Origin: Dudresnaya verticillata
Taxonomy: Eukaryota
Direction of reading: 5' to 3'
DNA: 64,000 nt
NCBI GenBank assembly: GCA_977862235.1
Contig: OZ374564.1
Coordinates: 2,356,001-2,420,000 of the forward strand
The translations under genes were made by a program, and so were the position numbers. The notes beneath the pieces are model-generated. The model was not told the origin of the DNA. It did no database searches and worked only from the letters and a program-made list of their open reading frames with translations. How positions within the stretch are numbered: position 1 is the stretch's first letter; every line of letters starts with the position of its first letter. Of this stretch, positions 1 through 64,000 are shown in pieces.

Positions 1-6
1 AAATAT

Positions 7-2874
7 TTGTCCCGTGTCCTGGATAGATGCTCAAGTTGTTTAACTACTTCTCAACCGAAAGACACCCGGAAGGTCTCACTAAGCTCCATGAGCAGGAACT
101 TTAACGACGTTGTATGCATTGATCATTTCCACCTTGATATGAACCGTGTGTTTCATCTCATGGACTCTGCTTCAAGATATTCGACCGGCGATGTTGTAAG
201 CACTATGACTATGACGGAAGCTATTAATTGTTTTGAATCTCTATGGATAACACCATTCTGGACCCCCAAATGTGTTCTATTTGACCAAGCGTTCAACAAC
301 ACCGAGTTCATACATTATCTGAAAAGTCAAGACATTGAAACTCGCCCTATACCTCCGCGTCGCCACAACAAAAATGTCATTGAATCTAAGCACAAAGTTA
401 TTCGAGATGTCTACCTACGCCTGAAAGAAGGATGTACAAATGACTCTGCTGAGCACCAAAGACTCCTAGTGCAGCAGGCACTACGAATATCAAATGATCT
501 GTACGGAAATGACGTATGTTCTGCTCATGAGTTGGCGAAAGGCTATACGAGACCTATAACATCCGGAGAATTTCCTGCACAAGTTCCTGAAGAAATTTCC
601 AAGGCCCACGATGACCTCATGGCTAAGCGAAAATTAACCCGCATCCTTCACTCCAAGTCAACTGCTGATATACCATTCAATGTTGGAGATACCGTACAAG
701 TTTATATCAAAGAACAAAATGCCAAGCGCGGCAAGTGGTCATCTCCGAAGGTGATTTTATCGTTCGATAAAACGTCTGGAACCATTTCAGTTCCTGGAAA
801 ATGTGGACGCCAAGTCCAAGCAGCTGTTGAAGATGTCCGTCCTGCCCTACCTGTGGATACACTAGGCAGTTCCATCCAAGAAGCAATTGATGCTCTCTCC
901 AAAAGTCTGGATGACAGCATTGATGAGCTCTGTTCTAAAGAAGATGTGGCATCAAATGAAGAGCTTGAGACTACCACTATAGAGGAGGTTGGATACGAAA
1001 ACGATGACGGAGATATTCTCAGCTCACACCCCGACGTTGGTGACGTCATTGATGTATATTGGCCCCTCGACGATATGTTCTACACTGGAAAAGTGGCATC
1101 AATTAACGAAGATGACAACCAGTACAACATTGATTACAATGATGGTGACAAAGAATGTCTCAAGTTATCGGATGAGACCTGGCGCTATAGCTCGGATGAA
1201 GCAATAGCAACCCACAACGTACAAATATCAGATCAAACGCTCACAAGTTCTCTGCAAGAGGTTCTTGGGTCGTATACTCTTGCCTTCGGTCACAAAGATT
1301 TTATGCGCTACCAGGCTCAAGGGCTACCAACGTTTCCATTGCTAAATGCTTACAAAAAGGAAGAAGAGGCCTTTAAGAAAACAGTCAAGATGGTCCATGC
1401 TTCTGATATCCCAAAGCATGCAAATGTCATCACAAGCCATGTGATATACAAAGTTAAGAATAATGATGATGGCTCGATGAAAATGAAAGCACGCATAGCG
1501 CCACATGGTAACAAGGACAAAGAACGCTTTCAGTTGAAAACAGACTCTTCAACCTGTCCGCCCACTGGTATTCGCATTTTGCTGTCCCTCGCTGCTCAGT
1601 TCAAGTGGTTCTTGGCCAAGATCGATTTTAAGAGCGCGTTTCTACAAACAGGAGAAGCAAAGCGAGACGTCTATGTCGTTCCGCCACGAGAAAGCGACGA
1701 CAAGCAGCACTATTGGTTGTTGCTGACTGCAGCATATGGTCTTGTGAACGCCAATGCTAAGTGGCAGGAACAAAGTGACAATTTCTTAACATCGATCGGT
1801 CTCCGCCAACTCGTTTATGTTCCACAGTTGTTTTACAAGAAGGACGCAATTGGTTCATTGCAACTCGTTGCTGTCAAAATTGTGGACGATGTACTCTTTG
1901 CTGGTGACCAGTCAACTGTTCGGTCAACTATTGGAAAGATACAGGAGCGCTATGAGCTCGGGACAATTTTTTACGGTCCGGGCTCGTTCCTTTTCTTTGG
2001 CCTCCACATTGCTCAAGATGATGAATGCTCTATAAGGATACAAGCTGATGACAAGTTGGACAACTTAAACTGCTACCCCATTGATCGACAAAGAAGAAAG
2101 CAAGGAGATGAAGTTCTAAATGCTGTCGAAACTAGTTCCTTCCGATCAGTCAACAGCTCGATTGGATGGCTTGGAATTGCCGCGTCGCCATTCTGTGCCT
2201 TCTATGCCAGTCATTTACAGCAGAAGGTACCTCAAACCACTGTACACGATATGATCTCTCAAATCAACTCTTTGAGACTGCTGCAAAAACTTGGAAGTAC
2301 CATCATGTACAAGCGACCAGCAGATAAGAAAGAGTACCCTCTATCCGTTCTGATGTTTGCAGACGCTAGTCGCAGTTCTGACTATGGCCAGCTTGGTTTC
2401 ATATCAGGTCTACTTATCGGTGACTTCGAAATGGGTTCTATATTCCATACACTTTCATGGTGTTCACACAAGTCAAAGAGACCAGTCAAATCTATTGGAG
2501 CTGCAGAAATACTAGCGTCTGGTGAAGCAATCGATGAAGGCAAAGTTCTGGTTAGTGCCTACAAGACGCTTCTCGACGTTGAAGTTGACCTGATGGTCGC
2601 TCTTGACTCCAAGGATTTATATGAGACTTTATCAACCTGCCGCAACTCCATTGATCGCTCTATTCGGGCAGATTTCAGCGTCATTCGATATGAGTTTGAG
2701 ACGCACAAAGTGAATCGCATCATCTGGATTCCTGGCAAGACCAACCTTGCAGATCCACTCACTAAGGCTAACAGCCCGCTTGTTCAACCCTTACAGCTGA
2801 CAATGTTTTCTGGAGAGCTCAGCATGAACTTCACAGATAATCTCTTTCGCAACTCAAACCAGTTCACTGGTTAG
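7..2874 (+). CDS. pol: Ty1/Copia pol polyprotein, 5'-truncated by the window: integrase core - Tudor-like domain - reverse transcriptase - RNase H
   Basis: 955-aa open ORF. IN motifs (CIDHF..LFDQAF..VIESKH) precede RT (KARIAPHG, IDFKSAFLQ, AAYGL, IVDD) and RNase H (FADAS..AAE..LDSKDL..NLADPLTK). The IN-RT-RH order is diagnostic of Copia. Confidence 0.95.
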   Translation: MSRVLDRCSSCLTTSQPKDTRKVSLSSMSRNFNDVVCIDHFHLDMNRVFHLMDSASRYSTGDVVSTMTMTEAINCFESLWITPFWTPKCVLFDQAFNNTEFIHYLKSQDIETRPIPPRRHNKNVIESKHKVIRDVYLRLKEGCTNDSAEHQRLLVQQALRISNDLYGNDVCSAHELAKGYTRPITSGEFPAQVPEEISKAHDDLMAKRKLTRILHSKSTADIPFNVGDTVQVYIKEQNAKRGKWSSPKVILSFDKTSGTISVPGKCGRQVQAAVEDVRPALPVDTLGSSIQEAIDALSKSLDDSIDELCSKEDVASNEELETTTIEEVGYENDDGDILSSHPDVGDVIDVYWPLDDMFYTGKVASINEDDNQYNIDYNDGDKECLKLSDETWRYSSDEAIATHNVQISDQTLTSSLQEVLGSYTLAFGHKDFMRYQAQGLPTFPLLNAYKKEEEAFKKTVKMVHASDIPKHANVITSHVIYKVKNNDDGSMKMKARIAPHGNKDKERFQLKTDSSTCPPTGIRILLSLAAQFKWFLAKIDFKSAFLQTGEAKRDVYVVPPRESDDKQHYWLLLTAAYGLVNANAKWQEQSDNFLTSIGLRQLVYVPQLFYKKDAIGSLQLVAVKIVDDVLFAGDQSTVRSTIGKIQERYELGTIFYGPGSFLFFGLHIAQDDECSIRIQADDKLDNLNCYPIDRQRRKQGDEVLNAVETSSFRSVNSSIGWLGIAASPFCAFYASHLQQKVPQTTVHDMISQINSLRLLQKLGSTIMYKRPADKKEYPLSVLMFADASRSSDYGQLGFISGLLIGDFEMGSIFHTLSWCSHKSKRPVKSIGAAEILASGEAIDEGKVLVSAYKTLLDVEVDLMVALDSKDLYETLSTCRNSIDRSIRADFSVIRYEFETHKVNRIIWIPGKTNLADPLTKANSPLVQPLQLTMFSGELSMNFTDNLFRNSNQFTG

Positions 2875-2883
2875 ACTCAGCTA

Positions 2884-2900
2884 AGAAAGCGGGAGGAGAA
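2884..2900 (+). other. Polypurine tract of the Copia element
   Basis: AGAAAGCGGGAGGAGAA just after the pol stop and directly before TG. Confidence 0.8.
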
Positions 2901-3365
2901 TGAAAACATTAATTGTCCTACGGTCGTATGCATACTGATGCAATCATTCTACAGTCGTATGCATACTGATGAAATGGATCTACAGTCGTATTAATACTGC
3001 AGATACTATTCTACGGTCGTATTCATGCTGACGAACCATGTTTATGTTTTATGTAGTTGTATTCACAATGGTTCTCAGTGAGCACTTTCTTCTAACTTTA
3101 GTCAACGGTCGTTTTACGTTTTAGAGGCAGTCTTCGCCTGCCTATAAGTACCGCCTAGTTCTCTCTTGTTCTACCCTCTCAACAGGACAACATTTTATCT
3201 ACACAACACAATCTGATCTACTCTGTTCTGTAAATCTACTGTTCCTCTGATACCGCTGCTACTGCCAACTTGCTACTGATCCAAATACCATTCCTTTATT
3301 CTCCCTCCCTAAGGATTTGACACTCACAAGTTCATCCTTTTCCTCCTCCTTCCTATACCTTGACA
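2901..3365 (+). mobile_element. 3' LTR of the Copia element (right end uncertain: CA at 3334 or 3365)
   Basis: Starts TGAAAAC right after the PPT; contains a tandem repeat and a TATA-like TATAAG near 3143. The 5' LTR is outside the window, so the end cannot be confirmed. Confidence 0.65.
2918..3041 (+). repeat. 4 x 31-bp tandem repeat inside the Copia LTR
   Basis: Units CTAC(G/A)GTCGTAT..AT(A/G)CTG.. start at 2918, 2949, 2980 and 3011. Confidence 0.9.
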
Positions 3366-4389
3366 AGAGCGCCTAGAAGTGCTTCTATCCTCTTATCTTA
3401 GTTGCCATCGGTTTGTCAAATGGAGTTCTATAGACAAGTAAAGGCGTCCATTTCTTTTCAAAGGCGGACAGCAGTAATGAATGCATGGAAACAACAAGCA
3501 GAGCTCAGTAGACGAGAATAAATTGATAGTTACACTACCAACAAACAACTGTATCGCTGCATTAATACCGATGACTCCTTCGCCAGAATAGAATCGATAT
3601 TGGCCATGTTACACCTTTTACTTACTTCTTGATATTGATGTACCATGCGCTACGGCCCTAGGTATCGCCGATCTAGAGGGTTAGTAATGAACCTTTTCCA
3701 CGGGGGCCGGAATCGCAGTGACAGCTGAGGCGCATTCGAATAGTAGTTGCCTCCATGCCTCGGAGATTTATTGAGACCTGTGTATTGACAAAAGAGAAAC
3801 GCTAATCTGATCACATGCCTTCTGTTGTTGTATTTTATTTCTTGTCTAATGTGCCTTGTGGTCCTGCCTTGTGAGAAGTACTGCATGCGATTTTACGTCA
3901 GCAGGAGTAAACTTTTGTGAGCTTTCCGCTATGTAAACCGATGTCGTTCTAACGGTACTTACCGAACTATCTGCAGCTACACAATTGAAAGGAAACGTTT
4001 ACAGTAGACGAAAGTCGTCGAATGTAGGAGAGGTTGTTTTGAAGAGAGAGAAAGCCATGTTTTGAATAACAGAACTATTCGACTACCCAAGGCTGCAAGT
4101 TTTAGATACCGGTACTGTGTACAGCCGGCACCAGATATGTACCACGAACGACGTTCCCAAAATCTTGAACCACGGCACTCCAAGATGGCATTCAAATCCA
4201 TACTAGTATGTGTTAATAGTTGTTCAGATAACTGTTTTGCTTGCAGTGGGGTGGGTGTTCTGACTTAGAACACAGAACTTCTGAGCCGGGGGCTGCTTTT
4301 CCTACTCACAAGATGACACTTACTACATGTAAAGTCCAAGGAATCTCCTCAGCGAATAAAAGGAGGTGCCATCATAGTCAGTTAATACT

Positions 4390-4473
4390 CATGAGCCACA
4401 GCCTCAGCGTTGTGAAGACTGGTGAGTCCTAATGGACTCACCAGTGTTCACAACGCTGAGTCTGTGGCTCATG
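4390..4473. repeat. Near-perfect inverted repeat/hairpin (40-bp arms, 4-nt loop)
   Basis: CATGAGCCACAGCCTCAGCGTTGTGAAGACTGGTGAGTCC-TAAT-GGACTCACCAGTGTTCACAACGCTGAGTCTGTGGCTCATG, 2 mismatches. Confidence 0.95.
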
Positions 4474-4723
4474 TAACTACGGGTCGTATTGCGTTCTGTT
4501 GTTTCTAGCTATTCTGAGAGGTACTGTCCATTCAGGAAACGCTGAGCGTCTTCAAATGTCTGTGTCGTGGCTATTCCATGTGGATTGGCAAGCTCTGTCG
4601 CTGGAGTGATATTAAACTTTATAGGACGGTTTTGAGTGCACCGGCATCGGCAACAAAAGGCCTATGAGCCAGCACACTATCGCATGGGAAGGAGGAACAA
4701 CGACTGTATATCTTCAATGCGTG

Positions 4724-5245
4724 CTATTGGGTTGAAGGGGCGGAGTCGGGAGGCTGACTGCGTTGAAAGCCAACGCGGCGAATTTCTTGAATGCTCTGGG
4801 AGACGTCACGTAGCGTGGCCGAGGTGGGGGCAGGCTGGCCCAGCAGTGCCAGTGTTGTGGAAGCGATTCGGACGCGTGCGGCGAGAGCGGGATCGGGGGG
4901 TGGGATCGGGAATGTACCCAGATGCCAGCGGACTGCGAGATGGCGGTGAGCGGACACAGGTAGTTCCAGAGCGGGAGCAAGGCGGTCAGACGTATAAACA
5001 GGAGCAGGTCGTCGCCCTTGGAGGTCAAGGCGCCAGCGTAGCAGGTGCAGGGCGTGCCGCTCAGCTGCGGACTTGGAGCAGGCAACGGCGCTACGAAGCG
5101 AGTGGTCAGGCGAGCGCGAGAGGGCATCTAGGGTCGTGCGGGCAGCCCAGAAGAGCTTAGGGGAGCGGGAAGATGAGAGCCGGCGTAGGCGCAGTACCAA
5201 CATGCTCTGTAGGTCGGACCGTCTGTGGCTGGAGTGCCCTTGCAC
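4724..5245 (-). CDS. Hypothetical protein, paralog of 5616-6317 (5' part possibly missing or spliced)
   Basis: Shares LQxxLVxxLRxL...W...TLxxL and HLxTFPIPP..P...A..R..S..L blocks with the divergent ORF. Confidence 0.5.
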   Translation of the reverse strand: MQGHSSHRRSDLQSMLVLRLRRLSSSRSPKLFWAARTTLDALSRSPDHSLRSAVACSKSAAERHALHLLRWRLDLQGRRPAPVYTSDRLAPALELPVSAHRHLAVRWHLGTFPIPPPDPALAARVRIASTTLALLGQPAPTSATLRDVSQSIQEIRRVGFQRSQPPDSAPSTQ

Positions 5246-5615
5246 ACAAGAGATTTATTGTGATTCCGTAATCGTCTTCTCTATTCTGCAGGTTTTGTTG
5301 AGGAAGAATAGAAAACATAAACGAAGTTTTATTCCTATTATACGGTAGAAAGCTCTAAAGCTACTGATGTACTTCCTGCCAGCTTTTCTATGGAAAATTC
5401 CTAGATGCTGGCATAACTTTACGCCCCATTAGATTCTTGGACTTTCCTACTGCACAAGACTATGTTTCATATCATCCATACTCTCCTCACAACTCATTCA
5501 CAATTCGTTAAACTACAACTTAACAGACTTATAGCTTCAATCCATTTGTTACTATAGACATCTGAATATCCTCGACTTCACTATCCGGTCCCTATTCGAA
5601 CATCGAAGCGCGCTT

Positions 5616-6317
5616 GTGCCCTACACTGCCGAAGTCCTGCGAGCTATCGATGACTTGGACGCGGACTTCTTCCGTGTGATCATCTCACAGCGATTTCCCA
5701 GAATGCCTCGAAAGCGCCTGCGCAAGCTTCGTTCCCTTTTCCAGGTGGAAACACCGACACTGCGGCAACGAACACTGCAGAACAAACTCGTTGCATCTCT
5801 TCGTCAGCTGGCAAGGACACCCGGCTCCCGTGCATCTTGGCAGTCCTAGAAGACACTCGAGACCCTCCCAAACGTTTCTACCCCTTCTCTCCAACTCTCT
5901 TGCAACACCCACTCTTCCATTCGGAATCTGTTGCGGACAACTGTAAGTAGTGGAAAGTTGCGCTTGCCGGTGTCCGCCCTGCCCTTGTGCCACGCCCAAA
6001 CGCCCTTCCCCCCTAAGCTCCTCGTCTCTGATTACCACGATGGGCTCTTTGCCATCCGTCGGCACCTTTACACCTTTCCCATCCCACCGCAAATCCCATC
6101 ACACCGCGCGACCCTCCGCTCTCATTCACCGGCGCTGTTCAAGTTGTTAAAGGCCAACCCGACCACTGTTGATATTGCTGCCATCTCGACCACGATCCGT
6201 GTCATTCGCGATCCATGTGCGACTGCTTTCCCGTCCCCCTGGACCTTTTCGCCCCCCTCATCCCTCTCCCCGCTCCAGGAGAAGCCCTTCCGTGTGCTCT
6301 GTAACGATACCAAGTAA
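5616..6317 (+). pseudogene. Hypothetical protein with one in-frame stop (5847-5849), paralog of 4724-5245
   Basis: ORFs 5616-5849 and 5931-6317 are in the same frame, and similarity to the minus-strand ORF runs across the stop. Confidence 0.55.
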
Positions 6318-9300
6318 CGCTACTTTGGCCTTCAGGGCTTGTGTTGTTGTATTATATTTGTTGTTTAACGTGATGGTAAACTTTTATTGGTTGTTTTAGG
6401 GGTAAACGTCACTTTACGAAAGCATGAGGCTAGAGTATCCCTACTGGATACTCTTAAGCACTACATAGGAGGCAAATCTGCAGGAGTCAAGCGGTGACGA
6501 TTGACGCTGACGGCGACAAACTGCGTATCAAACGAGACAAGACGATTCAAGAGAGCATGTTTCTCAGCAAGCGATTTTTTTAGGTGGTCCCGCTCGGGCG
6601 ACTTAAAGGTCCATGTGCAGCCACACCAGGGTCAGCTCCAAACGTGGTCCTGCGTAGGTGACTTTGGCCCATTTGTTGCCACACGGCTGGTGTGCCTGCT
6701 GATGCCCGTGTCGCCCGCCTAGGTCCATCTTAAACAACTCATTAAAATTGAATCAGCACTAGACCGCCTGTGTGCTTGCAAATAGGACACAGTTGCCCGA
6801 GTAGGAACGCTCGAAACTATAATAAAATGGAATAACATGTTAGAGAAAGGGTTCAGAGAGTAATGTAATCGTGGTGACGTTATCGTGTTGCGTAGATAAT
6901 GTTTATTGGAAATGGACTAATGACTACGAAGAACGACACTTGGTACTCTGTCATGGTCAGCTGAGTCCACGCAATGCTATGACTGCTCTCTAAGACTCCC
7001 CCGAAGTCACAAATATTCTGGGACTCCCTCCGGGCACGAGAAGAAAGAAAGCCTTTACAAAATGTAGAGATACAGTAGAATGAGCACTTGGAAACAGATT
7101 GGGCGAGAGAAAAGAAGGACACACAATAGAAGAAGCCGCTACTAACAAACACTAGGCCATGCCGCCAACTTCACTTCATTGGTTTTATTACCACTGCCTC
7201 TTCTACTGGGATACGCTAGATTGGCAGACCTATCACTAGTAGCATACCCAGGTGCGAGTTATAATAAACAACGCATAGGAATTTATTCACTCAAGGCCAG
7301 GGCCCGTAGGACAATTTTTTAAATCTGACCGGTCTTTCAACTGCAGTTATAAGCAGCATTTCACACCACAGTCGGCTTCAGTCGCATTTGCAGTGAGAGT
7401 AGTACATATAATGTTAAAAGTACAATTAGGAAACGCGTTGGAAATCTTCTGCATCAGGGCCGCCCCAAATCTGACAGGATGCGGGCCTTTATCAACGCAG
7501 GCGCCGGGGGCGCTACCCCACGAAATGAATCATAATGAAGGGCCCGAAGACGTCGGATATTGAAAAAGGAAGGTGACTAGTCAGACGTAGGGCCAAAGAG
7601 CTGGCTTCTTCAAATCTGGAGGGTGGGAGTAGCATTCTTTTTGTCTATAAACACTTGTCATCCTTCAGTTCTGTTGCAATGACCTTTTTGCCCGAAGCCC
7701 AGCAGGAAATGTTTGTTCTCTTCCACAAATGCTACTAGTCCCGCTAGGGGCACACTGACGATTATCTATCAAAAGATGAACTGCCTGTGCATTTGTCAAC
7801 TATGGCAGACGCAATTTCTCTCAAGTTTTCATCATCTGTTCACGACGGGGATTGAGCAAGGCATCTAGGTATGGCTATCATACTCGCCCTAGCCTCTATG
7901 ATCAACTCAATTGAAAGCGTAGTACGGAAGTCCTCATTTACCACTTTGTATGTTCCTGTCCGGTAGAGGCCGGACGATGCGTGCAGCACCACTGGACGGT
8001 ACTACTGTAACGCAATCTTCCTTGGAATGGCATGCGTTCTAAAAGCTATGCAGGCGTGGAGCTGCATTCAACCCAAAATGCATGAAAATGTTCATACTCA
8101 AGCTTCTGTTCACGCCGTAAGCCAATGCATTTTGCAAAAAGCGGGCTAGTAGATATGCGTCATAGAACTCTGAAAATCGTCAAAGCCGCGAAAACAAGAG
8201 CGCCTTTTTGCATACGCTCAATGTGGACTGCATCTTTTGTATGTACGTTTTGAGGAATATCTGAATGCTTTTGCTACCTTTTTCTGAAAATAACATGCAG
8301 TACTACACTGTACTAGGGTATGCTGACTGTAGCTGAATACAAGTGCTTGGTTGAGACCCCCGAGGATCCAACACCCGACAAACTCTTGTCGTGCATCTGA
8401 ACAAACAAGATTTGTACGCTTCGATGCTTAAGAATTAGAAATCGAGGTTTTAGAATACGGAGATAGGGTCAACGCGTATGCCAGATGCAAAATATGTGCA
8501 AGAAGAAAGCTAAAGCGAACGACAGTACCGGGAAGATACTCTGCTGGAACTAGATTGTCCTTTTCAGATAGTTGTTGACCTGTGAATGCAGTAGCGTTCA
8601 CAGTGAGGATAGCCTGCTTCTCGATGAGTGTGGATTGTCAATTTCATTTTCTCTGTTATACAGCATTACATAGGGGCAAATCCTAATCGTAACGATGGAC
8701 TGGTAGCTTCTTGTCACATATATGCAAATAGAAAAGGTAACAAGGCCGATGAGAGGCAGGATAAATATCGAAACAAGGTGCTCCTACACATTACAACAAC
8801 TCGTCCATTCTTCCACCAAATATGTGATCCGGCGCTCAGCATATTAGCTTTCCTGCAGTAGAAGAAGAAACAGACAAGCAAGCTCCAGCTTGAAGTTACA
8901 TACAAGGTATTAAATCAATTACAACAAGGCGTAATCTCTATATGCTCTCATACGATGCGAAGAAGAAATCATGGGAACGACACAATCTTGTGGAACATAA
9001 ACTCATACGTGTTTTAAGACCTTTGATGGCCAACATAAGTATGCAGCGATAACGGCATATGCTTGCGTTGCTACAGCTCTGGTCTCCGTTAGTTTCGGTT
9101 TTGGCAGATAATACGTGAACTCATAGTGTCAAATAGTATCACTCTTACACGAGTAACAATGATACGTTAGAAAACACCACCACTTGTGGAAAGTGGAAGT
9201 GGAAGGCATCCAATAGCAGAATAAAAGTCGTTGCAGAAAGCAGTTAGCTTGGAGCAAATGCAATCGAAAGCAAGTGGAGTAAACGTTGATCATAGAGAGA

Positions 9301-11042
9301 GATTAACGTTTATCATAAGCTACAGAATAGATCCATGCAGGATAAGTTCTCTACATATAGTGGGATGACATTGTACATGGGCAACCTGGAAAGGTGGAAA
9401 ACAAAATGGACAGGGTTTGAGCCTCTGCGAACTTGAATCTTGCGGCACGCTGATGCGTGCAAGTGTAGGCTTGCCTCGATACTTTCATAGCGATTATGCC
9501 TGAGATCGCGAAAACGTAGTTGAACTATATGTACTTGCCAACGTTGTGCAAGTCTAGTCGAGTACCGATTTCTGTTTGTATGCTTCGAATGCGCGTCAGG
9601 ACGAATGATAATGATGACTCTACCTGGTGCTTCCGCTGAAGACCATCCTGGGGCTCAGGGCCTGAATGGGAAGATGCCAAGCGGCGAAACTCCCAGCCTC
9701 TCGGCTCTCAGCTTCTGACCACAAAACCCGAAACACCGCTATTGCGCTCACGTCCCTCTCCCATCGCCCTCCTTACTGGACCGTGATAAAAGCAAAGAAG
9801 GAACAATACCTCCTCTGACTGTTCCGCTATCTTAGCATTCGCTGATAGGACATCATATCGCACTGTAATGCATTAAATACGGTTAAATATGAAGGGCCCA
9901 AGTGTTAGGATATCCAACTAGTATGTGAGCCTCGCGCTGTACACTAATCGCGAAAATGCACTTATTGATGGACTCAATTACCGCGGGATGACCGTATTCA
10001 AGCCCCAGCACCCAATGCCGGCAACTTGTTAACTTAGTCCTATCAAGAAGCAGAGTGCAGAGTTAAAGGAAGAGAGCAGACCTTTATTGTGAAGGGGACC
10101 ATGTAGCGTTGTTTTATTAGAGATAGGGACAATTATAGGTGATAGCACATTCAAAACAAAAAAGTTTTCGTTCTTCTACCATTACTTACCTATCCTACAC
10201 TTCTGTAACGAAGCTCTAGTCAACCTCACTTGCACTCGTAGCCGAAGCAATTGAAGAAATCCGTCGTAATGGACTCCACCTCTCTACATACCCTGATCCC
10301 CCACCCCCACCCCCACCCCCCGCGCAGAGATCGCTAGTTATATTTCTATTACGTAATTTATTTTTTTGCCAATAGGCCGCTAACGCCGAGTCAAATGCAC
10401 TCGGAACTGTGTTCAGTGTTCAGTAAACTGCATCACCACTCTATGAGGAAACAGCACACACATTGAGCCCCGTGTAAGATTACTGTCAATATCAGTCTCG
10501 AATAGATAGTGGAACTAGAAATAGATACTAGAAGCAGTCCAATTGAACACTCCTGAATGTTGCTTTACCCTAGCATCGTAATGTCCGTACAACGCTACGC
10601 TTAATTCACTGCTTGATGGCAAATATTGCCCTCTGAGAAAGCTAAACTGCCAAAATGACCATAGGTAAGTCTCCTTTTCGTTATCGCTGTTGGTAAACCT
10701 CCTAGTTGTGCCAGCGCGAATTTCGCCGCAATAGTTTCAATCAAACCCGCGGCACCCTCCTTCAATCTAATATATGTGTGCTTCCCTTGTGAATTGCTGT
10801 CGGTTTATCAACAGTATGAAAGAATCTTCTCATCTGGCAGCTCCCCAGGTAGTGTTCCCTACTAGTTTCATTGTCATGCATGTTAAGGCAATATACATAT
10901 CAGTTGCATCTTCTTTATCCAAACCAGAATAGCAGCTTGGTAGAGTCAGATAAATAGTGAGAACTAGAATTGCTCTTCGGTAGGAGCGTACTCCTATCTT
11001 CGCAACAAGACCTTACTGTTGCTGAGAAGCGATCAACGAACT

Positions 11043-11999
11043 ATGGCAGCACCTACGATGTATCTTTCAGCAGTTCTGCTACTGCTTGTGTTCGCAACGA
11101 AGGTTTTCTCAGAGCGCAGAGAGGAAACTCTTGAGACTTCTGTGCACAAGAAAGAACTCTGCGGTGGCTTTTGCACATTCCGGATTTGCCGACCTAACCT
11201 TAACAACAACTTGAGAAGTATTGGACAGAAAATGGCCTTGGAAGTGCCTGGTGTTGCGGGCTACACGAATATCTGCAGACCGAGCAGAACCGTTGGGAGG
11301 GTCTTGAAAACAGGGGAACCACTGATCAAAAACGGCCCTGGCTCCTACTATCCCCTTTATCTCTGGGGGCCCTCAGGTTTGTCTCCCAAGTTTGCAAGAC
11401 GGTTTTTCACACCCGGCCGAGTACCACTTAAGGCTTACAGAACAACCCGTACCTCAATTGTAAGGGGAATGCCGGCTGGAAATCAATGGGACTATCTTGA
11501 CGGCCAGTGCATCGTACTGCCAGTTCATAGATGGCAAGAAATCGATCCGGTAACCAAGGCTGTCGTCGGTATCAAAAAATCGTTCTTGGCGACAAGGAAA
11601 ACAGATTGTGTTAGCTTCCAAACAGTTGCGCCAAAGATGCGGATTCAAGTCACATGGCTTAACGACGCCGATGTGGACATGATTGTGACGGAGCCCAATG
11701 GAGACGTGTTGGGCCGGGCTAGCCCAAAAACTAAGTACGGATCGTTCTTCCAAGATGCGGGTGTCGGTGAGTGCGGTTTGAGGGAATTCTCTCGAGAGAA
11801 AGCTGTCTATAGGGCTCAATATCAGCCAGGACCTTATGGTGTTCAGCTTGTTATGGGAAAGAAGTGTAACACGAATAGGTTCTTCAAATTCAGATGGATT
11901 GTAAGGGTTATGCTTGATGGGAGAGAAGTGTTCAACCAAAGCGGCTGGACGAACGCCGAAAGGTTTGAGACTATTACTACTCTCAGCGTTACCATTTAG
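11043..11999 (+). CDS. Secreted protein with Cys-containing N-terminal region and C-terminal YfaP/DUF2135-like domain
   Basis: Intact single-exon ORF with a signal-peptide-like start (MYLSAVLLLLVFATKVFS). MRIQVTWLNDADVDMIVTEPNG...PGPYGVQL resembles the YfaP-like xVxLxWxxxxDxDLxVxEPxG motif. Confidence 0.75.
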   Translation: MAAPTMYLSAVLLLLVFATKVFSERREETLETSVHKKELCGGFCTFRICRPNLNNNLRSIGQKMALEVPGVAGYTNICRPSRTVGRVLKTGEPLIKNGPGSYYPLYLWGPSGLSPKFARRFFTPGRVPLKAYRTTRTSIVRGMPAGNQWDYLDGQCIVLPVHRWQEIDPVTKAVVGIKKSFLATRKTDCVSFQTVAPKMRIQVTWLNDADVDMIVTEPNGDVLGRASPKTKYGSFFQDAGVGECGLREFSREKAVYRAQYQPGPYGVQLVMGKKCNTNRFFKFRWIVRVMLDGREVFNQSGWTNAERFETITTLSVTI

Positions 12000-13640
12000 A
12001 TTTATTTGCAAGTACCGACAACCTTAAAGGTAGTAATAGGCTTCCTACTCTCTAGAATTGTAGCAAATGCTCTAAAATGATAGGTGGAATTCCCATTGCC
12101 TCCGGAGTCAACGCCTTCATCTTCTACGTATTCGCCTGTTCCATCCAAGCAGTTCACTGCTAAATCTTGTACTGTAAATTCTTACCATCACTGCTCATCC
12201 GTATCACGACACCATGCTCTCCACTTCTTCATGATCAGCTTCTTGATGGCTTTACACCACTCCTTGCATGCAAGGTTGGTCCCTCGCATTCTTCTTGTAG
12301 CAGTGATGAGGCTATTGCCTCGGCTTGCGATCACCACAGAGGGAGTGCAAGAGGATGATCATCCGAACGTGGCAACTACTCTTGTTGTCGTTGTAAAGTG
12401 TACGCTTTACTTGTGTGTTATTGTATTTTGCTTATTGTTTATCGTGGTCCTGGGTAGGCGACTTTGGCCGATTTGCTGGCACACGGTCGATTGATGTGAA
12501 TCATCTCTCCGTCTTGTTGTAGATGTGCAAGTAGACGAAGCAATATATCTAGTCTGTTCGCTGCAACAAAATTCTAACGCGAAGGAGATTGTGTGGGTGA
12601 TGTAACTGTGGGATCACTATGAGCAGCCACATTATTTGTGTGGTTGTAGCTCTCGTGACAACCTTCAATAAGAGTGCAGCGGCAGTTATTGTGGAGCGCC
12701 CTCTGCTTCTAGGATGTAGACGTCCTTGTCAACTACCTATACTGTTCAATGAGACCTTTGCAGTTAGTGGGTTCTGAAAGGGGATTTGTAGATACCTACT
12801 GAGGTAGGATCTTAAGTAGGGAGCATCACAGCACTACACCAATCAAAACCACAATGAAACGGTAATAGCTTAGTGGTTTCTTTTTGCTTGGTCCGCCATG
12901 GAGGTCGTGGGATCAGGTTCCGCTGGTGCGTGCACGTGCAAAGCTGGATAGTAATCTACAGCTTCCAAACCGCATCAAGTTGTCATTGCCTATGAATCAG
13001 TTCAAGCACTCAGTGCGCCGGTTAACACGACGCTTGTCGAGTATCTGGTTCAATGTTTCTTCGATAGACCCGTCTGCATCGATGATGACTTGTACTGGTC
13101 CTGACTCCGTTTCTGGCTCACGGAAAGCTTAACTTAGACCTACCCTTCAAAGGCATCTACAGTAGATCCGCGATAATTGAATACTCGATAATTGTATAAT
13201 TCCGGTATTTGCATGATAGATCCGTCTCCCAAACAGCTGCTCCGCTAATCGAGACGGTCGGCACGTAACCAGTTGATGCTACCGCTCCCTAACCCCTAGT
13301 GCTCCTCTTCAACGGTATACACATCGTGTACACGCATTCGAAAAAAAGGAAGGAAGTCTGAACATAAATCCAGAACAATCGAGCAGGAGAGCTTGGAGGC
13401 ACAGTAGGGGGCGTGAAGACCTTTCTCGATAGGGAATTCAGTATATGTGAGAGACCTCGAATTAAAGGAGAGAGCTACCCACAGAACTGACATAACTGTT
13501 GTCAGCGAGAGAATATACCAATGTGAGACGTAAAACATCGCTCCCCAGGGGAAGTAAGGCAGTCTTCTAACACCGGGGTAAGTAGTATGGACGTGATGTT
13601 GTAATTTATTGAATCTTTAACGTGCGCGTTTGCGCGTGGT

Positions 13641-13760
13641 ATGGATTTGGCGGAGGTCGACGTCGACACCTTCTACAACCTCGACCAGTTGACTGCAATG
13701 CGCTGGTTGAAGCACGTGTGGAGGACATTTCCCGCTGAAATCATCAGCAATAACTCGCTA
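13641..13760 (+). pseudogene. Fragment of a pogo/Tigger-like (DDE_1) transposase C-terminus
   Basis: FYNLDQLTAMRWLKHVWRTFPAEIISN resembles the 'xxAMxWxxxAWxxVxxxxIxNCW' helix that ends DDE_1 transposases. Confidence 0.5.
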
Positions 13761-13928
13761 TTTGCATGGCTTATTCTCGATCGCAGGTTGTCCAGAATAA
13801 GCCCGGCAGAGGGATCAATGAGGGCTATTCCCTGCATCCATGCAGGGAATAGGCAGGCATGGCGTGCTGCAGTGTCACGCAAACCACGGGGTCGATTCGT
13901 ATTCGACTAAGTATTCGTTATACGACAC

Positions 13929-13946
13929 TGGTATCCAGACCTAGAA
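13929..13946 (+). other. Orphan primer-binding-site-like motif
   Basis: TGGTATCCAGACCTAGAA, nearly identical to the PBS at 15793 and 41917 and preceded by CA. Confidence 0.5.
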
Positions 13947-14382
13947 AGTGGTTCCGATGATTTGCATTAATTCGTAACTCAGTTTCTTTCGAAACACGAT
14001 GTCTCACGCTCCGAGTCGTCCCGCTTAGTCCGTTCCGGAACCCGATGACGGACCGATTCCAGAGCTCCCGATTTTCGAACGAACACGAGTGACCGAAAAC
14101 CGTTTTCCCGCGCTCGCGCTTCACGTATGACGGAACCCGATCTTCGCATGGACTCTCATTCGCAGGCTCAATGTAACCATTCCAACCTTTCTTCTACGTA
14201 CAGTGACCCGTCCATGTTGATAAGACGAGTCACTCGCTTCCCTTTCGTAGCTAGCACAGGTTTTCGGAGGACTATTTGAACGCTGTTCGTTAAATGGCGC
14301 CAAAAGGCGAAGCGGGATTGCAGCGACACTGTAGCACTGTATTCCCTGCTGGAGTCTGCGCGCACCACCAATATGAGCCAAG

Positions 14383-15228
14383 TATAGTGCATACTTCAAT
14401 ATCACCCTAGGCGTCGTTACAACGTCTCGGACGGAGCTCTACGCCCTCGGCTTTACACCGCCAACGGCGTTTAAGATGTGAGTTTGGGCGCGAACCCGCT
14501 CGTGTGGTGCAAGGAGGGTGATCCCCTATTTCGCTCTGATCTGTAGGCGTGGCCCAGATCCGGATTGGATCTGGATCAGACATTGGGATTCGAATCCGAA
14601 TCACCTCACACCGCTGTGCGCACGCGTCTGTAAGCTACCCGCTACGCGCGCGCAAGTCTGTAAGCTACTCCTTACCCGCGGGTACGCGGGTGCACGACTA
14701 CGGCGACGTGTCAGCCGCGCGGTGGCGTGACACGCGTCCTGAGTTCCCTCGCACCGCGTCACGCCGCCGCCGCCCGCATCGTAGTGGTAGTATATTAGGT
14801 AACGCGTCTGTGACGTTGCAGTAAACCCCGGCAAGCCGGCCTGCCTTCACACTTCGTCCCTTCGCTCGTTAGCGTCACTGCTGCTACCCACGATCGCGCT
14901 TCCGCGTCAATGTCCGTCTTTGACGTGTATCCCCTTTTGTTTTCCCTCCGAGAAGCTCGGTGGTTCTTCACCCCCAGCGCTCAAGAGCGGACATCGCCGC
15001 TATAAGCGTGGGCTACGTGCCGGACTACCACGCACACATCCACTCCGTCGTGGACGTGTGTTTCCCTTTTTCCATTTCTACCGCCTCGGGCGTTTATAGT
15101 CCGCCCTTGGCTTGTTACCAGACTCTAACCCGTTCTACCCCCCTCGGCACTCATCCGCCAGAGGCGAGCTACCGGCCGGGCTACGAACGGCCCGGACGGT
15201 GTTTCCGTCTTAGAAGTTTTGCACTACA
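14383..15228 (+). mobile_element. Solo LTR related to the 41003-54208 chromovirus
   Basis: Ends TATAGTGC...GCACTACA with perfect 5-bp TSD CCAAG (14378-14382 / 15229-15233). Shares blocks with LTR 41003-41914 (GCGTGGCCC..ATCCGGA, CAGTAAACCCCGGCAAGCCGGC, CCGCCTCGGGCGTTTA.AGTCCGCCC). Confidence 0.9.
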
Positions 15229-15280
15229 CCAAGTAATTGCTTTATTTGTAATTAGGTAATTTTAATGATGCTGCACAGTA

Positions 15281-15810
15281 CGTAGTGTCAGCCGGCCAAT
15301 GAGAATGCCGAGCAATGTCCGCAACGGTGACTGGGACCAGTAGGGGCGGGCCCACCTAGTGTACCAGATCCATTGGCGTCTGGCCCACACAGACCGGACC
15401 GCGGGCGTATCTCCCAGTATATTAATGGGTGGCCACCGCGAGTCCTACAGTAAACGGGTACGCAACCCTGGGCAAAGTGACTTGCCCTAAGCCTTACCCT
15501 CATACTCCTTCACGGTTTCCCCTCGCCAGCCCCGTGCACGGATTCCTCTTACCTCCGTCCCGGTGTAGCTGTCCTGGCACTGTACCGTCCCCCTTGTCGG
15601 TTGCGTCCCTTTACTCCTTACAGATGTTGCCGCTCGAGGTACTCCCTTCGGTCTACGAACTAAGATCTACCACCCCGGTGCCGTGTGAGATCACTCCTTT
15701 AAGGAGTGATCTCAGACGGCACCACAATAAGTTGTTGGGATTGCCTGATCAGCTCTCCTTACACGTATGCCTTTCACTACACCACATCTTTTTGGTCTCC
15801 CGACCTAGAA
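15281..15810 (+). mobile_element. Probable 5' LTR plus PBS of a second Gypsy element
   Basis: CGTAGTG...CACTACA termini, then PBS TGGTCTCCCGACCTAGAA at 15793-15810, then a gag-like ORF. No matching second LTR in the window. Confidence 0.55.
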
Positions 15811-15949
15811 AACAGTTAAGGTAGAAGAATCTCCGTTGGACTCCGCTTGGGTAGGAGATCAGCTTTGTGACAACTCCGTTTTGGTGTAAAGGCAGGACAA
15901 GGCAAGCACTCGTTGAGACCGTTTTGGTATCCTAAGAATAGAAGAACAT

Positions 15950-16833
15950 ATGGACCCTTCCGTATCGGATCAAGGTGAGGTGCCGTCAACCGCTAGATCA
16001 CGCCGCGGTGACGATAACACCGTCCCGGAGGTGCCCTCTACTGCGAGAACACGCCGCAGTGAGCCCACCGAATCGGAGATAGCCTCAGCCACGAGAACAC
16101 GCCGTGGCGATTCTGCCAACCTGAACCCCGGTATGGAGAACCCCGAAGGACTCCTTAAAGGTGTGGCCAGTAAGCTCTCTAGGTCCCAACCTGGTTCAGA
16201 TACTTCCCGCAAGGGTGTATCCAAGCCAGGTGACTCCCATCCTGTCCATTGGATACTTTCGGAAGTCATCACACGGTTGTTGGAGCATCTCCGTATAGAT
16301 GTGCAACCCAACATGGTCAAGGAGGTTGAGACCACGCTCGCCGACACCGTTCCGGTTATCGTTAGCTCCTACCTGGAGAAACATCTTCCGGAGTTGGTAC
16401 AGACTCTCTCATCCGTCAGGAGCGTCAGGCGTCGGAGATCGAGCAGATGCTCACCCCTGGACAAACCCTACCTGGACCCAAGGAGCAGCCCTTTTCTGGA
16501 CCTACACCGATACGGAATAACTTCCCGGTCAAGGGAGAAACGACGTATATGCCAGAAATCCCCACTCAGGTGTTTCCGCCCGATCTGGTAAGGACAGCGG
16601 CAGCCCCTGGGTTACCTACCCAAACTCAATACACCGAACTGGATCCAATACACCAATCCCATCCGAATCGTTGTACGGTGCCTGGACCCGCAGAAGTGCC
16701 TGCGGGGGAACGTATCACCGTGCCGGTGGCTTCGCGTAGAGGCAGTGAGCACTCCGATGGTGACTCCAAGAAAAACCAAGACCTGAGTGGCAGAGACAGT
16801 GGTGACAGAAATGCCAAGCTCGGACGCTCTTGA
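15950..16833 (+). pseudogene. gag: Truncated, frameshifted gag-like N-terminal region
   Basis: Directly downstream of the PBS; low-complexity start with three E(V/I)(P/A)S(T/A)(A/T)R(S/T)RR repeats; architecture parallels gag at 42042. Confidence 0.5.
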
Positions 16834-19122
16834 CGATAACATTTTCGATGCCCAATTCGACCATCTGGCCTATCGCACGTTCTGAGAAACACCGTTGGTC
16901 GATCGAATTAGCTTTCGTTCTCATTGGAACCCCTATGTCCGGGGGAAACGATGACATCGTCACATCTTCTAGGGCCTGTCCGCCCGTACCGTGCTGAGTA
17001 GCCCGAATAATGGGCGGCGGCGGCATACTAGGGTCAGGATCCTCATTCGCGCCGTAATCGGCGGCTTGCGGCAGCGGTCCTGACCGTGTTTTCTTCATTC
17101 GGGACCTGCCCTTCTCTGGAACAGGTGGTTACTCATCTCCTGGAGCGCCCGCCATTCGGGGCGGACGTTCCACTTCTCCTGGGCAAGAGCGGCGACGGCC
17201 GCACTGGTTCTCGACCCAATTGTCCTCACGGAGGAAATACTGCCGGAACGGCTCCCACCACGGCTGGTCAATCCCGGCTGGGTGGTGTCGCCGTTGGAAG
17301 TCGGTATGTTTGGGTCGATCTTGACGACCTAAACGTAGGATATCGGTCCTGTGGTTGCCTGACGGGAAAATTTTCCAAGTGGGCAATCTTCTTCATAACC
17401 GTCGTTCTCGGGGTTATGGGCGATTCTGTCCACGCGGTCTTTCGGCAATGCGCGCCCGCACAGCCCGTACAAGAACGTAGTTTTTGTACAGATGTTACGA
17501 TAAACTGTTGAGTTTTTCCCGGAAGGGGCGTCAATCCGCGACTAGGATCTTCTCGTTAAACAAAATTGAAACCGCCACAGCGGTCAGGGTTGCTTGCACT
17601 AGATTTGACGTTACTCCAGCGCTCGATTTGAAGCTTAGGGACCGTCGTCACCCGGACGAGTAGGGTTTCACCTTCAAGTAGTCGAACCTTGAGATCTTGC
17701 AGGGAGAAAACTCAATCCTTGAAATTTACAAAGCGATGGAATGAAGTTGAGGTAATAAAGGGAACCGACCCAGAACCGATTCTAGGTCGGGAAACCACTG
17801 TAGTAGTGTGGCGCGACGAGCCAGTAGCCCGCTAAACGAAAAGGACAGCTGTCCCGTGCGTGCACACACCCTAACGAGGGTAGCTCAAAATGGGGGGTTG
17901 GCAGAGACTTGAGGGAAAAGGAAAACGGCAAGCGTGCCTGTAGTAGAACGGCTCCAAGCCAGAAAACCGACGGCAACACAACGCGACAGCTGCTCTGAAG
18001 CTAATTCTACTCTCGTGGTTGGTAACTCCTAAAGGGGGTGGTAGAGACTTGAAAGGACTGCAAGTCCTGACCAAGAGGGAAAAGGAAAGACGAACCGTAC
18101 TGCTTAGAGCAGTCGTCGTAGGTAGCACGGCTTGTAAACGCCTAAAGGGGTTATCTGGCGGTGATACCGTGAGAGTCCAGGAAAGGGAAAAAACCCAAGG
18201 CACACACCGCCGCCCGTTTGATGCGGGCCCCCTGCTACTCAGGGGCCTAATAAATACGGCGGGAGCCGGAAAGTTGCTACCAGCTCAGTTAGAGCTATAA
18301 TGCTAACAGTGAGCCAAATACTGTACACTAACAGTTACACAAGCGGTTAAAAGTAGGAATGAGCGGTCATACCGCTTCCGTGCGTACGGCGTTACTGTAA
18401 GACGCCGGCCCAAAATGTCTGCGAAATCATGGCACGTATCCGCCACTCAGCGCGCATAGTGCTCACGTAGTTAATTGTCCAATGGCAAGTGGCCATCTCA
18501 CTCATATGTCCCATGCCTTACAGGCGTCGCATGTACACGTGGCTCCTTACAGCGCCCCAGCACTCGTTGTACCACACGGCCCCCTTCTTTAAACTGAGCG
18601 ACTGCGCTCAGTAGAGAGTTGTACAGCGATGCTGTGTCCAAAGCCTGTGGTCGTTGATAATGAAATCTCGGTCCGTTCATTGGCCTCATAGCCACGCGTG
18701 AGGAAATGCCTCCCTTGGACCGTCTCAACGGTGGGGCCAAGCCAGCGCGGCTCGAGCCGTCGTCGGCGGCATGACCGGTATCGATTTGCCCGAAACGCCA
18801 GACGGCGTATGCCTATTTCAACGCCGGCTCGAAGCCGTCTCGGCAATTACTGTGCTCACAACCACCAACCGTCTCAAACCGTACCCGGCTCCCCATCTCC
18901 TTCCCCCTGCATCTGTGGCTGTTTCGGCCGACTTCTTCCTCCGCGGCTCGAGCCGTCGAACACCTCCATTGGCGCTTCTGTGAGGCGTGCGCCGGCGTTC
19001 ACCGACTAAAGCGTCATTACGGCCCTTGCGGTGCTCATCGTTGCGCACCGAAGAATAGCAACGAGTCCGACGACTCCCATCGTACGCACGCCGATCTTCG
19101 AAGAATCCGGGCTCGCAGCCGT

Positions 19123-21656
19123 TTGGTCAGGTCGCGCTCGTCAGTCTCTGGACTTGGCTTTGCAGCCGACATTCAGGCAGAAGAGCGGCTTCCGCGCCGT
19201 AGGAGTAATCAGATCGCGTTCACTACCCCTCAGGGTCAGTTTTGGACCCGACGCGACCCAAGAGAAGGGTTTCGGAACCTTAGGAGATCTGATTCAACGG
19301 CTTGGTTTAACGGCTTGGAAGTCATGGGGATACGAGTGCGCCATATCGAGATGGCTCCACCACACTTGGTGTATGGAACGGCCGGCTCTAGTGCCAATGT
19401 CTTCGGAAATGAGGTAGACGCGGCTGCAGTGCCGCTAGTGATCTCCCACAGCCACGACTGGCTTTTTCGTACCGACCTACCACATCTAAAGATGCGGGCG
19501 GGAGCAAGTCGCGAGGATATTCGCCGCATCGGGGAGAGGACGACTCAGAGCCGTGTTTGGAATCGCCTCATACGCACTCGCGTTGGCATTCTAACCGGTA
19601 CCAACCGGTTACTCCCGTGCCTTGATGGCGACGCGAGACGCTCCAGTGGGATCCTGCCTTCGTGCGTTTTAGACACGAGATGGCTTGGAGCAATAGCTAG
19701 ACCCAGAAGTTGACTTCGCAAGCCGCCCTGTTGTATGAGATTCACCAGAGCGGCGAGTGGGACCTTCGAATGGTCATGCATGATCGTCCACTCATTCGTC
19801 AGGGGAGGGATAACTTCCCGTATACAATGGCCCGCGTCGTGCGGTGGGATAAATCGTCCAACCTAAAATATGCGTTGGGTAACCCACAGACGGCTATTCT
19901 GTTGGAGCATTCCCGCTTTGAGCGGAAGAGACGTCACAAGACCGGATGTCTCATCCCTTGTCACTGACAAGAGGTGACAGCTATCAAGCCGGAGTGGTAT
20001 AACGGGAAGTATCCGCAAGTACCTGATGGCCACAAGAACTTTAAGGTCTCGTACTCCATGCCGGTCGGTACTCCGACGATTATCGCATACCTCGGTCTAG
20101 AGATGATGGCGAAAGCCATAGATGACAGCGTGCTCTGTAGTATCTTCCGCCATGAGTGGGTTGTGCTCGTCGTACAGACCTTGGTATATGAGGCTCGTCG
20201 AGGCCTGTTGTATTTCATCGCCCAGCCGTACGAGAGGCGATTCGTGCTTTGAGCCTGAAGGATTTGACTGCAGACGCCAATGATTCCAAGGACTTAGAAG
20301 CCCTGCTCATATTCATATAGCGCATTCGCTGCAGCGAGATTTCCAGGAGGAACCGACACCTTCCGGATAACACCGATCACATGACTCCGGTCTTCAACCG
20401 TGGAGACTGCGTGGATTTTGATCCTCAGAAGTGGCATCCATTCTTACCAGCGTACCTAATCCAGCCGGTGCCGTCAGAGGCTCAACCCCGGTGCTTGATG
20501 AGGGGACTTGTATAACTGGCGTCACTGCTGGTTCGGTTAGTTCCCGTTGGCGAGACGTGGGTCCTCAGAGCCCTGAGCAGGTTCCGGTTTACGACGAGAC
20601 AGTCAGTGTGCAGCCACAGGGACCTCATGCTTCACCTGCTACGGGATATTCGAAAGCAGAACACGTTATTAGAGACGTCTTCAATAGACGTGGGTTAGCC
20701 ATCCGACTTGCTTGCCACTGGGGCATGCGTTATCTCAATATACATAGTCTGGCAGACTGGGCGGAGGAGGTCATGGTGGATTATGAGTCCAATTGGTTGC
20801 AGATGCCGGGCCCGGTCGACGAGATGGAGCGTCTGCGGGCTCACTTCGCCGCCCTTCCTCTCCGTCGGGCCATTCGCGGGGCGGGGACGTGAAACCGCGT
20901 CACGGTATTGGCCACGCTGGCGTTTCTGGCATCAAGCAAGAGTCGACTGGAGTCGAAGACAAGGATCCTCGTGCTAATACGAGTGAAGATCCCGCGGCTA
21001 TTCCGCGTGAGGAGTCATCCACAACCGGTGTTCAAGCAACAGCTTCAGCTATTAAGTCGGTTACCACGCCTTCGGTGGCGGTCGTTTAAACTTCTACTGC
21101 GATGGCAGCGGTGGAGGCCCCGACCCTTGTGGCACCGACTACGGGTTTATCCGGCTTCGCCCCCATGGGTTTACCCGGAGTCGCCCCTTTGGGCGAGTTC
21201 CTCCGGGGAGACTTTCCTCGCCGTGGCTCTCAAGCCACAGAGGAAATGTTGACCGGGGTGGCCGCTGGAGTACCTGTGCCCCAGGATAAGGAAACTGAGA
21301 GCTCAAAGCTCGCTGTGGACGAACAGGATGGCGCCTCTCAAGCGAACAAGGTCGCAACCTCCTCGGACGACGTAATTTTCAAGACTGCATTAGTCATCAA
21401 GGAGGAGGACGAAGAGCCGCCCGCTGCAAGCGGTGCATTAACGAACGGCTTGGACGATATGGACATCGATGCAACAGCGATCGGCATTCGGGTAGCTAAT
21501 GAGGAAGCGGGGTCCGGGCTCGGTCGGGGTTCTCGCCGCTTGGGACGTGGACGTCGCATGGTACGCGAAGTGCGTGGCGTCTTAATTTTCCATACGGCTC
21601 CGCAGCCGGACCCGCCTCTTGGGGAGGAAGAGGTCATCAACCATTTCTCTGATTAA
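19123..21656 (+). pseudogene. Degenerate accessory ORF of a Gypsy element, homologous to the antisense ORF at 50531-52834
   Basis: Broken ORFs share FNGL(E/Q)V and E..R(F/W)E...R.(K/R).G...P motifs and an Ala/Pro/Ser-rich tail with the 50531-52834 ORFs. Confidence 0.5.
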
Positions 21657-22148
21657 GCCACTTGATGGCGTATAGTAACCACCCTTTCCCTAGTGTCCGC
21701 TGGCTGAAAGTCATTGTAATTCGCCTGAATTGGGCAAGAGCGGCTTAACCGCTAAAGTAGAGTCCTGCTGTTGTTATTCCCGAGCGGCTGAGAGCCGATC
21801 TCATCGCTCTATTTCCCCTTACCGTTAGCACGGCCGCGTATCGTGGGGTTGATTCTCCAAAGGCCCCTTTTCGAATGGGCGGATCCGATGCGCGTGCTAC
21901 CGTTTGAGTCAACACCACTCCTCGAGCTTGCAGCTCACACATGCATCTTGACGCAAATGTCGATAGTGCTCTTTGGATGAGTTAACGCAGAGAAACCGTC
22001 GCCATTGTTGGGAGTAGTTTGGCACCACGGCGTGCGCCGTGGAACCGAATCGTTGGGGCGAATTTGATTCGTGGCTCATTCCGCATTCTTGAGGGGGCAA
22101 GGCGAGTGAGAGGATTCCAGCAATGACCCATCCCCCTCTACAGTAGCA

Positions 22149-22850
22149 GAAAGGGGTATTGTAGGGGTGAAGCGACTTGGCGCCAACTCACGGGGTGCTT
22201 TGTTTGACGAATTCTAATTCGTGAATGAGTAACTCAGATGAATTTGATTTGTGAAGAATTGCGCAGACGAATTTGATTCGCCGTCCGCCTCCATACTCTT
22301 GGGTGGCCGGGGATCGACACGGCACCAGCGAGGGCCCTTGTTTCGTTGTTAATCTGGTTCAGACCTTCTGTAGAGATGGAGTAGACCATATTCGCAGACT
22401 ACTTCTCAAAGAAGGTGAGGGAGTTCTCACGCCTTCCCCTAGACCTTGTCGCGGTTGCTAGGTACGAAACCGATTTTCTCTGTCGACGGCTTGCGATCCG
22501 TTTGGCTGCAGAGCAATTGGTTAGCCACATTGGATATAGCACGCCAGCCGTTTGACTTCAGTCAATGGGTAAGGTTTCTAATAGACCTTCTGGTCTTCCG
22601 CTTACCCCTATTGGAGAGCTGATCAGCTCTATTGGTTTCGACTCCGGTGATCTGGCCATGGCCAATAGCGGTCCTAAACACGTGCGGAGATGCGGGGCGG
22701 CTATTGAGGTATAGGCGATATGTCGATAAAGCCATTTTCAATAGCCATCGCGAAATGCACCCCGATATGCTTAGATCATATTGTAGTTGCACCCGCTCAG
22801 CGCCTAGGCGTTTGTTAAATCAATCTTGACTTAGCAAGGGCAGCTACTAC
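22149..22850 (+). mobile_element. PPT-like tract followed by probable partial 3' LTR
   Basis: GAAAGGGG-TAT-TGTAG at 22149-22164. No CA end or partner LTR; abuts the next element. Confidence 0.35.
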
Positions 22851-23119
22851 TGTAGTGGTTTATGCCATTGTTCTCTCTAGGTCCTGAGCCTCATAATCAT
22901 ATTCCAGGCTTCAGTTTCCAACTCATCTATCCATTTGCTTCCACTTCCAACACATCTATCCATTTTCTTGAACTTCCAGTTCATCCGTTCCACATCTATC
23001 CAAAAATCTATGCAAGGTTTCCAACCTTCTGTGCATCTATCCATTTCCAAGTTCCAAATGGGGTCAACCCCGTTCAGTTATACGTATGTACACAGGTCTT
23101 AAGCCCGGTTGTATCTACA
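22851..23119 (-). mobile_element. Probable LTR remnant of the minus-strand chromovirus
   Basis: Bounded by TGTAG...CTACA, contains four CATCTATCCA repeats, and lies just downstream of the minus-strand chromodomain. Confidence 0.4.
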
Positions 23120-23300
23120 ATAGGGTCTTGATCTGCAATTGGGAGTTGCGTTTCTTATGAACCCCAAGGCTTAGACCTTATCTTATGGTACAATTCGCAG
23201 AGGGCCAAAGCCCAGTTCTGATTTCCCTTCGTGATACGTACTTGTGGAAGCTTTATTAGAGAAGTACGCTTCCGGCCGCTGTAGACTGATTCACCAGTAA

Positions 23301-24548
23301 TCACCCCGGCAGGGGAATACGTTTCGCACGGTGATACCACTTGACGAGGTTAGCCGGGAGGTTCGTTCGCGGCTCCCACGTGTCTTCTGATGCCGGGCAT
23401 TGGTACCAGAGCACTTTATACAGTCCCGACTTCGCGTCGTAGTCAACCTATTTGTCATAAACATACTCTCGTGGCGGTGCTTTCTTGAAGCGACTAAACC
23501 TACGGCGCGAAGTCGTCGCCTATATCTCAGTCGGGAGCGACTCATCACTTGGTTGCGGGGGACTGGGATCCCGAGGTATCGTCGATATGACGTCGCTCTT
23601 GGCCGGTGGTATGGCAACTCCTTGAGGAGGTGTAGGTCTAGAAACCGGGCCAGAATCGTTATCAATATCGTCGATCACATCCTGAGGGCGCGCGACAGTC
23701 TGCGCATCTGCGGGTTGTGCGACCGCTTCCAGCGGCTCCCTTCCAGGCGAGGTTCGCGGTCGTTCGGTGTCCTGCGCATCGGTGGACATTGGCCCGGGTG
23801 CGGACTCAGTAGGTTCCACCTCCCCAGGAGCTGTTTCCACGACAGGTGGGTCCTACCCTAGAGCTTCGAGCGCTTCCTCCGGTGACGGGGCTAACATTAC
23901 GCGATCGAGGGAAACTTATTCCCTTTCGCCATTTCGTTCCAACACGACAGTGTGCGTTCCTCTCTCGAGAATCTTATATTGGCCTAGAGCCTTCGGGAAT
24001 GATTTCCCTTCTCTCGCTACGCCTTTGAAATCCTTTATCTTCGTTTCTCGTTCGAGAAATACCCATGGAGCAACTTCTGATTAGTCAGACGCATACGGTT
24101 ATTGAAGTTGACTTCATGTTGCTGTTGAGCCATGCGTAGCCGTGGTAGCGCTGTATCCATCAACTTCTCGAGTCTAGCGGTCAACTGCTTCTTGAAACTA
24201 GTGGCGGGAACGTTCGCAACGTCTACAGTTTCGGCTTACTCCATTAGAGTGGACGTCGGAGGGTTGGATCAAACCAAGTTAACGGGCGCGAGACCTGTCG
24301 CGCGATGAACGGTCGTGTTACACGCATACGTCAAAGCCGACGTGAAGTTCATCCCAGTCCTTCTGGTCTTCGGCGATGAAATGCCTCAACCCTGCCAAAA
24401 GGGTACGAATAAACCTTTTGGTCCGTCCGTTCGTCTGCGGATGGTAGGTCGACGTAAATAGATTCCGAATCTTGAGAATGCCGCAAACGGCTATAAAGAA
24501 CTTAGACGCAAACTGTAAACCATTATCCGACAGGACATAGCGGGGAGG
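23301..24548 (-). pseudogene. pol: Gypsy/chromovirus integrase C-terminal half plus chromodomain (left half of the interrupted element)
   Basis: PPRYVLSDNGLQFASKFF...TSTYHPQTNG integrase core. Chromodomain EYVYDK*VDYD..GLYKVLWYQCPASEDTWEPRTNLP at ~23469-23301, with a stop. Confidence 0.9.
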
Positions 24549-25097
24549 AACACGCATTTGAGCGATTTCACAATATGACTTTCGAAACAGACTGGAGTCG
24601 AATAGCTATTTTCTGCTATCGTTGGAAAGGGGAGCGTCCCCTGAGTACAGTGGTTAAATCCGATTGGCTAACGGACCATGCCTTCGAAAGTTATGGCGGT
24701 TTGCGTGAATTTACCCAAAATATTTCCAGATATTCTGAATTTCAATTTCCTTGCGTCGATTTGGCCCGCGCGGCCCACTCCGCGGTCCGCACTGGGCCAA
24801 ATTGGAAATTTCCGGCCCGCAGCATGCCCCTCGCCGCGCGCGCTGCATGCGCGCCGCATCGCCCATCTGGCCCGCCCCGCGCGTGCTCGGCGCCGCCTAC
24901 AGACTACCCCGTCACCAGTTTTTCGGCTTTCTGGTGCAACGGGTGCACTGTGCTTTGCGCGTCTGTGCACAAATCCGCACGCGACCGCATACAGACTGCC
25001 TCGTCACCCGTCCCCCCCGCCCCGCCCCGCGACGCACAACTCCTTGGGCAAAACCTGCTGTCGCGGTTGCCCACCCTCGTGCACACCGTGGATCCCG
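24549..25097 (+). repeat. Left terminal inverted repeat (~549 bp)
   Basis: Begins AACACGCATTTGAGCGATTTCA and ends CACACCGTGGATCCCG; reverse complement of 62084-62629 with scattered substitutions and small indels. Confidence 0.95.
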
Positions 25098-25794
25098 ATT
25101 CTCAACTATCCCCTTTACTGTTTTTGCTACTTACACATCTGAACCAGGGTCCTCCACCGTCCACTCCTCCGGCACTTCCCACCCTAAAAGCGCCATCACC
25201 GCTACAGCCCCTCGCATCACCCCCTCTCCAACCAGGCCAGCCCTCTCAATCATGTCGCGAGCCCACCCCATCATCTGGACCCGGAGCCAGACAGTTGTGT
25301 CCAGCTCCTCTGCAGCCAGCGCGGGAGCCTCGTCCAGCTCAGCGAGCAGGGCGCGGACATCTTCAACCAGCTCCAGCGGGGCTGGGTCGGTCGGTAGCAT
25401 TCTGGCTGTGTATGGCCGACCTACGGCCTCTGTCAGCTTCCTTTTGTTCAGACGCATGTCACTCCATGTTGGTAGCGGCGCTGAAAATGATCCCGATAGA
25501 GATGTCCCTCTCAAGCTTTGTGTTATGAAGTTACGCAATTACTTTCAGGGTTGATGTAGTTGATGTAGTGCACGTGACGGCAACAGTAACCACCTAATTC
25601 AGGACTGCAAGTCCTACAAGACAACCTCGCACATTGACTGAGGTCGATATCCACTCGTTCGCGCGTTAGTTTCGACAATTCAGCATTACTAGGCGAGGCA
25701 TGACTCTCGCATGACGCTGGTTCGAACGATCGCTGCAACCGCTTTCAAGCATCAACTGAATCCTTCCTGAACAAGCCGACGATTTGCAGGAAGC

Positions 25795-26335
25795 ATGACG
25801 GGGACTGTGCACGCGTTGACAGGGTCGGACCCAGAGCAGGTTCGGCTAATGTCAGAGAAGGTCGTCCTCGCTTATTTACAGGACAAAGTTGTTGGTAGCA
25901 TGTCGAAGAAGGAGTCCCACGTGATGTCAAACAACCTGCCGCTGCATCGTGCGTTCTCTGCGTTTTTGTTCGATACCAAGGGACGCATGCTTCTCCAACA
26001 ACGTGCAGCGCAGAAAATCACCTTCTGTCTTTCTGGACGAAAACCGTATGATCCCATGCACTCCACAAGCCTGCTGAGCTCGGTCAGCAGGACAGTGGAG
26101 ATGCGCTTGCAGGGGTCAAGCGTGCTGCCATTCGGAAGCTGTCTCATGCGCTCGGTGTCAAAGAGGGAGAGTTCGGTATGGACGACCTGCACTGCATGAC
26201 TCGCATTCATTACCGTGTTGAAAATGACGGAGGGGTGTGGGGTGAGCATGAGATTGATTACGTGTTCATGGCCGTGAAGGACGTAGCGCTATACTGCTAT
26301 AGCTCCTGAACCAAATGAAGTCCGAGCAGTACGTA
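25795..26335 (+). pseudogene. IDI: Isopentenyl-diphosphate isomerase type 1 (Nudix) fragment
   Basis: LHRAFSAFLFD..GRMLLQQRA..KITF, then a frameshift to FWTKTV*SH (canonical WTNTCCSH), GVKRAAIRKL, TRIHYR, WGEHEIDYVF, PNEV. Confidence 0.92.
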
Positions 26336-27965
26336 TCTTCGTGCTTAGAATTCTTAGAATGCATTGTCTCGGGTAGGTGAAGATAGATGTATGCAGTACG
26401 GGAGCGTTGGGTACTTTGTAGTTGAAAGACAGAGGTGGGGCGAGATGCGATGTAGGTGTGGGGCAGGACGACTTCCAGCAACATGCAGGTCTTGTGGACC
26501 GAACAAGATTACCACCACTGAGGGCTGCCTTTGCCCTGGGCTCAGCTGTCGGCCTCCAGAGCGATTCACACGCTGCCCTCCAGGCTTCACATACATTCAA
26601 CTTACCTACAGCCAAAAAAAGTTGTTTTGGCCAAGCTTGATACATCGGGACCCTCTTGTATATGCATACCGACGCCGAGAAATTGCACTGGCTTGTCAGC
26701 AACGCAAGTGCAACCTAATGAAGGATAGAATCTAGGCTTGCTCTGCACAGCAGGACTACTCGCTTCCACGTTGGTCAACAGCTTTGAACAACGCGTTTGC
26801 TGTCACTAGTATCGTAGCAGTGGTGCTTTCTCCGCGGCGCTACTGGAAATCCGCCTCATTAATAGAGCGCAGATGTGGAAATCATAATTCTTTCGTTACA
26901 AAGTGGACGAAGGTGGGTGGTGGTGAGTGGTTTCGATGATACCAGCAGCATTGGGGGCTACATGCAAAGGGGGAGGGGCCTGATCATACATAATAGAGCC
27001 CCCGCCTGTGATACCGCCCCAAATAGTCGGGTAGTCAGGAAGCAATCATAACAGTATGAAGATATTCATTTGAGCTGCCGTCTCGGCGTATAACAAGCAC
27101 TGGAGCCAGTATTGGGGCCTTTTTTCCCGTCACAGGAAGTCCAAACGGCTGAGAGCTTGGAACGGGGGCGATGTTGGGGTCTGAAAAGGAAATGACTACT
27201 TTTATTGTTGCAGAAGAAGAGTAGTCGAATGCAATGACTAACAACAAACAGCAAGAATGCTCAACAGAAATTATGGAAACGAAGGAAGGACTTGAAGTCG
27301 AGAAAGATGAAGGGTGGGTTGGCGGGAGAACGAAGGAAAGAACTTAGGGGAGACGGAGGGGTTGTCTAAGCTGGACTGTAGTGCTTATATCCCCCCCAGA
27401 ACCTCTAAATTTGGTAACTCCATATAGTTCAGCCCCAAACAGTGAAGTGCCAAATATAGTGCTAAAAGTTGCAAAGACCCGTAGAAATCCCTTTCGGGTA
27501 GATGTTGTATCGGGTTGTTGCTGCTTCAGGACGCTCAGCAGGGCCCGCTATCCCCACTAAGGTCTTTTCACCAGTGTAGACGCATCGAGACACAAACTGA
27601 AAAACTAAGAATCTTTTGCCGCCGGTAACTACCGCAGGTAACTTTTTCCAATCCGTAGCTGTCCAAGCACCGCCACCAAGTATCTCGCTAGAAGCGTTTA
27701 GGGACGGAAGTTCATAGTGCGAGACGATTGGGCTCCAGCATATGCAGTAGGAGTGACATTCTGACTGAATTCATATTCAAATGCAGCACTTGCGGCGCAG
27801 CAAACTGCTCAAATCGCACAGGAGTTATTGTGCGTTTCTTTCGTAGACAACCAATCGCGAATAAGCTCTCGATGTAGCTATATCGTCAGCGCCAAGCCCC
27901 GACCAGCCCCGACCTCAATGATCGCCATTCGCCCATATCAAAGTAGTTCTAATGGTCATAACCTC

Positions 27966-28040
27966 TGCTTCATCTCCATCCGTGTGTGTGTGTGTTTTTT
28001 TGCTTCATCTCCATCCGTTTGTGTGTTTGTGTGTGGGTGT
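27966..28040 (+). repeat. Short tandem duplication with TG microsatellite
   Basis: TGCTTCATCTCCATCCGT occurs twice, each followed by a (TG)n tract. Confidence 0.8.
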
Positions 28041-30931
28041 GCACAGCTATTGAGAGCTCAAAAAAGGGGTTATCATCTGCTGAAGCCGGCGTAGATGCAG
28101 AGCGATTTGCATTCTTTTTCGCTGTAGTGCTTCTCTCCTCGCTTAGCAGATCCCCTTGTATCAAGGATGAGGGAAGGAGGACGCTCAAACATCTGCGAAA
28201 GCTTTCTCAGATGTAAGTCGTACAATAGCCTGGTGAGAACCACTGCCTTTCCAATTGCTTCACATCCACACCTTCTACCTGATCATTTGTTTATCACTTT
28301 ATCTTTTGTAGTTCGGGAGTCTACCAAGATAAGTCACCGGTAATCCTAGAGACCACCCACCATAAGCCCACTCTGAGCAAAAATATTCTTCAAAGCATAC
28401 GGACTAAACATATGAAGTAAATAGTCGACGGAGAAAAAGTAGTACCACGTACGTAGCGTTTTTATGGAAGAGCAGCTTGCGAACGTTTTTATGATTGCAC
28501 GGGAATAAATTGAGTGTCATCACCTCAAGAACCAGCTAAACCATGAACAAGTGAGAGATCGAGAATCTTTTCAGAGTGTCTGCGACCTGCTCGAGGCGAT
28601 GGTAGTATAGTGCCTTTGGAGACTGGCGGCATAGACATTCCGGCGACTGACAGCTAAGCCTGGTATGATGAGCAATGATTCCGTAACGCATCCATCATAG
28701 TACTTCAGGTAATGTTCCAATTCGTTCAGTCCTGCTAGCAATGCGGAGTCATGAACAGCTGAAGCTTTAACGCAAAGCTTAAAGTTCGCTAGTGCTCTAA
28801 ACCTTCCCTCTAAGCCGATTATACAAAACAAGCCTCCTGGTTCCGTACCCCAAGCCATCGTCGAAGTAATGCTTTGACTCGAGATCCCGTCTCTCACTGC
28901 TGGGGATTGGCGGGTTCCAGGGCAACATGAGGCTTCGAAACAGTTGAAAGAGATTGTCAACTTTGATACATGTAAACTGCAGTTTGTGGTACTGAATATC
29001 CGTGAGAATAACACATAGACACATTGTCCGGCCGTCCTAGAGGCCCTCCTAGTGGTATTTTTGAGAACTGAGCAGATCCGATCCTATGTCGTATTCGAAA
29101 ATATAACTTTTCGGAACGAGTGGAAGTGGGCCTCATGATGTACGTGATATATCAAGCAAGGAGAATGAGGCATTTCTCAGCACATTATTGCACACTATTA
29201 ACATAAGATATCAGGCATCACGCTGCTCAACAAAAAGATGTTCAACATATTAACATATTTCAAACTTTTGTACTGGAGATAGTGGGCTTCTGGGCGTTCG
29301 ATGGGGAGATTGAAAGAAGAAGGTCGTATTAGTTCTGCTGGAGCAGCAGTGCATAGCTTTAGGAAGAAATTAAGAATGCTCAAATATTATTTTCTATCCT
29401 CCTTAGAGAGAGAGCGCTCTACGACCCGTCCTCTCATACCATATACTCCTAAAATGTACATCTCAGAACACTAACGAGGTGAGGACAATACACAATAGTG
29501 GTCAAATGTTTCTGGGGTGCACAACGAACACGCGCCGCTGTGCAGCTCTTCGCGGTGATCCAACACCCATGCCTTCGACGCGGATGTGGTTCATTTTTCT
29601 CGATCGTTTACGCAAACGAACACAGTTTACTAAATACAGTGAGCAAAAGGAGATTTGAAGTAAACGCATAGCAATTATAGAAATCATAGCACACGATTAA
29701 AGATACTAATGGTCACTACTCAGTGTGTACTGATTCCGCGACCCTCAATAAAGTCTACAGCTTCTGGTAGAGTGGTATTTCCATCTGGAACAGGCATGCA
29801 GTGGATGGAGATGCGATCAATAATTGGTTGACTATTTTTCTGTGCAACAGTAGCACTTCGGAAGCTTTCTTGGTCTTTGAGAGAGCGAGCCATGTGAAGT
29901 GGATCAGGCGGTAAGAAGTTGTGAATGGCTGCGGGACGAAGAGAGTTTCGTCATGGGAGGACTACTCAGATATGGAACTGACGTACAAGTGAGGTATAAT
30001 ATAAGAAGGAAGAAGGGAAAGTTTACAGAAGGTCAGGAGGGGCTGTACCTGCAATACAAACCAAGCTTCTTACTCTTGAAAGAAAATACGTCCTTCTGGG
30101 GGACGACGTTCGTACCGGCATCTCCTGTCGCAGCTACTATCTTTCTCCTTCCTTGTGCCAAGGTGAGAGACGTTTTCGTCCAGGAGAGGTTCAGAAAAGT
30201 TGTTCAGTCTGGCACGGATGGAGCAATAGAGCATTGAACCACACCCTAACATCTGAGCAGCAGGTTATTACTGACATCTTTGCTTGCTCAAGCCATCTGG
30301 AAGCTGAAGAATAAGTAAGTATTGAGAACTAGTCAGGCTTCTGAGAGTATAATAAAGAGAGAGTTAAGAGTATCTGCATTTTATGTAGCTGAGTGTGAGC
30401 TCAGCTGAGCACTTTAGAGTGAGGCGGTATTCGTGCTGAGAGAAATAGAATGGTTGTGGGATCTAAGTCCTGCGAGGAACAACTTTATGTATGAGGTACT
30501 GAATGTCGCCTGACCACATGATGAGGGTAGCAGGCTACTCGGACTATCGCAGGATGCATGCGAATGTCTTCAGTATTAACAAAAGAAGAGTGAGGCGTGT
30601 GGTACTTCCTTTGTACGCAGCATGAAGTGGCCGAAACGTTTATACGTCTTCAACCGGAAACATCAATTTGCGGTGTTTGCTTCAATTTAGCTTGAGGACC
30701 ATATCATCTCGGACTCAATTAGAGGTTTATCAAACACACGAATCTCCTCATCACCGCAGCTGTGGAGTATCTTCTTCTGACATGCCACCCACGCCGACGC
30801 CAGAAGCCCACTATGAAAGTCGCGTCTATCTGCTGCCTTGCTGCCGAGAACACGATGATCGTCGCCTCCACCGTGGCCTTTGTTGCGCCGCATATTGCCC
30901 TGTTATCCCGCGTAACCCGCGCTTGTTGTCC

Positions 30932-31002
30932 TTGCGTCGACCATGCGGGTTGCGATTAACGCGTCCGACCTGCCACCCCCATCCCTTCTGTTTCCCATTC
31001 GC
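30932..31002 (+). repeat. ~71-bp direct repeat, copy 1
   Basis: GTTGCGATTAACGCGTCCGACCTGCCAC..., matches 35738-35808. Confidence 0.8.
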
Positions 31003-32173
31003 ACAGCTTACGACAACTCTTGAAAAGCACCCAACTGCAACACAGACTGTCACAACACCGACAGTAGCACAGAAATGAAACAGAAACAGCCCCTAGTCCC
31101 GCGCTTGTAATAAACGTTAGGCAAGCTGTAGTAGAGAAGTCCGAAATGCACCCCCGGATCACGCAGTCAGCTTTGCTCGCGATGCGAAGACTTCGAGCCT
31201 GTAAGGTACAGCATTTTAGTTATGTATTGTGTAGCACTGCAGTGAACGTGAGTGATGCAAGCGCTCGAGGTCTCCTGGTCTACAAGTCAGAACTCAGGTG
31301 CCCCAGGGTATTGTTGGACAATAATAGAGCTCTCCCATTCGCTGCTGATTCTGAGACTCCCACCCGGAAGTGCGGGTGGTGCAGGGATCCCGAGTCACTC
31401 ATCACTGTGATTCCATTTCAACGGTATGGAACCTGGCACTCAGATGATGCTTTAGCTATAGCTATGTATTACAATACACCGGTAATACTAGTACAAGGTC
31501 CGAATCGTGGTGAACCGTGCACGGTGCACAGGGACAGCGCATAATATCACCAGTCGTTCTGATTCCACTTCACAGGCAGAATACTTGCCACAAATCGGTG
31601 ACCGACTGCCTGCAGCCCACATATGTTCCGAAAGCATACCGGGGGACCAGACAATATTGTAATTAGGTGACGAAGAAACGCCTCCTTTCACTCAAAGGAG
31701 TGGGTCAGATGACTAACGATAGGTAGACCGTTGCTCACTCACTGGTGATTCCGTTTCGCATATGCACACAGAACAGCATAGGAGGTTATCTGGCGAGGTT
31801 TCAGCACGTGACACCACTCCAGCGACCACTGCGTTCTCTTCCCGATATTCTTGTTCCACCGTGCTGCGCTGACAGCCGCCAAAATCCGCTTGACCTCCCA
31901 CCCTTTCTTTCCTCACGATTGTGCGACGCGTACTCAAAAGCGCTATTGACGGCACTGATCCGAGCGAGACGAGGCCCTTATTGCTATCGTGGTACAAAAT
32001 GCCTCGCACAAGAGAACGTCGCACTGGTTTGAGTCAAAGGCCGGTCACTGCCGACGGACATGTACTCACCGTGACGGGAGGGAACGATTCTCCGGCCAAG
32101 ACAATCGGTAAGGCAACGGCGGAGACGGCCGCGGAAGAACCCATTTGGAAACAGGGGCGGAACCGCGCCCGCA

Positions 32174-33055
32174 GTGACCAGCCCTGACACGCAAAGCATG
32201 TCAGCGTCGAAGAAAGTAGTGCTGTTGCTAGACGGAGAGGAGGTGGGTACGGCTGATCCAATGACTCCGGCGTCTCCGGAAGAGGCAGATAGCACAAGTG
32301 CATTCAAAGTTAAGATGCATGGAACGTGGTTAAGAGACGTGCAGCGGAAGAAGGAGACATGGATAGTCATCTATCAAGTCCGTATTCGGAATGGACACGG
32401 GGACAAAAGGTACATGTATAAGTATCCTGGTATAGAGTCTCCACCCACCACTCTATCTGGTCTAAATGTGGGTATTCATGTATGGGACAGGGAGCAAGTC
32501 CGCACTGTGAAGCCGCGACCTACAGGCGGTACTGGAGAAGCGGGCGTGGCGACCGGGGAAGCTTGCCCTCGAATAGTACTGGGACGACCGAGTAGGAGGC
32601 ACACTGTTCGTGCCAGGACGTCAACTAAACGGTCAGGGCGTAGGGGGGCTCGGGGACTTGCTCGTAAGCGGACAGTGACGAAAAAAACACCCGTACCGGT
32701 CAGTCTGATCCCAGCGCTCAGCCACACCAAGAAGGTAATGACCGCACTACTACACCGCCAGCAACACCACGTATTCCGTCTACACCCCGGCCGCAATGCA
32801 GGTGAGCCTTCTACACCCCCTGCTGTTGCAGTTGCTCAGACCGCGTTGGTTTATACCCCGGAGCGTCCCGCCCGTATGTGCCGGCGACCGTACCAATTAG
32901 AGGGAAAAGAAAACACGGAAGCTGGGTTATCGAAACTGGGAAGTAATGACGCGGCTCCAAAACCAGCCGAAGCTGAACGGGAGAAAGGAGATTCCGGGAA
33001 CGGCGCACAAGAAGACAATGCTCCCGTGGACACTACAGCAGAAGGATTTGCGTGA
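32174..33055 (+). pseudogene. N-terminal part of the transposase ORF (possible Tnp1/En/Spm-like accessory domain plus low-complexity linker)
   Basis: Same frame as 33164-34777, separated by two TGA codons. Pattern VGTA..MHG.WL..V.I..YP....TL...G..VW resembles transposon accessory domains. Confidence 0.45.
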
Positions 33056-33163
33056 GGTCGTGATTACGCTTCTGAAGAAGAGCATACTGACGTCGGGACT
33101 GCAGGCGATGGGGAGGATGCTGATTCCGACACGCCGGAATGACACCCCTCCGACGGGGAGGAG

Positions 33164-35360
33164 ATGGCACTAGACGGGCGTGGAGACGGCCAGGCTAGTG
33201 CTAGGACGAGCCGGAAGACGAATTATAGACATGATGCTCGTCCGAAAGGAACCCCATCGGGGCATTTGATGGCTGCGAAGAGGAGAAAGGTAGTGGAGGT
33301 GATGGAGATGCAGGATATCTTAAACATTTTCTGCTGCCAAACAAAACAATGCTTCGGAACCATCGAGTCAGTCTACATCAGGGTTGAGTCACGCAAAATG
33401 ATGGACAAGAATCGCACGGAAAGGAAGCGATACCTCACGGGACTACTGGAACCCAACTCCAACATGTACTTCTTCAGCGGGCGGCCGGTTTGTTACTCAT
33501 TTCTGGACAAGGCTTTCGGTTTCTCTAGATACCTGCAGTCGGCAGTGAAAGGAACGAACAAGAGCCGCGAAAGGAAAGGGAGGGGACTGATAGTTGGTGG
33601 TACTTCTACGGAACAGATGGAGGTGATAACGTCGTTCTTGGAGCGCCTCGCAGAAGTGTCTGGTGATTCGCAACCAGACAAGGCTGAAATCCACCTCCCC
33701 TTCTATGAGAAGCTCGCAGTCTGTAACACGTTTGTGACTGAGCACCGTACTCTGTACCCTAACAGAGCAACACCATCACAGAGCTACTTTTATAGTATCT
33801 GGCTCCGCAGCTGTCCGCAGATTAAGATCAGGAGAACTCACCGGTTTGCAAAATGCTCCGAGTGCGAGGAGATCAAAGATCTTCTTGCAAAAGCGGCAAC
33901 GGATCTAGCGGGAACCGAAGCGCTTCGCGAGCGGCGGGCAAGGCACGTGATAATGGTCATGCAGGAGCGAACAGAATATCGCAAGAAGTGTGAGATGTCT
34001 TCGATGTATCCGAAGAACTACTGTTCACTCATCATCGACGGTGCTGACCAGTCCGCATTTGGACTGCCACACTTCCACATCAAGGTGAAGGACACACGCG
34101 GACATGGAATGAAGGCCAAAGTAGTCGGCGTTTTAGAGCATGGCCAAGTCCCACATCTAAACCTTTTCACGATGACTGCTGAGTTCGAAACAGGCGGAAA
34201 TCATATCATCGAAGCTCTGCATCGCGTATTGATGGCACGCAGAGACAGGATGCCACTGAAGGGTACGTTGTTCCTCCAGGTCGACAACTGTACTAGGGAG
34301 AATAAGAACAGGTTTATGTTCGGCTACTTGGCGTATCTCGTTGCTATGGGTGTATTTCCGGAAGTGCATGCGTCGTTTCTCCCCATCGGTCACACGCATG
34401 CCGATATCGATCAAGTTTTCAGCTGCACTTCGAAGAGATTACGCGTTAGAGACGCCATTATCATGCACGAACTACGGCAATCATGTACTCCTCAACCACG
34501 TGTCACGGAGATGTTGCACATTATTAATTTCTCCGGGGTATGCAAAGAGGCCGGATGCCTCGGGCGTACCGAGCCCATTTCAGAATATCGGTACTTTAGG
34601 TTCAGTGCGGAAGGAGCTAAGAACACAGACGCCGGTACGTTCAAGACTCTCTGCGAAGTGAAGAGGGGCTGCAAAGACTCTTGGAAACCTTTACATACGC
34701 GAGATGGCCAAGGGCATTCTTGTTATTTCCCCCTACCTGCACCGGATTCCACCGACTCCCTGTCGAGCACCGCCTGATGAGCACGAAGTAACCAAGCGTC
34801 TACGATCGGCCGAGAGCAGAATCAACAATCACAGTAAGGTACAGAAGCTGTTGGCACTTCGTGATACAGTTTACGAGGACCGTGAAGACCCATTCCACTG
34901 GGCATTGGCGGATGTGTTTGAGTTGGAAGGGGCTTACAAACCGGATGGGAGCGGCCCTAGCGCACCCTCGGAATCGGGGTCAGACGCTGAGAATGTAGTG
35001 GAACAGGACCTCGTGGAACAGGACCTCACTTACACAAAGAACAGCTTTGTAGCCGTACTAGGCGACGACTGTACCGAAGGATGCCCGTTCTGGCTTGGGC
35101 AAGTGATGAATTGGGAGACGGACGGGGGGGCAAGGTTACCAATTTGCAAGTAGAGTGGTACGACAGAAGGAGTACTCGAGGGAATACTTTCACCGGGCGT
35201 TATCGGAAGGCGCGAATAACCGATGCAAATGGACATGTCAAACCGTGGAGCGATACGGTCCCGGGGAAGTCGGTTTTAGTAGAGTTCGCGCGTTTAACCA
35301 ACTCTGGAATACCCGTCACGGTGCAGCGAAATATCAGGGAAGCCCTAAAGATGCGAAAGA
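33164..35360 (+). pseudogene. Sola-like DDD transposase, frameshifted near 34720 and 35125
   Basis: Cys clusters (CC..QC, CSEC); catalytic-type motifs IIDGADQ, LQVDNCTRENKN, SFLPIGHTHADIDQVFS; C-terminal FVAV...PFWLGQV...LQVEWY domain in the shifted frames. Confidence 0.8.
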
Positions 35361-35737
35361 GAGGCGACGATCCGGAAATTAGTACTCCTGGAGGCGGGGG
35401 AACCAGGAGCAAATGGCATGGAAAGAAAATAGCTTGGGGTGAGAGGGAGGCGAAGCGGAAACAAAGTTGTGTCGATAGTGGCAAAATGGGGTCAAGATCC
35501 TGGGCGAGAATTGGGAAAGGGTTAGAGTATATGCATGTTATGCCACGGAACAGAGCGTGTACGCTAGCCTCATGAGACAGCTGCGTCTTGAGGCAGCATC
35601 TTTGCTGGCTAAACCGGATTTCTTGTACAATCACAGTCGTGGTATAAACAAATTTAATGCCTGCAGTATGCCAACGAAGTGAGCAAAACAGAACCACTGG
35701 TATCTCTTCTGGACGGGTACAGTATGCAATTTCGGCT

Positions 35738-35808
35738 TTGCATCCACCACACGCGTTGTGATTAACGCGTCCGACCTGCCACACTTATCCATTCCGTTTC
35801 CCTTTCGC
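35738..35808 (+). repeat. ~71-bp direct repeat, copy 2
   Basis: GTTGTGATTAACGCGTCCGACCTGCCAC..., matches 30932-31002. Confidence 0.8.
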
Positions 35809-36184
35809 GAACCAAGCTTCGTACCATGCATACTGTACACACCCTGGGTGCTATCACGCCGGATGCACCCACGTGGAAGGATGGCTCTGCCCAATACGCC
35901 AAGAGCTGCCGGCATGGAGTTTCACACGGTCTTTGAGAACCGCGCTCGCGCCATTGTTGTTGCTAGTCCGCAGGCACAGAATCCGACACTAATGTTCGCA
36001 GGAGAGGAGGAGGGCTACATGACTTGTGAGCCTGTCCGCGTGGGCGATACTCAAGACTCTCTCACGACGAGCTCGCACACCCTGCATATACTCACAGGAG
36101 CGGATCAAGGCGAGTTTTATCGAGCATCGAAACGCGCTTGAGAAGCTTGATGCTATTATTGGTAATGCCATGAATCACTGGTAG

Positions 36185-36607
36185 GCTTCTTCACAGCCGA
36201 GTGTGGGCGGCGCAAGAAAGACATGAAATGCGCCACCAAGAAGTGCTGGAACAAGAACTATGTTTTCAACACGAAAGCGTCGATGGCCAAATGATTCCCG
36301 AAGGCAGATTGCGAAGATTCCGACGCCAATGAGCTGTGTGCTTCCGGAAATTGCTGGGCTGGCAAGTGCACAGACGGGTCTTATGACTCACTCACGGGGC
36401 TGTTTCACAGCAGATTGCGGGCGGTGCAAGAAGGACACGGAATGTGCCACTAAGAAGTGCGGGAGCAAGAAATGCGTGTTCAACACGAAGAAGTCGATGG
36501 AGGAGTGCTTTCTAAGGCCGGATTGCGAAGACTGCGACGCTAATGAGCACTGTGCTTCCGGCAAGTGCTGGACCGGCAAGTGCAGAAGAGTGATCCAGAA
36601 GGTGTAG
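36185..36607 (+). pseudogene. Cys-rich tandem-repeat protein fragment (two ~214-bp units)
   Basis: FTA(E/D)CGRxKKDxxCATKKC..K..VFNTKxSM...DCEDxDANExCASGxCWxGKC occurs twice; the first unit has a stop and a frameshift. Confidence 0.7.
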
Positions 36608-37305
36608 ACAAACAAATTACTGCTCTTCACAGCGACAACAGGACCTACGGAACTATACTGCGCAGCAGTGTCCAGCACTGATCCTGTTTGGACATGCAAT
36701 AGGATTGCGTGCTCCAGCATATTTCATTTGTGCTCTGAAGGCACCAAACGCGCGTCTACGTCATCGAATTTGAGCTAGTGTTCACGTGCCATTGTCAAAC
36801 GCACCGGAAGATCATAAAAATGCCTCCCTGAAGTGTATCTGCCGCGACTTTGGAAACCACAATTTGTTCCGATAATGACAGGTGCCGCATTTCGCTCCTT
36901 GCAAGCAAGCCGTGCACCTTGTGGCCGCCAGCAAGCACGACGTAAGCAAAAACACTCGTGCCCTTCTAACAGCGACTTACCTGGGACCTCGTAGAAGACG
37001 CCGTCAAACAGATGCGCCAACCCTTCCTCCCGTGCCCATACATCAGTGTCAGTATGGCTGAAGTGTATTCTCTGTTCACAAGTTAGCTGTCGATCGGGGG
37101 TAATCTTCCATGATTCAGCCATCTACCGCATCTCCTCTGCCAAGAGGTTTCATTTCGGTCTTCCGTAAGCATACTGAGATCACCATTTTCTCAGGTCTTC
37201 TCATCACAAGCATACTGCGGTACGTAGCAAGAAGCAGCGGTAAGGGCCGGAGAGGTCGGTGGGACCTAAAGATGAACAAAACTGGTCCCATTCACGCTGG
37301 TTGAG

Positions 37306-38520
37306 CTATGTCATTGTGTACTTGGGTCCGCCACCGCCCTGCGGCACGGTCCAAGTGATATTCTGAGAAGGGTCCTTAATGTAGCAAGCCTTACAGTGCA
37401 AGCAATTCTGCGAATTGATCTGCAGGGTGCGATTCCTGCCATCCTTCTCGACATATTCGTAGACTCTGGCAGGGCAGTAGCGACCTTCGGGTCCTCCAAA
37501 TTGTGGAAAGTTAAGATTCTCTGGGACGCTTTCGTCGGTCAATACGAGATGACACGGCTCGTCATGATCATGATCTGTTCCACTGAGCGATACCGCCGTT
37601 AGGATATCAAAGGTAACTTTCCCGTCTGGCTTCGGATAGTCAATTAGCTTTGATTTTGAAGCCCGTTTTGTCGAAAGATGGTCTGGCTCCGGATGAGATA
37701 GCGTCCATGGTGAAGATTCTCGTGTGAGATAGGATTCTAAGGCAGCATTTGCCAGACCTGGTATCAAGCCATACTTGAAGCCTGGTCGAATGTTCCTGAC
37801 CTTTTTAAGCTCATCCCAAACCCATGAACCTTTCAGCTGCTCCTCGTACCCCTCGGCAGAATCCTTTCCACTAGTCAGATTCTCGAATACCGCATCTGCC
37901 GCCAGCATTGCGCTTTTTTGTGCAGTATGTGTACCCTTTATCTTTGGGACGTTCAGGAAGCCAGCAGAACATCCAATGAGGGCCCCACCCGGAAACTCCA
38001 GTTCTGGAATGGATTGAAGCCCACCTTCATTAAGAGTACGGGCGCCGTACTGTAGCATCTCTCCACCTTCAAGCAATGTTCGAATGGACGGGTGGCTCTT
38101 GTACCGCTGAAACCCCTGAAATGGGGATAGGCGTGGGTTGTGATAGTCAAGCGCCACCACAAAGCCAATAGCCACTTGCTCGTCTGCCATATGATACAAA
38201 AACGAACCGCCATAAGTCGCAAAGTCCATTGGATATCCAATAGTGTGAACGATCTTACCCGGCTCGTGTTTAGCCGGATCCACTCTCCAGACTTCCTTCA
38301 CGCCTAGCGCATACGTCTGATGCTGGCGACCTTCCGTGAGTCCATAGCGCTCCGTCGCTTGCTTCGTGAGCGATCGGCGCGCGCCTTCCGCCAACAGCGC
38401 GACCTTACGAACCACGTCAACCCCGGCTCGAAAGTATCTTTGTGAGTGCCATCCTTGGCAACTCCAAAGTCATTTGCGGCGACACCACGCACTTGCCCAT
38501 CATCGCCGATAAAGACGCTT
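37306..38520 (-). pseudogene. ETFQO: ETF-ubiquinone oxidoreductase, lacking the N-terminal FAD-binding part, with a frameshift near 38420
   Basis: DFGVAKDG, AEGAR.SL, GVKEVW, YGARTLNEGG, KIKGTHTA.KS, 4Fe-4S motifs CPARVYE and NCLHCKACYIKDP, and terminal GGGPKY. Confidence 0.93.
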
Positions 38521-38926
38521 AATGCAGACGCAGTCTGGGTGGATGTGCTCGCAGTTGACAGCACGAAGGATAGGGATGCGGGCTGCGAAGGCTACTGCGG
38601 TGGCGCATACGTCAGCAAACACATCACAGTGCGCGACGGGGGCACGTTCGCGAGCGCTTCACAGTGCGGAGCATTTCCGCAGACGCGGGCTGGGTGAATG
38701 GGCTCGCAGTTGACAGCAGGATGGCAGGGACCGGTGGAGGTACTGTTCCGCGACACTGGTGTAGAGGAAGAGGGTTTGAAAAGAGAGGAGGTGGTACCAC
38801 CTGATGGTGGGAGAGGGCGGTGACCACGAGGAGGGTGCATGCGGTGAGGTTGCGGTGCGTGGAGACATGCTCCGCTGCAGGCGGGTGACCAGCAGCCGGA
38901 TAGATAATTCAGTGAGACTTCCGCCG

Positions 38927-39203
38927 GAGCTATCGGCGCATAAGGATATTTTTTATAGCTCCCTGTCGCCGACAGATTCGAAAAGCTATTTTCTTGGGTT
39001 TCCCATTTCGGCGACTATGGGAGCTATGTAGCTAACGGAATGCCGCGAGTGTAAATATCTATTTTGTTAGGTATTTTGATTTCCGGAAACACGGGAGCTA
39101 TGTAGCTCCCGCGGAGGAGGAAATCAAAAAGCTAAGAAAATAGATATTACATTTCCCCAGCGCCATTAGCTATTGGCTGATATTCATATTCGTTTATAGC
39201 TTT
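38927..39203. repeat. AT-rich island with clustered AGCT(A) motifs and two inverted repeats
   Basis: ATAGCTCCCTGTCGCCGA...TCGGCGACTATGGGAGCTAT (38955-39027), CGGGAGCTA-TG-TAGCTCCCG (39092-39111), and about ten AGCT cores in ~280 bp. Confidence 0.7.
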
Positions 39204-39887
39204 TCACTTTGGTCCTCCTGCGTTTGCTACTTTTCCCGAGACGCCCAGCCGCACCGCTCCGAGCTCGACATCATCTGAAAACGCACTTCCATTCAAGAAA
39301 ACGCACACCACACAACACCAGCGCCCTTGACAAGGGCAGCACACGACTGGAACCCTTATCACGGCGTAGGTCGAGCCCACGGCCCCGCCCCGTCCCGACT
39401 GCTTCCGCTCTTCGCATCCGGCGTCGTGCTCGGCTTAGCGCTCGCTGCAGATGATGGCTGCGTGGACGGCGACGTTGTCCCGCTTGGAGGGTCCGTCGGC
39501 GTCGGTGCTGGTGATGTTTGTCGTGTGTAGCCGCCAGGGATTTTCGGCCGTGCGCGGCCGTGCCCAGCCATAACCGAAAGAGACGATGGTAATCTGCATA
39601 GCACGCTTGTCAGCTGCATACACTACGAGCTGTGATAGCCCAACGCCTGGATATGAGGGAGGCCCCGCAGCCCTCCGCATGGAACGAGACGAGATGGGAG
39701 CGCATAAAGTCCAAAGCGGGCTGGCCACCGAAGATGCGGGTCTGGCCTGCGCCCGGGGGGCGACGTCTGGCAGGAAGACGGGGCAGTCTGCATAGTTGCG
39801 CGCGGCAAGCAGTGAACGTGGAAGCTCGACGGCGCAAACCTGTAGCGGCGCAGCCAGGAAGACCAGCAGCAAGAGGGGAAGTGTGTT

Positions 39888-40673
39888 GTGGTCCGGGTTC
39901 GGGAGCGGCGGCGTCGGACTGAGATTCATGAGGGACGGTGGGTACCGGACGAAAGTTGGACTTTGCTCGAAGCTTCTCCGCAGCCTGAGAAGTGGAACGC
40001 TCTGTCGCAGCGTGATGACGCCCAACCTATAGTCCCACTAAGATTGGAGTTGGGATCGTTGCACAAGAGCGCGACCATACTCGGAAAAGGCTTCCTATCA
40101 CTGAAGCACGAGATGCGGATGGCCCTGGAAAAGCAGGCCTATCTCAATGCGTCGGGGTATGACGTGTTCATATCCCACATTGGCCTGGACAAGGAAACGA
40201 TGGCTATGCCTTTGTCGAGGATGCTCCACGACCGGGGCGTATCGGCATTCGTAGACAGGGAAAGTCTCACAGTTGGCAATGATGCACACGGCTAGATGGA
40301 TACGGCAATGGAGAAAGCTCGAGCCGGTGTCTTCATTGTGTCGCCCGAGTTTCCCGCCAAGCGTTGGACGATGTGCGAACTGATGTGCTTTCAGAAACGC
40401 TGCGCGCATGCTGCGAAAGTTCTCGCCCGCGTGCCACCTATCGTTCCTGTGTTCTATCGCGCGCATGTGGACTACCTCGGAGATGAGGCAGCGTTGTTTT
40501 CAGCCTCTGACGAACCTGGTGATAATGCCTTTGTCAAGCATGAGTTCTTTGCGCGTGCCGCGAAGGGAGAGACAAGCGTTGCTGCTGTGATGGAAAGCAT
40601 GCGCTTGCTGAAGAAAACAACTGGCATCGAAAACTTTGAGAAGGCGACCAATGGGCATGATGCGAAAAAGTGA
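39888..40673 (+). pseudogene. TIR-domain protein fragment with in-frame stop (40293-40295)
   Basis: YDVFISH.G.D.....PL...L...GVSAFVDRESL..G...*MDTAMEKARAGVFIVSPEF..KRWTMCEL....IVPVFY, a typical TIR core. Confidence 0.88.
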
Positions 40674-41002
40674 TAAACCGCTGGTAGAGACACTGCCCAA
40701 CTGCAAATGACCAAGGCGCTCATCACCACCACTCCCGGAACCTCAGACTTAAGTGATTCGGGGCGGCGCATTTGTGAGGGCGACATGTCTGACGCCTTTA
40801 TCATATCAAGGGGTGGACTCTGGCGCATATCTCTACCCGGACAGCCACAGCTGGTGTCAAGTTAAGGATGCCTGCGCTGCAAGACATCAAGAACCAATGC
40901 GCAGGATATACTCTATCACCTCATAGGCGGCAATAAGCGCACCCTCAACCGAGCCACTATGCTCCGACGCGACTTAGGTGCCCGCAAACGCGAGACGGAG
41001 TG

Positions 41003-41914
41003 TGTAGTGCCAGGGGGTCCCCCTTTTTCGCTTTCAAGCGGGTTGATATGCAGCGTCTACCGACGGACGACCGCCAACGGCGCGCTCAACCCGCCCGCGG
41101 CGCAAACACGTCACCGACGCATGCCGCTGGCCACTTGGGCCAGAACGGCTCGCTTGGCGTGCAGACCGCACGCCTGAACCCGGGACCCTGTACGGCGCCA
41201 CGCGTACGCGCATGGTGCAGTGGCGGGAACGTTCGCTGTAAGCGTGGCCCGAATCCGGATCCAATCGGGATCCCACATCGGGATCAGACATCGAGATTAA
41301 GAGGTGTAAGGCACGCGCCTGTAAGCCTGGCGCATCCGCATGGCTGGCCCGAATCCGGACTGGATCGGGATTGGTGCGGATCGAGATCGCACGCGCCATG
41401 GGGCGCATGCGGCTGTAAGGAAGTAATCCACGTGTAGGTGTAAGGACTCGGGCGGGGAAGCTACGCGTGATCTGTCAGGAGCGCGGCTGCATGACGGACG
41501 GATCTGTCAGACGCGCCTCGGGACAACACGTGTCCCGAGTTCCCGCGTGGCGCGTACACACGCGTCGCCGCCACTAGGTAATTCTATACTTAGTTGATCC
41601 GTCTCAGACGTCACAGTAAACCCCGGCAAGCCGGCTTTGGTCCAGACTTCCCCGTTCAGCACGCGCGTACCCTACCGCTGCCTACGGCTAAGCGTCTACC
41701 TCCCGTGCTTCCACGTCTCTACCCATCTTTGACGTGTTCCCTTTTTGTTCTCTTTTGTTCTTCCTTTCCGCCTCGGGCGTTTACAGTCCGCCCAAGGCGA
41801 GTTAACTGCTCTACCACAAGTCGCCCAAGGCGAGGCTACTCACCGCCACGGGCATCGCTACCCACCGAGCCCCGAACTGCTCAGCGGTGTTCCGTCTACG
41901 ACGTTTGCACTACA
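41003..41914 (+). repeat. 5' LTR (912 bp)
   Basis: TGTAGTGC...GCACTACA with 8-bp terminal inverted repeats; matches 53296-54208. Confidence 0.97.
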
Positions 41915-41916
41915 AC

Positions 41917-41934
41917 TGGTCCCCCGACCTAGAA
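41917..41934 (+). other. Primer-binding site (possibly tRNA-Trp type)
   Basis: TGGTCCCCCGACCTAGAA, 2 nt after the LTR. Confidence 0.75.
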
Positions 41935-42041
41935 GTGTGCTACGTTTCAACGAGTTACTCCGTCGTGCGACGTCCGACCTTCCGTCTCTAGACGTCCGTC
42001 GCTAATCGTCCACGACGTTCAAGCAACTCTACGACTGCATT

Positions 42042-44615
42042 ATGGCCTCACGACCGCCGCCGTCGCGAGGCCCCAGTTCAAGAAGACCGTCATCAACGCC
42101 GGGGAGTGTCCCCGCGTCGGAGCGGTCGCTGCAGCGGATGACAACGAGGTCTGGGCGCCTCGTGAGCCCCGAGATCGCATCGGCCTTCCCGACCGGTCCA
42201 GGCCACGATCACTCCCATATATCGCTCAACAGGGGAGAAGTACCTCCCCCGCCGATACCCGTCGTCATCCGCACCACCGTTCCAAACGAATCGGCCCTCC
42301 GAACCTACCACTCGCACGTGGATTCCGCTGACACGGTACAAGCCGAACAGCGACCCGTCGAGGACGGAGCCCAAGCCGACATCGTTGAGGAACAACCGGA
42401 AGTTCCGGTCCACCAACCAACCTTACCCGTCGACGACGACCAAGAACGCCCTGCGGGGCGCGACGTCGTAGAAGAATCACCAATCCCAAGGGGCTGCTGC
42501 CCCTCACCCCACGGCAGTGCCGGATGTTCACCGGCCAGGCCGTTAGCGCAACCGCGCAGCACGGGAGGTCCGCCGCAGGCGTCGACCCCCGCGCACACAC
42601 CGCCAATGGCGTCCCCAGAATCCGCCCGCGTTGGTAATCTCACGATACCTCGCGAGCGGATTCGGGAAGTATGCATCGCCGAAGACGGTAACTTACTCGC
42701 TCGATTCGCGGAGATGCTCGACGACAATGTCGGAGGTATCTTCAGCCGTCTACAGACGTTGGAAGAAGATCGGGACGGTGCCCTTCAAGGACTCCGTTCC
42801 GACCTCGACCGTCTGATGACGAATCCCAACCAAGGGGTAGATGCTCAGCAGCCAACGGCATTGACGGTCCAGTCCCAGTCGGAACTGAATTCACGCGAAC
42901 GTTTTCAACGATTGGCAACCCGCTTAGAGCGACTGGAAACCGCCAAATGGCGCCAAGGGCCGCCGTCGGATGACGGTAGTTCCGAAGAAGACCGTCACGA
43001 ACGCAAAGATCGTAAGAGACGGGGCAAGAATCGCCGCAAGTCGCGTCATGGACGGAAGAAGAACCGTCACCGACGAGGGGATTCATCCTCATCCTCTTCG
43101 GACACGTCTAGTGACGATAGCTCAACCGACTCTTCGTCAGACGATGACGACCACATGGCTCACGGCAGTGCCATGCGACCCCGTGGAAAGCGATACAAGG
43201 GACTGAAGGAGCTAAGCCCCTCCAATCCTCTCTTCGACCAGTTGCTATCGTACCGCTCATACCATCTCCAAGACGTGGGACAGAAGCGCTCTGGACGCGA
43301 AACCGGGAAGGTCAAAGACCATATCAAGCGACTCGAGTTAACAATGAAGGACGCCGCCTTCAACGGCAGCGACCCCGTCATGGTTCTCGAAGTTTTAACG
43401 CGGTTCGAGAATGAAGCGGACACGCTAGAGATGAGCGAAGCACAAGCGTTTGTCGCGCTGCCGTACTTCTTAAGGGGCACGGCAGCCACGCAATTCCGCT
43501 CCGTCAAATCGACGTCCTCTCGCCACCGCGGCGGCGTATCATCGTACCCGGAGGCGGCGCACTACCTACTCCGCACGTACGCCACGCCTTCGGCGATTCG
43601 AGACGCTGTCCTCGCCCTGCGGTCGACTAGTCAGAAGCAGGGCGAAGACGAAACGACTTACGGCATGAGACTCGCCGGCGCATGTACTCGTTCCGGTAAC
43701 GTTTATCCCGAATGGGAAAAGATGACACAGTACATCGATGGGTTAGACCCGACGATCAGGTCCTTAGTGGCCCGTTTCCGCGAAGAAACGCCGAGGACGG
43801 AGTTATCTTTTGAACGTTTAGTCCACTTCGCGCAGGAAGAAGGTGACGCGCAACGCGCAAGACACGGCAGGGCCGGCTCGACGTCAGTAAGACGGGATAT
43901 AATGGCCCCGGCCCAAGCCGCTCGCGCATTGCGCCCCGCCATTGGCGACAACCGAACGGTTCTACGTCAACAGACGAGGGGCACGAAGCCTGCTGCACGC
44001 GCTATGATAGCGGAGTCCTCCGTTGAGTTCCGTGATGTCACCAGTCATGCGGACGATATGGAAACACACGCCGATGGCGATCTCTATTTGGCCGATGAAC
44101 AAGCGTCAGTGCCAACGTCAGCGTTACCAACGGACAGCTACGTCGAAGACGAGGACACAGGGGCAATGGATCCTACACTCGCCTTTGGGCGTTCTGTTGT
44201 GCCCGCGCCACGCGTCCCGTACTCGGATTATGCCCCCCACGTCCATCGGGCGAGGCCAGGTTGGCAAGACAGGGGTCCGCTCCGTCAAGACGCTCGCAGA
44301 CAGTTGATCTGTCATCAGTGTTATGCCCGTGGCCACATCACACCGGACTTCTTCCTCCGCATGAGCGAGTATATGAAAGCGATCGCCAACTACGAAGGCT
44401 TAACAGACGTCGAGAAGGCGGGGTCCCCGCCGATGCGTACACTCGGTACAAAGAACGCGCTGCGCGCGAAGCAGCACGCCGTGCAGCACGACCACCGTCG
44501 CCATGGGGCGAACCTATGCCGCATTCAGAAGAACGTCATCCGACGGTGGTCAATCGCTACACAGCGCCGCTACAACCGCCGCAGGCGAAAAACTAATGAG
44601 GGTACCAACTCCTGA
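42042..44615 (+). CDS. gag: Gag
   Basis: 857-aa ORF after the PBS; capsid-like F.G.DP....L..F...A...W/F region, QKQGEDETTY, YIDGL, and a degenerate zinc knuckle CHQCYARGHITPDF. Confidence 0.88.
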   Translation: MASRPPPSRGPSSRRPSSTPGSVPASERSLQRMTTRSGRLVSPEIASAFPTGPGHDHSHISLNRGEVPPPPIPVVIRTTVPNESALRTYHSHVDSADTVQAEQRPVEDGAQADIVEEQPEVPVHQPTLPVDDDQERPAGRDVVEESPIPRGCCPSPHGSAGCSPARPLAQPRSTGGPPQASTPAHTPPMASPESARVGNLTIPRERIREVCIAEDGNLLARFAEMLDDNVGGIFSRLQTLEEDRDGALQGLRSDLDRLMTNPNQGVDAQQPTALTVQSQSELNSRERFQRLATRLERLETAKWRQGPPSDDGSSEEDRHERKDRKRRGKNRRKSRHGRKKNRHRRGDSSSSSSDTSSDDSSTDSSSDDDDHMAHGSAMRPRGKRYKGLKELSPSNPLFDQLLSYRSYHLQDVGQKRSGRETGKVKDHIKRLELTMKDAAFNGSDPVMVLEVLTRFENEADTLEMSEAQAFVALPYFLRGTAATQFRSVKSTSSRHRGGVSSYPEAAHYLLRTYATPSAIRDAVLALRSTSQKQGEDETTYGMRLAGACTRSGNVYPEWEKMTQYIDGLDPTIRSLVARFREETPRTELSFERLVHFAQEEGDAQRARHGRAGSTSVRRDIMAPAQAARALRPAIGDNRTVLRQQTRGTKPAARAMIAESSVEFRDVTSHADDMETHADGDLYLADEQASVPTSALPTDSYVEDEDTGAMDPTLAFGRSVVPAPRVPYSDYAPHVHRARPGWQDRGPLRQDARRQLICHQCYARGHITPDFFLRMSEYMKAIANYEGLTDVEKAGSPPMRTLGTKNALRAKQHAVQHDHRRHGANLCRIQKNVIRRWSIATQRRYNRRRRKTNEGTNS

Positions 44616-47600
44616 CACTGGGGTGTCGCACCAAGCAGAGAGGCTTCCGCCTCGGGTGCTGACACGGAAGGAGGGCCCGAACTTAGTTAACAAATACGCC
44701 GATAGGCGGGTAGACTCGTCACAGACGTCCTTGAAGCGCCCCTGGCGTAGGTACCAGCCCCCACAAGCCCGGGAACAGTTGTTCGTAATGGCCAAAAGGA
44801 ACTGCAAAGTATACGATGATCTAGGTGTAACTGTAGGTACCTTGGCACGTAAACTCACTGTCCTCGACACGGGGGCTGGTCCGAATTTCATCCGTATTGA
44901 CGATATTCCGCTAGAAGCGCGATCACGGATCGTATCCAAGAGTCTCCCCGTCATATCAGACGCTAACCACAAGGCGATTCAGACCCGGGGCACTATCGAC
45001 TTAGTCGTACGTCTCGGACGAAGGGTTGTCAAGTTGGAGTTGATCGTCTGTGAACGGCTCGCTGCGCCGGTTATACTCTGTTGCGACTTTTGCGACCGCT
45101 TTGTCGAAGCGATTTATCCGCGGAGTCGCGGGATTGAGCTGGACGACGGGACCCGTGTCCCTATAACGCGCCGCCCGTTGCGCCGGCCCCCGTCGTACCC
45201 CCCGTTAACAACGGAACAAGAGTACGGCACGGCCGAATGGCGAACGTCGCCCAAGATACGCGTTGCGGAACGAACGATCATCCCGCCGCAGGCGCAAAAG
45301 TGGATCTCGGTAACGACCGAACGAGCAGGGGTCATTACCATCCAACCGCTTGGAACGTTATATGATCTGCAAGCTTTGGCCGTTACTAACGGAGTCGCTG
45401 AAGTAGAGCCGCTGAGAGTGTTCCGGATTCTCGTCGCAAACTTCTCCCCGCGCCCGCAAGCGCTCATCAAAGGACAAGTCGTCGCTACCGCGTTGCCACA
45501 TCCCACAGCAGTGTTCCCCAGTCACATAAGTCTGGCTGATGTCCTAGGTATCACCTAGGAACAGGCAGCGGGGGAGGAGGCGAATCAAGATTTCCGTTTT
45601 CAAACGAACGATGGGGTAACGGCGCAGCCGGATACATTCGCTAAGTCGAAGCAACTGTAGCTAAACCTCCGTCCGTGGACGAGTTGGACCTGAGTCATCT
45701 CTCAACCGAACATCAAGGACGGCTGAAGGAGATGCTGCGCAGGTACTCGTTGATGTGGGACGGTTCATTAGGATAAATCGCAACCACGGAGCACTATATT
45801 GACTTGCTCCCCGGCTCCAGGCCGATTTCATCCCCGCCTTACCTCGCTGGCCCAAAGCAAAGGCAACTCGCTCAAGCGGAGGTGGATCGCATGTTGCGTC
45901 AGGGGGTTATCGAACCCGCACAATCGCCATGGGCGTCGCCGGTCGTCTTTGCTCCCAAGAAGGACGGTACACTCCGCTTCTGCGTTGACCGTCGCTTGAA
46001 CGCGGTAACAGTACGAGATACGTACCCTCTCCCGCGAATCGACGAATGTATTTACAGCCTAGGGGAAGCGAACGTCTTCACCACCCTAGACTGAAATAGT
46101 GGTTACTGGCAGGTGCCCATCAATCCGCGAGATCGCGACAAGACGGCGTTCACGTGCCATGCCGGGTTGTTCCGCTACAAGCGTATGCCCTTCGGACTTA
46201 CTAACACACCGGCCACGTTTCAACGGACCCTCGATATCCTGCTTGCTGGTTACAAGTGGCGCTCATGCCTCGTCTACCTTGACGATGTGATCATCTTCTC
46301 GAACGATATTGACAGTCACTTCCGTCATGTTGACGAGATCCTTTCGACCTTGCATGGGGCGGGGGTGACATTGAAGTTAACCAAGTGCGACTTCTTCACC
46401 CCGACCGTCAACTATCTAGGCCATTTGATACGTCCGGGACGATTGGAAGTAGACCGTACGGTCACAGCCGCGTTACGCGAAGCCAAGCATCCGCCGGACC
46501 AGAAGGAATTGCGGAGCTTTCTCGGATTGTGCAACGTCTATAGACGGTTTGTATCGCGATACGCGCACGTCGCCGCTCTCCTCAACAAATTGTTAAGGAA
46601 AGAGCAAGACTTCCGGTTACAACCGTTCACCGAGGAGCAAGCTCGGGCATTCAGCACGCTTGTCGAAGCGGTGACTCACCCGCCCATGCTGGCGTTGCCA
46701 CAGCAAGGACTACCGTACTCCGTCGATTTTGACGCGAGCGAATACCAAGTTGGCTGCGCACTCTTTCAAACGCAGCCTGACGGCGAACGGAAGCCGCTTG
46801 ATTTCTGGTCACGTTCGTTAACCGCTCCGGAGCGCAACTACTCGGTATCCGAAAAGGAATGCCTAGCAGTAGTCTGGTCGATCACGACGTTGAGACCGTA
46901 CCTTCAGATGGAGTCCTTCGTAGTCCATACGGACCATTCGTCGTTGAGGTGGCTCATGTAAATCAGCGACCCCTCGGGACGGTTAATGAGATGGCGCCTT
47001 CGCCTCTCTGAGTTCGACTTCGTCGTGAAGTATAAAAAGGGATACCTGAATACTCAGGCAGATGCCCTCTCAAGTCTATAGACGAACGGCGAAACTGTTG
47101 AACCAATCGACGATGATATCCCGTGTTACCACAGAAGTTGCGTCAAAGACGAGGATCACTCGTCAGAAGACTGCTACGCTCACGCAGAAAGCGATACGTC
47201 AAACGCCAAGGGCGAAGTCGATTTCTCCGAACGAGACTTCGAGGAGTTTGACCAGATGTTGGTTACCAACGCGCCACCGGCGGATGAAGTGCTCCTCCGT
47301 CATTTGACGCATGAAGAGTTGGTGCATGCTCAGGGCAGTGACCAGTACTGTTCCGAGATCCGGAAACGTCTAGACGACGGAGACAACCTACCGTCTGCAA
47401 CGGATGAACAGGGACTATTGGTTCGGACCGTCGAGGCCCGACCCCAAGTCGTTGTACCATCCGCGTTACGCGTTCGATTTCTCCATCTCCGACATCATGC
47501 TAAATTAACAGGACATCCCGGAGGGCGGAAGCTGTACCATACGCTTCGACGCGAGTATTATTGGCCATCTATGTCGGTGGATTGTTACGGGACCGTCCGC

Positions 47601-49328
47601 AATTGCATTACTTGCGCGAAGAACCGGGTACTGATGCGAAAGAACGTGAAGGAGATGAAACTGTTCCCAGCAACCGAGCCTCTCGAGTTTGTGTCCATCG
47701 ATATAGTCGGGGAGCGCATACGCACTAAGCGGGGGAATACGTTCCTACTCGTCATCGTGGACCGCTTCTCGAAGCTGGTCCGGACGGTTCCCTTACGTAA
47801 GATTACGGCATTAGAAATCTCTAAGGCGTTTGTTCGACACTGGGTGTTTGTGTATGGCCCACCCAAGAAGCTGCTCTCCGACAATGGGCCGCAATTTGTA
47901 GCCAAGTTGTTCCAGAACGTCTGCCGCATCCTAGGGGTGGAGAATCTCTTCACCACTACATACTATCCGCAGTGTAACGGCCAAGTGGAACGATTCAATG
48001 GAACCATCCTCGCCTCCTTGCGTCACTACGTAGCAGACCACCCCAGGGACTGAGATTTGTTCACCGATGCTCTGACGTTCACGTAAAATACGCAACTGCA
48101 CTCGTCTACCCACCTCGTTCCATTCGAGCTGGTGCTATCTAAGCCCCCGCGGCCATTGTCGCTGCAAGCGGAGCCGTCGCTCGAAAGCGTGCCCACTGCC
48201 GGACAGTACTACACCAAATGGCGAACCTGGCTGTCCGCATTGATGGGAACCGCTAAAGCGCCGCTCGCGAAAACGCAGGCGCGTTACAAACGGAACTTCG
48301 ATACTCGTCTGCGGAAATCGAAGGAGAACATCGCTGTGAGCGACTTTGCATTCGTGCGGAAGGAATACTTCGCCCGGGGCGGGAGCACCGATCGCTCAGA
48401 GCGCAAGCACAAGCTCGCGCCTGTGGCGAATGGACCGTATCGAGTCACTCACGTCGACGACGGGACAGTCACCGTCGACAAGGGACGCGGAGAACGCGAA
48501 CGTTTATCCCGGGACCACGTGGTATGGGCGCCAACCCCACCAGGGCACACCGCCCCCGCAACCGTGCAACCACCGGGACCACCTCACGTACCGGGGCCCA
48601 CTACACCCACGTCAACTGACGAAGGAGCAGGAACCCCAGACACGCCACAGGCGGACCCGGCAGGAGGCACAGGGACACCGCGAAGCACGGACGACTCGCA
48701 GGAGCGAATGAATGCAACGCCGCGAAGTCGCGGGTTAGAAGAGCTCTCGCCCTTCGCCGCTAATCCCGACGACGGTGTATCGCAATCCGTCTCCGACGAG
48801 GAGGAGGTTCCAGGCATCCGTACGCGAATGGGACACGCAACCTCGGCTTCGCCGGCTACCAAGGTAGGCCCCGCTTCAAGCGCATCGACTGACGATGAGG
48901 AAGACCGCGCTAACGCGAAGGACGCCGCTAGAAGCGAGGAACCAGTACGAAAAAGCGACGAACCACAACCCGCTACGCAAGCGCTCGGGGCACCGACCCA
49001 GCGCCTTAGGCGATCGACTCGTCGAGTACGGTTTGCAGAACCGCTGCAGACGCCCATCACGCAACGAAGTGAACCGCCCCAGGCGTTAGAACGGCAGGAG
49101 CCCACGTCGACCGCTACAAGCGCGAAGGAGTACGTTATCGGACGGGTTGAGTCGCACGCACACGCGGAAGACGGCGAGATTCTCTACCGCGTCAAGTGGT
49201 TTGGATACCCCGCTTCAGCGAATACCTGGGAACCAGTGTCCAGTCTACCGCGATCGCACGTTGTGCGGTATCACCGTCAGAATCACACGCGCATGCCGCC
49301 AAACATCGACGACGCGCAATGCGGGTAA
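44503..49328 (+). pseudogene. pol: Pol: protease (LDTGAG), RT (WASPV, MPFGL, YLDD), RNase H (DAS, EKECLA), integrase (H..GH..C..C, SDNGPQF, NGQVER), chromodomain (YRVKWFGY..SANTWEP); several stops and frameshifts
   Basis: ORFs 44503-45558, 45804-46094, 46113-46961, 47256-48053 and 48132-49328 in Gypsy domain order. Confidence 0.95.
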
Positions 49329-50530
49329 CCCTAGTCAGGATGGAATCTGGAAGCGAAAACACACGCCACATACGGGTTGACGCGGACGTGCACTCGTTAC
49401 GGACGACGGGGGCTGTACTCAACCGGATCAAGGACGATTGGGTTGGCGACACGCGAATAGGCAACCCTCTTCGGAGGGGGTCCGTAAGGACAGAACGGCT
49501 GACAGTAGTGAGAAGGCGTGGAGGGCGCACGCACCACACGAAATCGGGCAACAAACAAAATGGAAAATTTTAATGTGAAAACAATAACGCGAAGGCACCA
49601 GCCAGACGGCGCCCAACAAACGAGAACCTGACAAGTGTGTGCCCCAGCACTACGAGCGCCCACGAGGCAACCAAGCACGGACGCGACAGACGGTCTCCGA
49701 CGTTCTCGCCCAGGCGCGCCACCCACGGCCAAGTCCGAAACTCGTCATCCTTACGGGCGGCGCACGCAACCGCCTCGAGGGTGACGCCCGCGAACGTCAA
49801 CGACGTGTCTCAAGTCGAAAAAGGGGTCGCCCTCAAACATGAGAGAAGAAACAGTCGTCGAAGACGGAGTTGGGCTACGTTTCGTGCACGATGCGCTAAT
49901 CGCGAAAATGGCTCCGCCGCTGGGCGCGGCAGCCGCACCCAGGAGTCGCAGGAAACGCCTCCAACGCGCGGCGCATCGCCAACCTAACCGTCCCCGACGC
50001 TAACCCAACATGCCCTGCGTCAAGGACGAAAAGCCAACGGACAAACGGCTCCCCAACTACATATTCACTTAACAAGCGGAATCGCGATTTGAACAAAACG
50101 ACTAAGTCGGCATAAGAACATGGGCCCTCCCAAAAGGGCTTACGCTACTGTAGCGGCATCAAGAAAAGGGAAAAAACGCCATCAAGGCGGCACCGCCCCA
50201 ATCTTTTACGCAAACGCTACTACAGCGGACAGACAACAACAACGTCTATACGAACGGGACCCGTCGGCTATCTAATATTCGTTATCGCAGCTCTCTACAT
50301 CAAGCGGACACATAAGCAACTACGTTTGACAACGGCCGAGTTTATTCGGGCTTCACAAGCGAGGGTAACCCCCGTGCCCGTATGACCTTCACCTACGACC
50401 TACCTCGTGAGACGCGACACTAACCATCTATGACGTATGAATCCCTCGCTCGCTGCCCCGCTGTGGGGCAAGCGGAGCGACACCACACGCACTCTCGCGC
50501 CCACGAACCGTTCTTAACGATCCAACAGAG

Positions 50531-52834
50531 CTACGGCTTTTCCGTCGCAGACGGCCCAGATGGTGCATCATCCCCGACGCCATTGGCGGATTCTCTTAAC
50601 GCCTCTTCGTAGAGGTCGTCTTCCATCACCAACGGTGCGCTCGCAGCAGGGGCAGGGACGGACCGCAAGGGACCCGCCACAACCACTGCTGTCGAAGTCG
50701 CGACATCCGCCGCTGGCGACGCACCTGGCTCACAACCCGCCTTAGGCGACGACTGTTCGTCAACCGCCATAGGCGCAGCGTTAGAGTCATTATCCGCCTT
50801 AGGCGCTACACCAGGAAGCTCACTCGCCTCTGGCAGCGGAGCATCCTCAACCGCCTTGGGCGAAGTCTACGGCCCCGGCACCTCCGGTGACGGGGCCGCA
50901 TTAACCGCCAAAGGCGTCGAACGATCAACATCCGTCACTGACGAAGAGGCCACTGGAGCCTGCGGAACCGCCGTAGGCGCTGCCACCGCACCCGTCTTTG
51001 GCGGACTTTTGTTAACAACGTCAGTGGACGCAATGGCGGACGAACCCGCACAACCCGCCTTAGGCGACAAAGGCTTTTCGCCACTCCGTCATTAGACGCC
51101 GTACCTTCGTCGTTAGACGGCACAGTCGCAACGACGGTCGACGCCGGAACCGCAGCAACACTAGGCTGCAGAGCAGCCAGCAGCGAGTGCCCGAGGGGCG
51201 TCGTGGATGACCCACCCGACCCGTCAGTGACGACACCAGTGGCTCGCAAGAATGCGAGCACCGTGCGGCGCTGCTCCTCAGTCCATTCGGGCACTGCAGG
51301 AGGGCAATTCGCACCGTCAGCGACGTTGGAAAAGCCGCCTTGAGGCGTAACTGCAGACGCATAACTCGCCACGGGTGCGGCCATGATGGCATCACCATCA
51401 CCGTCATTGACGGGCACCGAGAGATCCAACGGCAAACCGACGGCACGCCAACAGGCACCACAGCCGACGATCCTACTGCCGCTGGCGAACTCGTCGCGGG
51501 AGCTGTCGCCCCCGCAGTAAGCTCAACCGCCATAGGCGTAATGACGTCCGTCCCAGACGGGTTAACCGGTCCGCTGTTAGCGTGGAACGCATCCTCCTCC
51601 GCCATCAAGGCGCTCAAGTGGGGTGGGAAATCCCCCGCAAAGTCGCAATTCTTGCGCAACCCACGTGGGTGATTCGCTGGCGTGAAGCGTTCCGTACGAC
51701 GATGACTCTCAGCGATGTTCTCCGTCGTAAGACGTTTGGTCCACGGGCTGTACCACACCCAATCACTACAGGCGGAATGATTTCTACTCATCGCGTGACG
51801 CGGACGGTTTGCCTTACGGCGCCTGTTTCCCGGCGTCACAGCAGCCGGGTCGTCCCAGTTGACGTTATCCGCCACATGGCGTAGCTCCCAGAACTCTTGG
51901 CAGTTCCTGGCACCGCCCAGCACTTCAGCCAAGTCAAGCCCGCCAAGGAGGCTGACTACGCGCGGCGGCACATAATAGAGCCGGAAGATGTCATACACCT
52001 CCCACATCCATGCGTAAGTTACGTTGATGACCCACTCGGTGAAAAATACGATCCAACATCGGGACTACGGATCCGTCCGCAACTCGGAGCCAATATACGT
52101 GACACACGGAGGCAATTCCGCCGCAAAGCCCTCGCAGGCCTCAAAGTCCCGCCACAACGGCGGGACGCGAATGAAGCAATGCGGCAACTTTCCCGCTCAA
52201 TGCGATCGACTTGCGTATCTTGATACGGCACAAAAACGCCTTTGCGGCGGCGCGTTTCGCACTCCCAACGGACGCAGCGCTCCCAATAGAAGGTGCCCGT
52301 CCTATGCAAGTATCGGAAATCCACTTTCAAGCGTACACCAAGGAGGTTAGCCTCCTGAAGCACCCGCGGCTCAGCCGAAACAGCCAAATGGCTTAATGAC
52401 AACGTCCCAAGACGGTCCCCATACCCAACCTCGCCATTTGTGCGGTACTGCCCTGCATCAAATTCAAAGACGGTGGGCGTCAATACCGACCCCGGATAGC
52501 GGGTAACCCGCCGATACACGTCAACGACAAAACGCGCATGCGCATATACACGCGTCTGACCGGCGGCAATACGCAGCCAACCCCTCGGAATGGCGCACCG
52601 ATGGCGCCACTCGTTCGTCCACACGACGGCCAGGGGCAACTCCCCTGGCAAAAATCCGCTCACAGCGTAATGGGTGATGAGGTCCTCGTGTCGCAGGGCC
52701 TCCTGGTCGAACCAAGGGGCCCGCGAGAATAATCGCGCATCGTTGCGGGGAGTCCTCCCGACAAAGTCGAATGGTGACGGATACACCGGCGCCGCCGAAG
52801 GCGCAGCCACTTGTAGGCCATTGAACTGTGCCAT
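50531..52834 (-). pseudogene. Antisense accessory ORF of the chromovirus, function unknown
   Basis: Consecutive minus-strand ORFs 52019-52834, 51060-52007, 50935-51435 and 50531-50770 between pol and the PPT; Trp/Arg-rich globular part followed by an Ala/Pro/Ser/Val-rich tail. Confidence 0.65.
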
Positions 52835-53295
52835 TACGTCTGAGACGTTGAGTAATCACACGGCACTGGCGAAACACACATGATACGTCAACGACGGTCT
52901 TGGACTCCGAAGTCGAGTCAACTACGCCAAAGGCGGAAGCAAACAAAACACACGTCAACGACGCTGGACCGAACAACGCCGAAGGCGGACCTCAAAGAAA
53001 CGCCCTAGGCGATAAGCGCACGCACGCGTGCACAGATACGACGTCAACGACGGGGTTTCACGCACGCCACTGGCGAAGTTAGTCAACGACACGTCTTCGA
53101 CGGGAATTGTTCCTACGCCAAGGGCGGGTGGGCAACTGAACGTGCGTTTTTGACGGGGCTCAACCAACGCCAAGGGTGGGCAAATGCAGACGCGAAGGCG
53201 CGGGTGACCGACACGATCGGCACTGGAAGAGACGCGGACGAGGAATGCAGGCAGGCTGAAACAGGTTGACGTGATCGCGTTTTCGGAGGGGGTCG

Positions 53296-54208
53296 TGTAG
53301 TGCCAGGGGGGGTCCCCCGTTTTCGCTTTCAAGCGGGTTGATATGCAGCGTCTACCGACGGACGACCGCCAACGGCGCGCTCAACCCGCCCGCGGCGCAA
53401 ACACGTCACCGACGCATGCCGCTGGCCACTTGGGCCAGAACGGCTCGCTTGGCGTGCAGACCGCAAGCCTGAATCAGGGACACTGTACGGCGCCACGCGT
53501 ACGCGCATGGCGCAGTGGCGGGAACGTTCGCTGTAAGCGTGGCCCGAATCCGGATCCAATCGGGATCCCACATCGGGATCAGACATCGGGATTAAGAGGT
53601 GTAAGGCACGCGCCTGTAAGCCTGGCGCATCCGCATGACTGGCCCGAATCCGGACTGGATCGGGATTGGTGCGGATCGAGATCGCACGCGCCATGGGGCG
53701 CATGCGGCTGTAAGGAAGTAATCCACGTGTAGGTGTAAGGACTCGGGCGGGGAAGCTACGCGTGATCTGTCAGGAGCGCGGCTGCATGACGGACGGATCT
53801 GTCAGACGCGCCTCGGGACAACACGTGTCCCGAGTTCCCGCGTGGCGCGTACACACGCGTCGCCGTCGCTAGGTAATTCTATACTTAGTTGATCCGTCTC
53901 AGACGTCACAGTAAACCCTGGCAAGCCGGCTTTGGTCCAGACTTCCCCGTTCAGCACGCGCGTACCCTACCGCTGCCTACGGCTAAGCGTCTACCTCCCA
54001 TGCTTCCACGTCTCTACCCATCTTTGACGTGTTCCCTTTTTGTTCTCTTTTGTTCTTCCTTTCCGCCTCGGGCGTTTACAGTCCGCCCAAGGCGAGTCAA
54101 CTGCTCTACCACGAGTCGCCCAAGGCGAGGCTACTCACTGCCACGGCGTCGCTACCCACCGAGCCCCGAACTGCTCGGCGGTGTTCCGTCTACGACGTTT
54201 GCACTACA
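53296..54208 (+). repeat. 3' LTR (913 bp), preceded by PPT GGAGGGGG (53285-53292)
   Basis: Direct repeat of 41003-41914. Confidence 0.97.
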
Positions 54209-54663
54209 GAGCGCTCTAAGCTCCTTCCTGAGATCGCAGACATGCGTGCGTGTCTGAAACGGGTCAGGCTCTTCCTTTTGCGCTTGTGCAATATGTGCCA
54301 AACTCTCTAACGTGAGATACGTCAGGCGACTAAAATCGAGCTTGAAGTTAGCAAGTCTCTTGCAAGCCTTAAAACCGAAAAGCACTTCGAGCTGGTCGAT
54401 GACCTGATTCCGCACGGCCGAATCTCTAAGTCTGCGGAACTCGAGTGCATGCGCGAAACGCGAGCAGCGAAGCGAAGGACTTTCGGGGCGAGTTATTCAC
54501 GGAAGAGGGCAAAGACGAAGAGTTCGCAATGGCCGTGTCCCATTACAAATGTGTGCAATGCATTCCACTGCTGGTCTACAGGCTTCCCGCAGTGGCAACC
54601 CTTGATGGTAAGTGCTAGGACCGTTCTCATCTTAAATACAGCCCGATGGCAGTCTACTCAGTT

Positions 54664-55354
54664 CTAGACGGAATCGGAAGAAGGGTCTTCTACATTACGG
54701 TCTTGACGTCCTCGGACGACACGAACGGAACTATGCAGTTCTTGAATCCGGATCCTGACGTTGCGAAGTGTTCTCAACGTCCTTCTCCCGAAGTCATGCA
54801 CAAGGTGTCTTACGAAATCAAATGCCCTTTGTACTTCGGTTTCTAGCTCCCGCACAGTGTTGCGAAGATGGTAGATTTCAGCACGTAGAAGTGCCAACTC
54901 TCGCTACACTTCGGCCATTGTTGAATTGACAGGCAGCGGCATTGTTTTTGTACGAGGTCTGAAAAAGTCACATGGAAGCTTGAAACTGATTCTCAATGTC
55001 GAATTCCAGGTCGGGCTCATCTTCTTCGTTGCGTTGTATCCCCAACACCCTTTCGATTGACCGCAGCCGTCTTCTAGCACTTCGGGCAATATGAACGGCG
55101 TTTATCACTACTCTGGACAATCGGTCCATAACAGCGGCAACCACCGCCCTCATTCGTCGTCGAGCTCTTTCCACTGCCGTCCTTAATCCTTCCACCTCGC
55201 CTCGAAGAGCACGCAATTCGGACAGTAGGCGAGCAGTGTCGACTTCTGAACCTCCGCTGCCTTGGTTGCGACGAGCGTGCATGGATGCCATAATTCCTTC
55301 CAGCTGGAAATGTGCAGTGGACCGTCCACCGCCCTCGACTGGCAGTATGTACAT
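54664..55354 (-). other. Short coiled-coil-like ORF remnants
   Basis: LLSELRALRGEVEGLRTAVE and LLRAEIYHLRNTVRELETEV show heptad patterns; no family recognised. Confidence 0.3.
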
Positions 55355-55594
55355 CCGGTATAGCCCAAAAATAGATGGAGCAGACTTTCATGGCTCTCTA
55401 TCACAACCCTACATCATGTGAAGATCCCATGCGAAGAATGCGTTTAAGTCTCGCAGCAGTGCTGCCGGTTCCTCCGGACCCTTAAAAGTGTACATATACG
55501 GCCTCTCCGCCAACTCATCGCAAAATGTGAAGGAAAATACAGCCATGAGATGCTCTTCCTCCTTGCCGAGCTCCCGCAACCCGTGCTGGTGCAT

Positions 55595-56605
55595 TTATGT
55601 CTTCAGTCCGTGGGCGTCGTTACCCAGTTGCAGTACTGCCTTCCCAACCTTATCTGGACCACACAGCAGCCAAACTGCGTCACCACCTTTGCGTTTCGGT
55701 CGATCGCATGACAGCGGTTTCTCCCTAGGTTTTCCTGTACGTTTCCCAGACTGTTGCTTACCTGCGGATATCATTAGAGTCTGTGATTCCCTTTCAGACT
55801 GATCAGTGCGTACCCGCTTTATGTCCGGCTGTTTGTCTATCTGTTTTGCCGAACGCTTCTGTGCTTGGACCCCTGCGTCTTGAGACGACCCGTTCTGCTT
55901 CTCCTCGGCCATGGGGTGCAGGCGTGCACGAGCCAGTCTGTATGTTTCCGGATTTCTTTCGACGAGGCAACACTCCCTGTCTGTCCGAACGCAGGCAATG
56001 CCTGTGGTCATTGTCCCCGCGTGAGAGTCTAGGACCGAGCCGCCTTCAGGGCAGCAGATTGTGATGATCTCAGTAAGTGCATCAGGATTTTTCTCCTCCG
56101 TCAGAACTGGTGCCCTGCTAGTCCCTGGCTTCATGAGCTTATCTCTGGGTACGGGAACAGAGGTCATCACAACAAACTCTCGTCGCTCCTTACACGAGAT
56201 GAGGTGGTATGGGCTGGAGAGGGCTGGAGAGAAAGAGTTCTTGGATGTACCCTTGCGCCTTCCGAAGGCTGCTGCCTCAGCCCCATTCTGCAGTCCCTTC
56301 TTGCGACTTATCTGGACAGTAGTTGCGTCTTTGCAGAGTAAGAAAGGGCACTGCATACTATCGAAATTGTTGTCGGTAAGTGCCTTTTGAAACTGCGGGA
56401 ATTTCAAGAAGCTGCAGAACAGAAACACCCAACCACCCTCCTTCACAACACGTCCACAAAAGTCGCAAAGGCGCTTGATGTCTTCTTCACTGAAATGGTT
56501 TGCGTATGCAGTTCCAGCATTTGACATTCCCTTCGGGGTACAATACGGAGGGTCAGCAAGCACGAGGTCAAATAGAGGACTGCATTCATTCCTGAGATTG
56601 GTCAT
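55595..56605 (-). CDS. DNA amino-methyltransferase (N6-A/N4-C), beta-class motif order; C-terminal part of a larger broken ORF
   Basis: FDLVLADPPY (motif IV), RVVKEGGWVFLF, then EEKNPDAL..I...CPEGGSVLDSHAGTMTTGIAC (motifs X/I) and LVERN..Y..A..RL. Confidence 0.85.
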   Translation of the reverse strand: MTNLRNECSPLFDLVLADPPYCTPKGMSNAGTAYANHFSEEDIKRLCDFCGRVVKEGGWVFLFCSFLKFPQFQKALTDNNFDSMQCPFLLCKDATTVQISRKKGLQNGAEAAAFGRRKGTSKNSFSPALSSPYHLISCKERREFVVMTSVPVPRDKLMKPGTSRAPVLTEEKNPDALTEIITICCPEGGSVLDSHAGTMTTGIACVRTDRECCLVERNPETYRLARARLHPMAEEKQNGSSQDAGVQAQKRSAKQIDKQPDIKRVRTDQSERESQTLMISAGKQQSGKRTGKPREKPLSCDRPKRKGGDAVWLLCGPDKVGKAVLQLGNDAHGLKT

Positions 56606-56833
56606 ATTCCTCCCACTTCATCTGATATGTTCGTATCCTGCATTTGGAAGACGGGTCCTTCTACTCCACATCATAACCGGTATCCAGTCTCTCCGACTTG
56701 CGTGTTGAAGAAACAGAACGACTACCCGGTCCAATACACTCGTTCTGGATGTCATTGTTACCAGCTAATGCGCCTGTGTCGTTGTCGTCTGTAGGATCCA
56801 GGCCCGATTGCGTATTCTGCCTCTGTGTGTCAG

Positions 56834-58415
56834 TTACAGTCTCCTTAACGGCTTCCGACTTCTTTTGGCCACCAAGGACCCCCTTCGAGTCTTTTGCTTT
56901 CCCCCTTGAGGTTTTCCATCAACTTCAGAACTCGTCTTATCAATCTCGGAAGCTGAAACTATTGGCTTGTCACTTTCTCCTATATCTGGAGATGTATCTT
57001 TCCCAGAATCAGTTTCTGCTTGGAACTGGTGCTTGAATTTCTTTTCCTTAACGGGAGCTTGTTGCGGGCATTCCCTTCGATAAGCGGCTATCAAGGGCTT
57101 GAGCACATCGTGGTCATTTCCGAAGTTTGCACGCACCTCGTGGTCCAGCTTCGTGGAACGAAGGAGGTTCTGGCGAATGACGTTCATACCTTCAGGGCAA
57201 CTCTGGCTCTCGATAAGGCGTTCGAATTTCCGTGCTTCCCTCATTGCTGCTTACGCCCTTCCAAATTGTTCCAGAGTCTGAAAGCTGGTGACTGACCGGA
57301 AACTCTGAAGTCTATGTACTTCGCGTAGTCGGTACAAAGTTGAAATCTGTATTTCTACGCCATCCTCCAGTTTGTTCCCATTCATGAAGTCGATTGCAGA
57401 CTTCAGTGATGAAATGTGGATGAACTTTCTGTAGACTCGGCAGTCAACCGTTCTCATTGCTCCTTCCTTGTCGAGTGTTGTACCTTGTCTCCTGTCATCT
57501 TTGCAGCTAGATCCGGTCTCTCCTCATTTGCAATTTGTCCAATTGTGTGAATTACTCTCGTATCCAACCGCATAACTGTCTGAGCAGTCTGTTTAATGGT
57601 GTTGTTCCGATATAACTTCGAACCGTCATACGCCTCCGCAAGTTTTGGGGCATTTGGTTATTTCCCAGTCTTGGCCTGCAACCTCTCCGCCTCCTCCCGC
57701 AGACCGCGGACCAGGTCAAAAATTTAGTCTCGATAAAGTACCCCTGGTCGTGTTTCTCATTCTGATGTCGTGCCAGCTGCCGGAGCTTATGGACGTTGAG
57801 CCCACCCTTCAAAATCGTTACCGGCCATGCGAAAGACGGCCAGACTGTTGGCAACTCCTCCATTAACTCCAAAATATCGCAATGTCTATGCAAGCCGTCA
57901 ACAATGTCGTACCATTTAGAGCGATTTTTTGCCTTCTCCAAAGACTCCTCCTCCGTGTACTCCTTCCCTTCCCCTTTCATATTCTTGAAACCCGCAACGA
58001 CGTGACCCCACAGAGACCCTGTCATTTTGATGACAATTGGAGCGTCAGACCCGGCGACGTACCCAATGGTACCTTCCCCACCTTTCTTCTCTGATGAGTG
58101 TAGATGAATGCGAGCTTTGAGGCGTTCCACTCCGGAGCGCACCATGGGTCTTATTGCCGTTAGCGGGAAGCACGCCCTGGGGTCAATTCTCATATTCACG
58201 AAACCCTCCATCACGTCAGAAAACAATGCCCTCCCCATACTTGCAGAAGAGAAATTTTGGTCCGCTTCAGACTGTGTAACAGCACCCTTTCCAGAACTTG
58301 TCTTGCCCATCCAGCCAAAAGTATAATTCAGCACTTTTGAACAAACGGTCGCCGTACGTCTTTCCAACTGGTTGCCGTAGGTATTTCCAACTGGTTGCGT
58401 TAAGCTGATGAGCAC
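56834..58415 (-). pseudogene. ParB/Srx-like domain plus helical region upstream of the MTase (probably the same ancestral gene)
   Basis: IRP......ERLKARI...WYDIVDGLHR..I.EL ParB-type motif. Collinear ORFs 57552-58415, 57251-57457 and 56834-57244 lead into the MTase through stops and frameshifts. Confidence 0.65.
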
Positions 58416-59559
58416 GGGATAAGCGTTGCGGTTTCCACGAATAGCACTTCGGGTTTACAAAAGTATGTCCGTAGTCAGGTCAGTGGTCACGGCATCGAAA
58501 GACGGGATATATCATGCCGGTTTCCAGCTTTAACCTGGAAACGAAGTTTGTCCGCATGACTAACAGCCTCACGTACGGGTTTTAACTTTGCCGGAAAGAT
58601 AGTTAGAGCCCTGTACCATTTGTGGTGCCCTGATACATTCCGCGAGATTACATGAAGCTACAAATCACTGCAGGGTTCTATTGGTCGTCGGTAAATATAT
58701 CGACGTATTGTGCGGTAGGCGTGTTCACAGTAAGTTCGTACTTTCTAAGAAAATATTTGGAAGTCAGTTCTAACCGTCCAACCGTACAGTGATTCCGATT
58801 CACAGCTGCCCTACTAGGGTATCTAAACGATGCTCAAGGCGGGTAAGAAATGGGCATACGAAATAGTTCCACAACGTGGAGGGGAAATTGGAAGTACGTG
58901 TGCCTGCGTAGGCACACTCCCTTGGACTGGGGGTGATGTGGACGATTCGCAAACGTACAGTCATTCCCATTGTACCAAAATGAACTTGTTCCTCAGACAC
59001 GATAGAAATAACCTCGGGTTTTCGAATTGGCAAGAGATTACTGTCCGCCCTCACAAAGTCGTTTAACATTGACATTTTCTGAAACCTGCGCCTCCACCCT
59101 GTAGATATGGTCATCATAAGACCACTGCAGCACCGAAACAAACTGATGATCACGATCTGCCATCGGATGCCACGACAAACGTAAGTATGCGTGTTACCCA
59201 ATGATACAAGTAATATCAAGGTCAGCGAAATGATTAATACCATACGTGAGACCATAATAGAGCCTGTACCAGTGTGTCCAAGTGATCCCTGTAAATACGT
59301 TCTAGAATTCTGCACAGATCAACATGCCCGCGTTCTAGCAATACAGAAAAGCCCTATTCTGCGGAGGTTCAGACAGTCTGATCTGCGGTTCCACCTAATA
59401 TCTGGGCGGTGTATGTGAACTATCCAGCAAATTGAGGCTGCATTTTTGCAGGGTCCTCATACTGCTGCCGGTATAAGTGCTTCGGTACAGTAAGGTCATT
59501 CTGATTACCGGAATTTGAACATGTCCAATCGAAGATATATCCCTATTTGTATATAGAGA

Positions 59560-60270
59560 ATGCCTAAGCCACGTACACAGCAAAAACCATTAGCTACAAG
59601 TGTTACTTTCCGTTTAAAAGCGCGCAATCGTAGCATTTCACAGACCTCCTCGACGGTACTGAGGAACATAAATACGGCTGTACACACAGAGAAGAGGATT
59701 TCTTGCCGAATTGTAGTCATTCCTATTACTGTCGACATGCTCATTGACCTCCCGGTGTTGCCGGACGACATACAGTCCGGTTTCTGCGCATTTCATGACC
59801 TCATGCGCTGTGAATTGAGGCGTCGATTGGCAGAGCAGCAGCGTCGCCTTAATGGTGACTCTTTGCAATTTTCGGAACGCATAATGCGATCCTTGGAGGT
59901 GAAGGATGAAGAAGGAGTCATGGAACAGAACCGTGCTCGGGAGTTTGAGGTCGTTATGGGTCAATACGATCATGAACAGAACATGCTCACAGTGGTATAC
60001 CATGGGGGTATGAAGAAGCTCGATTACGTATCGGGGGATGCTTTCTCCGGATCCGAAGCTCATGAAATCGATACCGTCTTGGTCGAGGCTATTCGCCTGG
60101 CAAGCGAGCCAGTACGGGAGATGGAGCGAATGTGCCGCCTTCTCCTGACTTGGCATTTTGCCAAAACTAACGCAGAAAGGATTGTGGAGGTAAAGGAGGC
60201 AAGGGTGGCCCATGCGGAGCATGACGTGCGCGTCATGTATAGGAAAGCTTCGTCGTGCAAGTCTGTTTAA
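59560..60270 (+). CDS. Hypothetical protein (cargo or element-encoded)
   Basis: 236-aa ATG ORF with protein-like composition; a 287-aa antisense ORF overlaps it, so the strand is uncertain. Confidence 0.3.
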   Translation: MPKPRTQQKPLATSVTFRLKARNRSISQTSSTVLRNINTAVHTEKRISCRIVVIPITVDMLIDLPVLPDDIQSGFCAFHDLMRCELRRRLAEQQRRLNGDSLQFSERIMRSLEVKDEEGVMEQNRAREFEVVMGQYDHEQNMLTVVYHGGMKKLDYVSGDAFSGSEAHEIDTVLVEAIRLASEPVREMERMCRLLLTWHFAKTNAERIVEVKEARVAHAEHDVRVMYRKASSCKSV

Positions 60271-60589
60271 TATCGACCAAGGATGAAGTCGACCGATCAA
60301 TCTGATTGCGTAGCAAGGAGTAGTACTTGGAGACGCGCGTCGGTTTTGACTACGTGTGCTTATGGCCGTACCTTTCGTCGTCGGTAATGTTAGAAAAGAA
60401 AAGACGTAGACGGTTGTATTCTCGACGAGCGACGTAATACGAATTACGCTCCAGGCGGCTTTTGAATTTGCCATGTCCCCGCGAGAGTACTTCCAGCACA
60501 ATAGCTGTGTCGGGATTTGACATCAGCTTCTTTTCCTCTCTCTGCTGAATATCAACTAGGAAGGCCTTGAAACCCCCAACTCGTTCCGT

Positions 60590-61315
60590 TTATCCGTAGT
60601 TCTTTGCATTTGCCTGTTCATGAACGCGTTCCATAAATGTAGGAAAAGCAGACCGGTCGAATAGTCTGATTCCCAGTGCCTCAAGGCCGGTGAACCGCTT
60701 GCCTTCGGAGATGCAGTTGTCAATTAATACGAGTAAGTTGGACTCACCAATGCGGCGGACCATATCTTTGTCAGTTTCCTCTGGTCTGCACAGGGCATTG
60801 AAATCCAGACACGACAGATACTGGCTCTTCCCAAGCAGTTCATCATTGACCTCTCGTGCAGGCTCCCCAGGTACTAAGTCAGACATCTTCCCCTTACGTA
60901 CGAGGGTGTGCGTTCGGACTACCACAGGGGTTAGTACATCAGCGGGGGAATTCTGCATCAGGAACTTGGATCGCTATTGTTCCGCTGGGCTATATACCGT
61001 GTACTTTTTGTACCTAAATACAAGATGGGATTCATCATGCCTGCCACGTCGAATCTTCAGACACGCGAAGTTTAACCCGCTATCCTCTCGAAACCGGGAC
61101 AAGCATATTGATTCCTTCTTCGCCACGTTTTCGGAGCAGTTGATACTGCACATGTTGATATCGACGCTTGTTTCAATACATGTGCGAGCCTGAGCCCTGT
61201 ATTGTGGAAGGGGAGTATGCGCCGGCAAAATAGAGTTATCAATAGTGGTATCAGAACGACCTATCTGGGTTCTCGTCTTCATTTCAGCAACCTCGGCTGA
61301 TGGTATCCCTCCCAA
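60590..61315 (-). pseudogene. Hypothetical protein with an in-frame stop
   Basis: ORFs 60974-61315 and 60590-60958 are in frame, 15 nt apart. Confidence 0.3.
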
Positions 61316-62083
61316 CTGTACTCAGACCCGTTCAGGCATTACGAAACGAGCTGGGCACAATTATGCTTTAAGACCCACTGAGACGCATGGCACAGGCAGT
61401 AAACAACCGAGGTGCATTGGCAATTGCCGCATGTACTATATCCTTTTCATGAAGAGGCTATCTACGCCTTGCAGGCAGCACCATACCGGCACCAGGAACC
61501 CGCAATGGCAGCTGACGAGTCAATGTGAAGTGGGTCAACAAATGTCGCCAACAGCGGAAACATGTCCCTTTCATGAGCACGTCTTGTTTATTTAACAGCG
61601 TAGATTGTCAGTGCTTCAGTTATTGAGTACACTGAATTTTATTAACCCTGACGCCTCTGGGGAGCAGGGTCGTAGGAGTTTGGACGCTATTCTCAAACGC
61701 AATGGTGGTGGACTGGAAGCGATCCCCCTCAAGGTTGAATGAGTTTACCAAACGCCGCATTTACTTTCCCCCAATGGAGCTTGCAAAGTTGCCTCAATGG
61801 ATGAGCCTACGGACATGGTTGGAACGGGGAACCTTTGTAGTGTCGACAACGCAATCGGTCGCGGGCGTGGTTACCCGGGAAACAGCTGCAGGCTTATACA
61901 TTTTATTATCATTACCTAACGAACTACGTAGTGTTGGATACATGTCATCGAATGGCCATACTTGTGTCTGCGAGTTGTCATGACATCGGCATGTGGCGTC
62001 CCATCGTACAGAAATACGGGCGGGCGGGTCGTGCAACGCGGTCGGGGAGCGACGGGCAGGGCGCGCTGACGAGGTGACGGCAG

Positions 62084-62629
62084 CGGGATCCACGGTGTGC
62101 ACGAGGGTGGGCAACCGCGACAGCAGGTTTTGCCCAAGGAGTTGTGCCTCGCGGGGCGGGGCGGGGGGCGGGTGACGAGGCAGTCTGTATGCGGTCGCGT
62201 GCGGATTTTTGCACAGACGCGCAAAGCACAGTGCACCCGTTGCACCAGAAAGCCGAAAAACTGGTGACGGGGTAGTCTGTAGGCGGCGTCGAGCACGCGC
62301 GGGGCGGGCCAGATGGGCGATGCGGCGCGCATCAGCGCGCGCGGCGAGGGGCATGCTGCGGGCCGGCAATTTCCAATTTGGCCCAGAGCGGACCGCGGAG
62401 TGGGCCGGGCGGGCCAAATCGACGCAAGGAAATTGAAATTCGGAATACCTGGAAATATTTTGGGTAAATTCACGCAAACCGCCATAACTTTGGAAGGAAT
62501 GGTCCGTTAGCCAATCGGATTTCACCACCGTACTCAGGGGACGCTCCCCTTTCCAACGCTATCAGAAAATAGCTATTCGACTCCAGTCTGTTTCGAAAGT
62601 CATATTTTGAAATCGCTCAAATGCGTGTT
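62084..62629 (-). repeat. Right terminal inverted repeat (~546 bp)
   Basis: Ends TGAAATCGCTCAAATGCGTGTT and is followed by TSD GAGG. Confidence 0.95.
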
Positions 62630-64000
62630 GAGGCCCCTAGGTGTATATCCAATGTTCGCAGAACGCTTTCGCCACTGTATAAGCCTTTACCGTTTTCAAC
62701 GGTATAGCTCTAGTAAGCTTTGAAAAGCGATCTGTCATCACGAGAAGATACTCGTTGCCCCTACCCGATCCAGGTAGCGGTCGTAGGATGTCAATCCCCA
62801 CGAATTCTAACGGCATGGTAGCCGGAAACAACTTCATATTTGAAGCGTGTTGTCGCAGTTGGGCCCGTTGCTGGGCCCATTTGACACAGTTCCGAGCTGT
62901 AGCTTACACCGCGAAAGCCATGCCAGGCCAGAATACCTGTAGACGTAAGTTATGATACATCCTTGTCGCACCGGGGTGATCGACCATCTCCGGGTAGTGC
63001 GCGAGATGCAGGACCCGTTCTTGGAGAACTCTAGGTATCACTACCTGTAGTGTCTTGTCTATGTACGACCGTCGGACTAGCAGTCCTTGTTCATCTTCCA
63101 GATAGCAACCTGGTTTTCCAGATTCGATGGCGAGTTTGATACCCATACAGAATTGATCGGTTCGGTGAGAGCGAAGAATTTCCTCCACGGTGAGCAGAAA
63201 AAGACTCTTTTCGTCCACTTCTTCCTCAGCAACGTTGGCTATTAGTTGTTCATCCTCGAGTTGCGACTCGACTGAGTCGTTCTCGGGTTCCACCTCCCAG
63301 ACCTCCAGGGGTTTGGATGTGGCTTCCGTTCGCGAATCTCTGTCAGCCGAAAGGTCGCGAAGATGAGTCCGATCGCAGTCAGCGATTACGAAGCAAGGAA
63401 TCTCCAGATCTGGTTCCCAGTTGGTGAAACCAAAGGTAGGTAATCGCGAGACGGCATCAGCTATCTGATTCTTCTTTCCCTTACGGTATTGAAGCGTGAA
63501 GTTGTGTTCGAGGAGTCGCAAGCGCCAACGCGCTAATCGTCCGGATGCATCCGTCATATGCATCATCCAATTAAGCGCCTGGTGGTCCGTCTACAAGTCA
63601 AAATGCGACCTTTACAAATATGGCCTGAACATTTGGGTGCCCCAGACCACCGCGAGGCATTCCTTCTCGCCGACAGAGTAATTTCGTTATGCCTGGATCA
63701 GGCCTCGGCTCCAAAACCCGATATGGTGACGTGCTACATCTGGTTCTATTTGCACCAGGGCACACCCTATCTGATAGTTACAAGCATCGGTATCCACCGA
63801 TTGAGTTATATCTTCTTTTGTAAGTCGAAGAATAGGTGATGCTACTAGCGCCTTCTTGAATAATCCGAACGCTTCGCGTTGTTGCTCGTCGAATGGCGGT
63901 AGTTCAAATCCAACATCCTTCTGTAGAAGGCTATTAAGGGGTGACGCGACGCGTGCGAAGTTCGGCGCAAAGCGTCTATAGACGTCACATAGTCCAATAA
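62630..64000 (-). pseudogene. pol: Gypsy pol: RT end, RNase H and integrase N-terminal half (right half of the interrupted element)
   Basis: GRLARWRLRLLE, NQIADAVSR, H....HPG...MY...FWPGM, EFVGIDIL, MTDRFSKLTRAIPL, HWIYT*GP. Confidence 0.93.

Follow-up and report, generated by a model that had tools for sequence, protein, structure and literature searches.

The 64,000-nucleotide window analysed here, positions 2,356,001 to 2,420,000 of contig OZ374564.1 from Dudresnaya verticillata, opens within an LTR retrotransposon whose polyprotein holds a small additional domain between integrase and reverse transcriptase (RT). The locus raises the question of what this domain is, what it binds, and what the element might gain from carrying it. 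Our preferred reading, to which we give a probability of about 0.6, is that the domain is a Tudor that would remain on the integrase, read H3K4me1 and bias insertion.

The element itself is a Ty1/copia retrotransposon, as the order of its domains, the type of its RT and the structure of its LTR indicate (Table 1). The 957-aa frame is open at its 5′ end; the polyprotein start lies upstream of the window, and the 5′ LTR of this copy is likewise not within it. Two relatives known in full length, P0002 and P0012, extend the frame upstream with parts resembling Gag, a zinc knuckle and a protease and with an HHCC part. Integrase precedes RT and RNase H in the element and in these full-length relatives alike. 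In alignment A1, D41 of the integrase is conserved in 35/35 rows without a gap, D95 in 40/41 and E128 in 42/42, and the Pfam family rve gives weak matches in relatives. The RT matches RVT_2, a family associated with Ty1/copia (PMC3248453), with no match to RVT_1 in the same Pfam comparison, while RNase H was assigned by motif and position because its region had no Pfam match.

Table 1. Features of the element, in window coordinates.
Feature	Position	Strand	Basis or details
Ty1/copia polyprotein, single ORF, 3′ two-thirds	1..2874	+	integrase, Tudor, RT, RNase H in order
Integrase catalytic core	109..540	+	D41/D95/E128; model pLDDT mostly >90
Integrase C-terminal beta domain, predicted SH3-like	691..843	+	strands aa 231-281 in model
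Long helix (aa 287-313), then disordered acidic linker (aa 314-340)	859..1020	+	model
Tudor, RDM15/PDS5C type	1030..1191	+	cage W354, Y361, Y379; acidic D381, D383; predicted H3R2 pocket E385, E392
Candidate protease site, integrase/RT	1207..1230	+	inferred; 3′ of Tudor
Reverse transcriptase, copia type	1402..2043	+	RVT_2 E 8.4e-20, above cut-off; catalytic aspartates conserved
RNase H	2353..2775	+	D, E, D and C-terminal AD-x-LTK motifs conserved across A1
Polypurine tract	2883..2898	+	sequence
3′ LTR, 402 bp	2899..3300	+	ends AATG...TATT, from junctions in other copies

The 3′ end of the element is consistent with this class. Purine tracts occur at the equivalent place in five other loci (L004, L010, L012, L014, L018), and the LTR contains a 31-bp unit in 3.8 tandem copies (2918-3035). 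In public runs, other copies show loose ends at 2899 (X4, X6) and at 3300 (X1, X2, X3); the termini given by these junctions lack TG...CA, the usual though not defining ends of Ty1/copia LTRs. A site 3′ of the LTR end, shared by X2, L003, L013 and L015, is a candidate primer-binding site, which we take to be of the half-tRNA-Met type. Half-tRNA priming is described as confined to Ty1/copia (PMC6317226). A Gmr1-like Gypsy element, which also has integrase before RT, was considered because of weak Integrase_H2C2 and SH3_11 matches in relatives and was ruled out by the RT, which is RVT_2 and has no RVT_1 match. The GalEa clade, characterized by the primer-binding site TGGTAGCAGAGC and a TRPDI motif (PMC3587641), was likewise ruled out, as the site after the LTR differs from TGGTAGCAGAGC and the protein has no TRPDI.

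By sequence and predicted structure together, the segment at 1030-1191 is a five-stranded Tudor barrel of the PDS5 type. The Tudor peptide comprises 52 residues (aa 345-396, nt 1033-1188), and when the isolated segment was compared with Pfam it matched four Tudor families, one of them above its own cut-off: LBR_tudor reached 22.7 bits against a cut-off of 22, PTM_DIR17_Tudor 26.9 bits against 27.2 (E 4.1e-6), and Tudor_5 an E value of 2.5e-4. A profile of five plant PDS5 Tudors scored 49.6 bits on the segment, against 10.6 bits for the best of 1000 shuffles, and profile comparison with a PDS5C-like protein gave a probability of 98.6%. In a sequence search of the PDB the top match was 7DE9, the Arabidopsis RDM15 (PDS5C) Tudor in complex with H3K4me1, with an E value of 1.1e-7 that improved to 2.4e-17 with a nine-row profile (runner-up 7e-4).

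Structural comparison leads to the same template. The AlphaFold model of the Tudor (pLDDT 91.8) has five strands, and Foldseek placed 7DE9 first (E 1.7e-5, TM 0.83/0.87, rmsd 0.6 Å over 52 residues) and as the sole match below E 0.001. Among 48,161 chains compared with VIA-align, 7DE9 again led (Z 10.4, rmsd 1.1, 56 aligned), with PHF19 as the runner-up (Z 8.5, rmsd 1.9, 56 aligned, 14% identity); H3K36me3 Tudors of the PHF1/PHF19 type are reported to have a four-residue aromatic cage (PMC8184781). Atlas matches for the Tudor stayed below 0.9 and are leads only.

The Tudor is distinct from the integrase C-terminal beta domain, which lies 5′ of it, is present in all aligned relatives and shows 49-53% identity in Tudor-bearing and Tudor-less classes alike. 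A PDB sequence search with this beta domain gave no match, and one relative (P0034) gives a weak Pfam match to SH3_11 (E 0.03). The stretch from integrase to RT, Tudor included, runs without a stop or frameshift, and in the public run X2 a single contig covers window 1-1862, that is, integrase, Tudor and RT, with 30 letters different; the fusion is therefore not an assembly chimera. The preliminary description of this DNA had placed a Tudor/Agenet-like domain of plant PDS5/MSH6 pattern in frame between integrase and RT, with its aromatic cage intact. The uninterrupted frame, the X2 contig spanning both junctions, the PDS5 profile score and the 7DE9 match bear out the position and the PDS5 affinity, and the cage aligns with that of RDM15, as set out below; the Agenet half of the label falls away, Agenet not being among the families matched by the isolated segment.

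A residue-by-residue comparison with RDM15 enabled us to propose a ligand. In RDM15, W616, Y623 and Y641 form the cage, D643 and D645 provide monomethyl selectivity, and E647 and Q654 contact H3R2 (PMC8184781). A gap-free alignment places W354, Y361, Y379, D381, D383, E385 and E392 of the element at these sites, with six of the seven residues identical and Q654 replaced by E392. The two domains share the same fold, W/Y/Y cage, pair of aspartates and H3R2 glutamate at 36% overall identity. They differ in context: RDM15 is a host cohesin and RNA-directed DNA methylation (RdDM) factor whose binding has been measured (PMC8184781), whereas the Tudor of the element is part of a polyprotein and its binding is predicted.

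Few columns of the domain vary less than those of the ligand residues. Across 47 aligned Tudors the cage positions hold tryptophan in 46, tyrosine in 42 with phenylalanine in five, and tyrosine in all 47; the acidic pair is aspartate in 47, then aspartate in 34 with glutamate in eight; and the H3R2 sites are glutamate in 45, then glutamate in 44 with glutamine in two. All seven sites are kept in 40/47 when conservative changes are allowed, and the first six are exact in 28/47. Taken with the model, this pattern suggests that the Tudor probably binds a methyl-lysine histone, and the broad methyl-histone reading of the preliminary description can be sharpened to H3K4me1, which we consider, with odds slightly better than even, to be the ligand in particular.

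The alternative that survives best is that the Tudor tethers the integrase but reads something else, either another low-methyl lysine mark or a non-histone R-x-K(me1) ligand. Which mark is read depends on the residues surrounding a cage, and the marks of other single Tudors are H3K36me3, H4K20me2 or H3K4me3 (PMC8184781); the next structural neighbors of our model, PHF19/PHF1, PHF20 and LBR, read different marks, and the glutamate in place of Q654 is a departure from RDM15 itself. Moreover, RXKme1, described as the only motif that RDM15 recognizes (PMC8184781), could be presented by other proteins. Against this stand the distance by which 7DE9 leads in both sequence (E 2.4e-17 versus 7e-4) and structure, and the retention of both monomethyl-selectivity aspartates and of the H3R2 glutamate, and we consider a different ligand unlikely. 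In green plants and in Chlamydomonas the bodies of genes carry H3K4me1, but in Chlamydomonas the mark is tied to silencing (PMC8566409). Our literature search found no H3K4me1 map in any red alga. Red algae are described as lacking an MSH6-Tudor (bioRxiv 2024.10.15.618488), and the Tudor of this element suggests that H3K4me1 has a part to play in such algae.

A loose (A/S)-N-x-(V/I)-x-L type stretch at 1207..1230 is common to Tudor-bearing and Tudor-less relatives, and similar stretches can be seen by eye at other domain borders in P0002 and P0012. Cleavage downstream of the Tudor is in our view probable from these sequence patterns. Because this candidate cut lies after the Tudor, the domain would remain on the integrase, as its last domain and on a flexible arm. 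A model of aa 1-420, built from a 45-row alignment, gives in order the core, a helix, the beta domain (231-281), a second helix (287-313), a linker (314-340), the Tudor (349-396) and a disordered stretch. It is plausible that the second helix and the flexible acidic linker would let the Tudor reach a nucleosome beside the target DNA, where W354/Y361/Y379 would enclose a single methyl group, D381/D383 would hold both ammonium protons and E385/E392 would accept H3R2. In this model, H3K4me1 binding would steer insertion into chromatin bearing the mark.

This proposal is consistent with what is known of plant Copia elements. In Tal1 and EVD the choice of target is determined by the part of the protein that links integrase core and RT (PMC11735389), and EVADE and ONSEN insert preferentially into H3K4me1 chromatin (PMC13621724). 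Tal1, EVADE and ONSEN choose targets through the integrase C-terminal region, as is proposed here for our element, with the difference that no folded histone reader is named in the available portions of PMC11735389 and PMC13621724.

A second alternative is that the Tudor binds chromatin or a host protein not for site choice but to retain the integration complex in the nucleus, to help assemble particles, to protect copies of the element against silencing or to bring in repair factors, and that it may even stay on the RT, the cleavage site being a candidate one. Precedents for such roles exist: viral acidic-patch anchors also serve genome retention (PMC9040877), PDS5C/RDM15 works in RNA-directed DNA methylation (PMC8184781), and the MSH6-Tudor acts in repair (bioRxiv 2024.10.15.618488). 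The position of the domain argues otherwise, as it is that of the chromodomain in chromoviruses and in the diatom CoDi-A elements (PMC2774666) as well as that of the targeting region of Tal1/EVD (PMC11735389), and the candidate cleavage stretch lies 3′ of it. We regard a function outside site choice as improbable, and target biasing through H3K4me1 remains our preferred reading.

The Tudor is a trait of the wider lineage. A protein search, in which the 8000 best candidates (526-1675 aa) were scored, found at least 67 homologues with protein identities of 40-66% and long branches; the three that are named all come from red algae of the Gracilariales (Gracilariopsis chorda, Agarophyton chilense and a Gracilaria changii transcript), which makes a red-algal host likely. 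A word-filtered search with the Tudor region of the protein by itself yielded 8 candidates, none of them a match. The integrase-RT linker is spanned by 53 homologues, of which 44 have the Tudor and nine lack it; in two of the 44 the domain is decayed or partial. Among the other 14 homologues, in which the linker is not spanned, the Tudor is also visible in five. The profile used for these calls was built from the same Tudors and is circular for the positives, with scores of at least 31 for presence and at most 3.4 for absence. Metagenome loci were also retrieved with patterns from outside the Tudor: of 21 fetched, 16 cover this region in full, and each of these has a Tudor or its remnant, though they come from three assemblies and several coincide in sequence with proteins that were recovered subsequently.

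Identity to the window, averaged over 35 rows with P0033 counted as Tudor-less (its Tudor is decayed and the cage tryptophan gone), reaches 0.48 for the Tudor, 0.13 and 0.22 for the linkers, 0.54 for the integrase core and 0.60 for RT. The Tudor might instead have been taken up from the host and be a functionless passenger, a reading to which its loss from 9/53 relatives might lend some weight. This reading is contradicted by the island of 48% identity beside linkers of 13-22% across a long-branched lineage and by the low variability of the ligand residues, and we regard it as very improbable.

The Tudor-less relatives are informative in their own right. All nine retain long open frames, and the Tudor is therefore dispensable for transposition. 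In a quick unrooted tree of 44 of 68 proteins, from which Tudor and linker columns were excluded, Tudor presence amounts to two changes, and the deepest split has Tudor-bearing elements on either side of it; as the tree is unrooted, gain and loss are not told apart. The simplest reading of these sequences is that the lineage has long had the Tudor and that one or two sub-lineages lost it.

In the slot occupied by the Tudor elsewhere, just 5′ of the candidate cleavage stretch, 7/9 Tudor-less proteins carry M-x-[TL]-R, compared with 0/45 Tudor-bearing ones; this count covers 54 proteins under a span rule slightly different from that of the 53 homologues, we chose the pattern with the alignment already in view, and the proteins that carry it are related, for which reason we draw on no p-value. 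An H-x-M-x-T-R motif is known from plant Copia. The M-x-[TL]-R of the Tudor-less relatives resembles the viral anchors that bind the nucleosome acidic patch, namely M6-R7-L8-R9 of LANA and T480-H481-x-M483-V484-T485-R486-S487 of IE1 (PMC9040877). If this resemblance is real, the slot would by analogy be a chromatin tether in Tudor-bearing and Tudor-less classes alike. We tentatively extend this to a broader proposal, which we hold at odds of rather less than even, that the red-algal Copia lineage targets integration through its own H3K4me1-reading Tudor and that the slot is exchangeable, most families using the Tudor and one branch having replaced it with a LANA/IE1-like anchor. Should this be true, the lineage would offer the first Copia with a Tudor reader together with a natural pair of sister families in which to compare the effects of different tethers on insertion.

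Readers fused to LTR integrases are already known, and a Tudor in Copia is new in the light of the literature found. Gypsy chromoviruses also carry a reader on the integrase C-terminus, for chromatin-directed integration (PMC2774666), and differ from our element in superfamily, domain order and reader. The preliminary description held that such fusions typify Gypsy chromoviruses and not Copia, which was overstated: the diatom CoDi-A Copia elements have a putative chromodomain at the integrase C-terminus, reported in 2009 along with its absence from other Copia (PMC2774666). CoDi-A thus shares with our element a putative reader at the same place, with a chromodomain there and a Tudor here; Pfam finds no Chromo match in the protein of our element.

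Another precedent is Gypsy-10_Ec32 of the brown alga Ectocarpus, to its authors' knowledge the first reported transposable element with a Tudor (PMC12477816, 2025). Compared by description, Gypsy-10_Ec32 and its Tribonema homologue are likewise LTR retrotransposons with a Tudor at the integrase end. Gypsy-10_Ec32, however, has the Gypsy order, with the Tudor at the extreme C-terminus, and is described as one family with a single full-length copy in a stramenopile host (PMC12477816); the lineage described here has the Copia order, the Tudor within the polyprotein and dozens of divergent families. Our literature search found no Copia with a Tudor, although a curator note in Repbase or GyDB may exist, and the available portions of PMC6317226, PMC3248453, PMC2774666 and the Bostrychia preprint do not mention one. 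The element adds an independent case to the capture of readers by integrases, which takes in a chromodomain in Gypsy and CoDi-A, a Tudor in brown-algal Gypsy and a Tudor here. For Copia site choice, a role of the C-terminal region and a preference for H3K4me1 are known in Arabidopsis, with no reader named in the available text (PMC11735389, PMC13621724). In the present element, a domain of 55 residues fits its structural template almost exactly and has one particular ligand predicted for it, and the question of Copia targeting therefore reduces to a peptide-binding assay and a comparison of insertion sites.

As to the origin of the Tudor, the best single-domain scores outside elements belong to P0170, P0176 and P0158 (78-84 bits), followed by plant PDS5 Tudors (57-70 bits). 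These three are small stand-alone proteins with three or four Tudors and a basic tail and no transposon domains, unlike the polyprotein studied here. A search of 50% representatives returned 6333 proteins at E 0.001, and the best 150 of the 6333 are all multi-Tudor. In two Tudor trees of 54 columns, the Tudors of the element, of plant PDS5 and of the stand-alone proteins form one poorly resolved group, set apart from stramenopile multi-Tudor repeats with support of 100/99, and neither tree singles out a donor. Convergent acquisition of the Tudor by the Copia lineage, as first suggested in the preliminary description, is plausible, while a derivation of plant PDS5/MSH6 Tudors from such an element seems highly unlikely.

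Public runs gave some further observations on the distribution of the element. In run X1 it is present with few differences, but cover is near zero across 19 kb flanking it. Runs X15 and X16, which bear the same organism label as X1, contain next to none of the element, and no RNA run is among those listed with it. There could have been a recent transfer of the element between species; missing cover proves nothing in this respect, and we do not use it as evidence. At least 25 differences were listed in the frame, of which 16 are synonymous and 9 nonsynonymous. Elsewhere in the same 64-kb window lies a second LTR retrotransposon, a chromodomain-bearing Gypsy element.

The long terminal repeats (LTRs) of the Copia element and its related loci from metagenome assemblies provide a possible indication of how the element inserts. 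Both in the window (2899-3300) and at seven of these loci (L003, L013, L015, L004, L010, L012, and L014), the LTR termini are other than TG...CA. Across the junctions, the terminal TT is followed directly by three different flanks and the terminal AA is preceded by two, which suggests that this element integrates without 3′ trimming. The LTRs of relatives carry a sub-terminal TGAA and have variable first bases.

The integrase-RT linker of seven Tudor-less relatives (P0027, P0034, P0036, P0037, P0044, P0048, and P0057) contains a motif of the approximate form (T/S)-H-x-M-x-(T/L)-R-(S/R/E), positioned directly upstream of the candidate cleavage stretch. Plant Copia elements have a similar H-x-M-x-T-R motif. 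The linker motif resembles the nucleosome acidic-patch anchors of the viral proteins LANA and IE1, as these appear in an excerpt of PMC9040877.

A Gypsy element in the window encodes RVT_1, an integrase and a chromodomain. A Pfam search of the 343-aa frame returned no match. N6/N4 DNA methyltransferase genes are described as cargo of red-algal Plavaka transposons in an excerpt of bioRxiv 2025.02.11.637652; such a link may hold for the gene in the window.

Additional features of the window
Feature	Position	Strand	Detail
31-bp unit	2918-3035		3.8 copies, inside Copia 3′ LTR
Inverted repeat	4390-4473		40-bp, 4-nt loop
343-aa frame	10968-11999	+	signal-peptide-like start
LTR pieces	14795-15117		related to Gypsy LTRs
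550-bp sequence	24549-25097, 62084-62629		two copies, inverted orientation
DUF7869 protein	33143-34777	+	
ETF-ubiquinone oxidoreductase	37306-38469	-	
Gypsy element	about 41013-54208		two near-identical LTRs 12.3 kb apart
Chromo match (Gypsy)	within 48087-49325		E 4.7e-8
Extra frames (in Gypsy element)	51060-52855	-	
N6/N4 DNA methyltransferase	55595-56617	-	E 3.9e-11

The Tudor domain of one homologous element protein, P0033, has decayed and lacks the cage tryptophan, in a frame that is otherwise long. The Tudor type of the Copia element also occurs in P0170, P0176, P0158, P0117, and P0229, where its settings are stand-alone proteins of three to four Tudor domains, a protein kinase, and an association with AP2/NUMOD repeats.

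What the first reader, a model, noticed from the sequence alone, without database searches (positions are those of the whole stretch)
24549..62629. Giant cargo-carrying DNA transposon: ~550-bp TIRs, 4-bp TSD, Sola-like transposase, DNA methyltransferase and captured host genes
Seen: long TIRs 38 kb apart, each flanked by GAGG. Deleting the element plus one GAGG rejoins the minus-strand Gypsy integrase in frame (HWIYT*GP|PRYVLSDNG), so the interval inserted as one unit. Inside are a DDD transposase, a ParB-like/DPPY MTase, pieces of IDI, ETF-QO, TIR and Cys-repeat genes, and unknown ORFs. Known: Sola-superfamily transposons make 4-bp TSDs and carry DNCxxxNKN/GHT-type motifs, but are normally only a few kb. 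Inference: this is a ~25-kb gene-capturing DNA transposon family, functionally analogous to Pack-MULEs, Teratorn or Starships. I do not recognise it as described.
Basis: partly seen in the sequence, partly recalled or inferred. Interest (0 to 1): 0.95.

Follow-up and report, generated by a model that had tools for sequence, protein, structure and literature searches.

The report
Giant Sola1 transposon carrying DNA methyltransferase
A 25-kb DNA transposon (38 kb with a retrotransposon lodged inside it), likely from a red seaweed, carries a broken transposase, a broken DNA-methyltransferase gene and pieces of likely host genes; the same design is already published for a brown alga, so it extends a known kind rather than founding a new one.

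Summary
TIRs of 549 and 546 bp (531/546 identical) are each flanked by GAGG, and the empty site rejoins a Gypsy integrase codon for codon. A nested 13.2-kb Gypsy element leaves a 24.9-kb transposon.

Its transposase (Pfam DUF7869, DDE/integrase fold) matches the published Sola1 profile motifs by eye. Two distant homologous loci also have AAC…GTT ends and 4-bp TSDs, which ties this transposase type to these ends. On the opposite strand lies one ParB-like + DPPY N6/N4-methyltransferase gene. Both genes are broken. Cargo includes IDI, 5'-truncated ETF-QO (best named hits Gracilariales) and a weakly matching TIR-domain gene.

The design is published: Ectocarpus Sola1-1_Ec32 (21.5 kb, AACCG ends, 4-bp TSD, opposite-strand ParB–methyltransferase). 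So 'not described' is wrong. Details I did not find in print: a red-algal Sola1 host, housekeeping-gene cargo, and an unnamed ~95-aa domain shared by Sola1 transposases and ParB accessory enzymes. No genome or reads were available, so copy number and core versus cargo are untested. New member of a known kind; interest 0.42.

The parts
24545..24548 (.). Left target-site duplication GAGG
24549..25097 (+). Left TIR, 549 bp, begins AACAC
   Evidence: 531/546 identical to right TIR
25131..25538 (-). Small ORF of unknown nature (135 aa stop to stop)
   Evidence: no Pfam hit
25795..26350 (+). Broken type-1 isopentenyl-diphosphate isomerase (IDI) gene, cargo; end approximate
   Evidence: TIGR02150 E 1.4e-14 and 2.2e-7 on two frames; human IDI1 structure sequence E 3.9e-15; frames
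30932..31002 (+). 71-bp direct repeat, copy 1 (83% to copy 2); next ATG at 31075; possibly a promoter or 5' motif (inference)
31068..31544 (+). Unknown ORF (158 aa)
   Evidence: no Pfam or NCBIfam hit
32198..33055 (+). ORF whose first ~100 codons (32198-32515) encode the unnamed ~95-aa domain shared with the MTase C-terminus and with N-termini of some Sola1 transposases; in frame with the transposase but separated by two TGA stops, probably a separate gene
   Evidence: AlphaFold pLDDT 91.9, mostly beta
33161..35347 (+). Sola1-type (DUF7869) DDD transposase; D293 at 34037, D375 at 34283, GHTHxDxD from 34388; frameshifts near 34709 and 35128
35738..35808 (+). 71-bp direct repeat, copy 2; next ATG at 35826
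36184..36584 (+). Cys-rich tandem duplicate (period 214 bp, 79%), broken small gene
   Evidence: no family above threshold
37306..38528 (-). 5'-truncated ETF-ubiquinone oxidoreductase piece (residues 157-563 of a 563-aa relative, 81% identity, one frameshift near 38422), cargo
39930..41002 (+). Broken TIR-domain-like gene, 5' part (weak match), cut by the nested Gypsy; start approximate
41003..54208 (+). Nested chromodomain-bearing Gypsy LTR element (LTRs ~913 bp, 97.8% identical; TSD GAGTG/GAGCG); not part of the Sola1 core
54214..54667 (+). 3' continuation of the gene cut by the nested Gypsy
54968..55387 (-). Small ORF, probably coiled coil, unknown
   Evidence: sub-threshold hit only
55412..58232 (-). 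One broken gene: ParB-like region, DPPY N6/N4 DNA methyltransferase, C-terminal shared domain; 4 frameshifts and 4 stops; true start probably up to ~200 bp further upstream
   Evidence: (43% to P0138 over 882 residues)
59557..60270 (+). Unknown ORF (237 aa)
   Evidence: no Pfam hit
60350..61321 (-). Unknown reading frame broken by two stops
   Evidence: no Pfam hit
62084..62629 (-). Right TIR, 546 bp, ends GTGTT
62630..62633 (.). Right target-site duplication GAGG
62634..63998 (-). Host Gypsy pol (RNase H to integrase N-part), interrupted; continues at 24548-24357, chromodomain 23471-23307

Best explanation
This is a now-defective copy of a giant cut-and-paste DNA transposon, likely of the Sola1 group, that inserted as one ~25-kb unit into a Gypsy integrase gene of a likely florideophyte red alga and holds a second, 13-kb Gypsy element. 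Shown: the ends, the 4-bp duplication, the clean empty site, the DDE-fold transposase, the opposite-strand ParB-like/methyltransferase gene, and host-like IDI and ETF-QO pieces. Inferred from DDE chemistry: an intact transposase bound the TIRs, excised the element and inserted it with a 4-nt stagger; this copy could now move only in trans. Inferred, following the proposal in PMC12477816 and the Bostrychia preprint: the ParB–MTase is an accessory protein that binds the element and would mark it with m6A or m4C, most likely to keep it active or shielded. Inferred: host pieces were picked up during gap repair after excision, as in Pack-MULEs, and are passengers.
Against: Only one copy seen: no genome, and no public locus holds both this transposase and this MTase. 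Sola1 assignment rests on motifs read by eye, with no scored profile or Repbase tree; the Sola2 catalytic part was not read. The MTase is more decayed (2.8 breaks/kb) than the transposase (0.9/kb), so it may have been dead before the last jump. Only 3 of 10 full-length ParB–MTase relatives keep exact DPPY, so methylation may not be the conserved role. No host source locus could be compared for any cargo piece.
Confidence: 0.85

Rival explanations
1. The TIRs belong to a non-autonomous element, and the transposase and MTase are unrelated passengers or remnants of separate nested elements.
For: Nested insertion does occur here (Gypsy 41003-54208). A 71-bp direct repeat brackets the transposase region. 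The Bostrychia preprint says ParB/MTase accessory genes move between TE families.
Against: No inner TIR+TSD pair. The ends and TSD match those of homologous-transposase elements and of Sola1-1_Ec32. The MTase C-terminus and the ORF before the transposase share a domain also fused to Sola1 transposases.
Confidence: 0.08
2. Two separate short TIR elements, or an assembly chimera, mimic one large insertion.
For: No reads could be laid. Many frameshifts could be long-read errors.
Against: The same 4-bp duplication flanks both outer ends and the integrase rejoins codon for codon, which two independent insertions or a misjoin would not give.
Confidence: 0.02
3. Same element, but the ParB–MTase acts as a DNA-binding or scaffold partner of the transposase (for example bringing distant ends together), not as a methylase.
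For: 7 of 10 relatives lack exact DPPY. A shared ~95-aa domain occurs on both protein types. L009 and L011 keep a ParB-like exon opposite their transposase (hhalign 77%, E 1.9e-5), with no Pfam MTase hit.
Against: The window copy and 3 of 10 relatives keep DPPY and the SAM-binding motif, and Pfam N6_N4_Mtase is hit in 16 of 39 long domain-bearing proteins. No binding was tested.
Confidence: 0.3

Closest known systems
Sola1-1_Ec32 of Ectocarpus sp. 7 (PMC12477816; Results section and supplementary rows read)
   Same: Giant (21.5 kb vs 24.9 kb), long imperfect TIRs (282 vs 549 bp), AAC…GTT termini, 4-bp TSD, Sola1 transposase, ParB + N4/N6-MTase gene on the opposite strand (1104 aa vs ~940+ aa). 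Nested TEs and pseudogenised transposases are described for that genome's giant families.
   Different: Brown alga vs likely red alga. Its other cargo is an 'Ectocarpus specific gene', whereas here there are recognisable IDI and ETF-QO pieces. The shared ~95-aa domain is not mentioned in the parts read. Sequences could not be compared (FASTA supplement unreadable).
[quoted passage not shown]
   Same: 17-19-kb red-algal DNA transposons with an N6-adenine methylase gene (PF01555) and a ParB-like gene; accessory genes move between TE superfamilies.
   Different: EnSpm transposase. PAG2 is MTase+SET and PAG3 is ParB+2OG oxygenase, whereas here ParB and MTase are fused and no SET was found. 'Sola' occurs 0 times in the main text; Supplemental Table 6, which lists other PAG-carrying elements, was not seen.
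Pack-MULEs (passage in PMC6431247; details recalled)
   Same: Truncated, broken host-gene pieces between long TIRs; mobilised in trans.
   Different: Mutator transposase, longer TSDs (recalled), usually a few kb, no methyltransferase.
Starships and Teratorn (search listings and recall)
   Same: Large cargo-bearing eukaryotic mobile elements.
   Different: Starships use a tyrosine recombinase (recalled) and Teratorn is piggyBac plus a herpesvirus (abstract). Neither feature was found here, and the cargo here is broken.

Membership tests
Sola1 | RNase H-fold DDD transposase with Sola1 profile motifs | tested here: met
   Fold. Consensus DncagqNkn and flepgHs, D-H spacing 36, read by eye from the PMC5751038 supplement vs DNCTRENKN and FLPIGHT, spacing 36. 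Not scored.
Sola1 | 4-bp TSD | tested here: met
   Sola1-1_Ec32 TSD 4
Sola1 | TIRs, with AAC…GTT termini as in Sola1-1_Ec32 | tested here: met
   AACAC…GTGTT here; AACCG…CGGTT in Ec32; AACAC and AACCA in L009 and L011
Sola1 | Groups with Repbase Sola1 rather than Sola2 or Sola3 in a tree | not testable with these tools
   No Repbase references held; the tree has unlabelled homologues only
Sola1 | Dispersed copies with differing 4-bp TSDs | not testable with these tools
   No genome; no runs listed
Giant Sola1 with ParB–MTase (Sola1-1_Ec32 type) | Over 10 kb with a ParB + N4/N6-MTase gene opposite the transposase | tested here: met
   24,870 bp. ParB rests on a relative's Atlas model (TM 0.51 to ParB_N clusters) and the DGxHR motif, with no Pfam ParB hit.
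Giant Sola1 with ParB–MTase (Sola1-1_Ec32 type) | Sequence homology to the Ectocarpus proteins | not testable with these tools
   FASTA supplements cannot be read
Sola2 | Termini and TIR as in Sola2-1_Ec32 (GGCGG, 26 bp) | tested here: not met
Sola2 | Catalytic-core motifs | tested here: inconclusive
   Only profile nodes 1-6 and 186-211 of 218 were read
Sola3 | Profile end motif fsEaQnGK | tested here: not met
   vs FLPIGHT
EnSpm/Plavaka | 2-bp TSD and CAC termini | tested here: not met
   Ec32 EnSpm rows; window TSD 4, AAC ends
KDZ | 8-bp TSD | tested here: not met
   Ec32 KDZ rows
Pack-MULE | Host-gene fragments between TIRs | tested here: met
   source loci not compared
Pack-MULE | Mutator transposase and 8-11-bp TSD (recalled) | tested here: not met
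Starship | Tyrosine-recombinase captain as first gene (recalled) | tested here: not met
   No such Pfam hit among the ORFs scanned; DDE transposase instead

The most novel reading that the evidence does not exclude
Giant Sola1 elements carry an ancient two-part machine: a transposase and a ParB-based accessory enzyme (methyltransferase or 2OG oxygenase) that dock through one unnamed ~95-aa domain present on both. ParB would span the 10-25 kb between the ends and the enzyme would mark the element's own DNA. The pairing reaches from brown and red algae to intron-bearing elements in other eukaryotes (L009, L011), and in this red alga the element also shuttles housekeeping-gene pieces.
Probability: 0.3. 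Interest if true: 0.75.

Novelty: new member of a known kind. Interest (0 to 1): 0.42.

Why it matters
It gives a second, sharply bounded example of a giant Sola1 element with a ParB–methyltransferase, in a different algal lineage. That suggests the pairing is a stable design and not a one-off. It bears on the open idea that transposons mark their own DNA with prokaryote-type methylases, and on how elements over 20 kb bring their ends together. The shared domain is a concrete handle for testing whether the transposase and accessory enzyme act as a complex. It also identifies Pfam DUF7869 as very likely the Sola1 transposase core (0 papers name DUF7869).

Tried and rejected
No whole genome is held. 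No sequencing run was listed for 31000-37000 (a blank, not evidence).

Linked loci: the metagenome scan with the single transposase gave 4 short loci; the genome scan gave 9 loci and the viral scan 1. None hits the MTase or other element ORFs. Viral scans with P0138, the TIR 20-mer and the shared domain found nothing. The search of the two genomes behind L009 and L011 found only those same two genes. Only 3 of 14 loci were long enough to scan for ends; L014 gave none. The length threshold was set after the hits were seen; at the looser threshold L011 also gave one 14-nt chance-like pair.

L009's ParB-like exon vs P0138: BLAST E 0.17; HMM E 0.34; hhalign of both exons vs ParB–MTases 2.8%, E 0.016. 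Only the comparison with the other ParB-type proteins was suggestive.

I first read the ORF at 32198 as the transposase N-terminus and rejected that as unproven. All 9 domain-bearing transposases form a separate clade, the window's clade lacks the domain, and its best matches are MTase-type copies.

Foldseek gave no hit at E ≤0.001 for the transposase. There is no Pfam hit below E 0.02 and no PDB sequence hit for the shared domain, and its fold search could not be run, so its fold is unassigned. TIR divergence was rejected as a clock: 4 transitions/11 transversions vs 13/4 in the LTRs, Fisher p 0.012, so the TIRs may be imperfect by design. Rfam gave 0 hits. Earlier scan findings: none. The original Sola paper and the journal version of the Bostrychia paper are not held.
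Full report
Observation. The two TIRs lie at 24549-25097 and 62084-62629, with 531 of 546 aligned bases identical. Each outer end is flanked by GAGG. Deleting the interval plus one GAGG restores the minus-strand Gypsy integrase, colinear with the integrase of a related Gypsy in the window; a 4-bp duplication is the length that fits. The host Gypsy continues on both sides: RNase H and integrase to 63998, and a chromodomain at 23471-23307. A second Gypsy with 97.8% identical LTRs and a GAGTG/GAGCG duplication occupies 41003-54208, leaving 24,870 bp. A scan for smaller TIR+TSD pairs around the transposase or the MTase found none, while recovering the true ends.

Host. The ETF-QO piece has its best named matches in Agarophyton chilense (73%) and Gracilaria domingensis (72%), above the named land-plant hits (59-61%); the best unnamed hit is 82%. 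A florideophyte red alga is therefore likely, if the piece is host-derived. No genome or read set was available.

Independent link between this transposase type and these ends. Three of 14 fetched loci were long enough to scan. L009 (1843-15592, TSD TTAG, AACAC ends) and L011 (3144-14050, TSD ATAA, AACCA ends) enclose DUF7869 genes split into exon-like pieces; L014 gave nothing. Markov controls gave 0 of 100 for each, with the threshold set after the hits were seen. These records are titled as bacterial MAGs but look eukaryotic; their host was not determined. Both carry an opposite-strand exon, 35% identical to each other. It resembles ParB-type accessory proteins by profile comparison (77%, E 1.9e-5, shallow profiles) but not significantly the window's MTase family.

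Accessory gene. P0138 (922 aa) covers 58232-55412 on the minus strand at 43% identity, showing one gene with 4 frameshifts and 4 stops. It has a ParB-like half (Atlas model of P0138, TM 0.51 to ParB_N clusters, model pTM only 0.34), a DPPY N6/N4-MTase and a C-terminal domain. Exact DPPY survives in the window copy and in 3 of 10 full-length relatives.

Shared domain. That C-terminal ~95-aa domain also begins the ORF at 32198 and some Sola1 transposases. A profile built from three transposase N-termini alone finds the MTase C-terminus at E 3e-14 among 260 proteins. A mixed profile finds 121 representatives. Of the 39 hits of 300 aa or more, 11 carry it at the N-terminus of a transposase, 19 at the C-terminus of an MTase (11 with the ParB half) and 9 neither; Pfam confirms DUF7869 in 6 and N6_N4_Mtase in 16. 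Four of the 9 show a ParB-like DGxHR motif by eye, one with a 2OG-oxygenase-like tail. It folds confidently (pLDDT 91.9) but has no Pfam or PDB sequence match; its fold search did not run. Against a fusion here: two stops separate it from the transposase, the 9 domain-bearing transposases form their own clade apart from the window's (74 cores, FastTree), and its best matches are MTase-type copies.

Cargo. IDI is broken. ETF-QO lacks its first 156 residues and starts at the edge of a 46-bp direct repeat. The TIR-domain-like gene is weakly matched and cut by the nested Gypsy. The Cys-rich duplicate and several ORFs have no family. All look like passengers; capture is inferred, since source loci could not be compared.

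Mechanism. Cut-and-paste with a 4-nt stagger follows from DDE chemistry and the TSD. This copy would need transposase in trans, unless the frameshifts are assembly errors. The accessory protein most likely binds and methylates the element (inferred, about 0.55); a scaffold role is the main rival (about 0.3). Whether the nested Gypsy arrived before or after the last jump cannot be told, and TIR divergence is not a usable clock.

Comparison with the literature. PMC12477816 (passages, Results section 5 in full, supplementary rows) reports Sola1-1_Ec32 with the same size class, termini, TSD and opposite-strand ParB–MTase, and likens giant non-autonomous families to Pack-MULEs. The Bostrychia preprint (passages; supplements not seen, and its Table 6 may already list red-algal Sola1 elements) reports 17-19-kb Plavaka elements with MTase–SET and ParB–2OG genes that move among TE families. 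PMC6431247 notes 16-20-kb En/Spm elements in Chondrus (passage). PMC4738411 notes ParB-HTH-fused MTases in chlorophytes (passages). Nine searches turned up no red-algal giant Sola1 and no mention of DUF7869; 'Sola1'+'ParB' returns only the Ectocarpus paper. Repbase and subscription journals were not searchable, and the original Sola description is recalled only.

Verdict. A real, cleanly bounded giant Sola1-type element and a new member of a kind published in 2025. The shared domain and the wider ParB pairing are the leads worth following. Interest 0.42.

Noticed in passing
L009:1843-15592: 13.7-kb intron-bearing DUF7869 element with 23-bp TIRs, TTAG TSD, an opposite-strand ParB-like exon (5231-5662), an MTase motif-I-like exon (3383-3658) and a ~385-bp tandem array at ~12.5-14.8 kb; in a contig filed as a bacterial MAG.
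   Followed up: partly
L011:3144-14050: 10.9-kb similar element with 34-bp TIRs, ATAA TSD and an opposite-strand ParB-like exon (5521-5973); likely eukaryotic DNA in a MAG.
   Followed up: partly
P0351, P0357, P0285, P0369 (hits): The shared ~95-aa domain at the N-terminus of ParB-like proteins; P0351 has a 2OG-oxygenase-like tail recalling Bostrychia PAG3.
   Followed up: partly
P0138 residues 10-420: Atlas feature hit to fungal DUF3723 (score 0.92), recalled as a Starship-associated family; DUF3723 may be ParB-like. No paper held both terms.
   Followed up: partly
window 14685-15228: LTR-like stretch 71-73% identical to the nested Gypsy LTRs, in the same orientation; probably another related element left of the host Gypsy.
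   Followed up: no
window 51060-52855 (-): Long antisense ORFs in the 3' region of the nested Gypsy, no Pfam hit.
   Followed up: no
window 30932-31002 and 35738-35808: 71-bp direct repeat (83%), each shortly before an ATG of an unknown ORF; possible element-specific promoter.
   Followed up: partly
window 10968-11999 (+): Intact-looking 343-aa ORF with a signal-peptide-like start and no Pfam hit; possibly a host secreted protein.
   Followed up: no
window 2911-3035; 4390-4473; 22908-22985: 31-bp tandem array (3.8 copies), a 40-bp hairpin and a 29-bp array outside the element.
   Followed up: no
window 54968-55387 (-) and just downstream (~54910-54660): Two adjacent small ORFs of similar helical, probably coiled-coil character.
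   Followed up: no
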